Source: a virus (Duplodnaviria; Heunggongvirae; Uroviricota; Caudoviricetes). Taken from it: a stretch of DNA of 64,000 bases. Positions 1 through 64,000 of this stretch are shown piece after piece (position 1 is the stretch's first letter; every line of letters begins with the position of its first letter). The stretch is taken from IMG/VR virus record IMGVR_UViG_3300021138_000004. The stretch is one strand, 5' to 3'. Under the pieces are notes generated by a model. The model did not search any database. It worked only from the letters and a program-made list of their open reading frames with translations, and had not been told where the DNA came from. The position numbers were made by a program, and so were the translations under genes.

Positions 1-17
1 CACTGCGACCTTAGGTC

Positions 18-56
18 AAAAGGAAAGCGAGCAAGTCCCAACACCTGCTCGCTTCC
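18..56 (-). terminator. putative rho-independent terminator downstream of gene 61..327
   Basis: GC stem gcgagca/tgctcgc followed on minus strand by T-rich run tttcctttt. Confidence 0.3.
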
Positions 57-60
57 AGTA

Positions 61-327
61 TCAGTGAAGGGTGGCGGCCTCGATGGGCAGTTCCATGGAC
101 TCCACCTGATTGACCAGCTGTTCGAGTTCCCGGAACATCGCATCCTGCTCTTCGGTCAGGAACATCGTGGCATTGAGGACCACGTAGCCGTCCTTGTGCT
201 CGAACTTTGGATCCGGATCGATGCGGATGCCAGCAACGGCGCCCTTGGTGATCAGTTCCAGTCCAAGCACGATTGCGTCGATCTCATTGCGGCACGGAAA
301 CGACATCTTGCGTTCGATAGTAGCCAT
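61..327 (-). CDS. hypothetical protein (88 aa)
   Basis: ORF track; sigma70-like promoter motif (TTGACC...TAAAAA) upstream on minus strand. Confidence 0.5.
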   Translation of the reverse strand: MATIERKMSFPCRNEIDAIVLGLELITKGAVAGIRIDPDPKFEHKDGYVVLNATMFLTEEQDAMFRELEQLVNQVESMELPIEAATLH

Positions 328-464
328 AGCGTGTAACCTTATTTTGTAAGCATCATTGCCTACTCGTTGTTTTTAGCAGAGTTAGCCCTAAGGTCAAGAA
401 CTATTTTAGAAAAAAATTAGCTGTTGACTTGCCCCAAGATATTGGTCTCCTTGGGGCACTAGAG

Positions 465-518
465 AAAAAAGATCAAAAAAATGGAGCAAGCGCCTTGACA
501 CTTGCTCCATTTTGTGTT
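465..518. terminator. bidirectional rho-independent terminator
   Basis: 9-bp stem tggagcaag/cttgctcca flanked by A-run upstream and TTTTG downstream; lies 3' of gene 517..1053. Confidence 0.5.
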
Positions 519-1053
519 AGGCAGCGATCTCGCCCGCTTCTTCAGCAGCAGCGTTCTCGGCTTCGAGCTGCGCGTCTTCGGCGTCAGCAGCAGCAGCCCA
601 GTCTTCCATCTGCTGGGCGGCCTTGCTCTTGCGCTTGGGCTTTGCAGCAGCGGGCAGCTCGATGATCTTGTCGTCAACTTCGGTGTTGACAACGGGCTCA
701 TCTTCTGCAACAATGGCAGCCGGCGCTTCTTCAACGACAGCGTCCTCGACAGCAGCAGCAGGAGCAGCAGCAGTCTTGGGCAGCGGATTGCCCAGCACGG
801 CGTGCATCGCAGCAATGATCGCCGTGCCCGTGCTGAACGCGGGCAGCGTCAGCAAGTGGTCGACCGCGTCCTGCTTGTCCATGGCGTAGGGCAGCTCGAT
901 CAAGTTGATGTCGGTGTGGCCGTTCTTGTCCAGCACCTTCACGCGAGTGATGTCGTTGGCAAAGCGCGCCTTGAACTGGCCGTTGAGCTTGCTGACACCA
1001 GCAACAGTAAACGTCTTCATATGCTTTACTCCGTTGCGTAGTAGCAGCAACAT
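517..1053 (-). CDS. hypothetical protein with Ala/Glu-rich C-terminus; paralog of 16805..17200
   Basis: ORF track; N-terminus MKTFTVAGVS resembles MSTFTYAGVS of 16805..17200. Confidence 0.6.
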   Translation of the reverse strand: MLLLLRNGVKHMKTFTVAGVSKLNGQFKARFANDITRVKVLDKNGHTDINLIELPYAMDKQDAVDHLLTLPAFSTGTAIIAAMHAVLGNPLPKTAAAPAAAVEDAVVEEAPAAIVAEDEPVVNTEVDDKIIELPAAAKPKRKSKAAQQMEDWAAAADAEDAQLEAENAAAEEAGEIAA

Positions 1054-1498
1054 CGCTGCCTACTCCTCTGTTTTAACATCGTGTGCTCGCCCGTCAATAA
1101 AAAAATGCCGCTCTCATGAATTATTTTTCCTGTTCTTGGGGCACTGCCGCAAGGTCTAGACTCCCGCGTCCCCACTGGGGCACTACCCCAAAAAGACAAA
1201 AAAGTGCTTGACATCATCCAAAATCCAAGCTACAGTCTGAATACCGAGCCGACACGGTTATGTCTTAAACCCGCATAACCAAATCGGTTAGGTTGAGTTT
1301 CCCTATGTGCCGTATCGGGCGCAGGCCGCCTTGTGTCCCTGCGTGGCCGCTGCTTGTGTGTCATATCGTGCGACCACTTCGCTGGATCCGTTGTGGAAGA
1401 ACACACATGTTTCGAAACGATATCCCAACATCAGAATCTCGGGCATCTCTACAGTGGATACTTCAGTGCGATCAAACGTGTCGATCAACTGCCATTGC

Positions 1499-1954
1499 TC
1501 ACGGAACATACTGTGTGGCCTTTTCAAAGCATTCCCGAAGGTAATAAACACGAGTAGGGTAGTTGTCCTCGTAGAACACTTCCCGACAACGATCGTAGAT
1601 CATTGCATAGACCTCAGTGACATTACCTTCCCACCAAGGTCCCTGACGAATCATCTTGCGAATAGCACGGCGAAGAATCCACCGCTCGATGAAGTTACAG
1701 CCATGAAGCATCTTCGTCGTCCTCTTCCTGCCAAGCAACAACCGCACAGTAAGCGCCGTGGTTGTGTTCCCAAAAGCGACGCTGAATCTTGCTAGCATTC
1801 TTCCGACCTTCGACCACACAGTGAAAAAGATCAGTGAACACATCGTCCGGTCCGCAGTGCATGACTGCAATGCCCTGTGCATCAGCATAGGCCAGCACTG
1901 ACCTTGCAGCACTGCGCGTGATATGTTCTGCTGAGATTTTGAAGAACGACACAT
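1499..1954 (-). CDS. hypothetical protein (151 aa)
   Basis: ORF track; preceded by promoter 1993..2032 and AAAGGA RBS. Confidence 0.5.
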   Translation of the reverse strand: MCRSSKSQQNISRAVLQGQCWPMLMHRALQSCTADRTMCSLIFFTVWSKVGRMLARFSVAFGNTTTALTVRLLLGRKRTTKMLHGCNFIERWILRRAIRKMIRQGPWWEGNVTEVYAMIYDRCREVFYEDNYPTRVYYLRECFEKATQYVP

Positions 1955-1992
1955 TGCGATCCTTTAAGCATAGCACAGCGGGGTCTTGTGTG

Positions 1993-2032
1993 CTCTGTGC
2001 AATGACACTAGCATCTGCACAGAGCCTGTCAA
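1993..2032 (-). promoter_or_regulatory. sigma70-like promoter with inverted repeat (-35 TTGACA, -10 TAGTGT)
   Basis: minus strand TTGACA-16nt-TAGTGT; inverted repeat ctctgtgca...tgcacagag spans the -35/-10 region. Confidence 0.5.
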
Positions 2033-2272
2033 TTAGTAATGCAGCCGCGACCCCACATAGTTGTAGTCGTCGAGCAAGTCCTGATCCTGTTCCCACGCAA
2101 ACTGATCTGCGCGATCGTCATACAGCGAGGGATCGTCACGATCAATGAGTTCCTGCTCGATGTCGTAGAGCAAGAGATGATCATTGTCGTCGGCATCCCC
2201 ACTGCGAATGCGGTCACGAATCTCCGATTCAGCGTTCATAAGCCGAGAAGTGGACCATTCCGAAATACGCAT
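2033..2272 (-). CDS. hypothetical acidic protein (79 aa)
   Basis: ORF track; upstream TTGACA-17-TGTATA and AGGAG RBS. Confidence 0.55.
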   Translation of the reverse strand: MRISEWSTSRLMNAESEIRDRIRSGDADDNDHLLLYDIEQELIDRDDPSLYDDRADQFAWEQDQDLLDDYNYVGSRLHY

Positions 2273-2453
2273 AACAGTGTCTCCTTGTTCTAGTTCACAC
2301 TATATACAAGCAGTCAAAGTTGATGTCAAGTGATTTATTGTCCTAGCGATGGGGCACTTCCCCGTCATGGAGAGATTGCCTATTGACAACTGCCAAAATC
2401 CATGCTATTCATAGAACATGGAGAGAGTCAATCCTCTCTCCGTGCCCGTTCAA

Positions 2454-2669
2454 TCAATTCCAATCATCATCCCGAGCCGTGAGTGGATCGTAGCCAATCT
2501 CGTCCTTCCAAGTGCCGCCGAACAGTTCCTCTTCCTCGACTTCCCATTCGTCGAGATCAACTTCTTGGAAACCGTCGAGCTCTTCCTCGACCTCCGCATC
2601 CTCATCAAATCGACGACGATGTCCCGCGCCTTTGAACAGACGATCTAAAGGTGTAAAACGATCATTCAT
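2454..2669 (-). CDS. hypothetical acidic protein (71 aa)
   Basis: ORF track; AAGGAG RBS; overlaps upstream gene stop. Confidence 0.55.
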   Translation of the reverse strand: MNDRFTPLDRLFKGAGHRRRFDEDAEVEEELDGFQEVDLDEWEVEEEELFGGTWKDEIGYDPLTARDDDWN

Positions 2670-2948
2670 CTTCTTCTCCTTCTAGTGTAACTTCAATAAA
2701 GGGCATTTCATTCCAGTGCTGATCCCCTTCAATTCTACTATATTGTTCGAGATAGGACTCACAGATGTCTGCTAGCCAAACAAATCGATATTGATCTTCA
2801 GCACTCATTTTAACTGAGGCAGCAGAGTCTATGCGCTCGAGAACTGCGACAGTATAAGCGAGATCGTTGAGTGTGTCCGCAGACAAACAATGATCAATGT
2901 CTAACCGATGACCGGTCTCAAAGTTTACATAAGTGACATTCCTGTCCA
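2662..2948 (-). CDS. hypothetical protein (start adjusted to MDRNVTY)
   Basis: ORF track 2662..3009; internal ATG preceded by AAGGA RBS and promoter 3000..3028. Confidence 0.5.
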
Positions 2949-2999
2949 TGATCAATTCCTTGTATATACGCACACATGAGAGCGCGTGTTCATTGTGTA

Positions 3000-3028
3000 T
3001 ATATAACACACACTCACGAGCGTGTCAA
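3000..3028 (-). promoter_or_regulatory. sigma70-like promoter (TTGACA-17-TATATA)
   Basis: read on minus strand. Confidence 0.5.
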
Positions 3029-3039
3029 TACAAGTAGAC

Positions 3040-3780
3040 AACCTTTTTTGACTATATAGTGAGAACTAGGTCAACGAGAGATCATCGTATATAGAGAGAT
3101 CCTTGTATACGCGCAGTCCCATGCACAACAGCACAGCGGGGTCTTGGCTGTAGTGGGACTAAATGTGGTTCTATACAGTGACTGCCCCACTAAACAAACC
3201 ACCGAAAACCTCGAAGAATCGGGGAGTTCTTGGTCAGGTTTGACGGGATTTTTGAACGATTTGGATCAGTTTTCACAGGTTTTTTACTGTAAAAAAATTT
3301 GGATTGGCTACGGTGGAGAGAGGCTATGCTAGAATGGTTTTCATTCTTTTCTCAATTTTTCAATCTATATATGATCACCCTCTCGCCTCTTTCTCAATTT
3401 TTCAATCTATATATGATCACCCTCTCGCCTCTTTCTCAATTTTTCTCTCATCTCTCACTATATAAGCATCACCCTCTATATAGTCCCACTCTATATACGC
3501 AATCTCTCGATCACCCCCAGTTTCTCTATATATGAGTTCTAGTATATAGTCAATCACCCGCTCTGCTTCTAAACAGCTCTAGAGATTGTGTGTATATACA
3601 GCGCATTCTAGTTCTACAGTGGATTGGCTTATATAGTCAATCGTTCTGTTTTTATATAGTGAATTGGCATAAATAGTCATTGACTTTAGTGCCTTTGTTC
3701 TGTATACTTGATGTTGAGTTTGAACATTCGTTGAGTAGTTCTTCTATATAGATAGGGTTCACTTATACAACGAGTTCTTT
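3040..3780. repeat. about 0.7 kb non-coding AT-rich region with iteron-like repeats (TATATAGTCAAT x5 and tandem 42-bp units)
   Basis: no convincing ORF; repeated tatatagtcaat/tatatagtgaat elements; candidate origin or regulatory hub. Confidence 0.5.
3346..3500. repeat. tandem direct repeat, 42-bp unit tttctcaatttttcaatctatatatgatcaccctctcgcctc, 2 perfect copies plus degenerate copies
   Basis: seen directly at 3347-3431 then decaying. Confidence 0.7.
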
Positions 3781-4072
3781 ACTCAATACAATATCGAAAA
3801 AGAAATATACTGGCCCGCTTTTCGTCAGTGACAGTATATATAGCATAGAGTTCGTCGTCGTCTTCAATCTCGCGACTATATATCAATCCATATTCTTCTT
3901 CGATATAGTCTACTACCAGTCGAGGATCACCGGCCTTCATTAGCCGTCTTGCTATATGAAATATTCTATTCAAGGAAAGTTTAACTTCAGCCACAGTATT
4001 TGAGTATGAAAAAAGCGGCTCTTTTTTCATCAGTGACAGCATAAGCAACACGGCGGCCTCTTTGGAAGTCAT
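3779..4072 (-). CDS. hypothetical protein, paralog of 3987..4190 (shared C-terminal VTDEKRA..F..YC)
   Basis: ORF track; true start may be an internal Met. Confidence 0.45.
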   Translation of the reverse strand: MTSKEAAVLLMLSLMKKEPLFSYSNTVAEVKLSLNRIFHIARRLMKAGDPRLVVDYIEEEYGLIYSREIEDDDELYAIYTVTDEKRASIFLFRYCIE

Positions 4073-4190
4073 CGAAGGTAATTTGGTATGGAGTATATAC
4101 TAGTCCGAATTCCTGTTCGAGATCACAGTCAGAGAGACCTGCATATATAACGCGCACTTCTTGTTCTTCTGTGAGTTTGATTATCTTCAC
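3987..4190 (-). CDS. hypothetical protein, paralog of 3779..4072
   Basis: ORF track; conserved C-terminal motif. Confidence 0.45.
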   Translation of the reverse strand: MKIIKLTEEQEVRVIYAGLSDCDLEQEFGLVYTPYQITFDDFQRGRRVAYAVTDEKRAAFFILKYCG

Positions 4191-4220
4191 ATGATAAATC
4201 CCGTGAGTGCAATTGCGGGA

Positions 4221-4505
4221 TTATAGTGCATCGTCTGTGTCCTCGTTGTAGTAGACCACACAGGAGTCGAAGTCTCGGCTCCAGTAGGATAGTTGATCGA
4301 ATTTTTCCCAGCTGAGGTGTGCGTCGAGCCACGGTAGTTCATTTGGGTCACGGCCCTGTGAGATCAACTCGCATCGTTGATCGTATCGGCGATCTATCTC
4401 TGCCATGAGGTGTTTGTAGAATGCGCGGATCTGTAGTAACTGGACTACAAACGATCCAGTTACTACCACTAAGGCCACAGCGACTAGGGCAATTATTGCA
4501 GTCAT
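4221..4505 (-). CDS. membrane-anchored protein (N-terminal TM helix)
   Basis: ORF track 4221..4532; start moved to MTAIIALVAVALVVV. Confidence 0.5.
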   Translation of the reverse strand: MTAIIALVAVALVVVTGSFVVQLLQIRAFYKHLMAEIDRRYDQRCELISQGRDPNELPWLDAHLSWEKFDQLSYWSRDFDSCVVYYNEDTDDAL

Positions 4506-4560
4506 CTTTGAGTCCCGTAAAAGATTGCACAACCAAACACCATAGAAGGCGGGTCGAACT

Positions 4561-4746
4561 TCACTGCCAAATTCCCGGATGGGTCATTATATTCATGATG
4601 CCAAGCCCGATGTTCATTACCACCAGACCGAAGTTCATGATGGCCACAGGAACACTACGACCAATTTCCCAAGTCATGATGCCACAAACAGTGATGAAAA
4701 GTGCAGCCGTAAAGCTGAGCAGTCCGCTATGAATCAAAAACAGCAT
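4561..4746 (-). CDS. small membrane protein (61 aa)
   Basis: ORF track; two hydrophobic segments. Confidence 0.5.
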   Translation of the reverse strand: MLFLIHSGLLSFTAALFITVCGIMTWEIGRSVPVAIMNFGLVVMNIGLGIMNIMTHPGIWQ

Positions 4747-4795
4747 TGTCTTTCTCCTATGTGTTGTTTATAGCAAAGACCTAGGGCAATGTCAA

Positions 4796-5278
4796 CTAGG
4801 CTTTCTTGCCGTAGTTCTTATCCCATTTACGAGCACAGCCTTCGATGATCATCACAGCATAACGGCAATGGAACTCGTCAAAGGTCTTGAGCAGGGCAGT
4901 ATCCACGGGCACATTGCAGTCACGCAACAGATAGCGAGCAATGGCCACCGGAAACACTCGGTCCGAATATTCGGGAGGGCGACTGCGAAGGTGCTCAACC
5001 AGCTCTTCACGGTTGTGGCCCAGCATCCACTGGCATTCGGCAATCTCAGCATCCCAATCATCATGTGAGCGGGCCTTGCGGGCAATCTCTGTGTAATTGG
5101 AACGACCGATCTGCGGACCCCGGGTAAAGTAGGTCAGTTTGGTCTCGGGTGCTGCAAAGTTCTCATGGAGAAAAGAGTAAAGATCATCCCAAGCACGATT
5201 TGCCTCTGCATGATCTCCATAGACAGTAGCCTCAATCACCGGACGAATCAACATAAGTGCAGTCTGATACTTGTCCAT
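4796..5278 (-). CDS. hypothetical protein (160 aa)
   Basis: ORF track. Confidence 0.55.
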   Translation of the reverse strand: MDKYQTALMLIRPVIEATVYGDHAEANRAWDDLYSFLHENFAAPETKLTYFTRGPQIGRSNYTEIARKARSHDDWDAEIAECQWMLGHNREELVEHLRSRPPEYSDRVFPVAIARYLLRDCNVPVDTALLKTFDEFHCRYAVMIIEGCARKWDKNYGKKA

Positions 5279-5330
5279 TTGTGTAACTCCTTGCTCTATG
5301 CTTATTGCATAGCAGCACTATCAGTGGAAG

Positions 5331-6043
5331 TCAACGAAAATAACGGCTCTCGCCAAACTGGAATCTATCAACGCTGGGCCCACCGAGTGCAGACCATGCG
5401 CGCAAGGCTTGCAGACCAGGCCAATCGCTGGCAAAGAACTTGACATCGTAACCATAAATGCCGCCGCCCCCGCCGCCCGAGCCGGTATGGATTCCTGTGT
5501 TCTTGAACACATCGGACCCCCAGCGAACATCCTTGTGGCTGACTTCGAATTCGATGCGACCCGACCATCCCGGGTATCCGCGTGGAGCAGGAGTGCCGTC
5601 CTTGAGCTTAGTATCTCCACCCCAATTAGTGACACCATCACGCGGGCAGGCGTGTGTGTTGCTGACACCAGGGCTATAGTTCAGTTCGAGCAGGGTGATC
5701 TTCACAGACCAATCCGAGCGAAGCTTTTCGTGTCGGGCACGATCGCTGTCCCAACCTCGATTGAGTCCGTTGTCAAAGAAGAACTCAGGGTGCAGTTCGA
5801 CCCACCGCATGATCTCTTCGAACCCGCGCTGATTGTTGAAATCGTCGAGCAGAGCTTGCCTACGGCGATTGCGAATATTTCGATAGATGCGATCTTGACG
5901 AATCCGCTTGAGGTGTGCAACATAGCTTTTCTTGGCACCAAAGATCTGCTTGGTCCATGGGCATTGAAAGCCTGTGGCAGCCTTGGCCACTGAAACAGGA
6001 ATGATAGCACCATTTCCTTTGTAAACTTTAATTTTGGGCATTG
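5331..6043 (-). CDS. hypothetical protein with Gly-rich tract (start MPKIKVY)
   Basis: ORF track 5331..6188; internal ATG preceded by GGAGG RBS. Confidence 0.5.
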
Positions 6044-6216
6044 TAATACCTCCAACCACCGATAGGAGAGAACGAAGCAATGAGTGCCCCGTCAAGCAGC
6101 ACAACAGCCTCAAAGCCGGCCTTCTTCGCTGCATCCATAGCATCGTGCAGCGACTCACCGATGTAGACATCATTGCCAAAGTTGACAAGCGTAGCTTGGT
6201 AGATTTGCGGAAGCAT
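6028..6216 (-). CDS. hypothetical protein (62 aa)
   Basis: ORF track; AAGGAG RBS; overlaps downstream gene start. Confidence 0.55.
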   Translation of the reverse strand: MLPQIYQATLVNFGNDVYIGESLHDAMDAAKKAGFEAVVLLDGALIASFSPIGGWRYYNAQN

Positions 6217-6304
6217 TTGTCTATCTCCTTGCTTGTGTATTAGCAGAGAACTAGATACAGGTCAACTTATTTCTTGGCCTTCATGTCGCCGTAAGAAATC
6301 AGGA

Positions 6305-6580
6305 TCAGTAAAGTTCTTCCATCTGTTCGTCAGTGATAACCAGGTATTCCTGCAAGGTTTCCTTAATTTCAGAAGTCCAGTCGTAATCACCATAATCGGT
6401 GCCTTCGGTGGTAGCACGATAGAGCTCGTCGTCAAAAGTGCTAAGCCATTCAGGAGTAGGCACAAAATCCTTGCTCTTGAGATCAGCACGAGTTCGAACC
6501 AGAACAACACCTGTATCGCTGCGGGTACCTTCCTGCTTGATCTTCGAAGAAAGAAACTTGATAGCCGCCTTAATATCCAT
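6305..6580 (-). CDS. hypothetical protein (91 aa)
   Basis: ORF track; AAGGAG RBS. Confidence 0.6.
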   Translation of the reverse strand: MDIKAAIKFLSSKIKQEGTRSDTGVVLVRTRADLKSKDFVPTPEWLSTFDDELYRATTEGTDYGDYDWTSEIKETLQEYLVITDEQMEELY

Positions 6581-6636
6581 GCTAGTTCTCCTTGCTCTAT
6601 AACTGACTATTAGCAGAGCAGAACTAGGTTGTCTAC

Positions 6637-6921
6637 TTATTTCTCATCCAATGGCATATCGTAGAAGACATCATACAGGCCATCTGGTCCTTGACGCAGA
6701 ATTCCTCGATCCTTGGGATTTCGTTTAGGCGGTTCCTTGTGCCGCATTTCACCGCGATCCCATGCTTGATACAAGGGTTCAATCCAGTCGGGTTCGTCGG
6801 GACTTTGCTTTACTTGTCTAGCAGTATAAGGATCATCTTCGTAGGTGCGAAAGGTGCCTACAGGAAAGGTGATATCATAGTATCTCCGCCCGCCAGCATC
6901 TGTGCATGGATATTCGGTCAT
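6637..6921 (-). CDS. hypothetical protein; paralog of 46384..46590
   Basis: TFRTYEDDPYTARQVK...WIEPLYQAWDRGEM vs TFRMYEDTPYVWTQVK...WILPMFAAWERGDM. Confidence 0.6.
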   Translation of the reverse strand: MTEYPCTDAGGRRYYDITFPVGTFRTYEDDPYTARQVKQSPDEPDWIEPLYQAWDRGEMRHKEPPKRNPKDRGILRQGPDGLYDVFYDMPLDEK

Positions 6922-7166
6922 ATTAACCCTAATGCCTGTCTTTCTTCGGGAGTCAGTTTGGCCAAGGCGCGCTCGCGAAGCTTTTCCCGGGTGTTGTTCT
7001 CGTAGTCTTCCACAGTGTCAAAAAGGGTGATGGATTTCTTCCACACACCTCGATACATACTGGTGCCTACCAGTTTTTTGGCCTCTGCTTCACTGGTGAA
7101 ATTGGCGATGGCAGTCATGTTCCGGTCATAGCCCTCGTTGACTTCCCAGTATTCAATGGTGCGCAT
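6918..7166 (-). CDS. hypothetical protein (start MRTIEYWEV)
   Basis: ORF track 6918..7265 truncated to ATG overlapping stop of upstream small ORF (ATAATG). Confidence 0.5.
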   Translation of the reverse strand: MRTIEYWEVNEGYDRNMTAIANFTSEAEAKKLVGTSMYRGVWKKSITLFDTVEDYENNTREKLRERALAKLTPEERQALGLI

Positions 7167-7321
7167 TATCGTTTCTCCATGGTCATACGGAACAGTGCAT
7201 AGAATACTAGGATGTAGGCAAAGATAAACGATGCAAACGGATAGTGGAGGATAGGGGCTGGCCAAATATTCAGCCAGGCACCCACAGCCACTCCGAACAG
7301 AAATATGTTACGTTTGCTCAT
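7166..7321 (-). CDS. small membrane protein (51 aa), below the ORF-track threshold
   Basis: ATG with GGAG RBS; hydrophobic MSKRNIFLFGVAVGAWLNIW...; stop overlaps next start. Confidence 0.4.
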   Translation of the reverse strand: MSKRNIFLFGVAVGAWLNIWPAPILHYPFASFIFAYILVFYALFRMTMEKR

Positions 7322-7335
7322 TTGATGTCTCCTTG

Positions 7336-7659
7336 TTATCGACAGACACTGACTGCTGCGTCAGGATTTTCCTGGCAGGCCCTCAGATAGTCTTCAACAA
7401 ATGGAACAAAATGTTCGTACAGCCCCCAACCGTTGGCAGCATTGAACTTCGAATAGTAGTCGGGATCGGCTTTGAGCTTGGACAGTCCTTCAGTCAACGG
7501 CTCAATCAATTGATCCGCATGAGTGATTCCGATTTCTTCGGGCCGCCACAGGTGCTGATAAATTCCAGCCTCGGCAGCCATCTTGCCCAGATTGTGAGTG
7601 ATGTTGCGCCAATAGACCTCTGTGGGCCGGGCTGCGATCAGTGTTACATCCAGGCTCAT
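7336..7659 (-). CDS. hypothetical protein (107 aa)
   Basis: ORF track. Confidence 0.6.
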   Translation of the reverse strand: MSLDVTLIAARPTEVYWRNITHNLGKMAAEAGIYQHLWRPEEIGITHADQLIEPLTEGLSKLKADPDYYSKFNAANGWGLYEHFVPFVEDYLRACQENPDAAVSVCR

Positions 7660-7883
7660 TAGAACACCTCTGCCTGGATCTCACTGCGATGATCGCTGAG
7701 TGCTCGAACCTGCTTCTTGACCTTGCGGATGGCCTGCGATTCCTTCTTGGAACCCTTGACCACTGCGAGGATCTCCCAATCCTCCCAAGACTCTACAACA
7801 AAATCCCAGCCGTCTTCGTTGTAATGCTCAATAGCGTGAGCACGAACAGCGTCAACGAGATCCTGATCAGTTACCTTGTGCAT
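7659..7883 (-). CDS. hypothetical protein (74 aa)
   Basis: ORF track; upstream TTGACA-17-TATAAC promoter. Confidence 0.6.
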   Translation of the reverse strand: MHKVTDQDLVDAVRAHAIEHYNEDGWDFVVESWEDWEILAVVKGSKKESQAIRKVKKQVRALSDHRSEIQAEVF

Positions 7884-7988
7884 TTGTTTGGTCCTTGTGT
7901 GTGTTTCTATGCTTTGTTATACTAACATCGCAACGGAGTGTCAACTGGAAAATCTAATTCTTGATGAATTTATACGGTAAATATCTGT

Positions 7989-8627
7989 ATGAAAAAGCTA
8001 TTTGTTCCTACTAGGTTATATATTAAAAGAATTGGAAATCTCCGGTATTTCGGAAAAACAAGTAATCTCAATGTTGAGAATTATCCTGGTTCTGGTAAAA
8101 TATGGAGAGATAAAATTAAAAAATATGGTAAATCGTCCATCATTACTGAATGGATTTCAGACTGGTATTACGATGCTGATGAAATTCGGGAAGTAGCAAT
8201 ATCATTTAGCATAGAGAATGATATTATCGATTCTGAAAATTGGGCCAATCTAAAAATAGAAAATGGAATAGATGGGGGACCGTGCGCCCATACAGTAGAA
8301 TCTAGGTCTAAAATCTCTAGGGGAGGCAAAGGTCGAATATGCTCGGAAATAACTAAAAGAAAAATAGCCAATGGAAAGCTGGGAAAGAATCATCCTTTAT
8401 TTACCGGACACTATGTAACACCTTGGGGAGTATTCGAATCCTCGTATGAAGCAAAACGAATGCTTGATCAAGATAGCGAATACAGCACATTGGCTCAAAG
8501 AACAATCCATCAATATTGTAAAGCTAACTGTGATAAAAGATTTGGTAAAAATGGAAATCTTCCTATCAACCGATGGTATAAAACCCCTAGAGAATTAGGT
8601 TTTGGATTTATTCCGGCAAATAATTAG
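7989..8627 (+). CDS. GIY-YIG-like homing endonuclease
   Basis: LYIKRIGNLRYFGKTS and ENWANLKIENG resemble I-TevI GIYxIxN..YVGSA / ENFWIKELNS; plus-strand insert in a minus-strand block. Confidence 0.6.
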   Translation: MKKLFVPTRLYIKRIGNLRYFGKTSNLNVENYPGSGKIWRDKIKKYGKSSIITEWISDWYYDADEIREVAISFSIENDIIDSENWANLKIENGIDGGPCAHTVESRSKISRGGKGRICSEITKRKIANGKLGKNHPLFTGHYVTPWGVFESSYEAKRMLDQDSEYSTLAQRTIHQYCKANCDKRFGKNGNLPINRWYKTPRELGFGFIPANN

Positions 8628-8638
8628 TTTATATTTCT

Positions 8639-9004
8639 TTATGTTCGTTTGAAATCCACCGATTCACTATAGTAGCCATTGGAAGAGCCATAGAACCGAA
8701 TGGTAACATACCCTTTGATAGTTGCTAGCCTGTAGAAGGTCCAAGTGAACGAGTCGTCGTAACCGTCGATGGGTTGGCACCCATCATTGTCGTTGACGCT
8801 GGACACCTCTTCGGCCATGAGGATCGGAGTGCCAATGAGATCGTCGAGGTCGCCGTCGATGGATTCCACATAGACCGATTCGCAGCAGTCCTGCTCGTGG
8901 TAGAGCTTATAGCTCTCGTCGTCGCTGACAACGAAATGAACTTCGTATTCGTCGCTCCAACACCGAGCAAGGGTCTTGCCGACAAGCGCGCTGAAATCGA
9001 GCAT
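8639..9004 (-). CDS. hypothetical protein (start MLDFSAL)
   Basis: ORF track 8639..9019 begins with TTG; ATG at 9004 has GGAG RBS. Confidence 0.55.
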   Translation of the reverse strand: MLDFSALVGKTLARCWSDEYEVHFVVSDDESYKLYHEQDCCESVYVESIDGDLDDLIGTPILMAEEVSSVNDNDGCQPIDGYDDSFTWTFYRLATIKGYVTIRFYGSSNGYYSESVDFKRT

Positions 9005-9006
9005 GA

Positions 9007-9252
9007 TTATTCTCCGCAATCCATAACGAAATAGTCAAAGACTTCCATGACCTTGAAATCATCGCAGTCCTGCAACCACTCTTTGACTTGCCGGGCAACC
9101 TTCTCAGGAAGCTCACTGACCTTGTCCTTGTCAGCATTGATGATCCCAAGATCAAAGTCCAGCATCATGTTCCAATCGTCAACCGTAAGGCCTTCGCGGC
9201 TTTCAATGTCATCCATGATACGATCGATGATAATTTTACGCATTTCATTCAT
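9007..9252 (-). CDS. hypothetical protein (81 aa)
   Basis: ORF track; AAGGAG RBS. Confidence 0.6.
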   Translation of the reverse strand: MNEMRKIIIDRIMDDIESREGLTVDDWNMMLDFDLGIINADKDKVSELPEKVARQVKEWLQDCDDFKVMEVFDYFVMDCGE

Positions 9253-9296
9253 TGTTTGTCTCCTTGCTTTGTTTGTAGCAGACAGTTAGAGAAGTG

Positions 9297-9626
9297 TCAA
9301 GGTTTCTTTTTGTGTTTCTTTACCAACCGATAGCCTAGTGCATCGGCAGCCTGCGTGATCAATTCGAGATCACGATGCTCTTGCCCGGGCCGCCATGCAG
9401 TATATGCCAAAGGAGTGAATGACGAATAGTGCTCAAGAGCAACCAGCGTCTGAGTATCAGCGTGGACACACTCGACAACAGATCCGTAACGACCAAGGCC
9501 TGATGCGAGCTGCATATTAATGCCCAATGTGCTCATATCGTGACGGATTTTCTGCCCGAGTGCAGGATCCTTGCTCCACTCGTGAGTGGCATCGTTGTTG
9601 AGCATAACCACAGTTCGAAAACCCAT
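9297..9626 (-). CDS. hypothetical protein (109 aa)
   Basis: ORF track. Confidence 0.55.
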   Translation of the reverse strand: MGFRTVVMLNNDATHEWSKDPALGQKIRHDMSTLGINMQLASGLGRYGSVVECVHADTQTLVALEHYSSFTPLAYTAWRPGQEHRDLELITQAADALGYRLVKKHKKKP

Positions 9627-9627
9627 A

Positions 9628-9945
9628 TTATTTGCTCCAGTCGGGTATCTTGTCTACCCACTTGAGGCAGAAGTCGTTGTATCTTTGCTTATACACTCGG
9701 CTCTCGCGCCGGTTGAGAAAGAATCCTGCGACGCCGACTGCAATGCCGATACCATAGGCCCAAACCAGTGGCTGGTAGTGTGCGATATGATCAACAGTGA
9801 ACAACACACCGGTCAGCGAAAACAGCCAAATGCCGCTGAGCATCATCAACGGCAGTCCTACTGCACCATTGCTCTGTTGGAGCCGCCGCCATTCTGCACG
9901 GAATTGAAGAGAGTTATCCCAACCCTTTTTGTATTCGTTGTCCAT
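9628..9945 (-). CDS. membrane protein (two TM segments)
   Basis: ORF track; hydrophobic stretches. Confidence 0.6.
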   Translation of the reverse strand: MDNEYKKGWDNSLQFRAEWRRLQQSNGAVGLPLMMLSGIWLFSLTGVLFTVDHIAHYQPLVWAYGIGIAVGVAGFFLNRRESRVYKQRYNDFCLKWVDKIPDWSK

Positions 9946-10064
9946 TACGAAAATCCTTTCTTTCCGCGGCAGGCGCGCCGGCGCCCTTCCTTCTTCTTGT
10001 CCTTGACAATCTGCGGCTTGTTATAGCGCCACGCATTGCCTGCTACCGGATTCCGGGTCTTCAT
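9945..10064 (-). CDS. small basic protein (39 aa), below the ORF-track threshold
   Basis: ATG with GGAG RBS downstream of TTGACA-17-TATAAG promoter; stop overlaps next start (TAATG). Confidence 0.35.
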   Translation of the reverse strand: MKTRNPVAGNAWRYNKPQIVKDKKKEGRRRACRGKKGFS

Positions 10065-10123
10065 TGTCTGTCTCCTGTGCGTCATGAATTACTTATATGA
10101 CAACACATAGAAGATGTCAACGA

Positions 10124-10585
10124 TTAATCCACATAGTATCTTTTCTTTGCCACTCCATCTCCGATGGCAAATCTCTCTACCCCGACATATTGAATGTCTT
10201 CGAAGTAGCCAGAACCACGGTTGTCAATGGAAATATCACGCCCGAAGTCGTCCTTGAACTTGATAGTGTATTCTTCGGAATGTTCAGTGACGTACTTGGC
10301 CAGCTTGTCCGCTTGAGTTTCCGAAATCGTAGCATGAAGAATGTCGATCTTTCCATAAGCACGACCGAAGCTGTCTCCAGTGTCGTAGATCATATAGACC
10401 ACATAGACATATTCAGCATCATCGGGAACGACAAACGATTCGCTGCAATAAGGAACATAGGCATCGTCTGCAATACGATAGGCATCGGTCACACTCGAAG
10501 AATATTTTTCTTCCCAATCACCATACGCCACATCCTCAAAATACGAATGGGTGCAGTCTTCTTCATAGTCAACTCGGATACGCAT
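10124..10585 (-). CDS. hypothetical acidic protein (start MRIRVDYEED)
   Basis: ORF track 10124..10633; GGAGG RBS before internal ATG. Confidence 0.5.
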   Translation of the reverse strand: MRIRVDYEEDCTHSYFEDVAYGDWEEKYSSSVTDAYRIADDAYVPYCSESFVVPDDAEYVYVVYMIYDTGDSFGRAYGKIDILHATISETQADKLAKYVTEHSEEYTIKFKDDFGRDISIDNRGSGYFEDIQYVGVERFAIGDGVAKKRYYVD

Positions 10586-10586
10586 A

Positions 10587-10979
10587 TCAATCCTCCTCGT
10601 CGTAATCATCGATCCAGATATCATAGTTGTCATACCATGGATCGTTCTTGATCTCGGGCGTGTTCACCTTGGCCCACGCTAGGTATACTTCTGCATCAGC
10701 AAGATCATGGAACAGGTAGTGATCGTTGTGGTGTGCACCGATGTTGAGATCACCCAGGCATCCACTGGACTTGAATGTCTCGCTGCTCGACGAGCTGTCC
10801 ACATCATATTCGATCTCTCGAAAACCTGAATCATTGGTATGAAGATTGCGAACATTCTTCATCTCGGTCATGAAGCTGGCGCTGCCCAAGCCGTGGACAC
10901 CATACAGTGTCTTGCCTAGCAGACCGAACAGAATGGGCTTTTCTCTTTCGATTGCACCAAAGGGATAATTGTGAGTCAT
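10587..10979 (-). CDS. hypothetical protein (start MTHNYPFG)
   Basis: ORF track 10587..11318; AAGGAG RBS and TTGAC-17-TATAAG promoter upstream of internal ATG. Confidence 0.55.
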   Translation of the reverse strand: MTHNYPFGAIEREKPILFGLLGKTLYGVHGLGSASFMTEMKNVRNLHTNDSGFREIEYDVDSSSSSETFKSSGCLGDLNIGAHHNDHYLFHDLADAEVYLAWAKVNTPEIKNDPWYDNYDIWIDDYDEED

Positions 10980-11007
10980 TGTCGGTCTCCTTGCTTTGCT
11001 TATAGCA

Positions 11008-11373
11008 CTAGGGACGATAACCGTCAACAGGAATTTCTTCTCCGTCCGACAAAAGATCATCATGAAATTGCGCAAGGCGGCGAGGATATTCTGCAATCGC
11101 CCAGTCGATAATCTTCTGGACTTTTTGCTTGACATCTTGAATCGATGCAGGCAAATCGATGGAGATCCAACTGCTGTGATCAAGGCAGACCCGATCAATA
11201 CTGGGATCACACTTGTTGAGGTCGTCCTCCATGTCTTCCTGCAAGCGATGCAGAATGTTGGTGCGTTCGCTCCAGTACCACCGAGGTTCATTAGGCTGCA
11301 TCTGCCACATTGCATCAAATGGAGCCAATGCTTCGTCTAAGTGAAGTGTTGCGCCGTAAGTAATAGTGATCAT
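11008..11373 (-). CDS. hypothetical protein (121 aa)
   Basis: ORF track. Confidence 0.6.
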   Translation of the reverse strand: MITITYGATLHLDEALAPFDAMWQMQPNEPRWYWSERTNILHRLQEDMEDDLNKCDPSIDRVCLDHSSWISIDLPASIQDVKQKVQKIIDWAIAEYPRRLAQFHDDLLSDGEEIPVDGYRP

Positions 11374-11406
11374 TTCACGATTCCTTGTTGTTTGTGCTAT
11401 ACTAGC

Positions 11407-11652
11407 CTAGGCAGCTTGCAGCAGGAGGTCTTCTTGCTCGAGTTGGCGATAGTATTCGCAACGAGCAAGGAAATCCTCAGGTGATTCGTTGTGATACGGG
11501 CGTTCACCGTATTCCTTGATGATGTCGCGGATTTCGCGCGGAAGGCTGTCGTAGTATTCCATTTCTTCGGCAGCCCACATCTTGATTTGTTCGTTGATAA
11601 AGATCATTTCCCAATCTCCTTGTTTTGTGTGTTGCGTATAGCGTAACAGCAC
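11407..11652 (-). CDS. hypothetical protein (81 aa)
   Basis: ORF track. Confidence 0.6.
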   Translation of the reverse strand: MLLRYTQHTKQGDWEMIFINEQIKMWAAEEMEYYDSLPREIRDIIKEYGERPYHNESPEDFLARCEYYRQLEQEDLLLQAA

Positions 11653-12599
11653 TAGGCTGTCACGAGGCCTTCTCCGCGGCTACTTTGAGCAGCTGACTTG
11701 CATAGACTGCGATACGCGGCCCTGCTGAGCGCCCTGCCCTTGCTGTCATATTCCTGAACAACCGTTTCGGTAATGACCGGTGCGTCATACTCGGTGTTGA
11801 CCGTTCCTTCGAGTGTTTCGTCGGCGCCCAACTCGCCGACGATCTCATACCTGCAGCTTCGACCCTTGCTGTCATTGTAATCGCTCGGAATCGACACCAC
11901 ATCGCGCGGGTTGATCTTGAGGATCATGATGCGATCACCGCCGAAGTAATTCAGGTAGTGCTGGCTGCAAAAGTGCAGGCCCTCGGAGCAGGTACGATCC
12001 TTGTCATCGTCGACAGCGTTGCGATCCATGCTGACCACAGTAATGCCGTTTTCAACAGCAACAGTGACCTTGCCGGCCTTCATGGGCATCGCAGCCGCTT
12101 CTTCAACAGTGAGCAGATCAGCGGGCTTGTTCAGCACCGTGCCTGAATGGATATCGAAGTAGTCGTTGCGGACCTTCTTGTAGGCCAGGAAATGACCATC
12201 AGGAGTGATGGGCAGTTCGCCCTTTTCCAGGAACCCATAAAGCTCGTCCACAGCCCGCTTCGAAGGATTCTGCATCAGGTTTTCCATGAACAGCACCATG
12301 GGCTCAATGCTGAAGCCTTCCTGATACATATTGATGATCTTGATGGCCAGCGAGTTGTGAAGCTTGTCACCCTTCCAGAACAGCGTATCGCCCTGGATGG
12401 TCACATTGCCCTGGCCGTAGTTGATCACAGTGGCCTTCGGATCGATCAGCTCGTCGATAGCAGCCCAGTCACTGGCCTTGATCGCGTCGATGATGCGGTT
12501 GTAGAACAAATGGGTGGAAGAAAAAGCGTGTGGCTTGTTGCCGATGACCACCGTCACATTTTTTCCCTGGACGATGAACGGATACCCCTTAGTATTCAT
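11652..12599 (-). CDS. rIIB: rIIB membrane-associated protein
   Basis: FMENLMQNPSKRAVDELYGFL, DGHFLAYKKVRNDYFDIHS, DRTCSEGLHFCSQHYLNYFG and PRDVVSIPSDYNDSKGRSCRYEIV match conserved T4 rIIB blocks recalled from memory; size about 315 aa. Confidence 0.85.
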   Translation of the reverse strand: MNTKGYPFIVQGKNVTVVIGNKPHAFSSTHLFYNRIIDAIKASDWAAIDELIDPKATVINYGQGNVTIQGDTLFWKGDKLHNSLAIKIINMYQEGFSIEPMVLFMENLMQNPSKRAVDELYGFLEKGELPITPDGHFLAYKKVRNDYFDIHSGTVLNKPADLLTVEEAAAMPMKAGKVTVAVENGITVVSMDRNAVDDDKDRTCSEGLHFCSQHYLNYFGGDRIMILKINPRDVVSIPSDYNDSKGRSCRYEIVGELGADETLEGTVNTEYDAPVITETVVQEYDSKGRALSRAAYRSLCKSAAQSSRGEGLVTA

Positions 12600-12659
12600 A
12601 ATTAACTTACTCCTTGTGAGTGTGTAGTGCCTAACTTGTCTCTGTAGTATATACGAAAT

Positions 12660-13403
12660 CTAAAGCGTGTCAACTGATTCTTGTCGGAAAAAATATCCTT
12701 TATGTATTTTATTCCTTCCACGAATACAGCTTCGAACTGATGAATAACAAAATCCATTGGCTTTGATTTCTTTGCAGCCTTTCATTCTTATTTCGGGACC
12801 TCCTTCTAATGGTGTTGCAATTATCTCTCCTTTATATGAGGGATTTAATTCTTTGTCAAGACCTTTGTGTCCTTTGTTTGCTAAAGAAATTTTCTGTTTT
12901 GATTCGTTTGAGTGATTTCCCCACGAACGACCCTTTGCGCGGTCGCTTATTTTCTTGGCTACTTCGGGTCGTTTAGAAACATTCCCGTCGCCCTGTTGCC
13001 GAATATTCGGCCGGCCTTTTAATGTCTTACTTGTCTTCTCTCGGGTTTCTGCGGATACGATCCGACCTGAGTTTCGTTGGCTCACTTCGTCAGCATATCG
13101 CCTGCGTATCCATCCAAACAGCTTGTTAGTAGTGCGCGGAGTGTTTTTGTTAGACATTGACATAGCCTGACAGGCATATACTAAAGATGGCTCGGTTGGA
13201 TAAATCTTAACCAACAGTAAATGAGCTATCCAATGCTCCTCTGGAGTGAGATAAATCAAGTTGAGCTTGTCGTTAGATCCGCCCATGCATCGAGGAACTA
13301 TATGGTGCCGTTCATAATATACATACCCCGGCATTCCTCTGCGTTTTTTGGTGCGTCCTTGTGACCTTGCTATTAGTTGGTTATATACCTTTTGATAATC
13401 CAT
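12660..13403 (-). CDS. HNH homing endonuclease with NUMOD-like basic repeats
   Basis: YERHHIVPRCMGGSNDKLNLIYLTPEEHWIAHLL HNH motif; lies between rIIA and rIIB. Confidence 0.8.
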   Translation of the reverse strand: MDYQKVYNQLIARSQGRTKKRRGMPGYVYYERHHIVPRCMGGSNDKLNLIYLTPEEHWIAHLLLVKIYPTEPSLVYACQAMSMSNKNTPRTTNKLFGWIRRRYADEVSQRNSGRIVSAETREKTSKTLKGRPNIRQQGDGNVSKRPEVAKKISDRAKGRSWGNHSNESKQKISLANKGHKGLDKELNPSYKGEIIATPLEGGPEIRMKGCKEIKANGFCYSSVRSCIRGRNKIHKGYFFRQESVDTL

Positions 13404-13457
13404 ACTTTATCCTCCACACTATTTAGTCGTGCTTTGGATAAAGTATGGATATGCCGA

Positions 13458-15611
13458 TTATTTTCCTTTCGCAGCATCCACAAGCCGGATGTATTCAGCG
13501 ACAGCAGTCGCTTCGGCATAGTGATTGATCTGCGACAGTAGCGGATACCGATTGACCGAGCTGCGAAGCGCGGCAGTTTCGACATCAACTTTGACAGTCA
13601 CATCCTTCTGAGTGATCTTGTCACCATATGCAGTGATCAGCGAGCGCAGAGCATGATGATCGAACTTGATCTTGTCAGCAGCACGGATAGCTTCGATCGA
13701 AGTCTTATACGGGCTGTCTGCGGCAATCAACTTCAGCACATCGTCGGTGTAGCGATAACGGTCACCGTTGTCAACCATCGATGCAGCCATCTTCGAAATA
13801 GTTGCTGCATCAATGCCGTTGATCGTGTCAACGACCACAGTTTCGAAGTTAACCCAATTAGCCATATTCGCAATCGCATCGCGAGCGTCCTTGCGAAGTC
13901 CGTAGACCTTAATACCCTCGGCGAACAGGCCTGCCGAAACTGCCTTGCGAACCAACTCACTGACTTCGATCTGGCCTTCAAGCTCGGCGGTCAGTGCCTT
14001 GATGGGCACATAGTAATGAGTCGCAGTCTTGTCAAAGCTGGCAATGGGCTTGTCTTCGCGCCAGACCAAGTCTGCATCACGCGACCGATAGGCATAGCTG
14101 CCGGCGTTGCGCTTCTGCAGGACGAACGCATTGGACAGCACAGGAGCCGCAGCAGGACCACGCACGGCCTTCTCCGACGGCGTGAGCGCGCTGACCATGA
14201 TCTGCTTGGGCGGATTGTGCAGCGCCTTGATCAAGGCTGCGGTGTTCATGGGCACCTTCTTGTCAATGGGCTGAGCAAGCCAAACAATATGCTCACCATA
14301 GAGCGCCTTGAAGTGCCGCTTGGCACGAATCAGCGGATTGCTCTGACCGTCGTTGATCACAAGATTGAAGTGGCTGGCCACAGGAATCTGCCAAAAACTG
14401 ACCGAACCTTTGCTGACATGATCGTATTCGGTATCAACGCGGATGGTCTTGACGACATCACTGTAGCTAGCGGACCTGAAGGCCGAGAAGCTGATGTTCC
14501 ATTTGACAAGATCAGCAGCATTGATCCGCAAACGATTGACGTGCGGGCGACCGTAGTAGCCATTGGAAATCAAATCGTTTGGATTGTTGTTGAGATATTG
14601 CGTGGCAGCAGCCTGCGTCAGCTTGCTGGCGCCGAACTTCTCAAGCTGGAGAGCAAAATCCCATTCGTTGGTATACTGCTTCAATTCTTCGGCAATATAC
14701 GATTCAAGGTGATCGGCAACAGCCTGCAGCTTGGCCTTGATTGCAGCAATGGTCTCCGGAATGTAGCTGAGACCTTCGCGTGATGCCTGGATGTCAAGCT
14801 CACCGATGTCAAAGTGCAGCTCGAGGCCGCACTCGAGCACTTGTGCAAGATCACCGAGGTTAGCCACCGCGTTGGGCACCTGCAACGGATAACCAATGTT
14901 ACCCATCACTGCGGTGCTGTAGTGGCTGCGACCGAGCTCATGCACGCCGGGCATGATGTCCTTGCGAGCATAGTTGACAGTCTCGGGCTCAAACCCGTCA
15001 ACGCCGATCACGTTGGGCTTGGTAGCGAAATACTTGAACACTTCGCGAGCTTCTTGGTGGAACTTGCGGAAGTCGTAGCTGTCATTGACACCAAAACGGA
15101 CTTCAACACCGTTCGGATCAGTAGTCTCTTCTTCCATCATCAGTGCGATCGACGGAACACCGTGTTCGTTGATGAACGCAGTATATACGCCGCGCCGGCC
15201 GTCCTTGACTGCGGTAACAGTGAAGTTATCGGTATAGGAAAACGCAGCCTTGGAACCAAGACCGAGGCCGCCGATAACGTCGTTCGACTCAGACTTGGTC
15301 GACTCGAAGTAGGTGGTGTAAATCTGCACCACGCCTTCATGGCTCAAACCGATGCCGTAGTCGCGAACAGCGAACCAAGGCTCCAAGGTGTTCGGAAGAT
15401 GCACATCGAACGGGCAATCAGCGCGGCCAGCCATGATGTGCGAATCCCAAGCATTGCAGGAATACTCGCGGATGATCGCCTTGATCTTGTTGGCATACAA
15501 GCCGCTGGAAAGAATCGAAAATGCCTTTGCGCTATTGCGAATGCGGAACTCACCAGTTTCGCCGACATTGCTGAGAACAGGCAAATTCTCAGCAGCACTC
15601 TTGATGATCAT
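13458..15611 (-). CDS. rIIA: rIIA protein (GHKL-type ATPase fold)
   Basis: EYSCNAWDS (N box), VRDYGIGL (G1), GGLGLGSKAAF (G2); about 717 aa; immediately upstream of rIIB as in T-even phages; start at MIIKSAAENL with AAGGA RBS. Confidence 0.85.
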   Translation of the reverse strand: MIIKSAAENLPVLSNVGETGEFRIRNSAKAFSILSSGLYANKIKAIIREYSCNAWDSHIMAGRADCPFDVHLPNTLEPWFAVRDYGIGLSHEGVVQIYTTYFESTKSESNDVIGGLGLGSKAAFSYTDNFTVTAVKDGRRGVYTAFINEHGVPSIALMMEEETTDPNGVEVRFGVNDSYDFRKFHQEAREVFKYFATKPNVIGVDGFEPETVNYARKDIMPGVHELGRSHYSTAVMGNIGYPLQVPNAVANLGDLAQVLECGLELHFDIGELDIQASREGLSYIPETIAAIKAKLQAVADHLESYIAEELKQYTNEWDFALQLEKFGASKLTQAAATQYLNNNPNDLISNGYYGRPHVNRLRINAADLVKWNISFSAFRSASYSDVVKTIRVDTEYDHVSKGSVSFWQIPVASHFNLVINDGQSNPLIRAKRHFKALYGEHIVWLAQPIDKKVPMNTAALIKALHNPPKQIMVSALTPSEKAVRGPAAAPVLSNAFVLQKRNAGSYAYRSRDADLVWREDKPIASFDKTATHYYVPIKALTAELEGQIEVSELVRKAVSAGLFAEGIKVYGLRKDARDAIANMANWVNFETVVVDTINGIDAATISKMAASMVDNGDRYRYTDDVLKLIAADSPYKTSIEAIRAADKIKFDHHALRSLITAYGDKITQKDVTVKVDVETAALRSSVNRYPLLSQINHYAEATAVAEYIRLVDAAKGK

Positions 15612-15679
15612 TGTGTAGTCCTTCTGTTGCTGTCTACCTCTCTGTTTTAGCAGAAAAGTAGACAGCGTCAAGTGGTTTT

Positions 15680-15850
15680 TTAGGCTTTGTTATCGATCCT
15701 GAAGACCATTTGTCTCCATTGCCGCTCCAACTCAAGGACCACGGTGTCCCAATAGGCTCGTGCCCATTCACCTACGGCAAGATCGAGCGCATCACGGGCA
15801 GAGTCGAGCCTACGACCTGCTTGATTGATTTCTTCTTCGCATCCAAACAT
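15680..15850 (-). CDS. small hypothetical protein (56 aa, start MFGCEEEINQ)
   Basis: ORF track 15680..16024 truncated to ATG that follows TTGACC-17-TATAAC promoter and RBS. Confidence 0.45.
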   Translation of the reverse strand: MFGCEEEINQAGRRLDSARDALDLAVGEWARAYWDTVVLELERQWRQMVFRIDNKA

Positions 15851-15987
15851 TGTTACCCTTTCTGGACGTTGTGAGTTTGTCGTTATAGCAGCATTAGATG
15901 ACAAGGTCAACGGATAAAGATAAATAAAAGTGCCAATCGCGATCCTGCAAGATCCATTGGCCCTAACGCTTACAAGGAGCATCAGCA

Positions 15988-16599
15988 ATGAATATTTATT
16001 ACGTCTACGCATACCTTCGAACAAAAGATCTCACACCATATTACATCGGCAAAGGTAAAGGTCGCAGGGTTTATGAAAAACATAACGTCCCTGTTCCTTC
16101 TGATAAATCCCGTATCGTGTTTCTTGAAAAAAACCTAACTGATATCGGCGCGTGTGCATTAGAGCGAAGATATATTCGTTGGTATGGACGAAAAGATATC
16201 AACACTGGAATACTCCGGAATAGGACCGACGGCGGCGAAGGAACTTCTGGTTTCATCCGTGACCAAGAATTGGTAGTTAGAACAATGGAAACCAGAAGAA
16301 AAAACGGAACGTGGTCGACAGTTACTCCGGAATCTATTGCGTTGAGAACAGAAACTAGAAAACGCAATGGTTACCAATTTACAGAAAAATCTGCGGAAAA
16401 AATGCGCCAAACAAAAAATAAAAATGGAACCTCTAATTCTAATTCTCCGGAGTCTAATGCTAAACGAGTCGCTACTCGAAAGAGTAATGGCACCTACAAA
16501 CAGACTCCGGAGTCGATCGCCAAAATGCTAGAAACAAAGAGGCGAAATAAAGAATTAAGACTTAGTAGTAACATTGGATTTGAAAAGCATACCGGTTAG
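15988..16599 (+). CDS. GIY-YIG homing endonuclease (Seg-like) with NUMOD3-type repeats
   Basis: [33 protein letters not shown] motif; repeated SPESIAxxxETRKRNG units; AAGGAG RBS. Confidence 0.85.
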
Positions 16600-16770
16600 C
16601 ACCGACAGCCCCCACGCCTGGCCCCAACCGATCTGATGAAGCCCCGATACTGCGTCAACAAGGCAGCCGTTCCACAGCCACATCACGGGCAGCGCAAACA
16701 GGAGGCCGATAACGAAAATAGCGAGGATGCCAAGCACGGCAACACCGACAACAGTAGAAATAGTATTCAT
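16555..16770 (-). CDS. small membrane protein (start [12 protein letters not shown])
   Basis: ORF track 16555..16818; AAGGAG RBS before internal ATG; 3' end overlaps the HEG. Confidence 0.5.
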
Positions 16771-16804
16771 TTTTTTCTCCTTCTTTCGAGTTGGCAATTC
16801 GCCA

Positions 16805-17200
16805 TCAAGCTTCAGCAAAGACCACCCCTGCTTCTGCCAGTTCTTGAACCATCATTTTCGCAGCAGCATCTCTGGCGTCCGCCGCCTGTGCGAGAATCGA
16901 ATTGGGTTTTACCACGCCGCCACGCAGCTTCTTGGGCTTGATATCCACAAGGTCTGCGAGTTTGCGCTTGCGAGCTTCTGCCTCCATTGTTGCTCGAACT
17001 TCGGCATTGCCGTTGTCGAAGTCAATGCGGAACAGATACCGCAGGGTGTCATCCTTGGACATTGCATTCCGCAATTGGATCATGTCAATTTTATTATGAC
17101 CACACTTGATAAGGACTGCTACTCGTTCAGCACTGTTTGCCCATCGAACCCGCATTTTTCCTTCTAAGCATGACACTCCTGCATAGGTAAAAGTGGACAT
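16805..17200 (-). CDS. hypothetical protein, paralog of 517..1053 (start MSTFTYAGVS)
   Basis: ORF track 16805..17299; AAGGAG RBS; TTGACA-17-TATAAC promoter. Confidence 0.6.
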   Translation of the reverse strand: MSTFTYAGVSCLEGKMRVRWANSAERVAVLIKCGHNKIDMIQLRNAMSKDDTLRYLFRIDFDNGNAEVRATMEAEARKRKLADLVDIKPKKLRGGVVKPNSILAQAADARDAAAKMMVQELAEAGVVFAEA

Positions 17201-17339
17201 AAACTTCTCCTTATTGCTGTCTATGGATGTGTTATAGCAAGATCTAGCTAGTATGTCAAGCGGTAATGATAAATAAAAGTGCAAACCGCGATACCGCAAA
17301 TATCCGTTTGCTCTAACAGTTTAAGAGGAACTATCAGCG

Positions 17340-17993
17340 ATGTATTTACACAACAAATATTCTAAATGGTATAATTCGATTATCGAAAGAGCGCGTTCTC
17401 GTTCAATTGAGGGTTATACTGAATCACACCATATTATTCCTAAATGTATAGGCGGCACTAACAAGAAAGAAAATCTAGTGCGTCTTACCTATCGTGAACA
17501 TCGACTATGCCATTTATTGCTACCATATATGGTTACCTCTGAATACAAAGGACTGATGTGGAGGGCTGCAAAAGGTGTTCTAATGTATAATGGGCCAAAT
17601 CATGAACGGGTTGAAAGTAGAAGCCGATTAGCTGAGAAAGCTAGGATCGAAGCTACTTCGTCTCGCAAAGGTATTCCTCGCAGTCCGGAAACTATCGCTA
17701 AAATAAAAGCTACCAAAGCAGCGCGTCCGATGTCCGATGAAAATCGCGAACTATCTCGACAAAAACGAATTCGAGCAAACCAATCTCGAAAAGGAATGCC
17801 ACATAGTGCTGAACATAATCGAAAAGTTTCGGAATCACGAAACGGACAACAGTCACCAAATAAAGGAAAATCGATGAGCTTCGAGCAGCGCCAAAAAATA
17901 AGCGAAGCTCATAAGGGAAAAATAAGGAGCGTCGAACATTGTCAAAATATCAGCAAAGCAAAGACGACCGAGCTTAAGAATCGATCTACCTAA
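17340..17993 (+). CDS. HNH homing endonuclease with NUMOD3-type repeats
   Basis: ESHHIIPKCIGGTNKKENLVRLTYREHRLCHLL; repeated SPETIAKIKATK / SAEHNRKVSESR units. Confidence 0.85.
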   Translation: MYLHNKYSKWYNSIIERARSRSIEGYTESHHIIPKCIGGTNKKENLVRLTYREHRLCHLLLPYMVTSEYKGLMWRAAKGVLMYNGPNHERVESRSRLAEKARIEATSSRKGIPRSPETIAKIKATKAARPMSDENRELSRQKRIRANQSRKGMPHSAEHNRKVSESRNGQQSPNKGKSMSFEQRQKISEAHKGKIRSVEHCQNISKAKTTELKNRST

Positions 17994-18008
17994 CCTTAGT
18001 GAAGAATG

Positions 18009-18125
18009 TCAACGGTATTTCCGCATCACCCAACGAAAAATCTCATTGAAGATTTGTGCAACGATAAAAAGGACGACAAATCCTATGACTCGAATTGGCC
18101 ATATTGGTTTGTCGTCCTTGCTCAT
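18009..18125 (-). CDS. small membrane protein (38 aa)
   Basis: ATG overlapping upstream stop; hydrophobic core VIGFVVLFIVAQIF. Confidence 0.35.
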   Translation of the reverse strand: MSKDDKPIWPIRVIGFVVLFIVAQIFNEIFRWVMRKYR

Positions 18126-18126
18126 C

Positions 18127-18318
18127 TTACCACTCCAACGTATAGCCGTCTGCAGGTTTGTATGTATAGTGACGCAGATCTCGGACTTCTTCGTGCATGG
18201 CGGTGCCCGACCATCCTTGATAGCGGAGGCACTCAACGAACTCGCCGTCCTTGTAGACATTGACATGATAGTCTAGCATCTTGCTCTGGCCAGGCGTATC
18301 GAGTTTTTGGACTTCCAT
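18127..18318 (-). CDS. hypothetical protein (63 aa, start MEVQKLD)
   Basis: ORF track 18127..18807 truncated; GGAGG RBS. Confidence 0.5.
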   Translation of the reverse strand: MEVQKLDTPGQSKMLDYHVNVYKDGEFVECLRYQGWSGTAMHEEVRDLRHYTYKPADGYTLEW

Positions 18319-18343
18319 TGTGTGCCTCCTTTGTTGCTGTGTT

Positions 18344-18826
18344 TTACGCGGCCCGCTGGGCGTTGTCAAGCTCGATTGCAGTCTCGAGCAGCGTAAAGAC
18401 GGGCAAGCCGGCCTCGTCAGTTTCCTCATGATCGTTGACATACCAAACACCGTCGATGCTGAGGTAATTGTATTCCTGTCCGAGCTCAGAGAGCCATTCG
18501 ACTGCATCCTTGTAGGTCTTGGCTTCACAGTTCTTTTCGCCTCGATCACGCCCGTAGAACAGACACCAGCCGTCATACTTGTCCCGATGAGCAATCCATT
18601 CATCGGTACCATACTTGAATGGATTGCCGAACGGGTGCTGCTCGCCGATCTCTGGACGGAGGCAGCTGACATCGCCCAGCGACAGCAGAGTGTCCAGCTT
18701 TTGAGCGTGATTGTAATAATTCTGCAAGATATAGCCATTGTAGCTGATGTAACCATCCCAGTGACAATATAGGGCCGTAATGCTACCATCCCCATTTTTG
18801 CGTCCAATACTCGAGCGTGTTGCCAT
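18344..18826 (-). CDS. hypothetical protein (160 aa)
   Basis: ORF track; AAGGAG RBS; promoter 18851..18882. Confidence 0.65.
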   Translation of the reverse strand: MATRSSIGRKNGDGSITALYCHWDGYISYNGYILQNYYNHAQKLDTLLSLGDVSCLRPEIGEQHPFGNPFKYGTDEWIAHRDKYDGWCLFYGRDRGEKNCEAKTYKDAVEWLSELGQEYNYLSIDGVWYVNDHEETDEAGLPVFTLLETAIELDNAQRAA

Positions 18827-18850
18827 TTACCTTACTCCTTTGTTTGTGTG

Positions 18851-18882
18851 TTGACACTAGCAACCTGCGTCCCTAGTGTCAA
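18851..18882 (-). promoter_or_regulatory. palindromic sigma70-like promoter (TTGACACTAG...CTAGTGTCAA)
   Basis: minus strand TTGACA-17-TAGTGT; 10-bp perfect inverted repeat covers both elements. Confidence 0.5.
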
Positions 18883-18887
18883 CCTGA

Positions 18888-19199
18888 TTAATCGCCGCTG
18901 TCGATGGTGTAATGGTCCCCGCAGTGCTTGCAGGTGTAGCCCCAATAGCAATTGCCTTTCTGATAGCCTTCGTATTCGTGAACACAAGGCTCACCGTTGT
19001 CTCGGCGTGGCCGCACCTGACCGGTAGGATATCCCGGAAACTGAGTCTGTCCACCGCAGTTCTTGCAAGGAACAGTATCGGTTTCCTTATCATACCCATA
19101 CCAGCCATACTTGATTCCGTAGTCGCGAGTGATGTCGTTTTCACAAGGAACTCGAAGAGTACCGTTGCAGACCGGACAAGTGCAAAGACCTTCAATCAT
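18888..19199 (-). CDS. Cys-rich zinc-ribbon-like protein (103 aa)
   Basis: CxxC pairs (CTCPVC, CKNCGG, CKHCG); GGAG RBS. Confidence 0.6.
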   Translation of the reverse strand: MIEGLCTCPVCNGTLRVPCENDITRDYGIKYGWYGYDKETDTVPCKNCGGQTQFPGYPTGQVRPRRDNGEPCVHEYEGYQKGNCYWGYTCKHCGDHYTIDSGD

Positions 19200-19211
19200 T
19201 GTATATTCTCC

Positions 19212-19487
19212 TCAATTCGACCAGTAAGACTCGGACCCGACCGAACAATGAAACGGAGTGTCGATGGCTTCTTCGATCCACTTACCACTCATGATGTTCT
19301 GCACCCAGCGATAGCCTTCCTTGGCCGGCTGTTCAACAAGATCTCCCGGATCGTTGGTATAGTGGAACTCACCTTTGCTGTGATCGTGCAGAATATACCT
19401 GGAAGTAGGGTTGCCGAACACCGATTCAGGAAGCAGAGCCCAACCAATGGACCGTGCGTTTTCTGGAGTGTTGCGGTAAGTGTGCAT
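19212..19487 (-). CDS. hypothetical protein (91 aa)
   Basis: ORF track; AAGGAG RBS. Confidence 0.6.
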   Translation of the reverse strand: MHTYRNTPENARSIGWALLPESVFGNPTSRYILHDHSKGEFHYTNDPGDLVEQPAKEGYRWVQNIMSGKWIEEAIDTPFHCSVGSESYWSN

Positions 19488-19515
19488 CTCGTCTGCTCCT
19501 TATTGTGCTGCGACT

Positions 19516-19544
19516 GTATTAACAACAGCACACGACCTTGTCAA
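19516..19544 (-). promoter_or_regulatory. sigma70-like early promoter (TTGACA-17-TAATAC)
   Basis: conserved spacer ...TGTGCTGTTG... shared with promoters at 19966, 20574 and 20914. Confidence 0.5.
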
Positions 19545-19550
19545 CAATTT

Positions 19551-19826
19551 TTAACGGATGCGGAAGAGATAGCTATTGCTGCCCTTGGCGAACACGATCT
19601 CAACGCCCGCGGCCTTGAGCGGACCATAGAGACGGTCTTCCTTTTCCTGAGCAGTCAGCTGGTTAGGAAACAGCGGGCGCTCGACCTTGACCACAGTGAA
19701 GGGCTTGCGATTGATACCGCGCTCATTTACGTAGAGCTTGGCGCCGTTGAAGAAGTCCTTGACGATGGCCTTGGTGCTCTCGACACGAAGGATGTGGTCG
19801 GGATCGTTGAAGAAATCTTCGTGCAT
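19551..19826 (-). CDS. hypothetical protein (91 aa)
   Basis: ORF track; AAGGAA RBS. Confidence 0.6.
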   Translation of the reverse strand: MHEDFFNDPDHILRVESTKAIVKDFFNGAKLYVNERGINRKPFTVVKVERPLFPNQLTAQEKEDRLYGPLKAAGVEIVFAKGSNSYLFRIR

Positions 19827-19836
19827 TTCCTTGGCC

Positions 19837-19935
19837 TAGCGGCAGCGATCCGCGGCGTCAAGCGCGGCGTGCTTGGCAGCAGCAAAGGAATAGGTAGTGT
19901 TGGTTTCGATTTCACGCTCTGCGAGGACATTCATG
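19837..19935 (-). CDS. small ORF (32 aa)
   Basis: ATG with GGAG RBS between promoter 19966..19994 and the next gene. Confidence 0.3.
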
Positions 19936-19965
19936 TTCGTTCTCCTTGTTTGTGTTGTGCTGTCA

Positions 19966-19994
19966 CTGTATTAGCAACAGCACAAGGCAATGTC
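19966..19994 (-). promoter_or_regulatory. sigma70-like early promoter (TTGACA-17-TAATAC)
   Basis: read on minus strand. Confidence 0.5.
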
Positions 19995-20004
19995 AAGAAC
20001 TATT

Positions 20005-20223
20005 TTACTGGTTGACCGCCAAACTTGCTTCGGTGTCTTCGATGTCCAATCCCATAGCGGTAGATTCGGCCCATGTCAAATCTCGATCGTCATTCAATTC
20101 AAGAACAGGAAATAGCTTGACATGGTCGCCATTTGGCAGCAGAATCATACGAGGACTGACATCGTCTAACCGGCTGCCCTCAGGGACTTCAATCGTCCCT
20201 GAGAGTGTGAACTTGATAATCAT
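20005..20223 (-). CDS. hypothetical protein (72 aa)
   Basis: ORF track; immediately downstream of tRNA-Lys. Confidence 0.55.
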   Translation of the reverse strand: MIIKFTLSGTIEVPEGSRLDDVSPRMILLPNGDHVKLFPVLELNDDRDLTWAESTAMGLDIEDTEASLAVNQ

Positions 20224-20249
20224 TGGGCTTCATCCTCTTCTAAACAGTT

Positions 20250-20326
20250 TGGTGGACCCTCTGGGACTCGAACCCAGGACAACCGCATTAAAAGTGCGAT
20301 GCTCTAACCTACTGAGCTAAGGGTCC
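20250..20326 (-). tRNA. tRNA-Lys (anticodon UUU), CCA encoded
   Basis: hand-folded cloverleaf: acceptor GGACCCT/AGGGTCC, D arm GCTC/GAGC, anticodon stem TCGCA/TGCGG with loop CTTTTAA, T arm CTGGG-TTCGAGT-CCCAG. Confidence 0.85.
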
Positions 20327-20336
20327 ATTAACTTAT

Positions 20337-20546
20337 TTAAGCAACACGCCAGTTTTCAATGACCATTGTATCGCGGAAATCCTCGTAGAGGTATCCTTCT
20401 TCCATGGCAGCGATCAGTGCATCGCCGTTGCCGATGATTCGTTCACCATGGCAGTTTTCCATGATGTATTCGGAGTATTCCATATCGAGCCGACAGTCGT
20501 CAAACGCCTCTTCGAACTCTTCAACAGTCTGGAACTTCTTGGTCAT
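20337..20546 (-). CDS. hypothetical protein (69 aa)
   Basis: ORF track; AGGAG RBS. Confidence 0.6.
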   Translation of the reverse strand: MTKKFQTVEEFEEAFDDCRLDMEYSEYIMENCHGERIIGNGDALIAAMEEGYLYEDFRDTMVIENWRVA

Positions 20547-20573
20547 TGCGCGACTCCTTTGTTTGTTGTGCTA

Positions 20574-20602
20574 TGTATAGCAACAGCACATGACCTTGTC
20601 AA
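20574..20602 (-). promoter_or_regulatory. sigma70-like early promoter (TTGACA-17-TATACA)
   Basis: read on minus strand. Confidence 0.55.
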
Positions 20603-20606
20603 TGAT

Positions 20607-20882
20607 TTATTCTGCCTCTTCAATCCAATTCAGGACCTTGTAGAACTCTTCGCGCGGAGCAGTATCCTGCCGATAGATACGATCGCTAAGGATATCAACG
20701 TCGCGATCGTCGAGGAAGTCAGCAAGATTGCCGGCATTGTAAGCGATATCGTCATCGAGCATTGCCACCATTTCGGTGTCGCCTTTCTTTGCCCAATATT
20801 CGGTCTGCAAACGAAAATCCTCGAGAACCCGCAGCATCTCATTCTTGATCTGTTCAACGAGTTCATCAGTGGCCTTAGCCAT
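20607..20882 (-). CDS. hypothetical protein (91 aa)
   Basis: ORF track. Confidence 0.6.
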   Translation of the reverse strand: MAKATDELVEQIKNEMLRVLEDFRLQTEYWAKKGDTEMVAMLDDDIAYNAGNLADFLDDRDVDILSDRIYRQDTAPREEFYKVLNWIEEAE

Positions 20883-20913
20883 TTACCTGCTCCTGTGTTT
20901 GTGTTGCTGCTAC

Positions 20914-20942
20914 TTAATAGCAACAGCAACACACCTTGTCAA
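20914..20942 (-). promoter_or_regulatory. sigma70-like early promoter (TTGACA-17-TATTAA)
   Basis: read on minus strand. Confidence 0.5.
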
Positions 20943-20968
20943 CTGGTTAATCGTTGAAAATCTCAATT

Positions 20969-21295
20969 TCATCTTCGAACTTGTCGACGAGGTAGTGATC
21001 GGTGCGCCAGCATTTCTTCAACCAAACGAACTGCCTTTGCGCTTTCACCGCCGACGTGCCATTCATAGCCGCGCCGCGGAGTGCCCGAGTAAGTCTTCCA
21101 GTCATAGATGGTGGCAACAGTGCCGTCTTCGAATTCGATGATCCATTCGCAGGTCACCTTGCCATCGATGTCAGAATCGGGCCCGTCATTGGGCTCGCCC
21201 AGGATCGCCTTGATCTCGTCATAGGTTGCGAACACATAGCCCTGAAGATGAGTCATGTTGGCCGCGAAGAAGTCGTCTTGTTTGATGAAATCCAT
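20969..21295 (-). CDS. hypothetical protein (108 aa)
   Basis: ORF track. Confidence 0.55.
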   Translation of the reverse strand: MDFIKQDDFFAANMTHLQGYVFATYDEIKAILGEPNDGPDSDIDGKVTCEWIIEFEDGTVATIYDWKTYSGTPRRGYEWHVGGESAKAVRLVEEMLAHRSLPRRQVRR

Positions 21296-21352
21296 TTACT
21301 TGCTCCTTTGTTTGTGCTGTGACAATAGCATCATAGACAGTTAAGTCAATGA

Positions 21353-21715
21353 TTATTTCAACAGCGCAGGATCAAACTTACCGTATTCGATCTTGGCCAG
21401 TTCGCGCTGACACTTGCCGTTCTTGTAGTAATTGCGCCACAGGTCACCGCTTTCCTCGCCTTCGCCCGACAAGATGAACAGCAAGTCCGGATACCTGCGG
21501 CTGATTTCCAGCATATTTTCGTCGTATTCATACCACTTGTGGGTATCATCGTCGAAGAGGCTGTCGTAGCCCGAAAGGTCTACGAGTTCGCGAGTGACTT
21601 CGTCTTTATCGATGCCGATATTGACTTTGATCTTTTCGCCCTTGGCATCTACGCCAGTTACCCAGCGTTCACCGGTGCCGGAGATTTCAAGATCGAACTT
21701 GGTATAATAGCCCAT
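21353..21715 (-). CDS. hypothetical protein (120 aa)
   Basis: ORF track. Confidence 0.6.
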   Translation of the reverse strand: MGYYTKFDLEISGTGERWVTGVDAKGEKIKVNIGIDKDEVTRELVDLSGYDSLFDDDTHKWYEYDENMLEISRRYPDLLFILSGEGEESGDLWRNYYKNGKCQRELAKIEYGKFDPALLK

Positions 21716-21726
21716 TTCTGCTCCTA

Positions 21727-22083
21727 TTACAGTTTGAAGAACTTGTTGACCATGTCGGCCGCAGCTTGGCCAGCAGCCGAATTCAGTGCTGCATCGGCAC
21801 GATTGGCATTTTCGAGCTCGGTGACCTGGCGATCATACTCGTCGAGCGTGTCAGCCAACTTGCCGGAAATGATTCCGTCGAGCATAATATCGGCATACTT
21901 GCCACTGGTCACCAGCTGGTTGTCGATCCACACAGTGGCAACCCATCCGCCGCCTTTGAGCTCATCGATTTCGACATTGTGTTGAATGCCAAACAGCTCG
22001 TTCATGAGCTTGTGCTTGATCTTCATACAGTCAATTTCAAACTGTGACTCAAGGCGTTGGGTTGCAAGAACTGCCCTCTTCAT
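21727..22083 (-). CDS. hypothetical protein (118 aa)
   Basis: ORF track; AAGGAG RBS. Confidence 0.6.
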   Translation of the reverse strand: MKRAVLATQRLESQFEIDCMKIKHKLMNELFGIQHNVEIDELKGGGWVATVWIDNQLVTSGKYADIMLDGIISGKLADTLDEYDRQVTELENANRADAALNSAAGQAAADMVNKFFKL

Positions 22084-22095
22084 TGTGTATTCTCC

Positions 22096-22398
22096 TTAGA
22101 TAGACTGGCTATCTTTGTTGGATTCCATTGCTTCCAGCGCGGCCTTGTCGGCAGCAGCCTTTTCCTTGGGCGACAGCGGCGCAGTCTCGTGCTTGATCAG
22201 TGCCGCATGGTCTTCGGCGCTCATGCGCGACAAGATGTCCTCGCGAGCTGCTTGGAGACGAACAAGTTCTGCATCTCCGTTTTCAGGATATACCCGACCA
22301 AGCACAACCTGTGATTTTACTCCTGCAATGCGGAGTTCACAGTGCTTCAAATGAAGCTGCTCTGCGGTGTATTCGAATGCTTTCTTGCTCATGTTCAA
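22096..22398 (-). CDS. hypothetical protein (100 aa)
   Basis: ORF track; promoter 22424..22456. Confidence 0.6.
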   Translation of the reverse strand: MNMSKKAFEYTAEQLHLKHCELRIAGVKSQVVLGRVYPENGDAELVRLQAAREDILSRMSAEDHAALIKHETAPLSPKEKAAADKAALEAMESNKDSQSI

Positions 22399-22423
22399 TT
22401 CCTTGCTTTGTTGTTCTATAAAA

Positions 22424-22456
22424 TGACACTAGCGCCCTTCGACGCTAGTGTCAAGA
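22424..22456 (-). promoter_or_regulatory. palindromic sigma70-like promoter (TTGACACTAGCG...CGCTAGTGTCA)
   Basis: minus strand TTGACA-17-TAGTGT; 11-bp inverted repeat. Confidence 0.5.
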
Positions 22457-22461
22457 TATTA

Positions 22462-23118
22462 TTAGTCCGCTACTGGAACTTCAGGAAAATCCCATTCCAT
22501 GTGGACGGCCAGCTGTTCCAGTTCATACCGCTCGAACCGCTGGCAGCCGATCTGAACATGGTCGGCATTGACCTCAGCACACTTGGTGTAGCCGTTGTAG
22601 CTTTGGTAGTCCATCACATCGCTGACCTTGCGGCCAGCAGCCCACCGCGCCGCAGCGAAGTTCCACAGGCGTCGGACCGTGTTCGGCGTTGCGCGATGAT
22701 CTGCATCACCCCGGGTGCGACGGATGAAGTTCTTGCCGAAGGTCACATGGGTGGCCACAGTCCAGCCATCGGGCACATCAGCGAACGGATACGGCGGCAC
22801 CGGCGGCTTATTGGCTTCCAGGGTGTCGAGAATGTGTTGCTTGACTTCCGAGAACTGGCGAACAGTGTCGATATCTTCCTCGGTGAGTGTGATACCTTTC
22901 TGCTCCAGCAGCATGGGCAAGGCCGGTGAGTTGTCGTCCAGTGCCGCCATCAGGTTCTTGACACTGAAGAACTGCTGGACATTGTCCACGATCAGCACAG
23001 TGACCGCAGGATCCTTGTAAAGTTCGGCCAGCGTGGTGGCCATTTCCTCGGTCTTGAGCTTGTTCAAACCAGCACGATCGACGACCGTGCCTGCATTCAA
23101 CTTGGTAATGAAAGTCAT
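22462..23118 (-). CDS. hypothetical protein (218 aa)
   Basis: ORF track. Confidence 0.6.
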   Translation of the reverse strand: MTFITKLNAGTVVDRAGLNKLKTEEMATTLAELYKDPAVTVLIVDNVQQFFSVKNLMAALDDNSPALPMLLEQKGITLTEEDIDTVRQFSEVKQHILDTLEANKPPVPPYPFADVPDGWTVATHVTFGKNFIRRTRGDADHRATPNTVRRLWNFAAARWAAGRKVSDVMDYQSYNGYTKCAEVNADHVQIGCQRFERYELEQLAVHMEWDFPEVPVAD

Positions 23119-23183
23119 TTGCTTCGCTCCTTTGTGTTGCGCTCGTTGTATAGCGCGGCATTATTGGGCTGTCAACGACTATT

Positions 23184-23480
23184 TTAACCGTTGTCCATCC
23201 ATGCGTTTGGAAAATCTTCGTAGACGTGAATGCGATACCTACGCCGCAGCGAGCCTCCCCACTGCCGCCGGTCGACACTTTTCAGTTCCACAATTTGACT
23301 TTTGATACCTGCACCCTTGAGCATCAGCTGAAAGGATTCGTATTGCGGCAAATCCCAGCCCCAGACCTTGAGACTGCGGCGACCATCAGCTAGTAGATCA
23401 TTGAAGATGTGATTGCCTTTGCCAGTGTGTTTGATATGACGACGAGCCAAGCGGCGGGTTTCGGTAACATACATGATCAA
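23184..23480 (-). CDS. hypothetical basic protein (98 aa)
   Basis: ORF track. Confidence 0.5.
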   Translation of the reverse strand: MIMYVTETRRLARRHIKHTGKGNHIFNDLLADGRRSLKVWGWDLPQYESFQLMLKGAGIKSQIVELKSVDRRQWGGSLRRRYRIHVYEDFPNAWMDNG

Positions 23481-23496
23481 ACCTCCTTACAAAAGA

Positions 23497-23661
23497 TCAA
23501 CGAGAGGTGTTAAATCCGTGGACAATATGTCCAAAGAAAGCACCGATCATTTCAGGATGAAGGATGGTGTAACCGGCGGCACTGAAAATAGCCAAGACCA
23601 GAAATACCACAAAGGCAAACCAGATTTTGAAGAACAACGGCATCTCAAATTGATTACGCAT
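23497..23661 (-). CDS. small membrane protein (54 aa), below the ORF-track threshold
   Basis: ATG after AAGGAG RBS and promoter 23679..23719; hydrophobic FFKIWFAFVVFLVLAIF. Confidence 0.4.
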   Translation of the reverse strand: MRNQFEMPLFFKIWFAFVVFLVLAIFSAAGYTILHPEMIGAFFGHIVHGFNTSR

Positions 23662-23678
23662 CACAGTCTCCTTGAAAA

Positions 23679-23719
23679 ACTCTGTGCAGACACACTAGCA
23701 CCTGCACAGAGTCTGTCAA
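23679..23719 (-). promoter_or_regulatory. sigma70-like promoter with inverted repeat ctctgtgcag...ctgcacagag (-10 TAGTGT)
   Basis: minus strand TTGACA-16-TAGTGT; 10-bp inverted repeat. Confidence 0.5.
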
Positions 23720-23761
23720 CTGAATATTTGAGGTTTGCGCTGGGTTTGTATAAATAATAAT

Positions 23762-24469
23762 ATGATACCTGGATATGCTTATTTGATTGAAAACACTGTT
23801 ACTGGACAGTATTATTATGGATCTCGGACTGCTAATGTTAGGCATAATCGATTGCCTGTAGATGACCTGTGGAAATGTTATTTCACTTCATCGCGCGATG
23901 TTAAACGAATAATCAAGGAATTTGGAAATGAATCGTTTGTTGTCAAAGTGGTATTTGAGAGCACCGATTTAGATGAAGTGTATTGGGTAGAACAGTCACT
24001 GATTAAACAATATATTGAAGATCCCCAGTGCATTAACAAAAAATATCAAGATAAAGATTCGGGACACGAGATTTTCAGCACCGCCGGTAAAATTTCATGG
24101 AATAAAGGATTACCTTCTTTGAAAAAAGGTATAACCCGATCTCCGGAAATTAAGGCAAAGATAAGTGAAGCTAGAAAAGGTAAAGGTCTAGGGATTGCAC
24201 CTTCGAATAAAGGAATCCCTATGTCTCCTGAAAGGTATGATCTGCATATGGCTGCAATTTCTAAACGAAGGTCTTATGCGGGCGAAAACAATCACTTCTT
24301 TGGAAAAACTCATTCACCCGAAATCAAAGCCCTCATTGCAGCAAACACTAGCAAAGCACAAAAGGGCAAGCCTAAAACTAAAAAGGCTTGCCCTCATTGT
24401 GAAAAATTATATGCACCTCACCTTATGTCACGACATCGGTGTGTTATGCCGCCCGACGTAGAAGCGTAG
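23762..24469 (+). CDS. GIY-YIG (Seg-like) homing endonuclease
   Basis: MIPGYAYLIENTVTGQYYYGSR...DLW..YFTSS shared with 28173 and 46744 genes; C-terminal repeated SPEIKAKISEARKGK units. Confidence 0.75.
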   Translation: MIPGYAYLIENTVTGQYYYGSRTANVRHNRLPVDDLWKCYFTSSRDVKRIIKEFGNESFVVKVVFESTDLDEVYWVEQSLIKQYIEDPQCINKKYQDKDSGHEIFSTAGKISWNKGLPSLKKGITRSPEIKAKISEARKGKGLGIAPSNKGIPMSPERYDLHMAAISKRRSYAGENNHFFGKTHSPEIKALIAANTSKAQKGKPKTKKACPHCEKLYAPHLMSRHRCVMPPDVEA

Positions 24470-25301
24470 TTTTTGCCATTGCTTGCCAATTGAGTGGAAA
24501 GCTCTTTCGCAAATCGGCCAATTTCAACACAATTCGCAGCGATAATTCTCGCATGGTAGTTTTGTGGTCGTCTACAAATTGGATCAACTCATCTTTCACT
24601 ACATCGTCGAACTTGTAGTCACTGAGCATACCGTCGTTGACGATCTGTTTGATACGAAGCATTTTCTCTCGAGTAGTGTCCATTTCGAGGTCGATATAAT
24701 GGCATCGTGATTCAAGTGCGTTCAGGTGTTCTTTGAGAGTCTTGCTGCGAACATGAGCAAACTTGATGTTCGTAATAAAGATTACCGCACCTTTGAACTC
24801 AAACCGATTTGGAATCCCTTCTCCTCGCAGAAGGCGCGAATCAGTATTCCACGAAATCCATCGCTTTTTGCCGCTATCGAGTGCAGCTTTGAGCAAGTTC
24901 AGACATTGCATATCATAAAAGATATTGTCAGCATCATCGAACACTACGACATTACCTGCCTCAGAGAACTCATGCAGTTTGGCGTAAAGTCCGAGGGCAC
25001 TAAGGCTGCCCTTGACGATCTCGAACTTGGGCTTCCAACCTGCAATGTTGTCAAACAGGCCCTGCTTATTGAGCTCTTCTTCGACGCCGAATGACTTGCC
25101 TACACCTGGAGGTCCAGACACGATCATTGCACGAACAGCGCCGCTCTTAACGGCCGCAGTCATCTGCGTGAGAACCTCAAAACGGCCACGCAGTCGTTCA
25201 ACAATTTGTTCGTCAGTTTCGCGCTCAACTTCAGCAGCTCGGAGGGCAATTGCCTCCTGATCGAACTCGATGATATTGGTCTTCATTTCTCGCTTGGCCA
25301 T
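24444..25301 (-). CDS. AAA+ ATPase (possibly clamp-loader/RFC-like)
   Basis: Walker A GPPGVGKS, Walker B VVVFDDAD, SRC-like LESRCHYI; start MAKREMK with AGGAG RBS. Confidence 0.6.
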   Translation of the reverse strand: MAKREMKTNIIEFDQEAIALRAAEVERETDEQIVERLRGRFEVLTQMTAAVKSGAVRAMIVSGPPGVGKSFGVEEELNKQGLFDNIAGWKPKFEIVKGSLSALGLYAKLHEFSEAGNVVVFDDADNIFYDMQCLNLLKAALDSGKKRWISWNTDSRLLRGEGIPNRFEFKGAVIFITNIKFAHVRSKTLKEHLNALESRCHYIDLEMDTTREKMLRIKQIVNDGMLSDYKFDDVVKDELIQFVDDHKTTMRELSLRIVLKLADLRKSFPLNWQAMAKTTLLRRAA

Positions 25302-25358
25302 GTGTGCTCCTTTGCTGTGAAGTTGTGTTATAGCTGACTCTGCAAAGTATGTCAACGA

Positions 25359-25517
25359 TTATTCTGCAGAAATTTTCGCACTCATTACCGTGTCGGCAAT
25401 CTCACTGTCCATGAGAACAGATGCAGCGAACGCTTGAAGAGTTTCCAGTGCAAGACGAACATCGTCTTGTTGAATGGCACTGAAAATTTCGTTGTAGGTA
25501 TCGGTCAGTTCGTCCAT
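25359..25517 (-). CDS. small acidic protein (52 aa, start MDELTDTY)
   Basis: ORF track 25359..25631 would overlap the tRNA; internal ATG has GGAG RBS. Confidence 0.45.
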   Translation of the reverse strand: MDELTDTYNEIFSAIQQDDVRLALETLQAFAASVLMDSEIADTVMSAKISAE

Positions 25518-25549
25518 ACCAAATACTCCAAAGAATGGTGCGATTAAAA

Positions 25550-25636
25550 TTGGTGGGCGCGGTCGGACTCGAACCGACACGGGGGAACCCCGGGAGATTT
25601 TAAGTCTCCTGCGTATGACCAGTTTCGCCACGCGCC
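25550..25636 (-). tRNA. tRNA-Leu (anticodon UAA), type II long variable arm, CCA encoded
   Basis: hand-folded: acceptor GGGCGCG/CGCGCCC, anticodon stem GGAGA/TCTCC with loop CTTAAAA, variable arm GGGG-TTC-CCCC, T arm GTCGG-TTCGAGT-CCGAC. Confidence 0.85.
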
Positions 25637-26220
25637 CTTAATTTTTTCGCTCTTACATAGTTTCCGCCTTTTGGCGTAAGTCCTACTTTCTGTAATGCTT
25701 GACGAATATTAGCTGATTCTGTCAACGCTGTCAAGAGTTTTTCGTCATCGATTTTTACCTTTCCTGTGTTAATGTTCCTACCCCGCCAAGTTGGCGTTAA
25801 GGCGTGACAGTTACAACACAACAGTTTCAGGTTCGATTTGATATTATTCCTGTTATCTCCGTCAGTATGTTCGAGTTCTAACGGAATAGGTTGATGATTC
25901 CACTCGGTTAGATTGCACTCTTCACACTGATGTCCGCGTTCTTGAATAAGGAATTGTTTATGATTCCCGGTTCCGTTGTATTCAAACACCGTTTTTGGAA
26001 AAACATCTTTGTTCCATGCCATTTTCTTTTTTGAATCATCTGGCAGATCTCTATAAGCGTCACTACCGGATTTTCTTTTCCCAGTTTCGTAGACTAGTTT
26101 AGTAGAATCCGAATTGATTTTCTTGAGAACTGAACAACCCGAAGGCCGTTTAGAACAACAATTTTTTCCATTCTTTAATTGAAACTTAGCTTCTTTACCA
26201 CATCCATAATCGCAATACAT
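25600..26220 (-). CDS. HNH endonuclease (zinc-finger type)
   Basis: CCNCHALTPTWRGRN HNH core with N-terminal Cys cluster; AGGAG RBS; 3' end overlaps the tRNA-Leu 5' end. Confidence 0.75.
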   Translation of the reverse strand: MYCDYGCGKEAKFQLKNGKNCCSKRPSGCSVLKKINSDSTKLVYETGKRKSGSDAYRDLPDDSKKKMAWNKDVFPKTVFEYNGTGNHKQFLIQERGHQCEECNLTEWNHQPIPLELEHTDGDNRNNIKSNLKLLCCNCHALTPTWRGRNINTGKVKIDDEKLLTALTESANIRQALQKVGLTPKGGNYVRAKKLRARGETGHTQET

Positions 26221-26330
26221 GACACTTCTCCTGCCACGTATTTATTCTGGTAGGCATAAAGTTAAGTTAAAATTACCTATTCCGCCACGCTCGCATTGTT
26301 TGCCTATTATAGCTTATGCCTTAGGCAATG

Positions 26331-26582
26331 TCAACTGATTCCAAAAAATATCTTTATCCGCTTGCTGACTGCGTCTGCACCAATGCGGAACACTCGAGCT
26401 CGCGCCGGAGTAAATGAATATTCAGCATCGTCCTTGGCCCGCTCGCATTGGGCAACGCAATCATCAATGACGCATTTGGCGAACTTCTCGATCGCACTGG
26501 CAGACACTGATGAATAGTCACCGTCTCGCGGCCAAACAGTGAAGGTGCTTTCTTCCCAAAGTGCTTTGATGTAGTTGTTCAC
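26331..26582 (-). CDS. hypothetical protein (83 aa)
   Basis: ORF track. Confidence 0.6.
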   Translation of the reverse strand: MNNYIKALWEESTFTVWPRDGDYSSVSASAIEKFAKCVIDDCVAQCERAKDDAEYSFTPARARVFRIGADAVSKRIKIFFGIS

Positions 26583-26611
26583 TGTTTGGCTGCTCCTTTG
26601 TTGCGCTGCTA

Positions 26612-26639
26612 GTTATAGCACAATTTCAGATGAAGTCAA
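26612..26639 (-). promoter_or_regulatory. sigma70-like early promoter (TTGACT-16-TATAAC)
   Basis: read on minus strand. Confidence 0.45.
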
Positions 26640-27013
26640 GCGGGTTCAAAAGAAATCTTGAGTCCCATCTCGGCGGCAACATCCTTAAGTGCCTCTAGAT
26701 CGGCCACTGCGTCATCGTAATTCCGCTTGTCGCCTTGGTAGTTCAACTTAAGGAGCAAGTTGACGGCCGGCTCCACTTCAAAAGTTACAGGAACAATGAA
26801 TCCTTCGAGATAGCCGGCAGCCATCTCGGCTTTGCCCTCGCGGATCCATTCAACAGCAGACCGCATAGTATCGGAAGTTTCTTCAACGTGGCGACGAAAA
26901 GCCTTGGCATATTCGTTGTTTGACGTTTCGAAAAAGTCGTGAAGATACACGCCGCGAGCGCCCTCCATATCAATCATGCAGTGCTTGGCGGCAATCAATT
27001 CCAGATCGTTCAT
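26636..27013 (-). CDS. hypothetical protein (125 aa)
   Basis: ORF track. Confidence 0.6.
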   Translation of the reverse strand: MNDLELIAAKHCMIDMEGARGVYLHDFFETSNNEYAKAFRRHVEETSDTMRSAVEWIREGKAEMAAGYLEGFIVPVTFEVEPAVNLLLKLNYQGDKRNYDDAVADLEALKDVAAEMGLKISFEPA

Positions 27014-27069
27014 TTTCTGCTCCTTTGTTGTGCGCCTATACTAGCACAAGATTAGGCAATGTCAACAAA

Positions 27070-27330
27070 TTAGTTCACCGGATACAGCACAATCGACGTT
27101 GGACGACTCTGCATTTCCTCAAACTCGTCGTCGTCCATGCAACAGTCGTCGGCGCTGAAATGCAGATCGTAGAAATCGCCACTCCACGTGGAATCCGGAA
27201 CGTAATATCCTTCATCGGCACCAGCCAAGGGCGAATAGCCATTGCCCTCGGAGTCCTTCTGCAGGACGATTTCGGTTTCGGGATCAAAGCCCTTGAGATA
27301 GTTGATGAGTTCCTTGACGTTCATTTTCAT
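27070..27330 (-). CDS. hypothetical acidic protein (86 aa)
   Basis: ORF track. Confidence 0.6.
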   Translation of the reverse strand: MKMNVKELINYLKGFDPETEIVLQKDSEGNGYSPLAGADEGYYVPDSTWSGDFYDLHFSADDCCMDDDEFEEMQSRPTSIVLYPVN

Positions 27331-27335
27331 TTCTC

Positions 27336-28034
27336 CTAGTCAATAACAAAACCCGAGGTGTCCTTGCGAGCATGACCCTTGGCCTTCAAACCGATCACGC
27401 ATTGCGTGTGATTAAGGAAGCGAAAATCGTCCTCGTCGCCGTCGACCACAGGCAAGCCCAGGTGCGTTGTGGGCAAAACCTTACGGAACACCGTTGCGAC
27501 ATTGTAACCCTGCTTGACAGCTTCGACAACGTCAGCAAGATTGCCGTCTGCCTGCGAGAATGTCAAGTGATAGTTTGGCAATGCGGCGGTCTTGCGACCC
27601 AGGATCTTGGTATAGTCGTAGAACTGCACCGTCGGAAACTCTTGGATGATGCCATACTTCTCCCAGGCAATGTCCGAAGTGCCGTTCAACCGAAACACCG
27701 GCACCATGTCCTTCTTTGCAGCCTGCTTGATGGCCTTGGCAATGTCTTCCTTGAGTTGAGCAACAAAGCCCGCCCGATCTTCCACGAAGAAGCGAGTCTT
27801 GCGCTTGCGAGCTTCCTGCACATGATTGGTGGTCATTCCGGGTTTGAACATACCACCTTGACCGGCAGTATTGAGGCAAGCGGCCTTGCATCCAGCAGTG
27901 GCCTTCGGACACATATTGCCTACGCCGGCTACATCGCTGGGCGAGAGATGCAGAATGTAGGTGGAATAATTCTTTTCGAGACTTTTTGCGGTTTTCGGGT
28001 TGCCATTAGGCTGAGTAAGAAGTTTGAAAGTCAA
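27336..28034 (-). CDS. hypothetical protein (232 aa; TTG start, Cys cluster CPKATAGCKAAC)
   Basis: ORF track; AGGAG 6 nt upstream of TTG. Confidence 0.55.
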   Translation of the reverse strand: MTFKLLTQPNGNPKTAKSLEKNYSTYILHLSPSDVAGVGNMCPKATAGCKAACLNTAGQGGMFKPGMTTNHVQEARKRKTRFFVEDRAGFVAQLKEDIAKAIKQAAKKDMVPVFRLNGTSDIAWEKYGIIQEFPTVQFYDYTKILGRKTAALPNYHLTFSQADGNLADVVEAVKQGYNVATVFRKVLPTTHLGLPVVDGDEDDFRFLNHTQCVIGLKAKGHARKDTSGFVID

Positions 28035-28172
28035 TCGAATCTCCTGTGCAGCGGTTGTTGATTAACGGTATAAAAGAGTTTCAACATACTGTCAAGAGGT
28101 ATTTTGATAAATAAGTATGGTTCGCGGAACGGGAATTCCCAACCACTCTAAAACTGATTAGGAGTTTCAGCC

Positions 28173-28808
28173 ATGTCTATTTATTACACTTACCATCTAT
28201 ATCACAAGCTAACTGACAAAAATTATTATGGAGTCAGGTATGCAAAAGGATGTCACCCTTCTGATCTATGGACAATTTATTTCTCATCTTCTAAAGAAGT
28301 GCGTAAACTTATCGAAGAACACGGTAGAGATTCATTCGTAGCACAAGTTCGAAAAACTTTTCCTACTAAAGATGCAGCCATAGAATGGGAAACCCGGTTT
28401 CTGCGAAAAATTAACGCTGCTAATAATGACCGATGGTTAAACCGATCAAACGGTGATAAAAATTTCAGAGGGACAGGATTGTCTAGTGATAAACAACGTC
28501 GAGCGTCTAGTAAAGCAAATAAAGGAAAAATCGTTAGCGAAGAGACTCGTCAAAAAATACGAGATGCCCGAAAACGGCAGGCTCCGCCTAGTGAAGAAAC
28601 TCGTCGTAAAATCAGTGAGTCGAACAAAAATCGAGTGCATAGCGAAGAGACTCGCCGAAAACTAAGTGACGCTCAAAAAGGTCGCGTTTTCAGTAAAGAG
28701 TCTCGTGCTAAAATGAGTGAAGCAAGAAGAAACATTACTGAAGAAACGCGACTTAAATTGAGTTTGGCAAAAAAAGGCCAAATTCCTTGGAATAAAGGTA
28801 AAAAATGA
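28173..28808 (+). CDS. GIY-YIG (Seg-like) homing endonuclease with NUMOD3 repeats
   Basis: MSIYYTYHLYHKLTDKNYYGVRYA; repeated SEETRQKIRDARK units; close paralog of 46744..47424. Confidence 0.8.
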   Translation: MSIYYTYHLYHKLTDKNYYGVRYAKGCHPSDLWTIYFSSSKEVRKLIEEHGRDSFVAQVRKTFPTKDAAIEWETRFLRKINAANNDRWLNRSNGDKNFRGTGLSSDKQRRASSKANKGKIVSEETRQKIRDARKRQAPPSEETRRKISESNKNRVHSEETRRKLSDAQKGRVFSKESRAKMSEARRNITEETRLKLSLAKKGQIPWNKGKK

Positions 28809-28833
28809 AAAAATAATAGAAAATTAAAATCTA

Positions 28834-29727
28834 TTATTTTTTAAGGGCATACATAAAATCTTTTGGGATAGCACCACTTGCTTGGAACGGTGCAGTCATC
28901 ATCACGTTGCTGGAGGCCTTGGCGGCCTGAGCTGCCAACGCCTTGGCCTTTTCAACGGCCATCTTCGCAGGTTCGACTCTCTGCGGATCCCCGGTAGGAA
29001 GATCGGTTTCTACCATAGTCCAAACCTGGCCCAGCACTGGGGTAACGTCCCACGGTGAGCGGCGAATCCAATACTTCTCATTGATGGGGATTGCCAAACT
29101 GTCAACCATATTGGCAAAAACCGAATCAAGCCCCACAAAGATCTCTGCCCCTTCCAAAATTGGAATCCAATCAAAAATGCTCCAACCCAAATGTTGGTCG
29201 ATGTCCACAATCTGTGTCCCCACAGGTATCCAACTGAGATCTAGGTCTACGCGCCCGGAACTGCCGGTAAGATGGACAACGGCATATGGTTTGGAAAGTT
29301 GCAGTTTGCTTTGCAGCTCGGATTCACGGTTTTCATTTCTGGTGATACAATCGGCGAGTGTCCACTTTTTGGTAAATGGAACTTGGCTGACCCAATACTT
29401 ATATTGGTCGAACTTCAACACTGCGAACAGTTCTGGATCGGTTAGTTCTGGCATTGAGCTCAGATATTGGTAGAGGTAAAGTTGATCCTCTTCTGGAATT
29501 CCTTCTTTGGCCAATGCTGCTCGCGGACCATCCAGGAAGAATAGGCCCTGTGGATCTGTGGTAAGCGGAATCCAGTTGACCCAAGGAACGTTATCTACAA
29601 ACGAACTGTGAAATTCCTCACAGATGGGCCAGTAGATTTCGTCACCTAGGTCGTGGTAATGTTTTGCGATCGGCAATGCAATAATAATATCACCTAGACC
29701 GCGACTTTGAATAATTCCTCGTTTCAT
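28834..29727 (-). CDS. putative GT-B glycosyltransferase (GT9-like N-terminus)
   Basis: MKRGIIQSRGLGDIIIALPIAKHY resembles the RxxxLGD N-terminus of heptosyltransferase-type GT-B enzymes; start moved from track 29766 to MKRG. Confidence 0.45.
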   Translation of the reverse strand: MKRGIIQSRGLGDIIIALPIAKHYHDLGDEIYWPICEEFHSSFVDNVPWVNWIPLTTDPQGLFFLDGPRAALAKEGIPEEDQLYLYQYLSSMPELTDPELFAVLKFDQYKYWVSQVPFTKKWTLADCITRNENRESELQSKLQLSKPYAVVHLTGSSGRVDLDLSWIPVGTQIVDIDQHLGWSIFDWIPILEGAEIFVGLDSVFANMVDSLAIPINEKYWIRRSPWDVTPVLGQVWTMVETDLPTGDPQRVEPAKMAVEKAKALAAQAAKASSNVMMTAPFQASGAIPKDFMYALKK

Positions 29728-29728
29728 T

Positions 29729-29872
29729 CTACATCCTAAAAAAGCTGACCAGTGAGCCCGGCCCATACATATGCTCGACCAGCGACCTAACTTCGCTGTC
29801 GTAGTCAGCGTTAACCATAATAGTTGCGCGCTGGGTTTCAGTAAGACGAACGATTGCCCTATAACGATTCAT
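29729..29872 (-). CDS. small ORF (47 aa)
   Basis: ATG ORF ending 2 nt before the glycosyltransferase start; weak support. Confidence 0.3.
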   Translation of the reverse strand: MNRYRAIVRLTETQRATIMVNADYDSEVRSLVEHMYGPGSLVSFFRM

Positions 29873-29946
29873 TGTTCATGTCCTTTGTATGTATGTGTAC
29901 ACATATTTGATATATGCGCGAGCACACTGTATGCTCGTACTTACGC

Positions 29947-30216
29947 ACAGCGGGGTCTTTGCACACGGCGTTCTGGCCCAGCGTTGTCTAAGTTCCTGCA
30001 GTATATGATAGCGCACATCATAGGTCAAGCATTAATTTGCACACGCTTGCTCATACACACAACAAGTTACAGCGGGGTCTTTAGCGTTAATGGTAAACAT
30101 ATGCACTTGACACGGAATAAGTGCGTATATATAATGCAGGCATACACATCACATCCGTGGTGTGGTTTCAACCTAGATTTATGTGTGAACACGCATAAAG
30201 TTACAGCGGGGTCTTT
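29947..30216 (+). repeat. three copies of 14-bp motif ACAGCGGGGTCTTT spaced about 122 and 134 bp apart in the divergent control region
   Basis: copies at 29947, 30069 and 30203; further copies at 1975 and 3133. Confidence 0.6.
30107..30135 (+). promoter_or_regulatory. consensus sigma70 promoter TTGACA-17-TATAAT heading the rightward block
   Basis: ttgaca cggaataagtgcgtata tataat on the plus strand. Confidence 0.6.
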
Positions 30217-30221
30217 ACATT

Positions 30222-30386
30222 ATGAGTAAGATTGCTATCATTTCGATCACTGTTATCCTTTCTGTGACCTTCGGCGGAGCGTTTGCGCTCGCAGCTTGGG
30301 AAGATCATGTTCGAGGACAATGCCGCGCTGCATATGCTACATCCACTCGTAGTGTAGTTGAAATCCAAGCTATCTGCGGAAATTAA
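30222..30386 (+). CDS. small membrane protein (54 aa)
   Basis: ATG 5 nt after the GGGGTCTTT motif; hydrophobic IAIISITVILSVTFGGAFALAAW. Confidence 0.4.
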   Translation: MSKIAIISITVILSVTFGGAFALAAWEDHVRGQCRAAYATSTRSVVEIQAICGN

Positions 30387-30517
30387 CATGACTGTTGACT
30401 ACGAGGCGCTGTGGAGAAAGTTGCACCTTAACGGTAATTACGGGCAGCTACCGAAAAGGATTTATTGATGGCTCGCCTGCGCTTTTCTGATTTGTGTGTT
30501 CCTGAGCCTGTGTTCTA

Positions 30518-30727
30518 ATGCCTTTTAGTCCCATGGATCAAAATGATAACGCTACCGTTGAGAAGCGGTATGTCAATTGCATTTATAAAATCACAGTTAA
30601 AGAATTTTTTATTCCAGACTGTGATTGGATGGCAACACAGATGAAAGGCAGATGGTATGGGCGAAGCCGGTATTTTATATTTGAGCTAGAGAAGGACGCT
30701 GTCCTATTTGCGTTAAAATACTCATGA
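30518..30727 (+). CDS. small protein, divergent member of the C-terminal-tail family (ends LFALKYS)
   Basis: ORF track. Confidence 0.5.
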   Translation: MPFSPMDQNDNATVEKRYVNCIYKITVKEFFIPDCDWMATQMKGRWYGRSRYFIFELEKDAVLFALKYS

Positions 30728-30737
30728 GAGGACAATA

Positions 30738-30989
30738 ATGGTAAAGATTATTCATGTCAATCGACAGCACATTGCTATGAACGCAAAAGATGGAAAGAAT
30801 CGTCCAGTCTATACAGTCAAAGACCGTGGACAAACAAGGTATGCTCGTGAGGTTATTATCAACGGACCATCACGGTTAGTGTACAGTGGGCAGCAGCTCA
30901 CTTGTGGTGCAAGGGCTTGGATCGAAACTGATTCTGATCTTGTTCTCGTTGATGAAATGACTTTTAAGGAGGCACGAAATAATGATTAA
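30738..30989 (+). CDS. hypothetical protein (83 aa)
   Basis: ORF track; GAGAGG RBS. Confidence 0.6.
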   Translation: MVKIIHVNRQHIAMNAKDGKNRPVYTVKDRGQTRYAREVIINGPSRLVYSGQQLTCGARAWIETDSDLVLVDEMTFKEARNND

Positions 30990-31329
30990 TTATCGACTAG
31001 TTAGACAGGCTGCCAAGGAAGTATCTATCGATGCAGCAAAACTTATCAGTGTGGTATCTGCATTCATTGGCTTAATCTTTGGACTAGCTTGGACATTGTA
31101 TGCAGGGCATTATTGGGTTGCTCCTGTGGTTCTGGCCACAGTAGCTTTGGGAATGTTCACTTACCGTCGCTATAAAGAGCTACACGCACGCGATCTCAAG
31201 GAAAAAGAAAAGGTCCTCGAAGCATTGCGCCGAAGTGAAGATGCTGCCATGCAACGGTCTCGATTGGACGCATTGAATGGTCGACACGCCACCGTAGCTT
31301 TCGTTGACTCTCTCAACACGCCATTCTAA
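30982..31329 (+). CDS. membrane protein (2 TM) with basic C-terminus
   Basis: ORF track. Confidence 0.6.
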   Translation: MINYRLVRQAAKEVSIDAAKLISVVSAFIGLIFGLAWTLYAGHYWVAPVVLATVALGMFTYRRYKELHARDLKEKEKVLEALRRSEDAAMQRSRLDALNGRHATVAFVDSLNTPF

Positions 31330-31392
31330 TAATCTAACCTAGGGCAAGATTAAAAAATAGTTAAATACTCCTATATTAGGTTGGAGTACAAC

Positions 31393-31524
31393 ATGACTAT
31401 TCTTCATTTAGTTGCCCTAGGTTGGATTCTTGCAGTGCTAGGAATATCTCTTAGCACAGTTAAACAAATGTGTTGCGCTCGTCGCGATGCAATATGTCAG
31501 ATCGAAGATGAATCTGCAAAGTAA
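31393..31524 (+). CDS. small membrane protein (43 aa)
   Basis: GGAG RBS; hydrophobic ILHLVALGWILAVLGISL. Confidence 0.4.
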   Translation: MTILHLVALGWILAVLGISLSTVKQMCCARRDAICQIEDESAK

Positions 31525-31735
31525 TCGCTTTCCATATCAAACAAAAAATCCATGGCCATTCTCTTCTCACTACGGTGATTGGACTAAAGCAGTGACAGAT
31601 CTCGAAACATGGTTAGAAAACTATGTAGGAGATTGTATGGTACAGTGGGCATGGTGCGGTGGACAATTGCTCGAGAACCTGATCTTATCTTATTTCTACT
31701 CCGCTGGAGTTGACATTAACACATTTTTATGTTAA
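31487..31735 (+). CDS. hypothetical protein (start uncertain)
   Basis: ORF track; overlaps preceding small ORF. Confidence 0.4.
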   Translation: MQYVRSKMNLQSNRFPYQTKNPWPFSSHYGDWTKAVTDLETWLENYVGDCMVQWAWCGGQLLENLILSYFYSAGVDINTFLC

Positions 31736-31758
31736 TATGATCTCATTACGGAGTAACT

Positions 31759-32175
31759 ATGACTGAAGTAGAGCAGATAATGAGCGGAATCAAACAAGCA
31801 CTTGACCAAGCAACGCAAACATCGTTGTTTGATTATAATGTCGTTTGCAGTGTAGATGATGCAACTGCTAATGTTGATGTATTTTTTACTCCAGCAACAC
31901 CTGTTCAGTGGATAGATGTGCGTACTTTTATTAGTCCAGAGGGACCTATGCGATTAAAGTGGCGAAAATTAGAAGGTAAAAAACGAACTTTAGAATGTAG
32001 TTTGCATTATGAGCACAATCCTGAGGTGTTTACACCTACGGGATTGCGTGACGAACATCTTGACCCGGTTCTGGTATGGTGCAGGGATAACAACTGTGGA
32101 TATCGTACTAGCTACAATCATTTTGCATTTGACACAGACAAGCAAATGACATTGTTTTTATTGAGGTGGGCGTGA
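31759..32175 (+). CDS. C-terminal-tail family member 1 (ends DKQMTLFLLRWA)
   Basis: ORF track; stop overlaps next GTG start. Confidence 0.65.
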   Translation: MTEVEQIMSGIKQALDQATQTSLFDYNVVCSVDDATANVDVFFTPATPVQWIDVRTFISPEGPMRLKWRKLEGKKRTLECSLHYEHNPEVFTPTGLRDEHLDPVLVWCRDNNCGYRTSYNHFAFDTDKQMTLFLLRWA

Positions 32176-32384
32176 CGCGGATCTGTATCACTGATCATCG
32201 TATTATGAAAAGCGCAGAAACAGAAATTGTTGAATTCTTTGAACAGTATGTTGGTCCTTTAGTTGACTCTGCCTCTGATGGACTCCACGGTCAAGGATGG
32301 AGCATTCTTGTTGAAGAGGACGAGTGGTATCTCAAAGTCGACGATGAACAGTTAATGACGTTGGTTCTACTGAAATGGTCATGA
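32166..32384 (+). CDS. family member 2 (GTG start; ends EQLMTLVLLKWS)
   Basis: ORF track; GTGA start/stop overlap. Confidence 0.6.
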   Translation: MGVTRICITDHRIMKSAETEIVEFFEQYVGPLVDSASDGLHGQGWSILVEEDEWYLKVDDEQLMTLVLLKWS

Positions 32385-32596
32385 CATACCGAGTAACTTT
32401 TCGTGAAGGTGAAGAACCTGATTGGTATGTGAAAGCCTATGACATCGCTTGGGATAATAGATCTGGCTTCACTACATGGGCAAAAATTTGGAATGATTAT
32501 TATCCCGATACTAAGCTGAGCCATTCTGTCAGAGACATCGCGGTTACCTTTGAATCTGAGCAGGCATTTACCATGTTTTTATTGAGATGGGTATGA
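32375..32596 (+). CDS. family member 3 (ends EQAFTMFLLRWV)
   Basis: ORF track; ATGA overlap. Confidence 0.6.
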   Translation: MVMTYRVTFREGEEPDWYVKAYDIAWDNRSGFTTWAKIWNDYYPDTKLSHSVRDIAVTFESEQAFTMFLLRWV

Positions 32597-32802
32597 TCAT
32601 TGTTTCAGAACACCGTTGTCAAACGGCAGTTAACAAAATTAAAAAGCAGATTCCGACGGTTGTGTCTTTTTCTCAATTTGAAAGTGAGTTCAAAAGAATT
32701 ACAGGCGTACATTGTTTCCATACTTGTACTGTTGCCAACGAACTAATGCTAAGATTTGACAAAGAAGTAGATTTCACTATGTTTTTATTGAAGTGGTCAT
32801 GA
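32587..32802 (+). CDS. family member 4 (ends VDFTMFLLKWS)
   Basis: ORF track. Confidence 0.6.
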   Translation: MGMIIVSEHRCQTAVNKIKKQIPTVVSFSQFESEFKRITGVHCFHTCTVANELMLRFDKEVDFTMFLLKWS

Positions 32803-32993
32803 TTAAAACAGTTACTAGAAAGCAGCATGAAAAAACAGCAATCGAGGAATGGTGTCGAGAAAACCTTGGCCCCGAAGGGTATCGCTGGTGGTTCAACTTT
32901 GACGATGTTCGTTACTGTCAAATTGCCTTTGAAGTTGAAGATGACCAACAAAAGTTTCTCACTATGTTTTGGATGAAATGGCCAGGTGATTAA
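32793..32993 (+). CDS. family member 5 (ends QKFLTMFWMKWPGD)
   Basis: ORF track. Confidence 0.6.
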   Translation: MVMIKTVTRKQHEKTAIEEWCRENLGPEGYRWWFNFDDVRYCQIAFEVEDDQQKFLTMFWMKWPGD

Positions 32994-33316
32994 TGCACGA
33001 TGATTTAGAAGAAATTATTAAAAAGCATATGATGGACAGTTTTCTTGCCACTACCATGAATGTAAACTTTGAGAAGATAATAATGTCTAAGAAATTCACC
33101 GCAGGAGAAGATAACCATACCGTGTTTAGCGGCGAGTTGCCTTACACTCTTACATTTGAAGGATATAGCAACCGTGAGGTTAAGGTCATGTTAGTGCAGA
33201 CATTGGGAACACAGAAGCAGCCTGTGATCTCTGGCCGATACTATTTGCATCCTGATGACGTTATCTATTTCCGCAGTGCAGCTGATCGTACTATGTTTGT
33301 ATTAAAGTGGGCCTAA
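32993..33316 (+). CDS. family member 6 (ends ADRTMFVLKWA)
   Basis: ORF track. Confidence 0.6.
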   Translation: MHDDLEEIIKKHMMDSFLATTMNVNFEKIIMSKKFTAGEDNHTVFSGELPYTLTFEGYSNREVKVMLVQTLGTQKQPVISGRYYLHPDDVIYFRSAADRTMFVLKWA

Positions 33317-33705
33317 TGAATTTTTTAGAAGCTCTTGAATCCCGATGGAGGGGCAAGCGAGAAAAAAGGTTCCTGGCCGAATACGGCTGCGAAACTTGGG
33401 AACAGTATCATCGCAAGTATGATCCTGACTTCAGCTACATGTCCACAAAAATCAAAAGTATCTATCACGGATATGCACACATCGCTATTCCTGATGAACG
33501 AAGATATCGTTGGGATGAATATGATACAATAGTTGACTGGTGCAAAGAACGGTGTGTTGGCAAATGGCGGAGTGATGTACATCGAGTAATCTACGACAAA
33601 TGGAACGGTGGCTGGGAATTAAATGGCATCGGCGGCGCCGATTACATGTTTTTCGCGTTCAAAGATCCCAAGGACGCTACTCTGTTTCTTCTACGCTGGT
33701 CCTAG
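33307..33705 (+). CDS. family member 7 (ends PKDATLFLLRWS)
   Basis: ORF track. Confidence 0.65.
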   Translation: MGLMNFLEALESRWRGKREKRFLAEYGCETWEQYHRKYDPDFSYMSTKIKSIYHGYAHIAIPDERRYRWDEYDTIVDWCKERCVGKWRSDVHRVIYDKWNGGWELNGIGGADYMFFAFKDPKDATLFLLRWS

Positions 33706-33706
33706 G

Positions 33707-33736
33707 TTGACAACTAGGTAACTCCTGCGCTATACT
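33707..33736 (+). promoter_or_regulatory. internal sigma70-like promoter TTGACA-18-TATACT within the array
   Basis: plus strand. Confidence 0.45.
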
Positions 33737-33807
33737 TTCCTTGTAAATTTAAAGGATCTATCTATGATTTTGCGTTTTATCGAATTAAATGAACGGTATA
33801 ACCCATT

Positions 33808-33990
33808 TTGTATTTTTGTAAGGTGGGTGTTGAAATGACGTTCCAGTTTGTAGCAGGGTTTGCCTGTGGTGCATTATTGTTTGATCTAATGTGGCGATGG
33901 TTATTTCATCGTTGGATGGCCATTTATGCTAGGCAGCAAGAACATTCAAAGTGGATGCGTAGTCGAATATTCGACGACGATTTAAAATGA
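33808..33990 (+). CDS. small membrane protein
   Basis: ORF track; hydrophobic FVAGFACGALLFDLMW. Confidence 0.5.
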   Translation: MYFCKVGVEMTFQFVAGFACGALLFDLMWRWLFHRWMAIYARQQEHSKWMRSRIFDDDLK

Positions 33991-34382
33991 CCGGTAGGTA
34001 CTATGGTGATGGTTCAACCTATCCATGGTATGCGCCCGCCGGATACATAAGACAACACCAAGCTCACTTGAAAGCACTAAAAATGTCGGAAACTGATTCA
34101 ATTATACGCGCATCAAAGAACTTTACTATGATTAAAAGTGTGCATCGTCACCAGAGTGGCAGGGGTGCTCGTTTTCAGAATCACAAAGTTACCAGCTATA
34201 AGATTGCTGCCAATTATTTTATCATGAGTGAAGACCAGCTACAGTCACGATATGCCGAAATATCTGCACTAATAAAAGCAGACTTTGATCGCAACGGACC
34301 CAACGGCCGTACTACATGGAAGTTCTATAATCAGCGAGATGCTGACAAGGCTTGGGTATTACTGGGGTTGAAGTACTCGTGA
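33987..34382 (+). CDS. family member 8 (divergent tail ends KAWVLLGLKYS)
   Basis: ORF track. Confidence 0.55.
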   Translation: MTGRYYGDGSTYPWYAPAGYIRQHQAHLKALKMSETDSIIRASKNFTMIKSVHRHQSGRGARFQNHKVTSYKIAANYFIMSEDQLQSRYAEISALIKADFDRNGPNGRTTWKFYNQRDADKAWVLLGLKYS

Positions 34383-34567
34383 TCAACATCGGCTCATTGC
34401 ACATGGACATAGATTATACCTATATTGAAATAGGTGAGATCACTGAGCCGATGTTCGATTGGCTCAATAGCAGCAACTCTGGCAAAGGTCATTTTGGCCT
34501 AGGCGGACACGGAGTCTATTTTGAACTAGCAGAAGATGCAACTTGGTTTGCAATGAAGTGGAGTTAA
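34379..34567 (+). CDS. family member 9 (ends AEDATWFAMKWS; GTG start overlapping the upstream TGA)
   Basis: track ORF 34352..34567 begins with TTG; GTG/TGA overlap repeats the junction pattern seen at 32166. Confidence 0.45.
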   Translation: MINIGSLHMDIDYTYIEIGEITEPMFDWLNSSNSGKGHFGLGGHGVYFELAEDATWFAMKWS

Positions 34568-34568
34568 T

Positions 34569-34754
34569 ATGAATCGAAATCAACTAATGTTTGCGTGGAC
34601 CATGGTCATAATTGATATGTTTTGTCTAGTCGTGAGTAGTTTTAATTTCGGCTATTCTATTGAAAAGCATTCCTGGACGGGAATAATTGATCTGCTTCTG
34701 CTTCTTCTATGGGCTCGCTGGTTTATTCGAGATACAGAAAAGCTGCGTCGATGA
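34569..34754 (+). CDS. small membrane protein (61 aa)
   Basis: ORF track. Confidence 0.5.
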   Translation: MNRNQLMFAWTMVIIDMFCLVVSSFNFGYSIEKHSWTGIIDLLLLLLWARWFIRDTEKLRR

Positions 34755-35176
34755 CCGTCTCTAACGCTATACAACGCATCGGCCGTGGCATTCGTAACAA
34801 AGAGTTAACTGTATTCGTGGCTAACAACCCTACCGTTCTAAGTTATGTTACCGATGGCATTCTTCCGGAGTTTAAATCCGGATACCAACGTAATTTTACA
34901 CATGACCATTGGTGCTATAATAGCAACACCGATCGGTGGACTTTTCACAAGGGTAGACCCTACCACGAATATGTTGCGGGCAGTGATCGAATTCTTGCTC
35001 GTCGCGAGGATGGCACATTCTATTGGTACAAGAGGCGTGACATCACTACACCCTGTGAGATTGACGAAGCTGAACTCAAGAGTTTATTGTTTGTTATTCT
35101 TGGTGCGGAAGAAGTAAAGAAGACACGATGGCAACCGACATGGGTAACTGAAATCGATGCTTCCACCATTAAGTAA
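34751..35176 (+). CDS. hypothetical protein (start MTVSNAIQ, ATGA overlap)
   Basis: ORF track 34709..35176 trimmed to coupled ATG. Confidence 0.55.
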   Translation: MTVSNAIQRIGRGIRNKELTVFVANNPTVLSYVTDGILPEFKSGYQRNFTHDHWCYNSNTDRWTFHKGRPYHEYVAGSDRILARREDGTFYWYKRRDITTPCEIDEAELKSLLFVILGAEEVKKTRWQPTWVTEIDASTIK

Positions 35177-35504
35177 AGTTAGGAGAGTTATGCCAACGAC
35201 AATTTGGAATGGACCGGGTATTAAGCCACCACTTGTTCCGCCTAAGATTCCTATTGCACAGATGCGACAACGACGCAACCGTTACAGGTTAGTACGCCGC
35301 AGTGACAAGTGGGTAGTGCGGGCTCGATTCTTGGCAAATTATCCTGGACAGGAATGGTTAGAAAGTTCCGGAGCTATTGAGATAAGATGTCCTGTGAATA
35401 CTGATAGTGAATGGGTTTATTTCAGCGGTCCACAAAGATGGGACTTTGATTTTTGGTTTCGCACTCGAGGTGAAGCTATAATGTTTATGATGAGGTGTGA
35501 ATAA
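35157..35504 (+). CDS. family member 10 (ends RGEAIMFMMRCE)
   Basis: ORF track. Confidence 0.55.
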   Translation: MLPPLSKVRRVMPTTIWNGPGIKPPLVPPKIPIAQMRQRRNRYRLVRRSDKWVVRARFLANYPGQEWLESSGAIEIRCPVNTDSEWVYFSGPQRWDFDFWFRTRGEAIMFMMRCE

Positions 35505-35875
35505 TGCAACTAGCAATAGCAGACAACACAGGCAAAGTTTCTCTCTGGTGTTATCATGACGGCATGGACGAAGATGGCACTATTCATTTTTCAGTGATCA
35601 ATGGTGCATGGGCAGGCACATTCAAGGATAACACCGTATATGTTGAATACACTAAGGGAACATTTCCTGGTTTCCTAGTATGGGCAGGAATCGCAGGCCC
35701 TAAAGAACATGCAGACGGGCATTGGTCTAGATTTTCGGATAGTTACTACAATGAAGCCATTGCTTGGATTCAAGAACAGATCGCCGATCCTGAATACACA
35801 ATGATTCCCTATGAGCAGATCAAAGCCTATGAACCTGAGAAATATGAATTGGATGACGATGACGTCCCGTTCTGA
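35504..35875 (+). CDS. hypothetical acidic protein (123 aa)
   Basis: ORF track; ATAATG overlap. Confidence 0.6.
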   Translation: MQLAIADNTGKVSLWCYHDGMDEDGTIHFSVINGAWAGTFKDNTVYVEYTKGTFPGFLVWAGIAGPKEHADGHWSRFSDSYYNEAIAWIQEQIADPEYTMIPYEQIKAYEPEKYELDDDDVPF

Positions 35876-36227
35876 CGATATAATTATCACTCAATACAAG
35901 GGTAGAACTACAGCAGATGCAGGTGCATTCTATGCACCTTATGTTCCATTGGATGTTGGTAAAATGAAAATTGAAATTAGATACGACCGAGGAAACCCAT
36001 CAGGTTGGACTGATGATCTAGGAATCATTGCAGACACGAACCAGTGGGTTCAAGAACGTCTATCTGGTTGGTATGCTTGGATACATCATAGTCAAGCGAC
36101 GGAAGTACATGATTGGTGTGAACAGAATTTACAGGGTTATTGGACTCTTAGAGCTGGTACTCTTAAACGTGAACTATATATGAGTCTAGACAAAGACGTC
36201 ACACTATTTTCGTTAAAATGGTCTTAA
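35811..36227 (+). CDS. family member 11 (ends DKDVTLFSLKWS; true start probably a later in-frame ATG near 35853)
   Basis: ORF track. Confidence 0.5.
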   Translation: MSRSKPMNLRNMNWMTMTSRSDDIIITQYKGRTTADAGAFYAPYVPLDVGKMKIEIRYDRGNPSGWTDDLGIIADTNQWVQERLSGWYAWIHHSQATEVHDWCEQNLQGYWTLRAGTLKRELYMSLDKDVTLFSLKWS

Positions 36228-36252
36228 ATTATTAAAAATTAAAAGGATTAAT

Positions 36253-36936
36253 ATGAGTACTGGAATGGTTACTGCTGAAGATTATAAGTTTTTTGATTTT
36301 CTTGCACCTTATCGATGGCCTAACAAGTCTAAAAAAGAAATTGCTCTTTATAGAGAATTAGTCGAACATGGCGATCTTCAAATCGAAACTCTTTTTGAGA
36401 ATGCGTTAGCTCAATCATCTAACGGTGCCTATAAACGGTTAGCTGAAGTAGGTAGAGACTTCTGCGACAATGGTGATGCTAAAAAAGCAGTAAGTCAATT
36501 TCGAAATAATAACATAGCAAAGCAGCACTGGACAAACAGTTGTGCAATTCGTGACGTTAAAAACAAGATTGGGCTGCTTCGAGTGATTTGTTATAGCAAA
36601 GAACAAGATCGATTCTATTTCTTTGCCATTCCTCATTCTGCCTACGCCGGGTTAACTGTGGTAGAAATTTCAATGGATCGATTTGTCGGGTATAAGGGAA
36701 CTCCTTTAGGAATTCCTAAAGGCAAATGGACAAAATTCCAGGTAGAGACTTTCGAAAGATTGGCTACCATTACTGAGGCAGAAGCAGAACAATTGGCCAC
36801 TAAATCAAATTCAGTATTTGATCTAAATGAGGTTAATGAAGTCTTGTCATCACCGGAGATCAATCTCGACAATTCTATTATATCAAAAGTATTGTCCGCT
36901 CTAAAGACCAAGCATGGCTTACAGATTATCCCTTAA
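36253..36936 (+). CDS. hypothetical protein (227 aa)
   Basis: ORF track; AAGGA RBS. Confidence 0.65.
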   Translation: MSTGMVTAEDYKFFDFLAPYRWPNKSKKEIALYRELVEHGDLQIETLFENALAQSSNGAYKRLAEVGRDFCDNGDAKKAVSQFRNNNIAKQHWTNSCAIRDVKNKIGLLRVICYSKEQDRFYFFAIPHSAYAGLTVVEISMDRFVGYKGTPLGIPKGKWTKFQVETFERLATITEAEAEQLATKSNSVFDLNEVNEVLSSPEINLDNSIISKVLSALKTKHGLQIIP

Positions 36937-37129
36937 TGGTGCAAATGGCACACACCAATGGTGGAATAATTTTCTGAATGCTCGCGGCAATGACGATTTG
37001 CTTACTGTAATGCTTGAAGAAGGTCTATGCCCGTTGTTCATGGAGGGACTAGATAACAACACTGTGGTACAGCATTTAGAGTTCAAATCAGATCAGCACC
37101 GCACTATGTTTATTCTGAGGTGGTCATGA
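36914..37129 (+). CDS. family member 12 (ends DQHRTMFILRWS)
   Basis: ORF track. Confidence 0.6.
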   Translation: MAYRLSLNGANGTHQWWNNFLNARGNDDLLTVMLEEGLCPLFMEGLDNNTVVQHLEFKSDQHRTMFILRWS

Positions 37130-37407
37130 GAGATATAGAAGATGAAATAGTCAAGGCCCTGGTATCATCTATAAAAGAAGAAATCGATCGTGAGATCCTT
37201 GAAGCATTAACAAGTTCGATGTCGAAATCCCTAACGATCAATAACTCTGGCAACATATTTCCGCAGGGATATTCTAAGCGAGAACTCGAAGAAATGATGG
37301 CTTGGTTAACCGAACATAGCGGAGTTGATGGATGGGCGTTCACAGGTCGAGTGTTTCACATCAGAGATCCAAAAGTTAAGATTATGTTTATATTGAGGTG
37401 GTCATGA
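37120..37407 (+). CDS. family member 13 (ends DPKVKIMFILRWS)
   Basis: ORF track. Confidence 0.6.
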   Translation: MVMRDIEDEIVKALVSSIKEEIDREILEALTSSMSKSLTINNSGNIFPQGYSKRELEEMMAWLTEHSGVDGWAFTGRVFHIRDPKVKIMFILRWS

Positions 37408-37700
37408 GAATCTACGACAAAACCATAATAGAATTTGTCAACGATCGGCAGAAGTATCCAGGACAACTTGACCCGGCAACTTTTGAAAACATAGGCCCTA
37501 CTGAAGACGAAATCAAATGGCACCCTTATCCTGCAGATGGTCCTGAGAGAGATATATTCGCCCTAGGAAAATGGCTACACGAACACAACGTCGCCGATTG
37601 GTGGTGGAAAGACCGAGCACCTGATCGGATGGTTCATCGTTATACATTATTTTTTAAGAATGAACGAGATCGTACTATGTTTGCGTTAGTATGGCCTTGA
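37398..37700 (+). CDS. family member 14 (ends ERDRTMFALVWP)
   Basis: ORF track. Confidence 0.6.
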   Translation: MVMRIYDKTIIEFVNDRQKYPGQLDPATFENIGPTEDEIKWHPYPADGPERDIFALGKWLHEHNVADWWWKDRAPDRMVHRYTLFFKNERDRTMFALVWP

Positions 37701-37751
37701 CACAGTAGTTGATTAATAATATAATAAACTATCTTTAAATCAGGAGCTCCT

Positions 37752-38075
37752 ATGGAACTGTTTTTCTTACTGCTTTTTGGTCACGCACTTGCTGACTATC
37801 CCCTACAAGGTGAATATCTTTCTCAATCGAAAAATCCCAACAGTCCGCTAGGCGCCAACGGCGTGTGGCTGCATAGTCTAATAGCCCACAGTATTATTCA
37901 TGGTGGCACTGTGTTCTTAATCACAGGCTCATTTATATTGGCCATTGCTGAAACAATCGTTCACGGCATTACTGATTACTGTAAATCCGTGGGTAAAATT
38001 AGCTACAATGTTGACCAAGCAATTCATGTTGCTTGTAAAGCATTGTGGGCAATTATTATCCTTGCTGTTCAATAG
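37752..38075 (+). CDS. membrane protein, DUF3307-like (HALADYPLQ motif)
   Basis: ORF track; N-terminal LLFGHALADYPLQ and multiple TM segments. Confidence 0.55.
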   Translation: MELFFLLLFGHALADYPLQGEYLSQSKNPNSPLGANGVWLHSLIAHSIIHGGTVFLITGSFILAIAETIVHGITDYCKSVGKISYNVDQAIHVACKALWAIIILAVQ

Positions 38076-38083
38076 GAGGTTTT

Positions 38084-38275
38084 ATGAACGAATATAACAA
38101 GATGCCGTTTCAGTCTTTTTCCTTCTCATATACTGTACCAGGATATTCTGCTCCGAAGGTACGGTCAGTGGACGACACTATTGCACTCTATGATACTTTT
38201 GATAGAGTGCTCGAAGTTGCCGAGTCATTTCCTCTAGCTGAAGAAATGCTAGCAGCGATCGGAATTAAAGAATGA
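38084..38275 (+). CDS. hypothetical protein (63 aa, start MNEYNK)
   Basis: ORF track 38045..38275 trimmed to ATG after AGGAGG RBS. Confidence 0.55.
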   Translation: MNEYNKMPFQSFSFSYTVPGYSAPKVRSVDDTIALYDTFDRVLEVAESFPLAEEMLAAIGIKE

Positions 38276-38463
38276 GCGGACCTGGAATTATTATGACCGA
38301 ACCGGCACAGATGTGCGAACTCTGTGGTGTAGTTGAAGAGTGCAGGCCTTATGGTCCAAATGGTGAACAGATTTGTTTCGATTGCGGACAGAAGGATAAA
38401 GAAACCACTGAAAAAAGGATGGCTGCATATTTGTTCGGAGTCAATATTAATGAAGATGGATAA
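38272..38463 (+). CDS. Cys-rich zinc-ribbon-like small protein
   Basis: CELCG...CFDCG paired CxxC motifs. Confidence 0.55.
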   Translation: MSGPGIIMTEPAQMCELCGVVEECRPYGPNGEQICFDCGQKDKETTEKRMAAYLFGVNINEDG

Positions 38464-38500
38464 AGATAATAAATAAGATATAGAATTAGGAACTACCTTT

Positions 38501-39775
38501 ATGAACTCAGATGTTAATGATATTGCTAGAATCAAGAACTTTTTAGACGAATTAATGGAATGCGAACTGTTAGCAGAAAGCAGCACATTGATGCGTCAGT
38601 TCGGTAATGATTTTGCAGCTCAAATGTTGATCAAAGAATTGCACAAGCAACATAAGATCAGCGATAGCGCAAATATTGAAGCACATCCGATGAGCCAAAA
38701 GAATTATTCAGCAGATTTTAAGCAACATCCAGATAACTTACTAATTGTACAATGTACAAAAGGATGGGCAGCAGTAGTTCCTAATAAAAATTTTATGATG
38801 ACTAAATGGAATTGGGATTTTGCCAAAGGTACTCCTCCAACTCCACGCAGCGGACACGGTGGAAAGCCTGCAGAAACTAATGATCTTCCCTTCCAGATCT
38901 TTTATGTAAAGAATGCATATCAACCAAGTCCTATCGATACAACTGGTAAGCCTTTTGAACCTCGTCCTGGCAGCGATCAGCGAGGAGTTACCCGACAGGA
39001 CAAACTTCAAGGTCCGATTGAAAAGCATCGCATGGGAAGTCGCTCGAAGATCGGTCCCTCTGGTGCCCAGCTCAAACAGCAAAAAGCAGAAGCACCTAAA
39101 ATTCAAGTGCAGACTGTTTCAAATGACCGTATGGGTAAAATCGGATCATTTGACATGCGAAACCCGGGTAACATTTTAAACTTTATTAGATTTGATATTT
39201 TCGGTACACCAACTGGTGACCCTTACCTGAATAAATCAGGTGAAGTGGTCACTGACGCAAATGGTAGACATAGAAAAGAAGAACCCGATAATGTTGTGCA
39301 GATTTGGAGAGTAGAAGGACGCGAAGATCCAGAAAGCTTTGATGTTCCACCAGAAATGCGCATGGGTCAACATGGAAAAGAAATTGCTCCAAGCGGTGCA
39401 AGCGTTGAGCGTTCGAAGATTATGGCACGCCGACCAGGCGAAGAGTTACACCCAGACGATAGAGAAAAGATCAATCTCGATAAACGAGTAACTGCTGTAG
39501 CTACTAGAGTTTCGAGAATTGTTCCATTAATTGCTAGAACAATGAGAATTGACGCAAGAAGAGCAGGAGCAGATCGCGAAGTATTGAATAGAGCCGCTGA
39601 AATTGTTTCTCTCGATCCTCAAGAAATTGCTGCCAAGACTACAAAATATCTTAGTAATTATCTAGGCACCGGCGGCGATATTGAGTCGCTTGAAAAGGGT
39701 GATCTCACTCCATTTATTGATAGCATTAAATCTCAAATGGCTCGTGAGATTGGGTTCAAAATTACGAAAATTTAA
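38501..39775 (+). CDS. hypothetical protein (424 aa), convergent with the MoxR/vWA operon
   Basis: ORF track; 3' end overlaps the 3' end of 39762..40508. Confidence 0.65.
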   Translation: MNSDVNDIARIKNFLDELMECELLAESSTLMRQFGNDFAAQMLIKELHKQHKISDSANIEAHPMSQKNYSADFKQHPDNLLIVQCTKGWAAVVPNKNFMMTKWNWDFAKGTPPTPRSGHGGKPAETNDLPFQIFYVKNAYQPSPIDTTGKPFEPRPGSDQRGVTRQDKLQGPIEKHRMGSRSKIGPSGAQLKQQKAEAPKIQVQTVSNDRMGKIGSFDMRNPGNILNFIRFDIFGTPTGDPYLNKSGEVVTDANGRHRKEEPDNVVQIWRVEGREDPESFDVPPEMRMGQHGKEIAPSGASVERSKIMARRPGEELHPDDREKINLDKRVTAVATRVSRIVPLIARTMRIDARRAGADREVLNRAAEIVSLDPQEIAAKTTKYLSNYLGTGGDIESLEKGDLTPFIDSIKSQMAREIGFKITKI

Positions 39776-40508
39776 AGTTTTTACCGCCGACGTGCTGATC
39801 TCTGAGCTTCTGGGTGAGCTTGATGGTGTTACCTAGTCCCTTACCACGAAATTCATGAAAGATCTTTTCGATACCTCTATTAGAACCTGTGAATCTTACC
39901 TTAAATTTATGATATCCGTCGAGTCCATTAATTAAAGCCAACTTTACTAATGGCAGATTGCTACTGTATTCTAGCATGACTTTTCCGGGATTCGGAGTAG
40001 GTTCTAACAGATTTGAAATATCTTCAAGATTGGGACAATTATCTAGATTAAGTACAGTGAATCCACCGTCATTTGAAAAACCACGAGTGCTCATTAGTGA
40101 TTGATTATTTTCAAAAATATAGTCCTTTGCTCCGACAGGACATCCTTCGAGGTCAGTTATCTTGCTACCGTCAACTACTAACGATTCTCGAATTTTACAG
40201 TGTTCTAATCCTTTTAATGATGTTAATTTTTGGGCTTCGAATATTGTGAGGCCTTCGACCATGAGTGGAAAATTTTTAAAATTAGTAATGCCAGTGCCAT
40301 CTAATGCAAATTGTCCTGAAACTTTTAAAATGTTAACAGGAAGACTTTCGAGTTTTTCCCACTCTCTTTCTTTTGAATTATTAAGCAGATTTCCTACAAC
40401 AACTACGCCTAAGGGATCTGAAAAATCTGCGTGGCCGCCCTTGACTGTGAAATATTTGTTAAAGGTAGGTTCGTTTGTGCTTTCGGTAAGCAAGTTTTTA
40501 AGTTTCAT
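39762..40508 (-). CDS. LRR-like repeat protein (248 aa)
   Basis: repeated LxxLxGLEhCxI-type units (LTSLKGLEHCKIRESL, ITDLEGCPVGAKDYIF, LNLDNCPNLEDISNL). Confidence 0.55.
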   Translation of the reverse strand: MKLKNLLTESTNEPTFNKYFTVKGGHADFSDPLGVVVVGNLLNNSKEREWEKLESLPVNILKVSGQFALDGTGITNFKNFPLMVEGLTIFEAQKLTSLKGLEHCKIRESLVVDGSKITDLEGCPVGAKDYIFENNQSLMSTRGFSNDGGFTVLNLDNCPNLEDISNLLEPTPNPGKVMLEYSSNLPLVKLALINGLDGYHKFKVRFTGSNRGIEKIFHEFRGKGLGNTIKLTQKLRDQHVGGKNFKFS

Positions 40509-40523
40509 TTTAAATCCTTAAAT

Positions 40524-41615
40524 TCACCATTGAGTTTTCGATTCATCGGGGAAATGTGATATCCAATCATATTTAACACCTAACTGTTTGATCACATATT
40601 CGTATGATCTTTTGTCTGCTAATAGCGTAAAAAATCTTCCGCTACCTGAACTTGCATTCTTAGCAAGACGTTTTAGATTATCTAAGTTATGACCTGCAAC
40701 ATCACTGTCTGTAACTAGGATGACATTGTACTCTTTACTCAATACCGAAGTAGCAGCAGACGTAACTTCGTCGGGCAGTTCATTATACCCGTTACTGCCG
40801 ATGCTAAAGAATTGAGATAGCGGATATGTGCCAGTAGATGGTACTGGTTTTTCTGCACCTTCGAAATTAGTAGTTGGCCAAAATCTATTATTATCGAGAT
40901 CTAGAGCAAAATATCTAGGCTCCCCGCCTGTTAGCACAACACTTACAATACCAGCAACTCCATCATTTAGTGATTCCAAAAGATTCTTCACATTGGACAT
41001 AGTAGTTTTAATTTTGCTGATCATGCTTCCTGAGCTATCTAGGATGAATGCTAATTTAACTGCGTTTTCTGTGGCTTTTTCACCAGGTTTTAATGCGCCA
41101 GCGCCTAGTTCGGCTGCTGCTGCAACACTGGCGCCTGCTCTTTTATTGATCTTAGACCATGATGGGTCAAAGTTCTTTTCAGTTTCTGCAAATTGTTCCA
41201 GGATAGATTCCCAACTGTAGGTAGGTTTAGGAATTTTACCGATATCTCTGAGTCCCATATCTGGTGTATCTTTAGTGCTAGAAGTGTTTATCTCTCCGTC
41301 ACCGTTATCTACCCCGCCCTCTCGATCGGATCCTTGACCCTTTCTCTTGCTAAGAATGTCGTCAATATCTTTTTTTGTTCTAGTTACAGTATCGCGGTCT
41401 TTATCTCTGCTATCAGATTTTTCGTTCCCCGGCTTACCTGGCTGTGGTTGTCCCTGCCCCGGCTTACCTGGCTGTGGTTGTCCCTGCCCCGGCTTACCTG
41501 GCTGTGGTTGTCCCTGCCCCGGCTGTGGTTGATTTTTTTGTCCTTGATCGCCTTGCTGGTTAGCATCTTGCTTTTTACGAAAGGTACCTTTGTTCCAAGT
41601 TTCAGTATTGGTCAT
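40524..41615 (-). CDS. von Willebrand factor A (vWA) domain protein with N-terminal PGQGQPQ repeats
   Basis: MIDAS motif LAFILDSSGSM (DxSxS); 3 perfect 30-bp repeats encoding PGKPGQGQPQ. Confidence 0.7.
   Translation of the reverse strand: MTNTETWNKGTFRKKQDANQQGDQGQKNQPQPGQGQPQPGKPGQGQPQPGKPGQGQPQPGKPGNEKSDSRDKDRDTVTRTKKDIDDILSKRKGQGSDREGGVDNGDGEINTSSTKDTPDMGLRDIGKIPKPTYSWESILEQFAETEKNFDPSWSKINKRAGASVAAAAELGAGALKPGEKATENAVKLAFILDSSGSMISKIKTTMSNVKNLLESLNDGVAGIVSVVLTGGEPRYFALDLDNNRFWPTTNFEGAEKPVPSTGTYPLSQFFSIGSNGYNELPDEVTSAATSVLSKEYNVILVTDSDVAGHNLDNLKRLAKNASSGSGRFFTLLADKRSYEYVIKQLGVKYDWISHFPDESKTQW
41427..41531. repeat. perfect tandem repeat 3.5 x 30 bp (ccccggcttacctggctgtggttgtccctg) inside the vWA gene
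   Basis: seen directly. Confidence 0.8.
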
Positions 41616-42876
41616 TGTCGTCCTCTAAGTCGTCTAAATCGGAATTATCAAGGTCGTTGTCTGTAGGTGGAATTTGCTTATTAACTACTGGCGGCGCACG
41701 GTTAATTGCAGGATGCGGCGCTGCTGTTGGAGCATCGATCTGCACCTCTACCGAGCCGTCGTTGTTAATTTTAGTAACAATTCCTTCTTTGCCGGCACTG
41801 TTCACAACTCGATCTCCTACTGCAATCTCTTCGCCGTTTCCGTCGTTTTGATCATCATTTTGATCGTTTTGATCATCGTTTTGATCGTTTTGATCATCAT
41901 TTTGGTCGTTCCAGTCATTATCGTCATCGTCGATTATAGGATCATTATGTACATCTGCTTGTGTTACTTGTTCTAACCAATCAAGTAATTGTGTATCATT
42001 AATTTTTCTAAGCTCTTCGCTGACGGTTTTAATAAGTTTATCATAAGACGGAGTTTCTGGTCTATCAAAATTGAGATCGTCGCTGAATAATCCCATAGGT
42101 AATTGTTCATATCCTGATTTAACCAGCGAATAATTAATTCTAAAATCTTGTGCCCAATTATGTGCCATGTGATCGTATTTGTCAAATCTACGACTGGTAC
42201 TGAAGTCACCTTCAATGAAATGCATAAGTTCATGCAGGATTAAGAATTCGATGTATGCATAACCATTAGGAAATGGTCCACCGTTGGCCTCGTATTTTTC
42301 ACCTTTTGGTTTTAGATCTACGACTTTTGCGTAGTACAGAAGTTGCTGCATAAAATTACGATTGAATATAAATGTTGCATTGGGTGTAGCAGCAGCCGTA
42401 GGAATCTCACCATATTCGTGTCCGGGATTAGGATCATTTGATGAAACTAACAGAGTTTTCGTCCCACTGTATCGCTTGAGAGAACCGGGTTCTCTCAATA
42501 ATAGCATGGCTTGGGGATGCTCTCTTTCTATTTCCTTGATTAACATTTTGAAATCGATATCTTCAAATTCGACATCACTTAAATCTAGTGAACCCATCTT
42601 TGCAGATTCTTGTATATGGTTAAATGCTGCATTTTCTGCGATATTTTTTACAAGAGTATCATATAATTTAGGACTAGTTTTCTGTAAAGCTGCAAATTCT
42701 TGAGAATATTTTTCCATACTTTTTATGATTATCTGTGCAGGGACTTTGGTCCTTCTAGACAGATCAGCGACAACACTTTGGATATGTGGATCATTCATTG
42801 CAGATGACTTAAAAGGGACTTCTCCCTTTTCTGATCGAGTTCTAACGAATGCTTCTAAAAGTTCTTTAATTCTCAT
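41602..42876 (-). CDS. zincin-like metallopeptidase motif protein (HExxH) with acidic DNDQ repeat tail
   Basis: ILHELMHFIEGDF; C-terminal DQNDDQNDQNDDQNDQNDD encoded by 21-bp repeats about 41844-41910. Confidence 0.6.
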   Translation of the reverse strand: MRIKELLEAFVRTRSEKGEVPFKSSAMNDPHIQSVVADLSRRTKVPAQIIIKSMEKYSQEFAALQKTSPKLYDTLVKNIAENAAFNHIQESAKMGSLDLSDVEFEDIDFKMLIKEIEREHPQAMLLLREPGSLKRYSGTKTLLVSSNDPNPGHEYGEIPTAAATPNATFIFNRNFMQQLLYYAKVVDLKPKGEKYEANGGPFPNGYAYIEFLILHELMHFIEGDFSTSRRFDKYDHMAHNWAQDFRINYSLVKSGYEQLPMGLFSDDLNFDRPETPSYDKLIKTVSEELRKINDTQLLDWLEQVTQADVHNDPIIDDDDNDWNDQNDDQNDQNDDQNDQNDDQNDGNGEEIAVGDRVVNSAGKEGIVTKINNDGSVEVQIDAPTAAPHPAINRAPPVVNKQIPPTDNDLDNSDLDDLEDDNDQY

Positions 42877-42889
42877 CGATCAGTTCCAA

Positions 42890-45748
42890 TTACGAAAGTA
42901 TGTCCATCAACTTGATATATTGATTAGACATTTCTTTGGCTATTTTATCAAGATTTATTTCGGCGTTATCTGAATCCCATTCGTTGGCAAACGCTTCCAT
43001 AGCCCTATCGAGTATAATACTTATAGTTCGGCTCATTGGGAGATAGTTATCTCTTTCAAGTCTGGCTTGTTCGATGGCATCGTGCATAGTTTGGATTATC
43101 CATTCAAACGATCCGACGTTATTACTAAAAAAGAAGTCTTTGCATTCGGGATAATCGATTCGTCGACCGCCTTCGTCGAGGAAGGGTTTGACTTGGTTGT
43201 TAACAAATGCGTAGAAATCTTCATCGAACTCTGCTCTAGTAGTGTTTGACATGTAATCGTAGAAATCTTCATTTCTAGCAAGCGGCTTGGCACTTGAATT
43301 GCTAGATAGTTCCTTGATGTATTTGTTAATGATTTCACCGAATCCGCCAACTGGTTGAGCAATGTTTTCGACAAATTTAAAGCTGACTTGATCACGAATG
43401 ATTTTTGCTAGTAATTGCCAGAAATTCTCACTGGCTTCCATGCTCTTGGTATATTGATACCAATCGAGATGCTGCCTAAACATGTCTAGTGCAATATCGG
43501 TGATTTCTTCGACGATCTCAGTCTGTTCAAGATGCTCGCCTTGATCTAGTCTAGATCGCAATTGATCCATAGTCATGTCAATTTGCACAACTAAGTCTTC
43601 AAATAGATTATCATAGTCTCTTGGATTGAAGTACAGCTCAGCATCTCCATCTCCAACAGTAATGCGGAATTGTTTTTGTAGAGCATTGGACTTTTTCTTT
43701 TTAGTATCTTGCTCTTCTAACCCCATTGAATCACCGAACGATTTGATAACATTGATCGAAGTATCAACGGCATCGTCACTAAACTCCTCGCGGAGGTTTT
43801 GTGCCCGCATTTCTAGGAAGTTTATAGTTGCATTCCAATCTGGTTCGGCATGGATAACATCAACAGCATCTTTGAAGTGCTGTGTCATTTGAATAACGCC
43901 TGCGTCTTCTGGATTCATTGCACCTAAACACAGTATATCATCGGGCAATCGAAATTGATGATTAAATTCTTTTTCTAGAATTAATCGACGAAACGCATTA
44001 AACACTGTAACAGTCTTAACTCGATTGATTTCGTCGAAGAACAGCACAAACCGATAACCAGGTGTTCCATCCGGGCGAGGCGGCTTGTTCCACCATTCAT
44101 CGAATACTTCCCTAGCAGTTCTTCCGCCTAGCTCTCCTTGTGCTTCTAGACGTTGCAATCGATCACCGTAATCTCTAGTAGCTTGCTGCATATCCGCTAA
44201 TATGCGAGATAAAAGTTCTGGCTTTGAAAATTGTGTTTCTCTACCGTGTGGTCCCATTTTGCTTACCGGTAAACCTGTAACAGAGTCTGCACTAAATTCT
44301 GGACAGTCTAATGACAAGAATCTCATATTATATGGTTCTTGTTCAAACATTTTACCAATTTGGGTTTTACCAATACCTGGCTCACCTGAGATGACTGGAA
44401 CATATTTCTTATCCTTGCCAATTTTATCTTGTAACATGATTTCATTGACAACTAGTTCACGCCAATTAGTATTAGCAACTCGTCTAACTTTGCTGTAGTT
44501 GATTCCGGATTTAGCAGACAGTGTTTTGATAATGTTCTTTAAAAGATCACGAACATCAGTTAACTCTTCTGGGACGTCTTTTTCTTTATTTTCAAGCTGC
44601 ATCATTAATACAGTTTCTAAATTGCTAACAGTTTTTTCATCTTCAAAGGGGTAGATAGCATTGATCTTGGCAATAATGTCTGACCATCTGCGCGGACTTA
44701 CACGCATTTCATCTGCGCCCCTGTCTTCCCCACGCTGTCGTTGCAAAACTTCGTCTTTTAGGTTAATTACGAACGCATCGAGTACGTCTTTCTTTAATGG
44801 TTGTCCAGAACGATTAAGGGTAGAAATAACATTGTTTAACCAAATATTTACAGTAGGCGCCTGATACTTGATTAAATTAAAGGTAGCGTGTTTAGAAGCT
44901 GCTCTATCAATGCCCTTGTCATACAAGTTAGTTGCATAGGTAGTGTAAGTTCCTTGAGGTAATTCTTGGTTACCTAATCTACCGTTTAAGATTGCACGCA
45001 AACTGTTTCGAATGGCATTAGATGTCTTTCTTGAAAATTCGTCTAAGAATAATATCCTTTGATATCTTGATCTAATTAAATCGATCTTACCGGGAAAGTG
45101 TTTCTCAATAGCTTGAAAATAATCCTGGGTAGACTGAGGTAAGCTAGCAATGTGAGCAGCAAATTGATTGTCTGGAACATGCGTTAATTTATCTAATTCG
45201 GAAATAAGGTGAGAGCGAGCTAGTTCGACTTCGTATTGTTTTCCTTGATCGTCAACTCCGTCACCGTCAGTATCTACCAATTCGATTTTTTCACTACTGT
45301 AAGTTTTTTGACCATTAGGAGTTTCGACAACAAATGGAATATCAATGATATGTTCTTCTAGTGTATGGGGAACTTCCATAATAACAACTGGAAGGCCTAG
45401 AATATTCGTAATTTCTTTAACAAAACTGGTTTTACTGATACCAGTGTCGCCACCCCATAGGATTCTTTTAGTGGTGTTCGGCTTGAGCATGTTCCCTGCG
45501 ATGTATTGGAACATTCTTAACTTGGGACCATAGTCGATATTAAATGGTGCTTTAGTAACTGGTGATACGTCAGCTGTATTTGGTCTCGCTTTAGGTTTAG
45601 CTGGTTGCTGAGGAGCATTACCCTGCGGTTCAACGGGCTGTGTAGCAGTTGATTGTTGATCGGAATAAGTGTTCGGATCTAGGTCTGCGTCATCTTGTTC
45701 AAAGATTCTTCGTTTAGGTGATTTCTTAATAGACACTTTTATTCCCAA
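42890..45748 (-). CDS. large double AAA+ ATPase, MoxR-like (952 aa)
   Basis: two modules: GGDTGISKTS + LFLDEFSR and GEPGIGKTQ + LFFDEINR (the DEINR-type Walker B/sensor typical of the MoxR/RavA family). Confidence 0.7.
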   Translation of the reverse strand: MGIKVSIKKSPKRRIFEQDDADLDPNTYSDQQSTATQPVEPQGNAPQQPAKPKARPNTADVSPVTKAPFNIDYGPKLRMFQYIAGNMLKPNTTKRILWGGDTGISKTSFVKEITNILGLPVVIMEVPHTLEEHIIDIPFVVETPNGQKTYSSEKIELVDTDGDGVDDQGKQYEVELARSHLISELDKLTHVPDNQFAAHIASLPQSTQDYFQAIEKHFPGKIDLIRSRYQRILFLDEFSRKTSNAIRNSLRAILNGRLGNQELPQGTYTTYATNLYDKGIDRAASKHATFNLIKYQAPTVNIWLNNVISTLNRSGQPLKKDVLDAFVINLKDEVLQRQRGEDRGADEMRVSPRRWSDIIAKINAIYPFEDEKTVSNLETVLMMQLENKEKDVPEELTDVRDLLKNIIKTLSAKSGINYSKVRRVANTNWRELVVNEIMLQDKIGKDKKYVPVISGEPGIGKTQIGKMFEQEPYNMRFLSLDCPEFSADSVTGLPVSKMGPHGRETQFSKPELLSRILADMQQATRDYGDRLQRLEAQGELGGRTAREVFDEWWNKPPRPDGTPGYRFVLFFDEINRVKTVTVFNAFRRLILEKEFNHQFRLPDDILCLGAMNPEDAGVIQMTQHFKDAVDVIHAEPDWNATINFLEMRAQNLREEFSDDAVDTSINVIKSFGDSMGLEEQDTKKKKSNALQKQFRITVGDGDAELYFNPRDYDNLFEDLVVQIDMTMDQLRSRLDQGEHLEQTEIVEEITDIALDMFRQHLDWYQYTKSMEASENFWQLLAKIIRDQVSFKFVENIAQPVGGFGEIINKYIKELSSNSSAKPLARNEDFYDYMSNTTRAEFDEDFYAFVNNQVKPFLDEGGRRIDYPECKDFFFSNNVGSFEWIIQTMHDAIEQARLERDNYLPMSRTISIILDRAMEAFANEWDSDNAEINLDKIAKEMSNQYIKLMDILS

Positions 45749-46074
45749 TTAACTAACTTATCGTATGCACGAGGATTTGATTTTTTTAAATCTCGTACCC
45801 ATTCTACGGTTTCCGGAGTTGCGTTGTGTGCTAACGGGCCTAGGTTAATTTTATCATCGAGTGCGTCAAATGCCGTTTTCTGTTCTCGATCGACGATGTC
45901 GAACCTGCCACCCATTCGTTCATAGACCATCTGCATCATTCCTAAGTTTGACTTATCTGTAAATGTATTTTTAACACGTCGCCAAAGTTTGAGATTTTCG
46001 GGTATAATACGTTGGGTTGGTTGAACAGCAGCTTGGCATTCTTTCAGCGTTAATTTTGTCATAGAAGTATTCAC
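45739..46074 (-). CDS. hypothetical protein, first gene of the MoxR/vWA operon
   Basis: ORF track; overlaps the AAA+ gene start; promoter 46090..46118. Confidence 0.55.
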   Translation of the reverse strand: MNTSMTKLTLKECQAAVQPTQRIIPENLKLWRRVKNTFTDKSNLGMMQMVYERMGGRFDIVDREQKTAFDALDDKINLGPLAHNATPETVEWVRDLKKSNPRAYDKLVNWE

Positions 46075-46089
46075 CTTAAAATGATATGT

Positions 46090-46118
46090 TATTTATTAAG
46101 TTTACACTCTTTGGTCAA
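46090..46118 (-). promoter_or_regulatory. sigma70-like promoter TTGACC-17-TAAATA for the minus-strand MoxR/vWA operon
   Basis: followed by AAGGTGA RBS and the ATG of 45739..46074. Confidence 0.5.
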
Positions 46119-46133
46119 TGATTAAAAGAGCGA

Positions 46134-46162
46134 TTGACATACACCATTACCTATTTTATAAT
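46134..46162 (+). promoter_or_regulatory. consensus sigma70 promoter TTGACA-17-TATAAT (divergent from 46090..46118)
   Basis: followed by AGGAGG RBS and ATG at 46183. Confidence 0.6.
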
Positions 46163-46182
46163 GCAGATATAGGAGGAAAAAT

Positions 46183-46383
46183 ATGGCACAGATTAATGTT
46201 AAGTATCGCGTTCATTGCGTAGAATCCGAACGTGGATGGGGACAGAAACCCTTTCATGCAGATTTTGACACACGCAGTGAAGCTGAGGCTTATATGAAAC
46301 GAATCAATGATCAGAACAACTTGCCATATGTTCCGGACTATTATGAACGAGCTGACAGCATCGAACTGATCGAGGTCAAGTAA
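46183..46383 (+). CDS. hypothetical protein (66 aa)
   Basis: ORF track. Confidence 0.65.
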   Translation: MAQINVKYRVHCVESERGWGQKPFHADFDTRSEAEAYMKRINDQNNLPYVPDYYERADSIELIEVK

Positions 46384-46590
46384 ATGGCAACGCCCGCACA
46401 ATACACATATCCGTTAACGGACACTGATGGTCGGGCATACCAAGAACTGACTATGCCTACAGGTATCACTTTCCGTATGTATGAAGATACGCCTTATGTA
46501 TGGACACAGGTCAAAGACTGTCCTGAGTGCAGTTGGATCCTGCCTATGTTTGCAGCATGGGAACGTGGCGATATGAAAGTAAAAAAGTGA
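46384..46590 (+). CDS. hypothetical protein, paralog of 6637..6921
   Basis: shared TFRxYEDxPY...W(E/D)RG(D/E)M block. Confidence 0.6.
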   Translation: MATPAQYTYPLTDTDGRAYQELTMPTGITFRMYEDTPYVWTQVKDCPECSWILPMFAAWERGDMKVKK

Positions 46591-46751
46591 CGGTTAAAGA
46601 ACTCAAAGAATTGCTTGACGAATTGCCTAGCGATGCTAAAGTGTTTTATGAAGGCGGCGAATACAAGTATGACTATCGCAGCGTCTACAAGGTAGAATAC
46701 AACGAACATGCAACTTTGGCCTCGACCGGCCATTCAGTTTTTATTAGGTGA
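46587..46751 (+). CDS. small protein (GTG start overlapping the upstream TGA)
   Basis: ORF track 46527..46751 trimmed; GTGA junction. Confidence 0.45.
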   Translation: MTVKELKELLDELPSDAKVFYEGGEYKYDYRSVYKVEYNEHATLASTGHSVFIR

Positions 46752-47424
46752 CCGAGTTTCTTGGTTTACCTTTTTTAGAGTTGCTGATCTTTTGTTTGAC
46801 TTCTTCTGAGTGTCTGTAACCTGTTTTTAGTAGCGATTCACTTATTTTACGTTTTTGTTCTTCACTCATCGGTCCCCTGACTCTACCTTTTGCAGCATTG
46901 CCCATTTTTTGACGAGTTTCTTCACTTAATGTTCTACCTAGGCCACGGTTTTTACTGGCTTCACACATTTTCTGACGAGTTTCTTCACTAATTGGTGGCC
47001 TCTTTCTTCTTGATTCGGACATTTTCTGTTTTGTTTCCTCACTATGCGATTTACCGAGTCTAGACTTACTCATTTTACGGCGAGTTTCGTCAGTGTGGAT
47101 TATGGCACCTCGAAATTTTTTATCACCATTTGATCGGTTTAACCATCGATTATTAGTAGCCGCTTTGATTTTTTGTAAAAAATTTGATTCCCATTCTATG
47201 GCTGCTTCTTTGGTAGTAAATGTTTTTCGAACCCTGGCAACAAAAGTTTCTTTCCCGAATTCTTCGATAAGATTCTGTACTAATTTAGAAGATGAAAAAT
47301 AGGTGGTCCATAGATCCGATGGGTCACATCCGTCGGCATATCTGACACCATAGTAATGTTTGTCAGTCGGTGCATGATATAGGTGGTACGTGAAATAAAT
47401 AGACATGGCTGATAGTTCCTTCAT
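46744..47424 (-). CDS. GIY-YIG (Seg-like) homing endonuclease, close paralog of 28173..28808
   Basis: MSIYFTYHLYHAPTDKHYYGVRYADGC...; repeated SEETKQKMSESRR units. Confidence 0.8.
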   Translation of the reverse strand: MKELSAMSIYFTYHLYHAPTDKHYYGVRYADGCDPSDLWTTYFSSSKLVQNLIEEFGKETFVARVRKTFTTKEAAIEWESNFLQKIKAATNNRWLNRSNGDKKFRGAIIHTDETRRKMSKSRLGKSHSEETKQKMSESRRKRPPISEETRQKMCEASKNRGLGRTLSEETRQKMGNAAKGRVRGPMSEEQKRKISESLLKTGYRHSEEVKQKISNSKKGKPRNSVT

Positions 47425-47550
47425 AACTGTTAGAGTGAGTAGGAATTGGCGTTCCGTGACTCACACTTATTTATCTTCATAGTTGACACTCGCGGTGTTA
47501 TATGTTATTGTGTTGAATACAATTTAAACTACACTAATGGAGAAATCAAA

Positions 47551-47916
47551 TTGGGCATTTCAACTCACTACTACACCGTTTATGGTGTAAAGATTGACAA
47601 GTACGACGACGAGCTGAGCAACGTCCTTTACGATGAAGAGGATCGATACTCGCTGTTCGAAGATGGCACACTGCCCGAAGATTTTGGTTTAATCATGGAT
47701 GTCATGAGTGGCAGCTACATGGTCTTTGGTAAGATCCTGTTTGATTCGGGCGACCTGCGATATAATGATTTCAAGGACACGTTTGTTGAAGTGAGCCTCG
47801 ATAAGCTATATGATTACAAGCGCGATTATACTCGTAAGTTTTCTGAATATTTTACAGAATTTGATCATTACCTCGAGGAAGACTGGAAGTTAATGACTTT
47901 CATGCATCTCAGCTAA
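47551..47916 (+). CDS. hypothetical acidic protein (TTG start after GGAG RBS)
   Basis: ORF track 47446..47916; a TTGACA-17-TATTGT promoter lies downstream of the track ATG, so the later start is favoured. Confidence 0.45.
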   Translation: MGISTHYYTVYGVKIDKYDDELSNVLYDEEDRYSLFEDGTLPEDFGLIMDVMSGSYMVFGKILFDSGDLRYNDFKDTFVEVSLDKLYDYKRDYTRKFSEYFTEFDHYLEEDWKLMTFMHLS

Positions 47917-48197
47917 TGAAACTACCAGTTAACTATGATGAGCTGACTCCTAAGCAACGGCGAGAAGTTAGAGAATTCTATTGTAAGTGGCAAGAGTGGA
48001 AGTGCTGCCACTGTAACGCACACCTGCTAAAGGAACCCGCAGATTTTGTTCAAAAAATGAAGTTGGATCTAACTTTGTTTCCACAGGGTTTCTTAAGGCA
48101 TCCTATTCATTTGCACCACGATCATAAAACAGGCTTGACCATAGGCGCAGTACATGCTAAATGTAACGGTGTCCTTTGGCAATATCACGGAGAATAA
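47916..48197 (+). CDS. endonuclease VII-like / His-Me finger nuclease (93 aa)
   Basis: CCHCN ... HLHHDHKTG ... HAKCNG resembles the T4 endo VII HLDHDH zinc/HNH-like core. Confidence 0.45.
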   Translation: MKLPVNYDELTPKQRREVREFYCKWQEWKCCHCNAHLLKEPADFVQKMKLDLTLFPQGFLRHPIHLHHDHKTGLTIGAVHAKCNGVLWQYHGE

Positions 48198-48198
48198 C

Positions 48199-48483
48199 AT
48201 GAATCATGAAATTAGATCTGCGATGCAGCTTTTTGAAAACAAGCTGGCATCCTTTTGGCAGCTCGATGGTGAGATGCAGTGGTGTGAAGATGATCGCATC
48301 TACAAGATGGAATCTCGTCAACGAACTCTCGAAGCAGAAGTCAATAAGGCCCGCGATAATCTTATTGCTGCTATTGAACGTCTTGAGAAAAAGCCTGTTG
48401 AAGCAGACTGGGAAGATCGAATGGGCGGACAGTTTACGCAGGAAGAAATTGATGAAGCAAGACGAGGCGGCCACGGCTGGTAA
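48199..48483 (+). CDS. hypothetical coiled-coil protein (start MNHEIRS)
   Basis: ORF track 48154..48483 trimmed; GGAG RBS. Confidence 0.55.
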   Translation: MNHEIRSAMQLFENKLASFWQLDGEMQWCEDDRIYKMESRQRTLEAEVNKARDNLIAAIERLEKKPVEADWEDRMGGQFTQEEIDEARRGGHGW

Positions 48484-48492
48484 AAATACCTC

Positions 48493-48521
48493 TTGACTTG
48501 ATCAGTATTCTACACTAAAAT
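48493..48521 (+). promoter_or_regulatory. sigma70-like promoter TTGACT-17-TAAAAT for the membrane cluster
   Basis: plus strand; AAGGAG RBS follows. Confidence 0.55.
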
Positions 48522-48553
48522 AGCGACATACAAACACACACAAGGAGTTACAC

Positions 48554-49054
48554 ATGCGTAAAATTATTGCTCTTACCGCACTCACTGCTGCTACTTTTGC
48601 TCTTGCAGGTTGTGATGTTACGCCCAGTTCCGACGACATTCAGAATCACAATCAGGAACAGTTGAACAAGCAGGCTGTGCAGTCTGTGGGCATGCCAACA
48701 ATCACAAACTTCCAAGAAAAGCGTGTCTACAAGGACATCTTGGAACTGCGCGATACTGCTAACCTGCGCACTTATGCCTATATCACCGACCTTAACGGTC
48801 ACTTGCACAAGCGTTGCGACAGCATCGGCTATGGCATTCCTTATGCTACTCAGTATACTAGCCCACAGAAGATCGCTGATCACTATCAGGGCGGATATGC
48901 TATTCTTCCGCAGGCTGATCCTAACGGCCTGTACAGTCCTGCTAACGCAGAAGGCACTTGGGTGCTTTGCAAGGTTCCGAATAGTGACAAGGTCAGCCCT
49001 GTCTACATCGAAGACCGCGTGACGGTTTCCACTTTCCCCCTTGAAAATAACTAA
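48554..49054 (+). CDS. lipoprotein (signal peptide plus LAGC lipobox), tandem paralog 1
   Basis: MRKIIALTALTAATFALAGCD; similar to the next gene over its whole length. Confidence 0.7.
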   Translation: MRKIIALTALTAATFALAGCDVTPSSDDIQNHNQEQLNKQAVQSVGMPTITNFQEKRVYKDILELRDTANLRTYAYITDLNGHLHKRCDSIGYGIPYATQYTSPQKIADHYQGGYAILPQADPNGLYSPANAEGTWVLCKVPNSDKVSPVYIEDRVTVSTFPLENN

Positions 49055-49066
49055 GGAGTTGACGCA

Positions 49067-49525
49067 ATGAAGCGTATTGCACTCGTAGCTGCATTGGCCT
49101 GCACTGTAGCACTGGCTGGATGTGACGGCCAGGATCTTCGTACCAGTGATCAGATACAGTATCAGCAGCAGGAAGTTATGCTCAAGCAGGCAACTAAGGA
49201 ACTTGGTATGCCAGCTATCACTAACTTTGCAGAAAAGCGCATGATGAAGGACATCCTGGAACTGCGCGACAAGAATGTGCGAACCTATACCTATCTTGTA
49301 GGCATGAACAACCAGCTTACCAAGCTCTGTGATTCAGTGGGCTACGGTCTGCCTTACGCCACTCAGTATACTAGTCCAAATCAAGCTGATCCCAACGGAC
49401 TGTATAGTCCTGCTAGTGCAGACGGCACTTGGGTTGCTTGTAAGGTTCCTGGTAAGGACAATATTTCGCCCACGTATATCGAACCGCGTATTATCGTTTC
49501 GACCTTTCCTTTGATTAAGGAATAA
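49067..49525 (+). CDS. lipoprotein (LAGC lipobox), tandem paralog 2
   Basis: MKRIALVAALACTVALAGCD; shared GMPxITNFxEKR...DILELRD...YGxPYATQYTSP...DPNGLYSPA...GTWVxCKVP...VSTFPL. Confidence 0.7.
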   Translation: MKRIALVAALACTVALAGCDGQDLRTSDQIQYQQQEVMLKQATKELGMPAITNFAEKRMMKDILELRDKNVRTYTYLVGMNNQLTKLCDSVGYGLPYATQYTSPNQADPNGLYSPASADGTWVACKVPGKDNISPTYIEPRIIVSTFPLIKE

Positions 49526-49528
49526 ACA

Positions 49529-49795
49529 ATGAAATACGTATTTGCTACATTGGTGTCAATTTTTGTGTTGATGATGGCCTATGGCTTGTCTGCTATTAAT
49601 CAAGTCGACGAATTCAGTCATTATATCAATCAAGACATTGACAGGATTGGTCACCATAATCTAAAAGTGATCCAAGAAGATAAAGGCGAAAAAGAATTGC
49701 CTTATCCTAATGTAGACGAAAGTTACTATAATCTCAAGCATTCATGGCCTTGGGATCGAAATTTTGCTGCCATGGTTGTTTATGAAAAGGAATAA
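49529..49795 (+). CDS. secreted or membrane protein (N-terminal hydrophobic segment)
   Basis: ORF track. Confidence 0.55.
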   Translation: MKYVFATLVSIFVLMMAYGLSAINQVDEFSHYINQDIDRIGHHNLKVIQEDKGEKELPYPNVDESYYNLKHSWPWDRNFAAMVVYEKE

Positions 49796-49801
49796 TGACA
49801 A

Positions 49802-50128
49802 ATGAAAGATTTTTTTGCAGTCGTACTTACCCTTTGCCTCGGCGTTGCCGCTGTTGTCGGTCTTAGCTTTGGCAGCTACAAGATGTACGAGTATTTCGCA
49901 CCACGCTACACAGCAGTGGATGCAAAGGTGTTCAAGGAAAGCGTTCAATACAATGATGGTATGATCCGCGATCTTAGTGAACTTCAGCAGCAGTATGAAA
50001 CTTCTGATGCTGCAACCAAGGCTACTTTGAAGCCTATCATCATTCATCGTTTTGAAGTGTATGATGAAAATCGTTTGCCCGCAGATATGCGTCAGTTTTA
50101 CGATTCACTGAAGTCTAACGTAAATTAA
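49802..50128 (+). CDS. membrane-anchored protein (N-terminal TM helix)
   Basis: ORF track. Confidence 0.55.
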   Translation: MKDFFAVVLTLCLGVAAVVGLSFGSYKMYEYFAPRYTAVDAKVFKESVQYNDGMIRDLSELQQQYETSDAATKATLKPIIIHRFEVYDENRLPADMRQFYDSLKSNVN

Positions 50129-50153
50129 GTTCAATTTAACAAGAGGTGTTTAA

Positions 50154-51569
50154 ATGATTATTATTGCTGCTATTGCTCTTGCAGCGTTGCTAGTGGTCGG
50201 TGCTATGTTCACTGCACTCAGCTGGCGCCGTGTGGTTCCGACCAACATGGTACACATTGTACAGAGCGCCAAGAAGACTATTTCGTTTGGTTCTAGTCAA
50301 GCCGCAGGCAACACTTACTACGAGTTTCCAAGTTGGATTCCAGTAATCGGTGTTACTGTTAGTAAGTTTCCTGAGTCGGTGTTTAGTATTTCGCTTAAGG
50401 ACTACGAAGCCTACGATATTGGACGTTTGCCTTTCAAGGTTGATGTTCGTGCGTTCTTCCGTATCTCAGACAGTCAGATTGCTTCACGTCGTGTGTCAGA
50501 CTTTACACAGTTGCAGGATCAGTTGCTAGGTGTGCTACAGGGTGCAGTGCGACGTATCCTTGCTACCAACACGCTGGAACATACTATGCAAGATCGTTCT
50601 TCTCTGGGCCAACAGTTTACTGAAGAAGTTGACCACGGTCTTACTGAATGGGGCGTAAGCACTGTTAAGATGATCGAGTTCATGGACATTCGAGACCACG
50701 ACGGTTCGCAGGTTATTCAGAACATGATGGCCAAGGAAAAGTCGCGTATTGAAAAGGAATCGCGTATCGCTGTTGCTGCCAACATTCAGGAAGCAGAAAC
50801 CAAGGAAATCGAAGCCAAGCGACAGGTTGCACTTAGCCGAACTGAAGCTGAACAGCAGGTCGGTATCCGAGAAGCTGAAAAGGCCAAGACTATTGGTATT
50901 GCTCAGGAAAAGAGCAGCCAGGAAGTTCAGTCAGAAGCTAAGACCACTGCTGAACGTCAGATGGAAGTGCAGAAGGTCAACGAAGTTAAGGCTGCAGAAA
51001 TTGCCCGAGATGTTGCTGTTGTTAAGGCACAGCAGGATCAGCAGGTCAAGGTTGTTGCTGCACAGGCTGAACGTGACGCTGCTACCCACATTGCAGATGG
51101 TAAGTTGAATGCTACCAAGAAGGAATCCGAGGGTGTTAAGGCACTTGGCGAAGCTAAGGCTGATGCTGAGTCTAAGATGCTGCTTGCTCCGGTTAACGCA
51201 CAGTTGACGCTGGCCAAGGAAATCGGTGACAACGAAGGTTATCAGGCTTACTTGATTAAGGTTCGTAACATCGAAGCTTCGCAGGCTGTGGGTGTTGAAA
51301 TGGCTGGTGCTATTAAGGCAGCTGACCTTAAGATTATCGCTAACAGCGGTGATGTACAGGGCGGCATTGGAAACCTTGCAGATGTATTCACTCCTAAGGG
51401 TGGTACTTCGATCGGTGGCATGTTGACTGCACTGAGTCAGACTCCAGAAGGTGCTGCTCTAGTTGATGGTGTAGTAGCTAAGTTGGGTGCAACTCCTCCG
51501 GGTGCAACTGCCGCTGCTGCTAAGGCTTATGGACGTGGCAAGGCCAAGGACGCTAACATCGTTAACTGA
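50154..51569 (+). CDS. SPFH/band-7 (flotillin-like) protein with N-terminal TM helix and long coiled-coil
   Basis: N-terminal TM, SPFH-like core, then EA-rich heptad region (ESRIAVAANIQEAETKEIEAKRQ...) typical of flotillin/YqiK. Confidence 0.7.
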   Translation: MIIIAAIALAALLVVGAMFTALSWRRVVPTNMVHIVQSAKKTISFGSSQAAGNTYYEFPSWIPVIGVTVSKFPESVFSISLKDYEAYDIGRLPFKVDVRAFFRISDSQIASRRVSDFTQLQDQLLGVLQGAVRRILATNTLEHTMQDRSSLGQQFTEEVDHGLTEWGVSTVKMIEFMDIRDHDGSQVIQNMMAKEKSRIEKESRIAVAANIQEAETKEIEAKRQVALSRTEAEQQVGIREAEKAKTIGIAQEKSSQEVQSEAKTTAERQMEVQKVNEVKAAEIARDVAVVKAQQDQQVKVVAAQAERDAATHIADGKLNATKKESEGVKALGEAKADAESKMLLAPVNAQLTLAKEIGDNEGYQAYLIKVRNIEASQAVGVEMAGAIKAADLKIIANSGDVQGGIGNLADVFTPKGGTSIGGMLTALSQTPEGAALVDGVVAKLGATPPGATAAAAKAYGRGKAKDANIVN

Positions 51570-51586
51570 TTTAGCGATTAGTAAAC

Positions 51587-51623
51587 AAAAAGGCCCTAGT
51601 GTAAAAACTAGGGCCTTTTATTG
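51587..51623. terminator. bidirectional rho-independent terminator
   Basis: aaaaAGGCCCTAG-tgtaaaaa-CTAGGGCCTtttatt. Confidence 0.7.
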
Positions 51624-51627
51624 TGGC

Positions 51628-51822
51628 TTAAGAAATGCGACCTAGTCTATGCAACAAGTTTGCTATTTTAGATACACGCTCATCATCTTCTGGGATATCC
51701 TTAAGAAGGGCGTACAGGGCATCTTTAATCAGAGGAACATCTGCAGGAGCAAATGCTCCTCCTCGTGCTTCTCGTGGTTTAGTTGGAATGTCATTCCAAT
51801 CGGCATCTAACGGTATACTCAT
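51628..51822 (-). CDS. hypothetical protein (64 aa)
   Basis: ORF track. Confidence 0.5.
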   Translation of the reverse strand: MSIPLDADWNDIPTKPREARGGAFAPADVPLIKDALYALLKDIPEDDERVSKIANLLHRLGRIS

Positions 51823-51825
51823 ATT

Positions 51826-52086
51826 TTATCCAATTAATGGTTGATCTGGATTATCGCTAATCGCAGGTCTAGTGGGTTCTCTAGGAGGAGCGTTTTCAAA
51901 TGCTTCTAGTTTTGATTCCCACATTTTGATATTTTCAGTTACTCTTTTAAGGGCACGATTAATATCTTTAACACGAACGGAATCAGGAAATACATTTTTA
52001 TTTTCCTGTTCGAGGTATCGGGTTAGCTTTAGCTCTTGAAGCTGTTGCAATTTGATGTGGGCTCGAATTTTATTGAGTTTGTACAA
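51826..52086 (-). CDS. hypothetical protein (86 aa)
   Basis: ORF track. Confidence 0.5.
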   Translation of the reverse strand: MYKLNKIRAHIKLQQLQELKLTRYLEQENKNVFPDSVRVKDINRALKRVTENIKMWESKLEAFENAPPREPTRPAISDNPDQPLIG

Positions 52087-52445
52087 TTTGGGTTTCCTTT
52101 TATGCAGTATTTAATCGTATTTACAACACAGGTTGTCGTTGTGAACTCAGACTAAGGTTGCTTTTCAAGTGGATTTGCTATATAATTAGCTACTAGGAAG
52201 AGAAAAACTAGACGAACCTGTTTTTGTACATTGCATTACAGGCGTTGTAAACAAGGATGAGTGAAATTATTAACTGACAACATAACAAAAATTGTCTCAA
52301 AATGGACAATTTGTTGCCCGTTACACCAAAATGATTTTACAAAGTGCTTAACTACTAATGCGTCTCTGCTCAAAAAGCTGAGATGTGGTCACTATGACAA
52401 TACAGAGAACAAGACACAGACGACCAAACTAAGGAGGACATCGAT

Positions 52446-53072
52446 ATGTCTATGATACGCAGTGCAAAATATGCGCTAATAGCAATATCGGTAATGGCAT
52501 TCCAAAGCGTAAGTCATGCCGAGACCCCGGATATAGCGGGTCAAAAAATAGCCATTGTTGAATCAACGAAAGTTGCTCAACAGGCAGCAAAAATAGTTTT
52601 GCCCAAGGGCACAATCCAAGAGCAAAGCGCAATAACAAAAGTAAATTTAAAGGAAATACAGTGTTTAGCGAAGAATATATTTTACGAGTCTGCTAGCGAA
52701 CCCGAAGAAGGCAAGATAGCAGTAGGAGTAGCAACACTGAACCGCACGGGAGATCGACGATTTTCTTCAACAGTATGCGGAGTAATAAATCAGCGTAGCT
52801 CTGGTCGGTACAAGGGAAATTGTCAATTCTCTTGGCGTTGCAGCAATGTGAAGCCGCCTAGTGCAACTGATAAACGATGGGTAAAGTGTCAGGAAATTGC
52901 AAGCAATCTACTAACTCAGCCCAGCGTCTATGAGGCGTTGACGAAAAAATATGCGAATGTTCTTTATTTTCATGCCACGTTTGTGCGCCCTTTATGGGCA
53001 AGGCAGAAAGTACAAGTCGCTCGTGTAGGTAATCAGATGTTTTACAAAGATCGTAAAATAACGTATATCTGA
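52446..53072 (+). CDS. secreted cell-wall hydrolase, SleB/Hydrolase_2-like
   Basis: signal peptide; CLAKNIFYESASEPEEGKIAVGVATLNR matches the SleB-family signature. Confidence 0.7.
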   Translation: MSMIRSAKYALIAISVMAFQSVSHAETPDIAGQKIAIVESTKVAQQAAKIVLPKGTIQEQSAITKVNLKEIQCLAKNIFYESASEPEEGKIAVGVATLNRTGDRRFSSTVCGVINQRSSGRYKGNCQFSWRCSNVKPPSATDKRWVKCQEIASNLLTQPSVYEALTKKYANVLYFHATFVRPLWARQKVQVARVGNQMFYKDRKITYI

Positions 53073-53091
53073 AACTGAACTAAATAAAGAT

Positions 53092-53310
53092 ATGAGAGCC
53101 CAAGAATTTATATCTGAACGTAAAGCTAGCCCAACTCTGTGCCGATCCGGTAAAAAGCTAGGAAATAGTGACCAATCTAGTTGTGTTGCCCAAGGGCTCC
53201 GGGCACACTCTAGTAAAGGTAAAGGCCACACAGACGGACACGGTAAGTACCTTAAGGGTAAGAAGCGCAAGAGCGTACACTACGGCGGCGATGTTCCTGA
53301 CTATTCATAA
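53092..53310 (+). CDS. small basic protein (72 aa)
   Basis: ORF track. Confidence 0.45.
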   Translation: MRAQEFISERKASPTLCRSGKKLGNSDQSSCVAQGLRAHSSKGKGHTDGHGKYLKGKKRKSVHYGGDVPDYS

Positions 53311-53313
53311 TGT

Positions 53314-53556
53314 ATGTTATACCGCATACTAACAACTCAAACAATTAAATTGAATCCTAAAGAAACTCGTAATTACGATGCCGGCTCTGGTGTCATAATG
53401 ATACCTGAAGTTGATTCAAAAATATACGTACATTGGCTCAACGGTGATCGTCTCCGTTCGACTCTCACTCTATCACAAAGCTCGGAAATACGCGAGCAGG
53501 TTAAATTAATAAACGGACTTGATACTCCGGCAATTATTAATGTTATTAAGATTTGA
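53314..53556 (+). CDS. hypothetical protein (80 aa)
   Basis: ORF track. Confidence 0.5.
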   Translation: MLYRILTTQTIKLNPKETRNYDAGSGVIMIPEVDSKIYVHWLNGDRLRSTLTLSQSSEIREQVKLINGLDTPAIINVIKI

Positions 53557-53581
53557 CATCACCAGGAACTCCTGCTATAAT
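53553..53581 (+). promoter_or_regulatory. consensus sigma70 promoter TTGACA-17-TATAAT upstream of the ligase
   Basis: plus strand. Confidence 0.6.
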
Positions 53582-53607
53582 AGAGATATAGACAGTTGAG
53601 GAACCTT

Positions 53608-54915
53608 ATGCACAACATTATTAAAGAACTCGAAGCAGACAATAGTCGTTTGGCCAAAGAAGCAATTCTCAAGCGAGAAGCAGATGCAGGTAACACTGGC
53701 TTTTTCGACGGTGTTCGAATGGCACTAGACAACTACATCACATTCGGTGTTAAGAAAGTTCCTATTCACGGCGGGCCCGATGGACAGGGTCTACCTTGGG
53801 AAGCGTTTGCTGCTCTTGCGACGTACCTTTATATGCGAGAACTAACCGGTCACGAAGCTCGTGATGCAATTGAGCTTGCAATGAGCGCAGCTACACAAGA
53901 CGAGTGGAACTACTGGTATCGTCGAATCCTTATCAAGGATCTTCGCTGCGGAGTCAGTGAAAAGACTGTTAATAAGATTCTTAAGGGATCTGAGATTCCT
54001 GAAGTTCCTGTTTTTGAATGTATGCTTGCACACGATGGTGCAAATCACGAAAAGAAGATCAAAGGTAAGAAGCTGCTTGAACCCAAGCTAGATGGCGTTC
54101 GCTGTCTTACCGTAATCAATTACGAAGCAAAAAGTGTAATCATGTACACTCGCAATGGCAAGGTACTTGAAAACTTCAGCCACATTGCTGAGGGTGTTCT
54201 TAAGAACATCGAAGATTTCGGTCGTAGCTATGTAATCGACGGCGAGGTTGTTTCGAATAGTTTTCAGGAACTCATGAAGCAGGTGCATCGCAAGGACGAT
54301 GTGCAGGCAACAGATGCACGGTTGATGGCATTTGATATTCTTCCACTCAGCGAGTTCCAAGCTGGTAAGAGCGCAATGGGTCAGCGTCGTCGTAGCAACT
54401 TCCTGCGCACCCTAAAGCCTATCCTAGACAAGTGCGGCAGCATTGATGTTATTACACAGCTTGAAGTTGATCTCGACAGTCTTGTTGGAGAACTTCAGTT
54501 TAAGCAATACAACAAGGATGCTATTGAAGCAGGATACGAAGGTATCCTTGTAAAAGATCCAAACTCAGTTTATGAATGCAAACGAAGTGTATCATGGTTA
54601 AAAATTAAACCAGTAATAACTGTTGATTTAACAGTAGTATCTCTTGAAGAAGGGACTGGTAAAAATATAGGGAAGCTAGGTGCATTGGTTTGCGAAGGAA
54701 CTCACCAAGGAAAATTTATTCGTGTCAATGTTGGGTCAGGATTAAATGATGACCAACGTGCAGAAATTTGGAATGATAAGGATGCAATTTTAGGACAGGT
54801 TGTTGAAATTAAAGCTGATTGCATTACTCAGAATCAAGATACTGATAGCGAATATAGCTTGAGATTTCCTAGATTTGAACGTTTTCGAGGTTTCTGTGCA
54901 GGAGATAAAATATAA
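53608..54915 (+). CDS. ATP-dependent DNA ligase
   Basis: adenylation motif I KLDGVR (KxDG); size and layout typical of phage ligases; ATG after GAGG RBS (track start is TTG). Confidence 0.85.
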   Translation: MHNIIKELEADNSRLAKEAILKREADAGNTGFFDGVRMALDNYITFGVKKVPIHGGPDGQGLPWEAFAALATYLYMRELTGHEARDAIELAMSAATQDEWNYWYRRILIKDLRCGVSEKTVNKILKGSEIPEVPVFECMLAHDGANHEKKIKGKKLLEPKLDGVRCLTVINYEAKSVIMYTRNGKVLENFSHIAEGVLKNIEDFGRSYVIDGEVVSNSFQELMKQVHRKDDVQATDARLMAFDILPLSEFQAGKSAMGQRRRSNFLRTLKPILDKCGSIDVITQLEVDLDSLVGELQFKQYNKDAIEAGYEGILVKDPNSVYECKRSVSWLKIKPVITVDLTVVSLEEGTGKNIGKLGALVCEGTHQGKFIRVNVGSGLNDDQRAEIWNDKDAILGQVVEIKADCITQNQDTDSEYSLRFPRFERFRGFCAGDKI

Positions 54916-54964
54916 TAACCTATCATAATTCCTTCATAACCATAAATACACAAAGGAGTATATT

Positions 54965-55732
54965 ATGACTAATTTGTGTATTTATGGTTGCGGGAAAGAA
55001 GGTATTATCAAGAATAAATCAAATCCGGGTTGGCGATGTGCAGTAAGCCCGAATAGTTGCGCAGGTATTAAGGCTAAGAAGAGGCAAATTCTTATTGATA
55101 CATACGGTGTGACGAACGTAAGTCAAATTCCGGAAGTGCTGGCTAAAAAGAAAAACACATGGATAGAAAACTATGGAGTTGATAATCCTTCGAAAGCAAA
55201 AGTGATTGTTGATAAAATTAAAGATAGTTGGGAAGCTATTAACACTAAACGAAAACTAACGATGTTGAAAAAATACGGTACTGAAAGTTATAACAGCACA
55301 GATGAATTTAAAGATCGCAGAAAGAAAACATGGATGGAAAAATATGGAGTCGATAATCCTACCAAAAACGAAGAAATCCTTCATAAATCTATGTTATCTA
55401 ATGCAAAATCGGAATATCGAACAAAAACACTTACATTGCCTAGCGGTAAGATTATTAGATATCAGGGATTTGAAGACCAAGTAATAATGGATTTATTAAA
55501 TTCAGGGGTTCACGAAGATGATATCGTAACAGGACCAGGAAATGTTCCGCATATTAAATATGAGTTTGAAGGAAAGAGCTGTAGATATTATCCAGACATA
55601 TATCTTCCAAAACTTAACAAAATTATTGAAGTAAAATCTCAATATACTTGGGACAAATATAAAGAACGAAATGCAGCAAAGGTTGCTGCTACTAAGTCTG
55701 CAGGGTTTGAAGTTGAGGTTATTATTAAATGA
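54965..55732 (+). CDS. putative nuclease (possible homing endonuclease): N-terminal Cys cluster, three YGV(D/T)NP repeats, C-terminal PD-(D/E)xK-like motif
   Basis: CIYGCGKEG...CAGIK; YGVTNV / YGVDNPSK / YGVDNPTK; YYPDIYLPKLNKIIEVKS. Confidence 0.45.
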   Translation: MTNLCIYGCGKEGIIKNKSNPGWRCAVSPNSCAGIKAKKRQILIDTYGVTNVSQIPEVLAKKKNTWIENYGVDNPSKAKVIVDKIKDSWEAINTKRKLTMLKKYGTESYNSTDEFKDRRKKTWMEKYGVDNPTKNEEILHKSMLSNAKSEYRTKTLTLPSGKIIRYQGFEDQVIMDLLNSGVHEDDIVTGPGNVPHIKYEFEGKSCRYYPDIYLPKLNKIIEVKSQYTWDKYKERNAAKVAATKSAGFEVEVIIK

Positions 55733-55935
55733 TCATGATCAAATGGCTAGGTACAACATTACTTGTATCAGCAAACGTATGTCGTGCATTTAATTTTCAT
55801 ATAGCTGATATGGCCTGTACCTTAATTGGTGCAGGCCTTTGGGCGTATGCAGCATGGCGAACAAACGATAAGGCTCTGATAGCTGTTAATGCAGTGTCAG
55901 TAGCACTTATGACAATAGGATTATACAATGCATAA
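55729..55935 (+). CDS. small membrane protein (68 aa)
   Basis: ORF track; ATGA overlap. Confidence 0.55.
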   Translation: MIMIKWLGTTLLVSANVCRAFNFHIADMACTLIGAGLWAYAAWRTNDKALIAVNAVSVALMTIGLYNA

Positions 55936-56134
55936 GGAGAGTAACTTGGGAAACAAAATAACTGTTACTAGTGATAGAACGAAGACTATTAACGAACATG
56001 GTTTTGAAGACGAAACTATCGAAATTGATGCCGATTTCGATGAATCGATTTCACCAGAAACTGTTCAAGAATTGCTAAAAGCAATAGCAGACACAGCAAT
56101 CTACGAATTAGAAAACATTAAAGGAGATATTTAA
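55928..56134 (+). CDS. small acidic protein (68 aa)
   Basis: ORF track. Confidence 0.55.
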   Translation: MHKESNLGNKITVTSDRTKTINEHGFEDETIEIDADFDESISPETVQELLKAIADTAIYELENIKGDI

Positions 56135-56232
56135 CTAAGTGGAGATGAGTGTCCATTCTAAGGTAAACATAAACGTAATAATGTAAATACATGACTGATA
56201 GTTCCTTTTCAACTGTTAGAGTCGGTGGATCC
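56130..56232 (-). pseudogene. possible remnant of a Seg-like HEG 5' end
   Basis: about 35-bp near-repeat of the RBS/start region of HEG 46744..47424 (ctgatagttcctt...aactgttagagt), followed by only a 24-codon ORF. Confidence 0.3.
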
Positions 56233-56274
56233 TGCAAGATCGCGATCGACAATTTTATTTAGTAAGGAACAAAA

Positions 56275-56490
56275 TTGAAAGAAGAATTAATTGAATTAGA
56301 AGGTGTTGTGGAAGAATGTTTGCCCAACACTCTGTTTCGTGTGAAGCTAAATGAAGCACACACTATTCTTGCTATGATTAGCGGAAAAATGAGACAAAAT
56401 CGCATCCGTATATTAACGGGCGATCTAGTTAAAGTAGAAATGTCGGCCTACGATTTAACCAAGGGTAGGATCACTTACCGAAGTAAGTGA
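56275..56490 (+). CDS. infA: translation initiation factor IF-1 homologue (S1-like OB fold), TTG start
   Basis: [54 protein letters not shown] closely follows bacterial IF-1 (LPNxxFRVxLENGHxVxAHISGKMRKNYIRILxGDKVxVELTPYDLSKGRI); AAGGA RBS. Confidence 0.75.
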
Positions 56491-56495
56491 TCCGC

Positions 56496-57008
56496 TTAAC
56501 CCAAGTAAACAGCCCATTCAGGATATTTTAGGTCGATATTCATAGCTTTGCGCTTTTCGACCAATTCCCAATAACTAGGCTTATGTGGAACCTTTGCAGG
56601 CTTAATACGCTTGTCGTTGCCCTTGCGACCATTACAAGGCGAACACGCTGTTGCAGAGTTCTCAAATGTACTTTTACCGCCGTGACTGATTGGCAGCACG
56701 TGGTCTAGTGTTGCGGTCTTTTTAGTTACTGCAACACCGCAATATTGACATTTGAATTCATCTCGAAGATAAACGTTCATCTTCGAGAATCGAACATGCG
56801 CTTTCTTCTTCTGAAATTCCTTAAGCATAATAATGGAAGGAACGCGGGTTTCCCAGGTAGCAGAACGTACAATCCAGTCATTATGCCATTCTAGAACATT
56901 AACTTTGTCTAGAACTAGGTAACGAATAGCTTCCTGCCATGTGATTGCACTTAATGGCAACATGGAAACAGGGCTTCCGTCCGTGTTTAGCAATAACGTA
57001 TCGATCAC
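56496..57008 (-). CDS. HNH endonuclease
   Basis: CQYCGVAVTKKTATLDHVLPISHGGKSTFENSATACSPCNGRKGND. Confidence 0.8.
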   Translation of the reverse strand: MIDTLLLNTDGSPVSMLPLSAITWQEAIRYLVLDKVNVLEWHNDWIVRSATWETRVPSIIMLKEFQKKKAHVRFSKMNVYLRDEFKCQYCGVAVTKKTATLDHVLPISHGGKSTFENSATACSPCNGRKGNDKRIKPAKVPHKPSYWELVEKRKAMNIDLKYPEWAVYLG

Positions 57009-57044
57009 ACTTCTCCTTGATAAATATTGTTAAGGATCAATTTA

Positions 57045-57665
57045 ATGTATTTACCTAACAAATATACAACATGGTATTATGCTATAATAACACACGCACT
57101 GACTCGTGTCAATGAAAACAGATATGTAGAGAAACATCATATTATACCAATCTCATTGGGTGGTACAAATGATGATGGAAATCTGGTAAAACTTACCGCC
57201 AGAGAACATTTTATATGCCATAGATTGTTAATAAAAATGACTACCGGAATTAATAAACAAAAAATGTGCCATGCTGCATGGGCAATGGCAACTCTTAAAA
57301 ATCCGAAGCAGGAAAGGATAAAAATAACATCAAAAGTATATGAACATTTACGAAGCAATTTATCATTAACAGACGATCACAAAAGAAAAATATCAGAAGC
57401 AAGTCGAGGAATTCCTAGAGGACCGTTTTCGGAAGAACATAAAAGAAACATGCGTAAACCGAAAAGTGAAGAACATAAACGAGCACTTTCGATAGCAAGG
57501 TCTGGTAAAACTTATGGTTATAAACATTCGGAAGAAACGAAAAGAAAAATGTCGGCATCTTCAACTGGAAGATTTCAAGGATCAATGATATGTGAACATT
57601 GCGGAAAAGAAACATCTATTGGAAATCATAATCGTTGGCACGGCATGAAATGTAAGCACCGATAA
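57045..57665 (+). CDS. HNH homing endonuclease with NUMOD3-type repeats
   Basis: EKHHIIPISLGGTNDDGNLVKLTAREHFICHRLL; SEEHKRNMRKPK repeats; ATG chosen over track TTG. Confidence 0.8.
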   Translation: MYLPNKYTTWYYAIITHALTRVNENRYVEKHHIIPISLGGTNDDGNLVKLTAREHFICHRLLIKMTTGINKQKMCHAAWAMATLKNPKQERIKITSKVYEHLRSNLSLTDDHKRKISEASRGIPRGPFSEEHKRNMRKPKSEEHKRALSIARSGKTYGYKHSEETKRKMSASSTGRFQGSMICEHCGKETSIGNHNRWHGMKCKHR

Positions 57666-57673
57666 ATATACAT

Positions 57674-57925
57674 ATGTACGGAAAAACTACCCTTAATGAG
57701 ATCGCTTCGTCTGCTGAAGCATTAAAGACTGCTAGGTCAGAACCTATTCAACAAGAAGCTGCACCTCGTCGCAGCATGGACTTCATTAGAAGTTTGATCC
57801 TAGACCTTCCTATTCAAACCCTTGTAGAAACTCCCGAGCCCGTTGTAGAAGAAATCAAAGTTGTAGAAGATGAATCTATTTCTGAAATTTTAAGATTAGC
57901 GGGCATGAGCAAGAATAAAGTATAG
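57674..57925 (+). CDS. hypothetical protein (83 aa)
   Basis: ORF track. Confidence 0.5.
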   Translation: MYGKTTLNEIASSAEALKTARSEPIQQEAAPRRSMDFIRSLILDLPIQTLVETPEPVVEEIKVVEDESISEILRLAGMSKNKV

Positions 57926-58001
57926 TTATTACTAAATACCCAAAAGGGGATATTAAAACCATGACGGTTATTCTCCTGTAATAAAAAGAGAGGTAATGAC
58001 A

Positions 58002-58454
58002 ATGGATTATAATATTGAAGTCGAAAAGACTAAGATGCAACTTTGGGTATTAAAGCTCATGGCTTTGGCTCTAGGTTCTATCATGGTAGCAACGGTGCTG
58101 GTAATGCTCATAGGTTTGTTTACTCCGAATACAGTTATTGATAACAGAGAAATTTTCAAGATCCTTGGTCCTGCATTTAGCATGGTCGTTGGTGCGTTTG
58201 TAGGTTCTTTTGCTACAATGATGGGTATGAAGACTGAACCGCTTAACCCGAATGCAAAACTACAGGCAGTCAATGACGACCCAACTCCGCCAGCTGCACC
58301 TGCTGTTGCTGCACCGACTGCGGTCGATACACCTGCTGCTCCTGCTGTTGCTGCGCCTGCTGCTGCACCTGCTGATAGCGATGACGATGACGATGACGAC
58401 GATGATGACAAGAGTGATACACCTGCTGCACCAGCAGATCACGGTCCATTCTAA
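58002..58454 (+). CDS. holin-like membrane protein (2 TM) with Pro/Ala-rich and poly-Asp tail
   Basis: TM segments LMALALGSIMVATVLVMLIGLF and FSMVVGAFVGSFATMMG; immediately upstream of the endolysin. Confidence 0.55.
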   Translation: MDYNIEVEKTKMQLWVLKLMALALGSIMVATVLVMLIGLFTPNTVIDNREIFKILGPAFSMVVGAFVGSFATMMGMKTEPLNPNAKLQAVNDDPTPPAAPAVAAPTAVDTPAAPAVAAPAAAPADSDDDDDDDDDDKSDTPAAPADHGPF

Positions 58455-58465
58455 GGAGATATGAA

Positions 58466-59647
58466 ATGCAAGTAACACCACATTTTTCACTACAAGAATT
58501 GACTGTTTCTAATGCTGCTCAGAAACTGCACTTGGCAAATAATCCTCCAGCAGGAACACTGTCAAATATGCAGAATCTATGCAATGGCATTTTAGAAAAA
58601 GTCCGAGCACATTATGGAAAGCCTGTTTCGATACTTTCTTGCTACCGTGCTCCAGATGTAAACAAAGCAGTTGGCGGCTCTGCTGACTCTCAACACGTAA
58701 CTGGCGAAGCTGCTGACTTCATTGTCAAAGGCGTTGCTAACAAAGACGTTGCTGAATGGATCATCGAAAACCTAGAGTATGATCAGGTTATCCTTGAAGC
58801 CTACAGCGACGGACAAAATTGGGTACACGCTTCACTCAGTGCCAGCGGACACAACCGTAAGGAAAAGTTTGTTGTCACTAAGGCGGCTGGAGAAGATTCG
58901 ACTAAGGTTGCAGTCACTGACTTTAACACTGTGCCTGCTGCTGTTGCACCTGTTGTAGCTGCTGCTGCAACTGCTCCTGCAGCGTCTCCTAACCCTTCTG
59001 CTCCTGCTAAGGCACTAACAGGTCTTGCTGCTACAAACGCACTTGCTGCGCTACAAGCTAAATGCGGAATCACAGTTAATGGTACATGGGATGCAACAAC
59101 ATTTAAAGCTGCTATGAAATACTATGGATTGAGCGCAACACGCGCTGCCCACTTTTTTGGCCAATGCAATCACGAAACTGGTAACTTTCATACATTTACT
59201 GAAAACCTTAACTATTCGGACAAGGGATTGGTTGGTATTTTCCATAAGTACTTTCCTACGATTGGGTCAACGGCTGGTTACGCTCGTAACCCGCAGAAGA
59301 TTGCAAACAAGGTCTACTCAAACCGAATGGGAAATGGCCCTGAAGCTTCGGGTGATGGCTTTAAGTTTTGTGGTAGAGGTGCGGTCCAACTCACGGGTCG
59401 TTCCAACTATCAGGCTTTTGCTGACTACATCAAAAGACCAGACGTAATGACTAATCCGCAGATTGTTGCCACTGAATTGGCATTCGAATCTGCACTATTC
59501 TTCTTTGAACGCAATCACCTTTGGGCAATTGCTGACAAAGGATTAGATACCGCAACTATTACTGCGGTTACTAAGAGAGTAAACGGCGGAACAATCGGTC
59601 TACCTGATCGTATTGCTAAAACTAAGTTGTTTGCCTCTTGGGCATGA
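58466..59647 (+). CDS. bifunctional endolysin: N-terminal M15-family peptidase plus C-terminal GH19/lysozyme-like domain
   Basis: SCYRAPDVNKAVGGSADSQHVTGEAADF (M15 SxHxxGxAxD signature); Ala/Pro linker; C-terminal AHFFGQCNHETGNF...CGRGAVQLTGRSNY (GH19-like). Confidence 0.75.
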   Translation: MQVTPHFSLQELTVSNAAQKLHLANNPPAGTLSNMQNLCNGILEKVRAHYGKPVSILSCYRAPDVNKAVGGSADSQHVTGEAADFIVKGVANKDVAEWIIENLEYDQVILEAYSDGQNWVHASLSASGHNRKEKFVVTKAAGEDSTKVAVTDFNTVPAAVAPVVAAAATAPAASPNPSAPAKALTGLAATNALAALQAKCGITVNGTWDATTFKAAMKYYGLSATRAAHFFGQCNHETGNFHTFTENLNYSDKGLVGIFHKYFPTIGSTAGYARNPQKIANKVYSNRMGNGPEASGDGFKFCGRGAVQLTGRSNYQAFADYIKRPDVMTNPQIVATELAFESALFFFERNHLWAIADKGLDTATITAVTKRVNGGTIGLPDRIAKTKLFASWA

Positions 59648-59662
59648 GAGGAGAATACTAAG

Positions 59663-59899
59663 ATGAACTTCAGTGCAATTGGAAATTACATCCATCAAAT
59701 TCTAGCTGAAAGCAACGGTACGCCAAGTTCGAAGCGTGTAATCGTAATGATCTGCACAATTCTAATGGCTGTGGGTTTTATCGGCAACGAGTTTTATGGA
59801 AAGACTATTGACCCGAACATCTTTAATTCAATTATGTTTGTTGTAATTGGTGGTATGGGGATCACCGGCGCAGAGAAATTTGCACCAAAAGGTTCCTGA
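59663..59899 (+). CDS. small membrane protein (holin/spanin-like, 2 TM)
   Basis: ORF track; GGAG RBS; follows the endolysin. Confidence 0.55.
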   Translation: MNFSAIGNYIHQILAESNGTPSSKRVIVMICTILMAVGFIGNEFYGKTIDPNIFNSIMFVVIGGMGITGAEKFAPKGS

Positions 59900-59967
59900 G
59901 CATTAACTACGCAGTTGTCGTTGCCGCTATAGGATTTAAATATACATATTAATTTAGGAAATAATTA

Positions 59968-60732
59968 ATGACCATTCTTTACATTAATACAGGTTCAAGT
60001 CCTAACAGCGGCGACGGTGATACATTAAGGACTGCATTCAATAAAGTGAATGCTAATTTTTCTTATCTTGCATCAGTTGATCTCACGGCAACTAGTCAAA
60101 CAATTATTAATCTTCAAAACAGCATATCTGCTGTAGAATGGTCTATACCCACCGCTGTCAGTTCATTGACTAATGATGTCGGTTATCTTACATCGAGCAC
60201 AGTTAATCTATATGTTACTAGGCAAAGTGGAGGAAGAGTACTTCTTCAAGACATTGCTGTTACTTCGGCAACTACTCATGTTGCACTAACTGCTTTCAAC
60301 AATGCTGTCTATCTAAATTACGAAATTGAAGTCATTGACGCCACTAAAGGAATGGTAATTCAAATGTCAACAGATGGTGGCGCAACTTATGATAGCGGTA
60401 ACAACTACGATCATTCAAGTGCTGTATGGGGTTCATCGGGATACGATTCAACTTATCAAGGCGAAAATAGTAATTCAATCTTTATGACAGGAGGCAGCAA
60501 TGGTGCACCAGATTCAATGGACATGACCATTAAGTTGTATAATCCTGCCAGTACTACCCGTCATAAACGAGTAAAATTTGATGGTATATTTGCATCAACT
60601 GATGGACACAGTTACGCCACTGTTGGAGGTGGTCGTTATAAGAGTACAAGTACGGTTACTGCAATACAGCTTGTTGGCAATGGCGGTAACATTGTTGATG
60701 GGCGTTATCGATTATACGGTATTCTGATCTAA
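59968..60732 (+). CDS. tail fibre / receptor-binding-like protein
   Basis: N-terminal GDGDTLRTAFNKVNANFSYL, a motif I recall from phage tail-fibre N-termini; Ser/Thr/Gly-rich. Confidence 0.55.
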   Translation: MTILYINTGSSPNSGDGDTLRTAFNKVNANFSYLASVDLTATSQTIINLQNSISAVEWSIPTAVSSLTNDVGYLTSSTVNLYVTRQSGGRVLLQDIAVTSATTHVALTAFNNAVYLNYEIEVIDATKGMVIQMSTDGGATYDSGNNYDHSSAVWGSSGYDSTYQGENSNSIFMTGGSNGAPDSMDMTIKLYNPASTTRHKRVKFDGIFASTDGHSYATVGGGRYKSTSTVTAIQLVGNGGNIVDGRYRLYGILI

Positions 60733-60925
60733 AATAAATGGAATGCACGTAATTATTAGGGCGGCAAACTGTCTGTATCTATGATAATCCGTTAACTGAT
60801 GACAAAGATCTTAATAATTTTAAAGCAGAACAATATAGATTTAACGTATGCCATTTTGGCATTCAATCTACTAACACATAAATAATATCGTGCAGGGACA
60901 ATACAGGCCCGCCGAGGAGAATTAA

Positions 60926-61300
60926 ATGTTAACAAAAATGATCGGTACACCGACAGTAATTACAATGTCGTCTACTCCGCAGACAGTTCCAGTTACTACC
61001 TTTGAATATGGAACAGTAATGGGGCAACCGAATAAGAATATTCCTGCTACTAAAATTAGAATTGCAACTAACTCGCAGCCTGCATATGTTAGCTTTGGAA
61101 CAACCGCTACTACAACTACCAGCGTTATGATTCCTGCAAACTCAGCAGAACATTTTAAGATTGAAGTTCAGACAATTACCACAACCACTACCTACGATTT
61201 CAGCAATGTATATAATACAATCACATTGGCAGTAACGGCTACGGTTAGCGTGTTGTCAGCAGGTACAGGTGGTCTTATTTCCATCGTAGCAGTAGCATAA
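60926..61300 (+). CDS. Thr-rich putative structural protein
   Basis: ORF track; GAGGAG RBS. Confidence 0.5.
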   Translation: MLTKMIGTPTVITMSSTPQTVPVTTFEYGTVMGQPNKNIPATKIRIATNSQPAYVSFGTTATTTTSVMIPANSAEHFKIEVQTITTTTTYDFSNVYNTITLAVTATVSVLSAGTGGLISIVAVA

Positions 61301-61310
61301 GGATACAGCA

Positions 61311-61622
61311 ATGAAAGTCGCAGAATTATTAAGAAAACTAGCAGATGTTATCGCTGCTGCTGAAGGTGGACAGGAAACTGGTGAACTAACGCAACCAAAT
61401 AAAGCTGAACTAACTCCTGCCGAAGCTGATCAAACTGATCATTCCGATGGTAATGTTTTTGTTCCACCGTTGCAACAAAAATTAGAACTCCTAAAGAAAG
61501 CCACAGGTGTCAACAGCGTATACGGTGGAGAAGAAGCAGAAGGTAGTGACGAACTTGCAGACATTAAAAAGAATGCAGGTATAGTTTTTACCGCAGGCGA
61601 AGATAACGACATAGGAGACTAA
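61311..61622 (+). CDS. hypothetical acidic protein (103 aa)
   Basis: ORF track. Confidence 0.55.
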   Translation: MKVAELLRKLADVIAAAEGGQETGELTQPNKAELTPAEADQTDHSDGNVFVPPLQQKLELLKKATGVNSVYGGEEAEGSDELADIKKNAGIVFTAGEDNDIGD

Positions 61623-61627
61623 GTCCT

Positions 61628-64000
61628 ATGGGACATACTAGAAAGGTCAACGCTGGCCTAGCACAAATTGATTCGACGAGATTCGTTGGTGAATACGGAC
61701 ATATTTTCTATGACAATGATACAGGTGCATTAAGACGCAGTGATGGCGAAACTCCGGGTGGATTACCTGTAACAGTTGCATTAACTACCGCTAGTATTGG
61801 CGATTTAGTCATTCAAGGTTCAACAATCAGCACTATTAATGCCAATGAAAATATTGTATTGCAGAGTAATGGGACCGGAGAAATTTCTGTAATTGGATCA
61901 TTTATGGTCCAAACTCCCGGCGGACAACCGGTTTTAGAAATTGCCGATGACGGAACTGTTAGTTATATTGCTCCCACTGTTACTAGCAATGATGTAGCTT
62001 TTGAAATTATTGGCAATGCCAGTGGTACGAGTTTACCACCGACTAATACCGGGGGAATGTTAGAAATAACTGGTCAGCCTAATTTACCAAATAGAATTTA
62101 TTTTGATGCTCAAAATAATTATCCTGTAATTGTTGGTCGTAGATATAATGGTAGTACTGCTGCTCCTACACAAGTTTTAAATACTCAGACTTTTATGCGC
62201 ATTGGTGGAAATCCCTATAATACAGGTGGATTTACCTCATTAGGAACTACTAGAATTGATTTTGTTACCTTAGAAGATCAAACTGTTTCTAATCAAGGAT
62301 CAGCTATTCAATTCTATACCACTCCAATTGGTAACAATCAGCCATTGGTAGGCATGCAAATTAGTAATGAGGGCATCTATCATGCGGCTAATGTGGTTCC
62401 ATTATTGGATGAAGGTAGCAGTTTAGGCAGTCCCACCCAGCGTTGGCAATATGCATATGTTGGCAAAGGTGGCTTATATATTGCTGATAATTCAACTGAT
62501 GCCAATATCCAAATCGCTGTCAATAGTGGCTCATTTTACATTAATGGTGTACAAAACATCGTGCTGGGGCAGATCGTAGTCGCCGGTAGTACACTAGAAT
62601 CCACAGTTCCTTCTAGTGATATCACTATTGGTAATGTAAATGATACTGGCCTGTTTACGGTTAATCGCCAGACCTATATATCAACGCCAAACTTTTCAAC
62701 CAGTACAGCTATATTGACCATTGACGGAGTTAATTCAACTTCAACCATAGCAGATTTGACTATTGCGGGCACATTAATACACGCTGTTAATCAGCCAGGC
62801 CATAATGCTGCTATTGTAGTTGATAGTTATGGTGCAGGCATATGGCCCATATTTATGAGTCGTGCGGCTCGAGGCACAGTGGCGGCGCCATCTGCTGTTC
62901 AAAATGGTGATGTCATCGCTAGCCTTGTAGGTAACGGCTACGGCGGCGGATTCAATTCGGGATATGGTGCTATTCCAAATACCAGTCGTATTGACTTTGT
63001 AGCCACCGACAATTACAGTCCCACGGCCCGTGGCAGTCAGATTGACTTTTGGGCTGTGCAACCCGGAACGACCACATCCACGTTGGTAGCTGCTGTGGAT
63101 TACAAAGGTATTAGAACTCAAGGCATAACTTTTAGTGGCGATGGCAGTTATCAAACCACTGCAGGAGTGCCTGTAACTTCTGTGGGTATCAGCAATGGTA
63201 TTGCACAATTAGGTCCTGATGGTAGACTCGCCGCAAGTCAGATTCCGACCAGTCTTCAGGGTGCAGTTACATTTGCCGGCGGATGGAATGCCAGCACGAA
63301 TACACCTAATCTGGCAAATAACACTAGTACCTACTCGACGGGCACAGAATTTGTAATAACGGTTAGTGGAACTCAAAACCTAGGCACACAAACTGGCAGT
63401 GTAAATTATCTTGCAGGTGGGTTTGTTATATATGGTGCGGGTGTTTGGAATTATAGTCCGAGTGCTAGTGCATTTTTGGGAATAAGTGCAATCAACCATA
63501 TCAGTGTGAATACCGGTACAGGACTCATCCAGGTTTCCAGTGACGCTACTTCTAATAACACCACTTCCACAATAGTTGCCAGAGATGGATTTGGTAATTT
63601 TTCTGCCAATGTTATTACAGCAACATTAAGTGGCGCTGCTACTAGTGCAGGAACAGCAGCAACAGTAACCGGTGCAAGTCAGCCGGCCATTACGAGTGTG
63701 GGCATCCTGTCAGGATTATCTGTATCTAGTACGATAGTCGGTAGTATTCAAACTGCCAACAAACTAACAACTGCAACTACAATTAATGGAGTTACATTTG
63801 ACGGCAGTTCTCCTGTTACCGTTCATACAGCAGGAACTGGCATCAGTATCAGTGGAACAACTGTAACAAACACCGGCGTTGTTAGTACTGCGACGTTAAT
63901 GACAAATGCAGTCAACGCAACTACTGCAAGTTTTGCAACTACGAGTGGATATGCTCAATCATTTAACACATCGACACTGGTAACAAATGCAGTCAACGCA
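61628..64000 (+). CDS. large tail fibre / spike protein, 5' partial (runs off the window end)
   Basis: open frame from ATG 61628 with no stop to 64000; Gly/Thr/Asn/Val-rich with repeated LVTNAVNA units. Confidence 0.65.
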   Translation, partial: MGHTRKVNAGLAQIDSTRFVGEYGHIFYDNDTGALRRSDGETPGGLPVTVALTTASIGDLVIQGSTISTINANENIVLQSNGTGEISVIGSFMVQTPGGQPVLEIADDGTVSYIAPTVTSNDVAFEIIGNASGTSLPPTNTGGMLEITGQPNLPNRIYFDAQNNYPVIVGRRYNGSTAAPTQVLNTQTFMRIGGNPYNTGGFTSLGTTRIDFVTLEDQTVSNQGSAIQFYTTPIGNNQPLVGMQISNEGIYHAANVVPLLDEGSSLGSPTQRWQYAYVGKGGLYIADNSTDANIQIAVNSGSFYINGVQNIVLGQIVVAGSTLESTVPSSDITIGNVNDTGLFTVNRQTYISTPNFSTSTAILTIDGVNSTSTIADLTIAGTLIHAVNQPGHNAAIVVDSYGAGIWPIFMSRAARGTVAAPSAVQNGDVIASLVGNGYGGGFNSGYGAIPNTSRIDFVATDNYSPTARGSQIDFWAVQPGTTTSTLVAAVDYKGIRTQGITFSGDGSYQTTAGVPVTSVGISNGIAQLGPDGRLAASQIPTSLQGAVTFAGGWNASTNTPNLANNTSTYSTGTEFVITVSGTQNLGTQTGSVNYLAGGFVIYGAGVWNYSPSASAFLGISAINHISVNTGTGLIQVSSDATSNNTTSTIVARDGFGNFSANVITATLSGAATSAGTAATVTGASQPAITSVGILSGLSVSSTIVGSIQTANKLTTATTINGVTFDGSSPVTVHTAGTGISISGTTVTNTGVVSTATLMTNAVNATTASFATTSGYAQSFNTSTLVTNAVNA

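Follow-up and report, generated by a model that had tools for sequence, protein, structure and literature searches.

The window, that is, the whole 64-kb stretch of DNA analysed here, is from an uncultured freshwater T4-like phage and carries rIIA/rIIB, ligase, and gp13/gp15 nearby. Toward its middle, two blocks of early genes diverge as the initial annotation described: the leftward genes end at 29872 and the rightward genes start at 30222. Three copies of a 13-nt word (R1 to R3) lie in the gap between them, and two more (L1 and L2) lie near the left end of the window. The features are as follows:

1975..1987, + strand: motif copy L1, exact match, extended form AGCACAGCGGGGTCTTG
1993..2032, - strand: PeSL-like leftward promoter-in-hairpin cassette, as read from the sequence
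3010..3778, no strand: long non-coding stretch with copy L2, read likewise
3133..3145, + strand: motif copy L2, exact match, with the same extended 17-mer, AGCACAGCGGGGTCTTG, as L1
27336..28034, - strand: GP88-family gene (PF17338)
28834..29872, - strand: first leftward genes, 47 aa (29729-29872) and 297 aa (28834-29727)
29947..29959, + strand: motif copy R1, exact match
30000..30028, - strand: leftward early promoter P_left, TTGACC-N17-TATACT, both hexamers kept in close relatives
30069..30081, + strand: motif copy R2, exact match
30107..30135, + strand: rightward early promoter P_right, TTGACA-N17-TATAAT, sigma70-type, 12/12
30203..30215, + strand: motif copy R3, exact match
30222..30386, + strand: first rightward early gene, 54 aa, hydrophobic N-terminus, conserved in relatives

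The word and its two loci

A scan of the window for ACAGCGGGGTCTT returned five exact + strand copies, at 1975, 3133, 29947, 30069, and 30203, and no further site at up to two mismatches; all five are identical and none is degenerate. Shuffled sequence gave a mean of 0.82 matches at this tolerance, and none of 100 shuffles reached five. The word is also the most frequent 11-, 12-, and 13-mer of the 64 kb on either strand. Its extended form is (C)ACAGCGGGGTCTT(T), 15 bp, with C favoured before and T after; past these preferred bases the flanks of the window copies do not align. The word contains no hairpin and has no complementary copy in the window. The initial annotation was correct as to the five positions, the spacings of 122 and 134 nt among the last three copies, and the consensus plus-strand promoter at 30107, and the orientation bias it proposed checking is complete (5/5). 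It had named a similar density irrespective of context as the counter-case; in the sequence at hand, the parent contig has no copy in the 3 kb to the left or the 10.6 kb to the right of the window, and the word is limited to two loci in ~77 kb, lying 27 kb apart and in the same orientation. It is unreported.

At the right locus, R1 lies 40 nt past the -10 of P_left, which puts it at ~+35 to +47 of the leftward transcript; the 47-aa gene starts 75 nt further on, and the ~40 nt to the left of R1 are invariant in close relatives. R2 falls between the two divergent promoters at ~-73 to -61 of P_right, leaving 25 nt to the -35 downstream of it. R3 is found at ~+62 to +74 of the P_right transcript, whose 80-nt leader is nearly invariant throughout in close relatives. 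Its 13-mer ends 6 nt ahead of the ATG of the 54-aa ORF (5 nt for the 14-mer, as originally noted). Synonymous changes outnumber non-synonymous ones in this ORF among relatives, and an indel hot spot lies downstream of it. On the other side, the GP88 gene marks a conserved block left of the cluster in most relatives. The GC content at the cluster is 40-53%, and the cumulative GC-skew minimum of the window falls at 28-30 kb. GIY-YIG and HNH nuclease genes are numerous, both in the window at large and beside the cluster; among the genes near the word, none has a DNA-binding annotation or a solved homologue.

At the left locus, L1 follows a hairpin-embedded leftward early promoter, 17 nt past its -10, and precedes by 22 nt the start (1952/1954) of the leftward gene 1695-1952; it is kept in relatives L015-L018. 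The promoter (-35 TTGACA at 2032-2027, -10 TAGTGT at 2010-2005) and its stem arms (1993-2001 and 2016-2024) recall PeSLs, the promoter-stem-loop cassettes of T4-type hyperplastic regions, which are gene-oriented promoter and hairpin units of degenerate sequence. Comparison of indels shows that an ENA variant of the phage has an extra 99-aa gene with a copy of the 42 nt at 1991-2032 on either side of it; the duplicated cassette excludes the word, and its second copy has none. L2 lies at the left edge of the ~770-nt non-coding stretch. The next leftward gene begins ~180 nt downstream of it, with that gene's own promoter-like site in between. The description of both left copies as lying in minus-strand 5' leaders is therefore apt for L1 but too simple for L2. 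A hairpin with a 7-bp stem (arms 3151-3157 and 3186-3192) follows 5 nt past L2, and the remainder of the stretch holds many TATATA boxes, a 42-nt tandem repeat at 3348-3445 whose copy number differs between strains, and GC down to 32-34% at 3600-3800.

Conservation and promoter geometry in relatives

The core CAGCGGGGTCT occurs in two to five copies, on one strand, in ~20 related metagenomic phage contigs, and is invariant across 53 non-redundant copies. Information content falls to ~0 within 2-3 nt either side of it; the flanks around the word cannot be aligned, and neighbouring proteins are 30-70% identical. The clusters lie in a large early control region beside the GP88 gene block, and orientation is constant within a genome whether the local genes run leftward or rightward, including in one relative with two loci ~23 kb apart. 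In relatives of 356 and 383 kb, the 15-mer CACAGCGGGGTCTTT matches in one fetched locus per contig, a scan that misses copies with other flanking bases. In L206 and L211 two copies lie inside the coding sequence of the 297-aa homologue, antisense and in different frames. A long + strand ORF that spans the window cluster does not stay open in relatives. The orthologous third copy in L209 is ~190 nt from the start of the 54-aa homologue.

Spacing between copies is 112-134 nt in the window's lineage, 26-378 nt outside it, and shows no 10.5-bp periodicity, so the earlier description of the right copies as phased does not hold and a helically phased array is rejected. No bacterial counterpart of the word was found. 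Some GP88-bearing relatives are without it, one of which has a different direct repeat in the control region. The same regions of relatives also carry other repeat arrays of 10-11-nt period, AAAGTGTG or GTGTGGAATT, together with palindromes, and these arrays are absent from the window. The gene adjoining the cluster varies by lineage (c0 in most, the 47-aa and 297-aa genes in the window); no nuclease gene is common to all motif-bearing loci, nor do contig ends and motif coincide consistently.

The distance from R2 to the -35 of a near-consensus rightward promoter is 23-25 nt in the window, L006/L009, L007/L010, and L209, although the intervening sequences are unrelated. A copy lies 23 nt from the -35 in L004, and TTGACT is 24 nt from a copy in L012 and L049. 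In the window's lineage, R1 is 35-42 nt past the P_left -10 (~+28 to +35 of the transcript) and the third copy lies past the rightward start, at +41 to +62. In clade 2 a copy lies 25-72 nt past a 12/12 leftward promoter, and in L038 a 52-nt intergenic gap holds a TATA box with a copy on each side. For other copies in the wider family, the -35 starts 0-2, 4, or 12 nt off or there is no promoter nearby, and P_right has no upstream copy in L206 or L211.

Proposed operator-type sites and the alternatives

Constraint on the word acts at the level of DNA: its orientation is independent of the genes, and its antisense coding copies lie in different frames, which points to selection on DNA, not RNA or peptide. 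We tentatively suggest, at somewhat less than an even chance, that the copies are operator-type sites for a putative, probably phage-encoded, monomeric DNA-binding protein at the main early promoters. The word would be a double-stranded-DNA recognition site of ~1.5 helical turns and, because it is asymmetric, its reader is probably a monomer or head-to-tail units. The three right-hand sites bracket both divergent promoters (the initial transcribed region of P_left, the inter-promoter space, and the P_right leader), and the other two lie beside promoters of the leftward early block, 27 kb from this cluster. The sites, their conservation and positions, and the DNA-level constraint are observed; we infer the protein, the sign of its regulation, and any looping. 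Once made, the protein would occupy the sites and modulate transcription by host RNA polymerase; the most likely effect is that the very strong early promoters are shut off or throttled, by a roadblock and/or short loops of 120-135 bp, and downstream TATATA-type promoters may stay free. Such a word could be frozen as one protein reads many sites, which would all have to change at once for a new specificity to arise.

Several observations support operator-type sites: the copies are non-random and exact (5/5 identical); the core is invariant while flanks are unalignable and proteins diverged; promoter geometry is kept (R2 at 23-25 nt, R1 at 35-42 nt); and the lack of a bacterial counterpart indicates that the word is not a host element. 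Relatives with GP88 and without the word would fit an accessory module of protein plus sites that is present or absent. The suggestion is weakened by the lack of a binder among the neighbouring genes, where the adjoining gene differs by lineage, and by a strict uniform orientation, even between loci 23 or 27 kb apart, that a simple operator or roadblock does not need. Similarly, position is not fixed in the wider family (L206 and L211 included), spacings show no helical phasing, and, at the -66 site, a consensus promoter needs no activator.

Among the roles proposed in the initial annotation, then, we favour a regulator over a replication-protein site because of the fixed geometry to two promoters. 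The latter remains a candidate, although an unlikely one: the copies would be iterons or accessory sites of a phage replication origin, bound by an initiator protein in the early control region, with transcription from the adjacent strong promoters helping the origin to open and the second locus serving as a second origin or in handcuffing control. Direct repeats in one orientation, three to five per cluster, in a large non-coding region would suit this, as would the same-strand second locus 23-27 kb away and the tandem repeats and 32-34% GC stretch of the left locus. Copies also reach into coding sequence (L206, L211), and lambda iterons lie inside gene O. The AAAGTGTG or GTGTGGAATT arrays and palindromes of relatives are likewise suggestive, but the arrays are missing from the window. 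The copies are irregularly spaced, at 26-378 nt, which is far wider than in classical iteron arrays; the right cluster has no AT-rich unwinding element, and no initiator-like gene was recognised near it. The GC-skew minimum at 28-30 kb agrees with an origin, but is not independent evidence since transcription direction switches at the same place.

A polar, strand-specific DNA mark (a nick, a terminase pac-type array, or a one-way block to replication or transcription) is an improbable reading of the word. Site-specific nicks occur in T5, phiKMV, or tf-like phages, and an invariant core is what an enzyme recognition sequence should have. All copies of a genome lie on one strand whatever the transcription direction, also between distant loci, and GIY-YIG and HNH genes abound. 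Against this, the copies cluster at promoters instead of being dispersed, one of them at a fixed distance from a -35 hexamer; no one nuclease gene runs through all motif-bearing loci, and contig ends do not consistently track the motif.

Slimmer again is the chance that the word acts in RNA, as a Shine-Dalgarno-like GGGG leader, in processing, in boxA/nut-like antitermination, or as an RNA-pairing site. R3 does precede an ATG that otherwise lacks a Shine-Dalgarno sequence, a copy in L028 lies 8 nt ahead of an ATG, the leader downstream of P_right is almost invariant, and GGUCUUUA resembles the boxA core, GCUCUUUA. The word's reverse complement, AAAGACCCCG, is identical to 10 nt of 23S rRNA around A2058, though such a match has a chance probability of ~0.05. 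However, some transcripts carry the word in sense and others in antisense; it lies antisense inside a gene in L206 and L211, and has no conserved hairpin or partner, nor a complementary copy in the window; leaders fold no better than shuffles (z -1.5 and -0.3), and a search of Rfam gave no match. The proposed role in RNA processing or translation is thus disfavoured by the single orientation, the antisense coding copies, and the loss of start-codon proximity in L209, and the word is rejected both as a Shine-Dalgarno site and, separately, as a terminator.

Finally, that the copies are passive, functionless relics of recombining mobile PeSL-type promoter cassettes is very improbable and largely refuted by the pattern of conservation. 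In its favour, the PeSL-like cassette directly beside L1 occurs twice in another strain, once on each side of an inserted gene, and word regions are indel hot spots. However, the cassette duplicates without the word, and a neutral remnant would neither remain exact across 53 copies as the sequence around it randomises nor turn up again inside coding sequence.

Comparison with known systems

As candidate operator-type sites, the copies may be set beside phage early multi-site operators, such as the phi29 p4 sites between promoters A2b/A2c and A3 and lambda OL/OR, and the promoter bracketing of the gal OE/OI type. Here too, several copies of one recognition sequence surround early promoters that are divergent or in tandem, and they lie before, between, and after the start points, with a site possible inside the first gene, and inter-site distances of ~110-135 bp suit short loops. 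Those operators are dyad-symmetric and degenerate, whereas the word is asymmetric, in a single orientation, and letter-perfect; its cognate protein is putative, and it has extra copies 27 kb away.

Iterons (RK2 oriV, P1 oriR/incA, lambda ori in gene O, T4 oriE) are asymmetric direct repeats in one orientation, as is the word, and are read by monomers; their clusters with distant auxiliary copies, coding-sequence placement, and promoter adjacency resemble it further. They are usually 17-22 bp with a regular spacing of ~21-23 bp, in contrast to the irregular 26-378 bp here, and adjoin an AT-rich unwinding element and an initiator gene, neither of which was found at the window's cluster.

The T4 MotA box of middle promoters is also a short asymmetric box of a T4-type phage, read by a phage protein with host RNA polymerase. 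MotA boxes lie at -30, at a fixed distance to the -10, at dozens of promoters and oriented with the gene; the word has few copies per genome, lies at ~-66 or downstream of starts, and is oriented independently of genes. PeSLs share its early small-gene region, and L1 is directly beside one such cassette, but the word is outside the duplicated unit, has no hairpin, and is invariant. Similarly, the nick consensus of T5, phiKMV-like, and tf/PaP3-like phages (~9-19 nt) is conserved, asymmetric, and on one strand only; those sites are dispersed and their nicking has been physically shown, whereas the word clusters at promoters.

The word and its conservation

The sequence ACAGCGGGGTCTT, called the word here, occurs exactly at 1975, 3133, 29947, 30069 and 30203 (copies L1, L2, R1, R2 and R3), on the plus strand every time, and a scan allowing two mismatches added no further site in the window. 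It is the window's most repeated 11-, 12- and 13-mer, none of the window shuffles attained five matches, and when the five copies are aligned the identity is limited to the word itself. The five identical copies reported in the initial annotation are confirmed by these results, and the count and orientation that it proposed checking came out as five copies in the 77 kb searched, about half of the 143-kb parent contig, on one strand and at two loci only.

Metagenomes were scanned for pairs of copies separated by 100-130 nt, which gave ten phage contigs as well as a bacterial coding repeat of the BNR type (L014) that is unrelated and was discarded; further relatives came from IMG/VR scans with a 15-mer and a 14-mer, and from retrieval of the neighbourhood of GP88 (PF17338), a gene of the leftward block beside R1-R3 that occurs on more than 8000 contigs. 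The motif-bearing relatives comprise ~20 contigs from at least six lineages, with two to five copies each. Once near-identical flanks had been removed, 53 copies were left for a sequence logo. CAGCGGGGTCT is invariant across this set (n=53), position 1 is A in 48/53, the preceding base is C in 37/53, the two bases that follow are mostly T, and outside the word and its edge bases there is essentially zero information. The invariant core is 11-15 nt long. Flanks align with the window in the closest lineage only (84-98%), where the middle copy lies within ~90 nt of replaced sequence; in the other lineages they are unalignable, and the proteins in common have 30-70% identity.

Scanning 185,579 bacterial genomes for two copies gave 44 matches, all of them unrelated high-GC coding or other repeats. 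Similarly, a literature search with the sequence string found unrelated human, HSV and mycobacterial papers only. The element is unreported and resides in uncultured phages. Three GP88-bearing relatives (L204, L207 and L210) lack the word; in the divergent control region of L204 (3937-4506) another 19-mer, CCTAAATAACTTGCTGCGC, is repeated directly five or six times, and three of these repeats form a 39-nt tandem array.

The phage and its genome

The window encodes rIIA (13458-15671, minus strand), rIIB (11652-12599, minus strand), an ATP-dependent DNA ligase, an endolysin and two tRNAs. INPHARED contained no nucleotide-level relatives of it, and its rIIA is at most ~44% identical to those of known phages. 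A freshwater metagenome contig in ENA (ERZ27271863:k141_150948; 143,109 bp) is a near-exact match, and the same phage is also present in JGI and Logan lake assemblies; the source metagenomes are ERZ27271863, SRR4029405 and JGI 3300020727 and 3300021142. Because the JGI contig extending to the left carries T4 gp13- and gp15-like genes, we regard this as an uncultured T4-type phage. Close GP88 homologues are found on contigs of 291-357 kb, and the true genome may therefore exceed 143 kb.

Several features of this genome deserve a record in their own right. Homing-endonuclease-like genes are unusually dense, most of them opposite in strand to their neighbours, and leftward early-promoter modules (TTGACA ... 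TAGCA/TATAGC, then a Shine-Dalgarno sequence), typical of T4-type hyperplastic early regions, recur upstream of small genes.

Homing-endonuclease-like genes and leftward early-promoter modules in the window
7989-8627, 15988-16599, 17340-17993, 23735-24469, 28173-28808 and 57027-57665, plus strand: GIY-YIG/NUMOD3 and HNH homing-endonuclease-like genes
40524-42876 and 56496-57008, minus strand: GIY-YIG/NUMOD3 and HNH homing-endonuclease-like genes
4768-4797, 6217-6267, 9252-9300, 10979-11027, 11612-11643, 18831-18862, 19520-20948, 21299-21330 and 26307-26336, leftward: early-promoter modules

Small rightward early proteins (31759-32802 and 37081-37409) have a common C-terminal ...F(T/M)(L/M)F(L/V)L(R/K)W(A/S/V) tail, and their genes (repeat families D3 and D16) stand in tandem with overlapping stop/start codons (ATGA/GTGA). 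A 71-aa protein (56275-56490, plus strand) with a precomputed Pfam match to eIF-1a (PF01176, S1-like IF1 fold) could be a version of translation initiation factor IF1 encoded by the phage. To the right of the window, a 524-aa gene (L019, 20290 onward; record ~74.6 kb) has a precomputed Pfam match to the N-terminal domain of the major tropism determinant (Mtd_N), which hints at the target of a diversity-generating retroelement. In addition, a 471-aa SPFH/Band-7 domain protein (50154-51569, plus strand) ends in Ala/Pro/Gly-rich repeats, and similar low-complexity repeats are found in a 152-aa protein (57996-58454) and in the endolysin linker (58925-59002).

Placement relative to genes and promoters

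Genes run leftward to ~29.9 kb and rightward from ~30.2 kb, in keeping with the divergent blocks described in the initial annotation, and the consensus plus-strand promoter that it placed at 30107 is read there as TTGACA-N17-TATAAT.

The word and its nearest promoters in the window
1975, plus strand: copy L1
TTGACA 2032-2027, N16, TAGTGT 2010-2005, minus strand: L1-side leftward promoter, embedded in a hairpin with a 9-bp stem
3133, plus strand: copy L2
29947, plus strand: copy R1
30028 to 30000, leftward: early promoter P_left, TTGACC-N17-TATACT
30069, plus strand: copy R2
30107-30135, rightward: early promoter P_right, TTGACA-N17-TATAAT
30203, plus strand: copy R3

Left of the motif clusters there is a conserved leftward gene block, which in most lineages consists of the c0 gene family, a small GIY-YIG-like gene and then GP88, and in the window of GP88, a homing endonuclease, a 297-aa gene and a 47-aa gene. 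Within a cluster the copies are all on one strand. In a 116-kb contig two loci on the same strand are ~23 kb apart, a 91-kb contig also has two same-strand loci, and the window's own two loci are 27 kb apart; a possible exception is a single plus-strand copy in a 382-kb contig whose cluster is on the minus strand. In the window and most lineages the genes left of the cluster run leftward, and in L028 and L041 the word is codirectional with the genes and a tRNA around it; its sense relative to transcription is therefore not constant. Three of the window's five copies are antisense to local genes. Two relatives, L206 and L211, each have a single intergenic copy and two copies inside the coding sequence of the 297-aa homologue, the latter antisense and in different frames (coding ETPLR and LDPAV). 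A 152-aa plus-strand ORF across the window cluster reads the three copies in three frames and is not kept open in relatives, and a peptide or coding repeat was rejected on these grounds. An orientation independent of the genes, the antisense intragenic copies and the spurious ORF indicate that the constraint is on the DNA.

Both P_left and P_right are conserved in the close lineage. In the window, R2 ends 25 nt upstream of the -35 hexamer of P_right; L006/L009 and L007/L010 have 24-25 nt at this place and L209 has 23 nt, with unrelated spacers. Similarly, a copy in L004 precedes TTGACT-N17-TATACT by 23 nt, and L012 and L049 have TTGACT 24 nt after a copy but poor -10 hexamers. R1 follows the -10 of P_left by 40-42 nt in the close lineage and by 35 nt in L211; in clade 2 a copy follows a leftward promoter matching at 12/12 positions by 25-72 nt. 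R3 lies 47-67 nt after the -10 of P_right, and L1 is 17 nt past the -10 of its hairpin-embedded promoter. A fixed position with a changing spacer, as expected of an operator, is seen for R2 in four sequence-divergent variants plus L004, and for R1; it does not extend to every copy in the wider family. In L038 a 52-nt gap directly ahead of a ribosome-binding site holds a TATA box with a copy on each side. For the remaining copies a -35 begins 0-2, 4 or 12 nt past the word, or no promoter can be recognised. In clades 2-5, unlike the window's lineage, TATA boxes are enriched ~2-fold directly past the word. The copies had also been called phased; with spacings of 26-378 nt in relatives and no 10.5-bp periodicity, helical phasing was rejected.

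The surroundings of the copies have peculiarities of their own. The ENA contig has an extra 311 nt, a 99-aa leftward gene between two copies of a 42-nt promoter-hairpin cassette (window 1991-2032; L015), and two other assemblies break at this point, which looks like cassette-mediated gene gain or loss. The word lies outside the cassette, and the duplicated cassette of the ENA strain comes without a second copy of it. Beside L2 there is a further segment:

3010-3778: ~770-nt non-coding stretch with many TATATA(G/C) boxes in both orientations and several inverted repeats

This stretch may be an origin or a multi-promoter region; GC falls to 32-34% at 3600-3800, 450 nt from L2, and the copy number of a 42-nt tandem repeat at 3348-3445 differs between the window and the ENA contig. 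Control regions of relatives have AAAGTGTG(A) or GTGTGGAATT arrays with a 10-11-nt period, as well as a palindrome (TATGAnTCATA) and, upstream of the first copy, a conserved block of the form GGYATAG...AATGGTTAC; the window has none of these.

Repeat arrays, palindrome and conserved block in relatives
L012: 5150-5365
L027: 9900-10110
L057: 13250-13430
L004: 8810-8860

Clades 2-5 have a conserved ~100-140-nt block before the first copy. In L028 (1886-2061, oriented) and L041, where tRNA genes flank the cluster, a ~170-nt segment in that position starts with GGGAGG, ends with CCCUCCCA and looks structured. On inspection, the clades 2-5 block and the L028/L041 segment had no shared structure or Rfam match.

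What the word may do

Several known classes of DNA element can be set aside. MotA boxes are centred near -30, are followed after 11-13 bp by a -10 hexamer, point the same way as the gene and occur on many promoters; there is no such conserved position downstream of the word, which has five copies in 77 kb and a gene-independent orientation. PeSL cassettes, mobile units in which the spacer and start region of an early promoter fold into a stem-loop, are likewise a poor match, as the word contains neither promoter hexamers nor a stem. Chi and KOPS are words of 5-8 nt, over-represented across the genome with a strand bias, and here an 11-15-nt core is found at one or two loci.

The reading we favour, at slightly less than even chances, is that the word is an operator-type site for a putative sequence-specific DNA-binding protein. 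We prefer it because the word is compact, asymmetric and frozen across deep divergence under a DNA-level constraint, because its geometry to two promoters is kept while spacers turn over, and because multiple copies surround the strongest early promoters. The three right-hand sites bracket both promoters, at about +35 to +47 (left) and at -73 to -61 and +62 to +74 (right), and the protein might repress or throttle P_left and P_right through a roadblock and/or loops of 120-135 bp. The protein, the sign of regulation and the looping are what we infer from this arrangement. Such a binder would presumably be phage-encoded, since a host counterpart is absent, some related phages (L204, L207 and L210) lack the word, and the control region of L204 contains another direct repeat, of 19 nt. 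We rate the operator reading no higher because the binder was not found, the uniform orientation is unexplained and the positional rule is not family-wide. Among neighbour families, c0 (66-86 aa, adjoining the cluster in 10 loci), c14 (HTH-like) and c13 (GIY-YIG) were rejected as binders, being absent from the window; no relative of GP88, of the 297-aa protein or of the c7 protein is solved or annotated, and there were no matches to Rep-like families among the neighbour genes.

That the copies are replication-origin iterons is unlikely, if worth keeping in mind. Three or more direct repeats in one orientation are what iterons look like, and such a role would fit the intragenic copies, the second locus and the relatives' other arrays of 10-11-nt period. 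However, the spacing is irregular and wide (26-378 nt) where a regular, close array would repeat about every two helical turns, the window cluster has no AT-rich unwinding element (GC 40-53% across 29900-30300), and an initiator gene is not evident.

Uniform orientation, an invariant core and a consensus on one strand only, as at strand-specific nick sites of the T5, phiKMV and tf type, would all be explained if the word were a polar DNA mark: a nick, a pac array or a one-way barrier. Since this leaves the promoter geometry unexplained, we think it improbable.

We see still less prospect for an element acting at the RNA level. The initial annotation had listed an RNA processing or translation role among its candidates; the mixed sense of the copies and the antisense intragenic ones contradict it, as does the loss of start proximity in L209, where the R3 ortholog is ~190 nt from the start codon. 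Only R3 (6 nt) and one copy in L028 (8 nt) closely precede starts, which is not the behaviour of a Shine-Dalgarno sequence. A nut/boxA antitermination site would be a sense-strand RNA element past a promoter, with a boxB-like hairpin or consensus boxA; the word, which we take to resemble boxA, is of mixed sense relative to transcription and has no conserved hairpin beside it. A terminator scan was silent at all copies, and the window copies, folded with 35 nt upstream, gave no tight hairpin; a terminator half-site was rejected, as the T-run is not preceded by one. In a few relatives only, an upstream C-run pairs with GGGG across large loops. In the window and 19 related loci Rfam matched tRNAs and nothing else, and leader folds were no better than shuffles. 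Around A2058 (GACGGAAAGACCCCGUGAACC), 23S rRNA shares 10 nt with the extended reverse complement AAAGACCCCG, as the E. coli sequence confirmed; this is probably a coincidence (estimated chance probability ~0.05).

A more specific proposal, to which we give very little weight, is a strand-specific mark at which a phage nickase or one-way barrier protein would direct polar events at both borders of the 27-kb leftward early block. The uniform orientation across loci 23-27 kb apart, the invariant core and the abundant nuclease genes are compatible with it. In T4, a sliding clamp that is loaded where the non-transcribed strand is nicked activates late transcription; if the nickase version were true, programmed nicks at the word would be built-in "enhancers" or replication-priming points. 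Finally, that the copies are neutral relics is contradicted by their conservation and scarcely credible.

To our knowledge, MotA/AsiA are absent from T4-type phages other than the T-even group. Here, a precisely delimited and deeply conserved cis-element lies at the main early control region of uncultured freshwater phages that form a large and abundant group; their genomes measure 143 kb or more, and some relatives are on contigs as long as ~380 kb. The 15-bp element is a potential bait for its protein and marks the control region in metagenomic contigs, and so offers a handle on early-gene control, or replication, in non-T-even T4-type phages. If the binder is a new early-promoter regulator or an origin-binding protein, a long-standing gap, how these phages switch off or re-programme their very strong early promoters, becomes testable without a cultured host; if the uniform orientation reflects a polar DNA transaction, the word would represent a novel type of genome organiser among T4-like phages. 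It is alike in kind to known multi-site operators or iterons but, unlike them, it is invariant, and its copies are strictly co-oriented, irregularly spaced and divided between two loci.

Follow-up and report, generated by a model that had tools for sequence, protein, structure and literature searches.

The four minus-strand TTGACA-16/17-TAGTGT promoters described here are among the tightest-folding members of a set of approximately 30 compact promoter and RNA-hairpin cassettes, and they do not form a separate regulon. Taken as a whole, they are probably best explained as composite cassettes of the promoter-early stem-loop (PeSL) type, in which the hairpin would act in read-through RNA and the repeated cassettes would serve as recombination joints. 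The direct evidence consists of sequence architecture, enrichment, covariation, strand bias and association with insertions and deletions.

The promoter cassette array

The window, i.e. the whole 64,000-nt stretch of DNA analysed, contains all four promoters where the first-pass annotation had placed them (Table 1). TTGACA-16/17-TAGTGT is found five times against 0.05 expected, site 2 matching it with a 17-bp spacer on both strands, and perfect inverted repeats of 9 bp or more number 31, compared with 6.3 +/- 2.1 in shuffles. Each site is intergenic, directly 3' of a stop codon and 25-50 nt 5' of the SD and ATG of a minus-strand gene. The perfect repeats measure 10-11 bp, in line with the 9-11 bp originally reported, but they span both hexamers, as had been claimed for all four, at sites 2 and 3 only; at sites 1 and 4 it is the spacer and the bases around +1 that hold the arms, and the -10 falls within the loop or close to it. 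Similarly, a shared core does exist, namely GCTAGTGT, but the 8-mer GACACTAG (five matches against 1.2 expected, a count reached by 1 of 100 shuffles) is confined to sites 1-3 of the four, site 4 having CACACTAG. Three of the four sites (1, 2 and 4) also have an extended -10, TGC before TAGTGT, which the earlier description of these promoters did not include.

Table 1. Positions, sequence features and RNA folds of the cassettes
Feature	Position	Strand	Description	Fold (kcal/mol; z)
Array	370..28095	-	about 30 sigma70-like promoter cassettes between small minus-strand genes	
Site 1 cassette	1952..2035	-	upstream of 151-aa gene, ATG 1954-1952	-19.7; -1.9
Site 1 parts		-	stop TAA 2035-2033; -35 TTGACA 2032-2027; TGC + -10 TAGTGT 2010-2005	
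Site 1 stem arms	2025-2016 and 2001-1992	-	perfect repeat 10 bp (1992-2025); no U-tract after stem	
Site 1 leader		-	contains AAGACCCCGCTGTGCT motif; SD AAGGA	
Site 2 cassette	18824..18890	-	upstream of 160-aa gene, ATG 18826-18824, SD AAGGAG	-22.7; -5.8
Site 2 parts		-	stop TAA 18890-18888; -35 TTGACA 18882-18877; TGC + -10 TAGTGT 18859-18854	
Site 2 arms	18883-18850	-	TTGACACTAG / CTAGTGTCAA, the -35 and -10 regions themselves; perfect repeat 11 bp (18850-18883); U-tract absent	
Site 3 cassette	22390..22464	-	upstream of 98-aa gene, ATG 22392-22390, SD AAGGA	-23.9; -6.0
Site 3 parts		-	stop TAA 22464-22462; -35 22454-22449; -10 TAGTGT 22431-22426	
Site 3 stem	22453-22424	-	13 bp, TGACACTAGCGUC/GGCGCUAGUGUCA; perfect repeat 11 bp (22424-22453); GAAG tetraloop, then UUUUAU 22423-22418	
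Site 4 cassette	23659..23726	-	upstream of 54-aa ORF, ATG 23661-23659, SD AAGGAG	-28.1; -4.5
Site 4 parts		-	-35 23719-23714; TGC + -10 TAGTGT 23697-23692	
Site 4 stem	23712-23679	-	11 bp perfect (23679-23712), 17 pairs with G·U; UAGU loop, then UUUUU 23678-23674	
rIIA promoter cassette	15629..15671	-	TTGACG-16-TGC-TAAAAC; arms GCTGTCTAC, GTAGACAGC across -10	-26.7; -7.6
Cassette	19955..19996	-	TTGACA-17-TGC-TAATAC; arms TTGTGCTGT, ACAGCACAA across -10	-18.9
Cassette	20900..20942	-	TTGACA-17-TGC-TATTAA; arms TGTGTTGCTG, CAGCAACACA across -10	-23.1; -8.2
Cassette	2962..3028	-	TTGACA-17-TGT-TATATA; long, imperfect stem-loop over the -10 and downstream	-22.4; -4.0

The array belongs to the early genes of an uncultured freshwater phage with rIIA and rIIB, in a hyperplastic region. 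Its cassettes follow the consensus TTGACA-N15-TGC-TAnnnn-(CA-rich leader)-AAGGAG, each placed between the stop codon of one small gene and the SD plus ATG of the gene that follows. Between positions 1 and 30000 we counted 30 on the coding (minus) strand and none on the plus strand, against 0.3 +/- 0.6 in shuffles, and the earlier view of the four sites as a subset of early promoters, specifically of the sigma70 type, is well supported. That said, -10 boxes ending in C (TATAAC, TAATAC) are frequent, which is unusual for sigma70.

Symmetry is not restricted to the flagged promoters, contrary to the first-pass annotation, in which neighbouring TATAA-type promoters lacked it. Folds across the -10 of -18 kcal/mol or lower occur in 8 of the 30 cassettes, and four of these eight have TATAA-type boxes: those at 15671, 19996, 20942 and 3028 carry 9-10 bp perfect repeats and fold at -19 to -27 kcal/mol across the -10, next to -19.7 to -28.1 kcal/mol for the flagged sites. 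What is more, the 13 distinct TAGTGT cassettes of the clade all fold at -15 kcal/mol or lower, compared with 8 of 70 other cassettes. TAGTGT is the -10 variant that meets promoter and pairing constraints together, and not a mark of special regulation. It retains T-12, A-11 and T-7 and can pair either with the -35 (TGTCAA against TTGACA), as at sites 2 and 3, or with the GTGC in front of it, as at sites 1 and 4, which closes the predicted loop to four bases.

Stem evolution in close relatives

Close relatives from lake metagenomes (L-numbered) reveal that structure, not sequence, is conserved in the stems. In the TTGACACTAG-type alignment of 14 distinct lake-metagenome cassettes, 99.5% of cells pair overall, a level reached by none of 500 shuffles; nine outer pairs were set by the search pattern and are hence uninformative, and all four inner pairs that it left free show double-sided changes. 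The alignment of the site 1/4 type, with six cassettes only, has 95.6% of cells paired and four pairs changed on both sides; at one pair of the site 4 stem the window has G-C, L067 has G·U and L041 has A-U. The cassette at 19996 has a longer left arm in L023, making 14 bp against an unchanged leader. Some stems have changed little: promoter and stem of site 1 (TTGACA through CACAGAG) are identical in L146, an 85-90% relative with a diverged leader, which also has the cassette at 3028; the rIIA cassette is identical in L022 and L066; and the site 3 orthologues in L022, L028, L041, L066 and L067 differ in the loop only. Promoter cassettes are repeated in more distant relatives too (43-50% rIIA identity), with stems that are weak or missing.

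The pairing is strand-biased. Folded as the sense strand the hairpins have 34 G·U pairs, as against 8 for the antisense strand, and the mean difference in folding energy, sense minus antisense, is -4.6 kcal/mol (17 of 19 below zero), compared with -0.8 kcal/mol in composition-matched shuffles. Since wobble pairs lie almost only on the coding strand, the stem is selected as sense RNA and not as a protein-binding DNA palindrome. Hairpin promoters acting as DNA do have a precedent in phage N4, whose early promoters lack sigma70 boxes and consist of a short hairpin (stem of 5-7 bp, loop of 3 nt) recognised by a polymerase of the phage. The lake phage shares with these virion-RNA-polymerase promoters the tie between promoter and hairpin, but its sigma70 hexamers are near-perfect, its stems are 10-17 bp long, and its wobble pairs indicate RNA.

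The first-pass suggestion that the palindromes are operators, through which a dimeric phage or host regulator would co-control the four promoters, is very improbable. Perfect 10-11 bp dyads do overlap promoter hexamers, and GCTAGTGT is common to all four sites; in addition, the identical dyad TTGACACTAG-N12/13-CTAGTGTCAA lies between divergent moaC and membrane protein genes of GC-rich soil bacteria, where an operator or bidirectional role is plausible. However, a sequence-specific dimeric regulator would conserve its half-sites, while here the arms change by compensation and wobble across relatives. Among the four sites alone there are two arm sequences unrelated to each other, and further arms occur at other promoters (TGTGCTG, GCTGTCTAC, TGCTCTGTCTA). 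The shared TAGTGT falls partly within the loop of sites 1 and 4 and not in their dyad arms; the gene after site 2 is preceded by a non-palindromic TAATAT promoter in L022, a 97% relative, and by a different stem in L023; and no candidate regulator was identified.

Equally remote, in our view, is the other original proposal, bidirectional use, in a form in which the self-complementary -35/-10 sites (2 and 3) would be active in both directions and give antisense RNA against the upstream gene. By sequence, this is possible at site 2 only, with its promoter-like hexamers on both strands; a perfect antisense TTGACA is present in 6 of the 14 TTGACACTAG-type cassettes, and in bacteria divergent transcription can arise from symmetric promoters (bioRxiv 10.1101/2020.01.31.928960). 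Still, the antisense -35 is mismatched at site 3 and in the other 8 of 14, the antisense side of site 2 has CCC instead of the extended -10 TG, and no plus-strand gene, ORF or SD follows. Unlike the described promoters, where two -10 elements overlap, the lake-phage sites pair -35 with -10, and sense-only wobble pairs show selection on one strand. Plus-strand transcription from site 2 would enter the upstream gene at its 3' end, in antisense orientation.

Probable PeSL-type design and the proposed read-through hairpin

The cassette design appears to match one already known from T4-type phages. PeSLs were described in RB49/phi1, PST/T4 and nt-1/KVP40 (Arbiol et al. 2010, PMC2839356; Comeau et al. 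2014, PMC4122927); one stem-loop that was tested terminated transcription, and PeSLs mediate ORFan shuffling (PMC2839356; PMC4122927). As in PeSLs, the cassettes are intergenic, start with the upstream gene's stop codon and end with SD and ATG, have near-consensus sigma70 boxes spaced by 16-17 bp, place a stable stem-loop with G·T pairs between or overlapping these boxes, occur in dozens of copies among small ORFans of a hyperplastic early region, and are associated with indels and replacements that distinguish close relatives. Unlike PeSLs, they come from an uncultured lake phage and are known from sequence alone; their stems are not polyG/polyC, only some have a U-tract, the -10 is bent to TAGTGT for pairing, and the use of the -35 and -10 hexamers as arms (sites 2 and 3) is absent from the five listed PeSL subclasses. 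With identity to any deposited phage of at most ~45% for rIIA and ~35% for DNA ligase, we do not class the lake phage as T4-like.

From these features we infer promoter activity, start sites and termination as follows. Each cassette would be a host sigma70-type promoter (perfect -35, 16-17 bp spacer, usually extended -10 TGC, TAnnnT hexamer) driving the next small gene, and the inverted repeat over it would form an RNA hairpin in read-through transcripts from upstream promoters. The cassette's own transcript is predicted to start ~7 nt downstream of the -10, at a position within the 3' arm or past it, and would therefore lack the hairpin and keep an unstructured, CA-rich leader. Sites 3 and 4 look like intrinsic terminators, with a G+C-rich stem of 13-17 bp, a tetraloop and then UUUUA or UUUUU; their U-tracts are kept in all orthologues, and a terminator scan flagged site 3 as terminator-like. 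Here the stem and the conserved four or five U most likely terminate or attenuate read-through, so that each gene would be transcriptionally insulated and re-initiated. Unlike in Rho-independent terminators, the whole hairpin doubles as a promoter. A U-tract follows only these two among the eight strong hairpins, and consequently termination cannot be what the stems do in general. At sites 1 and 2 the hairpin is more likely a weak attenuator, or a 3'-end stabiliser or processing site; at site 2 it is dispensable, given the non-palindromic promoter in L022.

One could also argue that the stems are not terminators at all, but sense-RNA processing sites (e.g. for RNase III) or protective hairpins. 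In polycistronic read-through RNA they would set or stabilise a cistron end, 3' for the upstream cistron or 5' for the downstream one. Strand bias and covariation are compatible with any sense-RNA role, the stems are long (13-18 bp), and six of the eight strong hairpins, sites 1 and 2 included, lack the U-tract. We consider this the less likely reading: UUUU is kept right after the stem at sites 3 and 4 and in the L046/L048/L094 group, and a PeSL stem-loop of RB49 acted as a strong terminator when tested (PMC2839356).

Gene shuffling at cassettes

Synteny breaks relative to L022, L023, L041, L066 and L067 are located at cassettes, which also adjoin places where relatives differ by a gained or lost gene or by a homing-endonuclease insertion; all five plus-strand homing endonuclease genes adjoin the -35 side of a cassette. 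In RB49/phi1, PeSL-to-PeSL recombination and mini-circles are known (PMC2839356). It is thus conceivable, though improbable, that the repeats act chiefly as DNA (hairpin, cruciform or repeated homology) in recombination, in cassette excision and insertion or in homing-endonuclease-associated exchange, RNA folding being incidental. Recombination, however, requires homology and not self-complementarity, and neither one-strand G·U (34 against 8) nor the passage of a site 4 pair through G-C, G·U and A-U is expected for a cruciform, because there both strands must pair. A DNA-level role can, at the same time, accompany the RNA role, and it enters the PeSL-type explanation as a secondary function: we infer a recombination mechanism in which repeated cassettes would be the joints for gain, loss and swap of small ORFs and homing endonuclease genes.

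The site 4 cassette is a 59-nt island with 98% identity to L022, flanked by window-specific insertions; it is kept before four different downstream genes, with a different ORF after it in each relative. Conversely, the gene after site 2 has four different promoter versions across the window, L066, L022 and L023, and the homology between L022 and the window restarts within the site 2 cassette, beside a 68-aa ORF unique to L022. Finally, a site-3-type cassette in L023 precedes a different gene.

Early cassettes and the four TAGTGT sites

The presence of rIIA and rIIB, the low similarity to deposited phages, the lake origin of matching DNA and the size of the relatives lead us to place the window in a large uncultured, virulent-type freshwater phage. 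Namely, the best protein matches among cultured or deposited phages are at approximately 36-45% identity for rIIA and 35% for the ligase, while a megablast of window 17-25 kb against deposited phages and plasmids returned no match and a distant-mode nucleotide search of deposited phages and plasmids matched a tRNA alone. Identical or nearly identical DNA comes from humic-lake metagenomes, sampled from lakes of the Trout Bog type (contigs L025 and L026; JGI 3300021142 and TB03JUN2009E), and relatives with 50% rIIA identity lie on contigs of 338-378 kb. The window also encodes two tRNAs, an ATP-dependent DNA ligase, endolysins and several free-standing GIY-YIG/NUMOD3 or HNH endonucleases, with one homing endonuclease gene sitting between rIIA and rIIB; no T4 core gene was found within the window, where rIIA, rIIB and Seg-like endonucleases are present. 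Free-standing homing endonuclease genes number at least eight (see table). Five of them lie within the early array on the opposite strand, each adjoining the -35 side of a cassette, and most of the window's set are missing at the same position in L022, a relative at 97%.

Up to about position 30000, small genes are tightly packed on the minus strand; the strand switches near 30000, and G+C is approximately 0.45-0.53 in this early array against 0.38-0.45 in the remaining window (30001-64000). One design recurs in the intergenic gaps of the array, read in minus-strand orientation: the stop codon is followed by TTGACA, 15 nt, TGC, TAnnnn, a CA-rich leader (…GCACAACACAAAC…), AAGGAG and ATG. Under a strict definition, positions 1-30000 hold 30 such cassettes, all of them on the minus strand, compared with 0.3 +/- 0.6 in dinucleotide shuffles, which amounts to about 30 cassettes across 28 kb of genes of 50-300 amino acids. 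The T4 late-promoter motif TATAAATA occurs once in the window and is not enriched, and N4-type hairpin promoters were rejected on anatomy.

Features of the window by position; homing endonuclease genes are Seg-like GIY-YIG/NUMOD3 or HNH
Feature	Position	Strand	Details
Site 1	1993-2032	minus	151-aa gene downstream
Site 2	18851-18882	minus	160-aa gene downstream
Site 3	22424-22456	minus	98-aa gene downstream
Site 4	23679-23719	minus	54-aa ORF downstream
Cassette	3028	minus	-10 TATATA; -22.4 kcal/mol
Cassette	15671	minus	rIIA promoter; -10 TAAAAC; -26.7 kcal/mol
Cassette	19996	minus	-10 TAATAC; -18.9 kcal/mol
Cassette	20942	minus	-10 TATTAA; -23.1 kcal/mol
rIIA	13458-15671	minus	
rIIB	11652-12599		
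Homing endonuclease gene	7989-8627	plus	
Homing endonuclease gene	12660-13403	minus	
Homing endonuclease gene	15988-16599	plus	
Homing endonuclease gene	17340-17993	plus	
Homing endonuclease gene	23762-24469	plus	Seg-like
Homing endonuclease gene	28173-28808	plus	
Homing endonuclease gene	46744-47424	minus	
Homing endonuclease gene	57027-57665	plus	
Inverted repeat	13398-13450		15 bp, perfect
Stretch without convincing ORF	2950-3780		830 nt
Tandem repeat	3348-3445		42 bp, 2.3 copies, 100% identical
16-nt motif	1972-1987	minus	
16-nt motif	3130-3145	minus	
16-nt motif	29944-29959	minus	
Stretch past site 1	1900-1945	minus	
Stretch past site 4	23610-23650	minus	

Four of these cassettes, sites 1-4, had been singled out in the first-pass annotation as palindromic promoters reading TTGACA-N16/17-TAGTGT, and this pattern is real and non-random. 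In particular, it occurs five times, with site 2 counted on both strands, where 0.05 would be expected; all four sites carry perfect inverted repeats of 10-11 bp, and perfect repeats with short loops and arms of 9 bp or more number 31 in the window against 6.3 +/- 2.1, a five-fold excess. The description of the sites stands in part. Namely, the proposed shared core GACACTAG is confined to sites 1-3, with GCTAGTGT common to all four, and the repeat spans both hexamers at sites 2 and 3, the arms at sites 1 and 4 lying in the spacer and around +1. Neighbouring promoters were said to lack symmetry, which is not the case: when all 30 cassettes were folded, counting as strong any hairpin that spans the -10 at -18 kcal/mol or below, eight qualified, of which only four are the flagged sites and four are non-TAGTGT cassettes (3028, 15671, 19996 and 20942), and several others have stems of 6-7 bp, e.g., TGTGCTG…CAGCACA. 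What does set the four sites apart is TAGTGT itself. In the window, strong hairpins accompany 4/4 TAGTGT cassettes vs 4/26 others (hypergeometric p ~0.003), and clade-wide, at -15 kcal/mol or below, 13/13 distinct TAGTGT cassettes vs 8/70 others.

As a hexamer TAGTGT is less surprising than it looks, since TGC directly precedes it at three of the four sites, giving an extended -10. All four sites are intergenic, with SD and ATG 25-50 nt downstream of the -10; the upstream gene's stop codon lies 0-10 nt before the -35 at sites 1-3, and at site 4 a homing endonuclease gene is inserted upstream. Their RNA folds range from -19.7 to -28.1 kcal/mol. Pfam gave no match for the genes downstream of the four sites, and Rfam, run on the window, found the two tRNAs only and no family at these sites.

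Covariation of the stems and the strand under selection

An rIIA search gave proteins at 97% and 86% identity and the contigs L022, L023 and L024, to which scans of metagenomes with TGACACTAG-N9-15-CTAGTGTCA and of IMG/VR with CTCTGTGCA-N10-16-TGCACAGAG added L028, L041, L066, L067 and L146, at 79-98% identity to parts of the window. The scans also gave remoter contigs from several uncultured lake-phage lineages (L037/L076/L105/L112, L046/L048/L094 and L103), in which the same TTGACACTAG...CTAGTGTCA class of cassette recurs before unrelated genes. L025 and L026, at 100% identity to the window, belong to the same phage and carry no independent information on site 1, and neither the 218-aa nor the 160-aa protein led to close relatives when IMG/VR was searched for related loci. 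More distant rIIA relatives in IMG/VR (L002-L017 and L021, at 43-45% identity; L016 at 70% over 254 residues) have a different, highly conserved early cassette of about 60 nt, aaaggTTGACAataaatgg.tttgggtaTATAATagaatcttagacag.aac, before many genes; as it has no strong stems, the relatives at 43-45% and L016 could not inform the covariation analysis. L147, a 50% relative on a 338-kb contig, has TTGACA-N15-TGCTATAAACAGCACAT with stems of only 5 bp. Weak or missing stems in these remoter relatives indicate that strong stems are a feature of a narrower lineage.

Within that lineage the stems change while pairing is kept. At site 4, the stem CTCTGTGCAG…CTGCACAGAG of the window and L022 has a C to T change in the 3' arm in L067, giving G·U, and both changes in L041, CTCTATGCAG…CTGCATAGAG, giving A-U, with the -35, TGC, TAGTGT and U-tract unchanged throughout. 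Taken together with site 1, L146 and the L023 cassette TGCTCTGTCTA…TAGACAGAGCA, this set has 95.6% of cells paired and double-sided changes in four pairs. The TTGACACTAG-type alignment comprises 14 distinct cassettes, whose nine outer pairs were set by the search pattern and are uninformative, leaving four inner pairs free; all four show double-sided changes (e.g., GCGUC/GGCGC, GCAUC/GAUGC, GAUCA/UGGUC), the third being U·G in 10 of 14, and 99.5% of the alignment's cells are paired, a value reached by 0/500 shuffles. What is more, the promoter before the same 160-aa gene (site 2) exists in four versions: a dyad of about 10 bp in the window, one of 14 bp in L066, a different stem, GTGTTGTGCTG/CAGCACAACAC, around TAGTGT in L023, and a stemless promoter with TAATAT in L022.

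These data contradict the earlier proposal that the palindromes are the operator of a dimeric, sequence-specific regulator. Namely, the four sites contain two unrelated arm families and not one half-site, the half-sites are neither uniform nor conserved apart from their complementarity, with compensatory and wobble substitutions in relatives, and at site 2 the dyad is lost in L022 and replaced in L023. Bidirectional use, also suggested at the time, is possible on sequence at site 2, the only place where both strands carry perfect hexamers, but no plus-strand ORF or SD follows there and no plus-strand gene would be served.

The pairing is, moreover, asymmetric between strands. Folded as sense RNA, the hairpins contain 34 G·U pairs, compared with 8 as antisense, and the sense fold is the more stable in 17/19, by a mean of -4.6 kcal/mol vs -0.8 in composition-matched shuffles. 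Neither a cruciform in the DNA nor a site bound by a protein dimer would give reason for wobble on one strand only, which points to stems selected as sense-strand RNA hairpins, presumably in coding-strand transcripts. A role of the repeats in recombination at the DNA level is compatible with the indels between relatives and may be a secondary function, but leaves the strand-specific wobble pairs unexplained.

Proposed promoter/terminator cassettes compared with PeSLs

If the stems act as RNA, the next question is in which transcript. Following general promoter rules, a cassette's own sigma70 transcript would start about 7 nt past the -10, within or beyond the 3' arm, and the hairpin would therefore form only in RNA arriving from an upstream promoter. 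After the stem, site 3 has UUUUAU and site 4 UUUUU, both kept in all orthologues (UUUUGU in the L046/L048/L094 group), and site 3 was flagged by a terminator scan. With a G+C-rich hairpin followed by a U-tract, sites 3 and 4 thus resemble intrinsic terminators, the promoter of the next gene being part of the stem or the stem itself. Sites 1 and 2 lack this likeness, having CACACAA after the stem; these two, and four other strong hairpins also without a U-tract, are more likely to serve in weak attenuation, processing or protection of the 3' end.

The same pairing also bears on the odd hexamer. At sites 2 and 3, pairing of the -35 with the -10 region needs TGTCAA on the 3' side, and TA-G-TGT is the hexamer that overlaps TGTCAA and still retains T-12, A-11 and T-7. 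At sites 1 and 4, the terminal GT of the hexamer pairs with GC in the TGC motif (C-G and G·U), and the added wobble pairs shrink a 12-nt loop to the tetraloop UAGU. Given these demands, TAGTGT is the -10 variant that permits a tight hairpin, striking a compromise between recognition by sigma70 and pairing in the stem, and this accounts for its strict link with strong stems. One could go further and claim that the TTGACACTAG...CTAGTGTCA type is a distinct, minimal "self-insulating promoter", in which the same 30 nt serve as -35 and -10 on DNA and as both arms of an intrinsic terminator on read-through RNA, TAGTGT being dictated by RNA pairing with the -35. We regard this stronger claim as rather doubtful; if true, phage early regions could follow it as a general rule of compact design, and synthetic biology could gain a useful part.

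The closest known system is the promoter-early stem-loop (PeSL) of T4-type phages, described first for RB49/phi1 and then for PST/T4 and nt-1/KVP40 (PMC2839356; PMC4122927). PeSLs consist of a stop codon, an AT-rich stretch, near-consensus sigma70 boxes and SD plus ATG, with the stem-loop between the boxes, overlapping the -35 or -10, or flanking them, and they cluster among ORFans of hyperplastic regions; one stem-loop, when tested, cut read-through as a strong terminator does, and PeSL-PeSL recombination gave indels and mini-circles (PMC2839356; PMC4122927). [quoted passage not shown] They differ from PeSLs in that the stems are not polyG/polyC, the -35 and -10 hexamers form both arms at sites 2 and 3, and U-tracts follow only some stems. 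In other words, the cassettes, in a phage not placed in the T4 group, share every sequence-level defining feature of PeSLs, and the four sites are, on this evidence, a putative tight-hairpin subclass of a PeSL-like promoter/terminator cassette family and not a palindromic-operator regulon.

Gene shuffling is seen at the cassettes themselves. Breaks in synteny between the window and L022, L023, L041, L066 and L067 coincide with sites 2 and 4 and with cassettes 19544, 21349 and 22454. At site 4, the cassette forms an island of 59 nt, 98% identical to L022, between the window-specific Seg-like endonuclease gene and the window-specific 54-aa ORF, and a different ORF follows it in each of the window, L022, L067 and L041; the location of site 2 is where L022 has an additional 68-aa ORF. 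In L023, a site-3-type cassette is joined straight to the gene which, in the window, comes after cassette 21349, as would be expected from recombination between two cassettes via their common GCTAnTGTCA. If this reading is right, the PeSL idea, so far tied to cultured T4-type coliphages and vibriophages, extends to a clade of uncultured freshwater phages, with covariation through G·U intermediates and sense-strand bias as new comparative evidence. PeSLs are mobile promoter/terminator cassettes by which small early genes are both insulated and shuffled. When phage early regions are annotated, such palindromes should not be read as operators.

Other dyads and repeats

Searches for the palindrome elsewhere led to unrelated loci. 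The exact form, TTGACACTAG-N9-15-CTAGTGTCAA, had a single match in IMG/VR, an iteron-like array of TTGACACTAGTGG and CCACTACCCCTAGTG repeats within a 230-aa ORF of an unrelated viral contig (L019 3990-4140; also L079). In metagenomes, about 100 of 121 matches to a relaxed form were not phage cassettes, and many came from orthologous copies of a single moaC promoter locus in soil bacteria rich in G+C. This soil dyad, TTGACACTAG-N12/13-CTAGTGTCAA, is found on contigs of 67-75% G+C (L027, L036, L045, L049-L052, L069, L073, L077, L080, L089, L099, L100, L104, L106, L108, L113, L115, L123, L124, L130, L132, L133, L135, L136, L138 and L142), in most of them 4-8 nt before the moaC start codon, with moaC apparently leaderless and a membrane-protein gene running divergently. 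The locus is a single one, conserved in bacteria and unrelated to the phage, and an operator or a bidirectional promoter is plausible there.

Past the site 1 and site 4 cassettes, the ORFs share GT(C/T)GTTCTTCAAAATCT in different reading frames. The two regions have in common only the cassette of about 41 nt and a 17-nt stretch, paralogy of the downstream genes being unsupported (BLASTP E = 0.085), and the shared stretch may be the remnant of a duplicated cassette plus ORF 5' end.

The inverted repeat that pairs ATCCATACTTTATCC with GGATAAAGTATGGAT has the SD and ATG of the endonuclease gene at 12660-13403 as its second arm and looks like an RBS-sequestering hairpin. The stretch without a convincing ORF contains the tandem repeat and many TATATA-centred motifs, and contig L025 breaks within it; GTATATAS occurs 14 times in the window vs 2.5 expected, mostly at 2300-4100. 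An origin, or promoters of a second class, could lie in this stretch. Finally, the 16-nt motif AAGACCCCGCTGTGCT has three copies, one with one mismatch, where none would be expected; one lies in the leader directly past the site 1 hairpin and another in the long leader of the first early promoter, at approximately 30028.

Follow-up and report, generated by a model that had tools for sequence, protein, structure and literature searches.

What is the function of a gene-free, repeat-bearing stretch of DNA in the compact genome of a large T4-like phage? The stretch in question lies at 3-4 kb of the window, the whole segment of 64,000 nucleotides that was analysed, which derives from humic-lake metagenomes and was assigned to a T4-like phage by its rIIA/rIIB and gp15 genes. 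The phage is uncultured and appears to be lytic; scaffolds of ~357 kb come from a related lineage. For large T4-like phages other than the T-even group, hardly any origins or early control regions have been mapped, and an earlier note had proposed a candidate origin or control hub at this place. The locus was found to be a spacer, conserved, non-coding and cis-acting, that separates two early transcription units running leftward.

Contigs of 48-357 kb cross the locus, which was compared in four lineages (the window, L001/L003/L019, L014/L016 and L005). DNA searches, near and distant, with the region against 50,697 phage records returned no match, a pattern search of IMG/VR for further relatives yielded one contig only, and the neighbouring small proteins have only two or three homologues.

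Extent, composition and coding status

The gene-free, AT-rich region reported at 3040-3780 was confirmed and proved slightly larger, extending from 2950 to 3778 (~829 bp). GC content by segment was 0.35-0.44, and the bin 3001-4000 (0.388) was the lowest of the first 30 kb, with bins of lower GC present in the right half of the window. The duplex stability of the region was within the least stable 1% of the window without being the minimum. TATATA boxes, previously described as several, numbered 13 in 3040-3780 (0.5 +/- 0.7 expected from dinucleotide shuffles) and 16 in 2950-3780 (0.6 +/- 0.8 expected, likewise from dinucleotide shuffles), a ~25-fold excess; 22 of the 34 copies in the 64 kb fall in 2963-4144. 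As sigma70 promoters these boxes were rejected, a -35 element being found only at the 3005-3000(-) box. A long non-coding stretch is unusual for the window, as had been claimed, but other such regions, also gene-free and repetitive, are found immediately left of it (10387-11580 and 12257-12833 of L007).

Two + strand ORFs lie inside the region, 3144-3332 (62 aa) and 3299/3326-3535, the second annotated as a gene in one assembly only (L009). Counted from the ATG at 3326, the frame has 69, 55, 47, 29 or 39 codons in different lineages; conservation of the opening codons is partial (M-[LF]-[EK]-[WY]-F), and from about codon 6 on 1-nt indels shift the frame, the shared DNA core being read in differing frames. 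In L001 and L005, indels and a stop codon interrupt the 62-aa ORF. Neither ORF is a conserved reading frame because frameshifting indels separate the lineages. On the minus strand, direct reading of the 42-bp unit gave a stop in each frame. Compared with the remainder of the window by tblastx and short-word blastn, the region matched only the 13-mer motif, and an origin by decay from the paralogous genes beside it was rejected on that result. No Rfam match was obtained at gathering or permissive (E<1) thresholds; the best hits, CRISPR-DR48 (E 2.3) and a lncRNA (E 3.5), were at chance level. RNA folding and alignment folding of both strands gave no convincing structure (z -0.8 to -3.8), and covariation among the four sequences was limited to five weakly compensatory pairs. 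The region is neither a protein gene nor an Rfam RNA; a small RNA or protein gene, the finding that the earlier note had named as fatal to its reading, was absent by Rfam and ORF comparison.

The 95-aa gene on the left is syntenic in all lineages, its exact protein occurs on nine contigs, and its homologues are 93%, 73% and 46% identical; the protein has no Pfam or PHROG match. The 54-aa gene on the right is paralogous to 3987-4190(-), with the common motif ..VTDEKRA..F..[KR]YC, in a family confined to this phage group, and gene content on this flank differs between lineages. Searches with ten neighbouring ORFs gave no relevant Pfam or PHROG match and one weak match (E 0.0027) to a PHROG of unknown function; the neighbouring proteins are acidic or tiny ORFans limited to this phage group. 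The region is situated in a hyperplastic early-gene zone, where the small ORFan genes all have an early promoter in front of them. A PeSL-like indel is found 1 kb leftward (1991-2035), where a promoter and stem-loop are duplicated around an extra 99-aa gene.

Conserved blocks and the repeat array

The four lineages have the same layout: a leftward promoter, a unique segment, the array, and a rightward promoter with a hairpin. Coordinates are collected in Table 1.

Table 1. Features of the spacer and of the genes on either side, in window coordinates.
Feature	Position	Strand	Description
95-aa early gene	2662-2949	(-)	True ATG at 2949, preceded by AAGGA; adjoins region on left (downstream)
Sigma70-type early promoter P(-)	3028-3000	(-)	-35 TTGACA (3028-3023), 17-bp spacer, -10 TATATA (3005-3000)
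TTGACTATATAGTGA	3047-3062		10-bp palindrome ACTATATAGT, an inverted copy of the TATATAGTCA box
CACAGCGGGGTCTT, oriented motif	3132-3145	+	Invariant in four lineages amid variable flanks
Small hairpin AAGAATCGGGGAGTTCTT	3214-3231		TTTT 6-7 nt after it on minus strand; pairs kept, one-sided changes only
A/T block TTTTTTACTGTAAAAAAATTTG	3280-3301		Conserved; unique in window
16-mer GTGGAGAGAGGCTATG	3313-3328	+	Reads GGAG, 7 nt, ATG; anchors array start in every lineage
69-codon open frame	3326-3535	+	Begins at invariant ATG; not a conserved protein
Five-unit array	3334-3565	+	Unit TTTCTC.., TATATA, ATCACCC; 6-7% G
Perfect 42-bp tandem repeat	3348-3445	+	2.3 copies; three degenerate units follow
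Ancestral core CTCTCACTATATAAGCATCACCCTCTATATA	3452-3482	+	Near-identical in L014, L016 and L005
GTGTGTATATACAGCGCATTCTAG	3587-3612	+	Decayed ACAGCGGGGTCT motif fused to TATATA box; L001 there reads GTGTGTATATACAGCGGGGTCTAG
Local duplication of ~40 bp, GGATTGGCTTATATAGTCAAT / GAATTGGCATAAATAGTCATT	3621-3682	+	Specific to window lineage; yields 12-mers at 3630 and 3653
Sigma70-type promoter P(+)	3680-3708	+	TTGACT, 17 bp, TATACT; 10/12 match
Imperfect hairpin, ~80 nt	3709-3790		Just 3' of P(+); overlaps stop codon of 3779-3943(-)
54-aa small early gene	3779-3943	(-)	Holds three TATATA boxes

P(-) drives leftward into the 95-aa gene, with a Shine-Dalgarno sequence (SD) and the gene downstream. 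Its -35 hexamer is a 6/6 match, a UP-element-like A-tract lies upstream (~3040-3049), and at least ten other early promoters are built alike (GTTGACA-N17-TAtAAt). Hexamers and spacing are retained in L001, L019, L014 and L005, the spacer sequence being different in L005. P(-) has every feature of a sigma70-type early promoter of a T4-like phage, including AT-rich upstream sequence and conservation in relatives. P(+), directed rightward, faces the convergent gene from its 3' end and has no gene downstream; its hexamers and spacing are invariant in the window, L001 and L014, and the 5' half of its spacer is variable. The sequence of the hairpin beside it is conserved, and covariation was sought there and not found. 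The proposal of a control hub is supported in part by these two sigma70-type promoters, conserved in hexamers and 17-bp spacing.

The unique segment (~215 bp) is conserved block-wise and terminates in GTGGAGAGAGGCTATG, which is identical in the window, L001/L003/L019, L014/L016 and L005 despite flanking protein identity of 46-93%. This block was considered as a promoter and rejected: its -35-like and -10-like hexamers are separated by 20 bp, and TAGAAT, the other possible -10, is replaced by TCAAAT in two lineages. The 3047-3062 element is conserved in L001, and its TTGAC part is missing in L014 and L005. The ACAGCGGGGTCTT copy that had been placed at the left edge of the region was located at 3133, ~90 nt inside that edge. 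Five exact copies occur in the window, all on the + strand (0.8 expected), and their orientation does not flip across the region.

The description of 42-bp tandem repeats was accurate for 2.3 perfect copies and extends to three degenerate units. ATCACCC recurs at 3374, 3416, 3468, 3510 and 3553 (spacings of 42, 52, 42 and 43 bp), 42 bp being about four helical turns. There are at least three direct repeats with a conserved core and regular, helically phased spacing; the units, of 42-64 bp, exceed those of classical iterons. T-tracts are phased at the same 42-bp spacing (3357, 3399 and 3441, by direct reading). No other 200 bp of the window is as rich in pyrimidines as the + strand of the array, whose purine content of 28% is the lowest of the 64 kb and ~4 sd from the mean. 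G on this strand is 2.5-8% in every lineage, spacers between cores included.

A core of ~31-40 bp is kept in the four lineages, and it hardly changes even where identity of the flanking protein falls to 46-73%. L014 has at least three core copies at 64-bp spacing, L001 and L003 have a diverged core in a 61-bp unit, and the stretch that the array fills between its conserved anchors measures 83 bp at the shortest and at least 311 bp at the longest. The array stems from one ~40-bp element that was amplified independently in each lineage (42-, 61- and 64-bp units) from the same anchor and still changes in copy number within populations. Two full copies of the perfect 42-bp unit are present in the window, L008, L009 and L012, and one in L006, L007 and L010; apart from this, 1-3 substitutions over 7-11 kb separate the one-copy from the two-copy genomes. 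Each copy-number allele was recovered from at least three independent assemblies, as is characteristic of a minisatellite (VNTR). Copy number of the perfect unit is weakly constrained, because one or two copies coexist in near-identical genomes. The array breaks assemblies, with a gap in the 357-kb scaffold and many contig ends as the result, and attracts spurious gene calls; those who annotate this phage group should treat it as non-coding.

The earlier note had also listed five dispersed iterons, TATATAGTCAAT. This was true of degenerate copies but not of exact ones, of which there are two only (3543 and 3630). Copies with one mismatch are at 3653 and, on the opposite strand, at 3047; copies with two are at 2992(-), 3492, 3670 and 4088(-). 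Eight of the 14 matches in the window fall in 2992-4099 (whole-window expectation, 6.4 +/- 2.6). In alignment A6 the duplication at 3621-3682 appears as an insertion of 37 bp that L001 and L014 lack, and the dispersed 12-mers are mostly lineage-specific products of local duplication. What persists of the iteron claim is the array core, found in four lineages, but not the 12-mers, mostly lineage-specific, or the perfect 42-bp copies, which are a copy-number polymorphism. A 'middle-promoter-like' pattern, TTTCTCAA-N-TATA, occurs within the repeats and nowhere else in the window. Anti-Shine-Dalgarno mimicry by GATCACCCTCT was rejected, as there is no CCTCC and CACCTCC is absent from the + strand.

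Readings of the array

The locus could be a replication origin that uses the T4-style route of transcription priming; this is put forward tentatively, as the likeliest of the readings considered. With the same reserve, the array may be the core of such an origin, activated by transcription as in T4: easily melted, R-loop-prone DNA with repeated binding sites. Early transcription running leftward from a promoter at 4796 would traverse the array, with no strong intrinsic terminator between. The leftward RNA over the array would be purine-rich and could remain annealed to its C/T-rich template; the duplex would thereby be opened at the TA-rich boxes and leading-strand synthesis primed. The repeated core might recruit a putative protein, and frequent opening or stalling would leave the array prone to slippage. 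By hybrid-minus-duplex energy for minus-strand RNA (a nearest-neighbour estimate with approximate parameters), 3370-3570 ranked 3rd-4th of the 64 kb; other segments of the window favour an R-loop more. P(-) is directed away from the array and P(+) is located beyond it, and only read-through from 4796 (or another promoter) would cross it. Cumulative GC skew, the check suggested at the outset, was calculated within the window and showed no switch at 3-4 kb; the minimum was at 27-29 kb, where transcription diverges. No initiator-like or DNA-binding gene was found among ten neighbouring ORFs (Pfam/PHROG), and no DnaA box (<=1 mismatch) or IHF consensus was found in the region. The invariant SD-ATG-like block on the + strand is left unexplained by an R-loop origin.

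An RNA read from the + strand offers an account of that block, and is on balance doubtful. A rightward transcript, antisense to the early genes and starting at the invariant block or upstream of it, would consist of a ribosome-binding site, a short non-conserved ORF and unstructured, C/U-rich, G-poor repeat RNA. It could load Rho in the manner of a rut site and so serve as an attenuator or insulator against antisense transcription, or it could be a modular regulatory RNA. Rut sites are C-rich, G-poor and unstructured. G is depleted on one strand in all lineages, and a duplex binding site does not need a single-strand property. GGAG-N7-ATG is invariant on the same strand, at the upstream edge of the array, and is followed by the partly conserved codons; the array RNA has no significant structure (z = -1.6). 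In the same orientation ACAGCGGGGTCTT also follows a consensus promoter (30106-30134), within the 5' leader of a gene on the + strand. However, a further copy of the motif, at 1975, has the opposite sense within a minus-strand leader, the sequence upstream of 3326 yielded no + strand promoter (the hexamers there being those 20 bp apart), and there is no downstream + strand gene to regulate. The variation of the ORF in frame and length between lineages, and the want of an Rfam family or convincing covariation, also argue against such an RNA.

An array of operators is unlikely. Sites for a phage or host DNA-binding protein would control both flanking promoters, for instance by early-to-middle shut-off or by looping of the left boxes (3047-3097) to the right boxes. 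The core does hold a palindrome (CTATATAG / ACTATATAGT), boxes stand in both orientations on either side of the unique segment, one of them overlaps the -35 of P(+) and another falls in the UP-element zone of P(-), and the T-tracts are phased. Against this, the main array is 320-540 bp from P(-) and at least 115 bp from P(+), individual boxes are poorly conserved, Pfam/PHROG searches found no regulator gene nearby, and the G depletion of one strand is not accounted for.

Few odds are given to a neutral minisatellite, in which the spacer would comprise promoters and transcript ends and the rest would be a slippage-prone, low-complexity tract, without function, that expands and contracts neutrally. 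The copy-number polymorphism of perfect repeats among near-identical genomes is as this would have it, as are a unit length that differs in each lineage, the scaffold gap and at least eight contig ends within the array, and the short direct repeats that bound deletions and duplications in the region. It does not account for the core and anchor blocks, which are conserved better than the neighbouring proteins, for the excess of TATATA, or for an array and strand bias that persist in four lineages of a compact genome instead of being deleted. If the array is neutral, it is still a useful VNTR strain marker for tracking phages across lakes.

It is improbable, again, that the invariant anchor and G-poor array form a new phage origin or control module whose single-strand character, as an R-loop or a G-poor transcript, would be functional, the array being re-amplified independently in each lineage. 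If this were true, no origin-like element would have been mapped before it in this clade of giant, uncultured T4-like phages of humic lakes.

The two other readings are highly improbable. TATATA is akin to AT-rich phage promoter cores and one ATAAATA is present at 3669 on the + strand, but the cluster of late-type promoters or packaging (pac) site that had been suggested as an alternative is not supported: late-type sites of this phage are ATAAATA, 15-45 nt upstream of start codons; the 3669 copy is TATATAG or CATATAG in other lineages; the boxes stand in both orientations and are not followed by genes; a T4-type late promoter (TATAAATA-like, 15-45 nt upstream of late genes) is not present beyond that one non-conserved ATAAATA; GATC/TGATCA is not enriched (7 vs 5 +/- 2.5 per 830 bp); and the locus is not a fixed genome end, because long contigs and scaffolds read through it. 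A small protein gene, either the 69-aa or the 62-aa ORF, has a strong invariant SD-ATG, the gene call in L009 and an in-frame 42-bp duplication on its side, and is opposed by the changing ORF lengths, the frame shift of the core after codon 6, units of 61 and 64 bp that are not multiples of 3, and the broken 62-aa frame.

As a candidate, the locus is small and sharply bounded, and its clear conserved anchors and natural copy-number alleles make it open to direct testing.

Comparison with known systems

The 42-bp unit and its tandem direct arrangement resemble F plasmid sopC (tandem 43-bp repeats). The sopC units each contain an inverted repeat bound by SopB, and they adjoin sopAB. Here, by contrast, the only inverted element is TATATA/CTATATAG, and no ParA/ParB-like gene was found within 5 kb (Pfam/PHROG searches).

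With the iteron origins of lambdoid phages and plasmids (lambda ori, P1 oriR, R6K gamma) the locus shares tandem direct repeats, a core in helical phase, AT-richness and a purine/pyrimidine strand asymmetry, the last being a property of the AT-rich region of lambda ori. Iteron origins have iterons of 17-22 bp, lie in or next to an initiator gene and often carry DnaA or IHF sites, none of which were found here.

PeSL (promoter-early stem-loop) cassettes are single composite motifs of ~70 bp that flank genes in hyperplastic regions of T4-type phages (PMC2839356, PMC4122927). The setting of the locus, a hyperplastic early zone with small ORFan genes and early promoters, is that of PeSL cassettes; the 200-bp tandem array, which has no sigma70 promoter within it, is not.

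T4 oriE needs an early promoter and has evenly spaced direct repeats of unproven role (PMC3016281). On inspection of the T4 locus, these repeats were a 12-nt element, GTTGAAGGTAAT, every 24 bp within the gene 5 coding sequence, coinciding with a coding repeat; T4 oriE also has antisense repEA/repEB. The present repeats are instead non-coding, 42-64 bp long, unrelated in sequence and outside any gene 5 context, with no repEA/repEB-like small genes evident; as at oriE, direct repeats lie beside an early-type promoter in a T4-like genome.

T4 oriF and oriG combine a promoter with an AT-rich downstream unwinding element and work by an R-loop mechanism (PMC3016281). Their promoters are MotA-dependent middle promoters that immediately precede an unwinding element of ~50 bp. 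Here the array has no promoter immediately ahead of it for transcription in the favourable direction, a search for a MotA-type box gave none, the tract consists of repeats over ~200 bp, and the two share no sequence homology. The likeness is that of a T4-like phage with an AT-rich, easily melted tract that transcription would cross, with purine-rich RNA and a favoured hybrid if that transcription is leftward.

A conserved spacer with a hypervariable repeat array

The stretch 2950-3778 is non-coding, since the 54-aa gene on its right occupies 3779-3943 and the 95-aa minus-strand gene on its left has its true start codon (ATG) at 2949. This conserved spacer carries two promoters of sigma70 type and invariant anchor blocks, together with a repeat array that is both hypervariable and strand-asymmetric. 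Four lineages of metagenome contigs were compared: the window group, L001/L003/L019, L014/L016 and L005. Identity of their flanking proteins to that of the window is 100, 93, 73 and 46%, respectively.

Features of the spacer and copies of the 13-mer, in window coordinates
Feature	Position	Strand	Sequence and context
Leftward promoter P(-)	3028-3000	minus	-35 TTGACA 3028-3023, 17 bp, -10 TATATA 3005-3000; A-tract upstream
Unique segment	about 3120-3345		Conserved in blocks across lineages: CACAGCGGGGTCTT; hairpin AGAATCGGGGARTTCT; TTTTTTA..GTAAAA.AATTT; invariant GTGGAGAGAGGCTATG
ATCACCC in array	3374, 3416, 3468, 3510, 3553		TATATA box before each copy
Third array unit	core 3452-3482		CTCTCACTATATAAGCATCACCCTCTATATA; near-identical in L014, L016 and L005, recognisable in L001
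Rightward promoter P(+)	3680-3708	plus	TTGACT-17-TATACT; hexamers and spacing invariant, spacer variable
Imperfect hairpin, about 80 nt	right part of spacer		Overlaps stop codon of convergent gene
13-mer ACAGCGGGGTCTT, five exact copies	1975, 3133, 29947, 30069, 30203	plus

The hexamers and spacing of P(-) are kept in all lineages, despite a different spacer sequence in L005, so its TATATA box is a working -10 element. No -35 element was found for any other TATATA box of the spacer. This hexamer occurs 16 times in 2950-3780 (0.6 +/- 0.8 expected from dinucleotide-preserving shuffles), and 22 of all 34 in the 64 kb fall in 2963-4144. The elements listed in the earlier note were all present, far above chance expectation. 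Its five copies of the 12-mer TATATAGTCAAT are reached only by counting degenerate ones: two are exact, a further two (one inverted) differ at a single position, and several others differ at two. Copies at 3630 and 3653 sit within a 37-bp insertion private to the window lineage, and the ancestral copy overlaps the -35 element of P(+); the dispersed 12-mers arose largely by local duplication.

Each block of the unique segment is single within the window, the 13-mer excepted. The array starts immediately 3' of the invariant anchor GTGGAGAGAGGCTATG and comprises five units of 42-52 bp, the third of which is the ancestral one. The lineages amplified different units, all at this one anchor. The window group has a 42-bp unit (2.3 perfect copies, 3348-3445, by Tandem Repeats Finder), L003/L019 a 61-bp unit, present once in L001, and L014 a 64-bp unit (at least three copies, on a scaffold with a 100-N gap within the array). 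Anchor-to-anchor distance, between the two conserved anchors, varies from 83 bp to 311 bp or more. Assemblies of the window group yielded both a one-copy and a two-copy allele of the 42-bp unit, each at least three times independently, in genomes only 1-3 substitutions apart over 7-11 kb. The ends of thirteen contigs fall 160-581 nt upstream of the 95-aa gene, and eight of these lie within the array. Beyond the array, the right part of the spacer is well conserved.

Two plus-strand ORFs overlapping the spacer are disrupted by 1-nt indels in the lineage alignments. The ORF from the invariant ATG (3326) has 69, 55, 47, 29 or 39 codons depending on lineage, and the DNA core common to the lineages falls in differing frames. 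Neither the 61-bp nor the 64-bp unit is divisible by three, and direct reading of the 42-bp unit gave stop codons in all three minus-strand frames. No remnant of other window genes was found in the spacer by tblastx. With such indels, ORF lengths and unconserved frames, a protein gene is highly improbable. The spacer gave no Rfam match. RNA folding predictions for the array were unremarkable (z = -1.6 and -0.8); elsewhere the predicted structure was moderate (z = -1.8 to -3.8), and no convincing covariation was found among four sequences.

The phage and its other intergenic elements

The window encodes rIIA (13458-15671, minus strand), rIIB, several homing endonucleases, an ATP-dependent DNA ligase, an endolysin and two tRNAs. 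The phage is an uncultured T4-like phage, because T4 gp15-like and rIIB Pfam domains lie on contigs 98-100% identical to the window, no cultured phage is closely similar (megablast returned nothing, and identity between window proteins and their best phage matches is 31-44%), and humic-lake metagenomes are the source of the relatives. The longest contig of the closest lineage is 143 kb; a sister lineage (flanking protein 73% identical) has scaffolds of about 357 kb.

Early promoters, of sigma70 type, follow GTTGACA-N17-TAtAAt, then AAGGAG and ATG, at no fewer than ten minus-strand sites in the window; T4-type late promoters are ATAAATA, 15-45 nt 5' of start codons. GC content is about 0.48 in 1-30000, where the early genes lie on the minus strand, and drops to about 0.41 in 30001-64000, where most genes are on the plus strand. 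ATAAATA at 60878 fronts the gene from 60926, which precedes a long T/S/G/N/V-rich, tail-fibre-like open frame (61623-64000, plus) that continues past the right end of the window.

Whichever way the neighbouring genes run, the 13-mer has the same orientation. It does not vary in any lineage (it is also present in L001, L005 and L014) and may act as a leader element or a polar DNA signal. Three copies, 122 and 134 bp apart, occupy the intergenic region between divergent genes at 29.9-30.2 kb; the last is 7 nt 5' of the ATG at 30223. The copy at 1975 places its reverse complement within a minus-strand 5' leader, and L001 has an additional copy where the window has ACAGCGCATTCT (3599).

A 45-bp unit at 1991-2035, containing a minus-strand promoter (TTGACA-16-TAGTGT) and the inverted repeat GCTCTGTGCA/TGCACAGAGC, is duplicated around an additional 99-aa gene in L006/L007 (L006 10915-11312); L010/L011 carry yet other cassettes there. 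This indel, polymorphic between genomes about 99.9% identical, is a PeSL-like cassette as in T4-type phages (PMC2839356, PMC4122927). Another conserved cassette is shared upstream of homing-endonuclease-like genes (15920, 17269 and 28107, plus; 47474 and 56262, minus; genes such as 15988-16599, 17340-17993, 28173-28808 and 46744-47424). Its parts are ATAAATA, a leader of ~45 nt able to form a hairpin (..CGCGAT..GCAAG..), CTCTAAC and SD, in some cases with a second ATAAATA on the opposite strand, and it is reminiscent of the way T4 intron endonucleases are controlled, by late promoters or RBS sequestration.

Small tandem paralogues of 54-69 aa (3779-3943 and 3987-4190, minus; also L003 4959-5370) share a C-terminal ..VTDEKRA..F..[KR]YC motif and have five TATATA boxes inside the genes; the family, whose copy number differs between lineages, is confined to this phage group. 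Two further long stretches free of genes, L007 10387-11580 and 12257-12833, lie ~2-5 kb to the left of window position 1; they hold GGGGCANTGCCCC palindromes and a direct repeat of ~92 bp, together with a TTTCTCAAATTTCTCTCAAATTTCTCAAA tract that recalls TTTCTCAATTTTTC, the start of the 42-bp unit. Perfect tandem repeats at 41427-41524 (30 bp x3.3) and 41843-41930 (21/42 bp) are coding, in minus-strand ORFs 40524-41615 and 41602-42876 with weak HNH-endonuclease PHROG matches; by an approximate energy estimate, no other segment of the window favours an R-loop more than the former.

Possible functions of the array

The plus strand of the array has the highest pyrimidine content of any 200 bp in the window, with 28% purine (window mean 50%, sd 5.6) and 6% G. 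This asymmetry is a property absent from the earlier note. G stays at 2.5-8% in every lineage despite the differing units, which points to a function where one strand matters, via transcription, an R-loop or single-stranded DNA, and argues against a pure duplex binding site.

From these features we infer a function for the array. A transcription-activated origin (R-loop or iteron-like) is placed first, tentatively, because it covers the repeats, TA-rich boxes, asymmetry and instability. The array is a phased direct-repeat tract with a conserved core, AT-rich, TA-step-rich and among the least stable 1% of the window, and both sides are transcribed. The RNA-DNA hybrid over 3370-3570 for leftward (early) transcription ranks 3rd-4th of the window (approximate nearest-neighbour estimate). 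However, the region is not the window extreme for stability or R-loop energy, repeat copy number is under weak constraint, the oriented 13-mer keeps its orientation on either side, and no initiator-like neighbour gene, DnaA box, IHF site or GATC cluster was found at the locus. GC skew, proposed in the earlier note as a check on an origin, does not change at 3-4 kb; it reaches its cumulative minimum at 27-29 kb, at the point of transcriptional divergence. Phage GC skew largely follows transcription. A perfect consensus promoter (TTGACA-17-TATAAT, 30106-30134, plus) heads the plus-strand gene block starting at 30223, and with the strand switch and skew minimum at 27-30 kb it makes this divergent region an alternative origin candidate by T4 logic.

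Close behind, and slightly more doubtful, is a G-poor plus-strand transcript or leader. This reading gives the best account of why G is depleted on one strand and of the invariant SD-ATG-like anchor, but is without a promoter. An operator array is unlikely, and a neutral minisatellite within a regulatory spacer is still less likely. The late-promoter cluster or pac site raised in the earlier note is highly improbable.

The origin reading has precedent in T4, where oriF and oriG combine a promoter with an AT-rich unwinding element and work via an R-loop, and oriE combines an early promoter with evenly spaced repeats of unproven role (PMC3016281). The oriE 'iterons' (GTTGAAGGTAAT every 24 bp) lie within the gene 5 coding sequence, whereas the array here is non-coding; the parallel is one of logic only, not of kind, which counts against an origin. 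The spacer sequence is without known relative and its phage clade is uncultured. As a repeat-rich, ori-like or regulatory intergenic region of a large phage it is of a familiar kind; its unusual points are recurrent re-amplification at one anchor and conserved G depletion.
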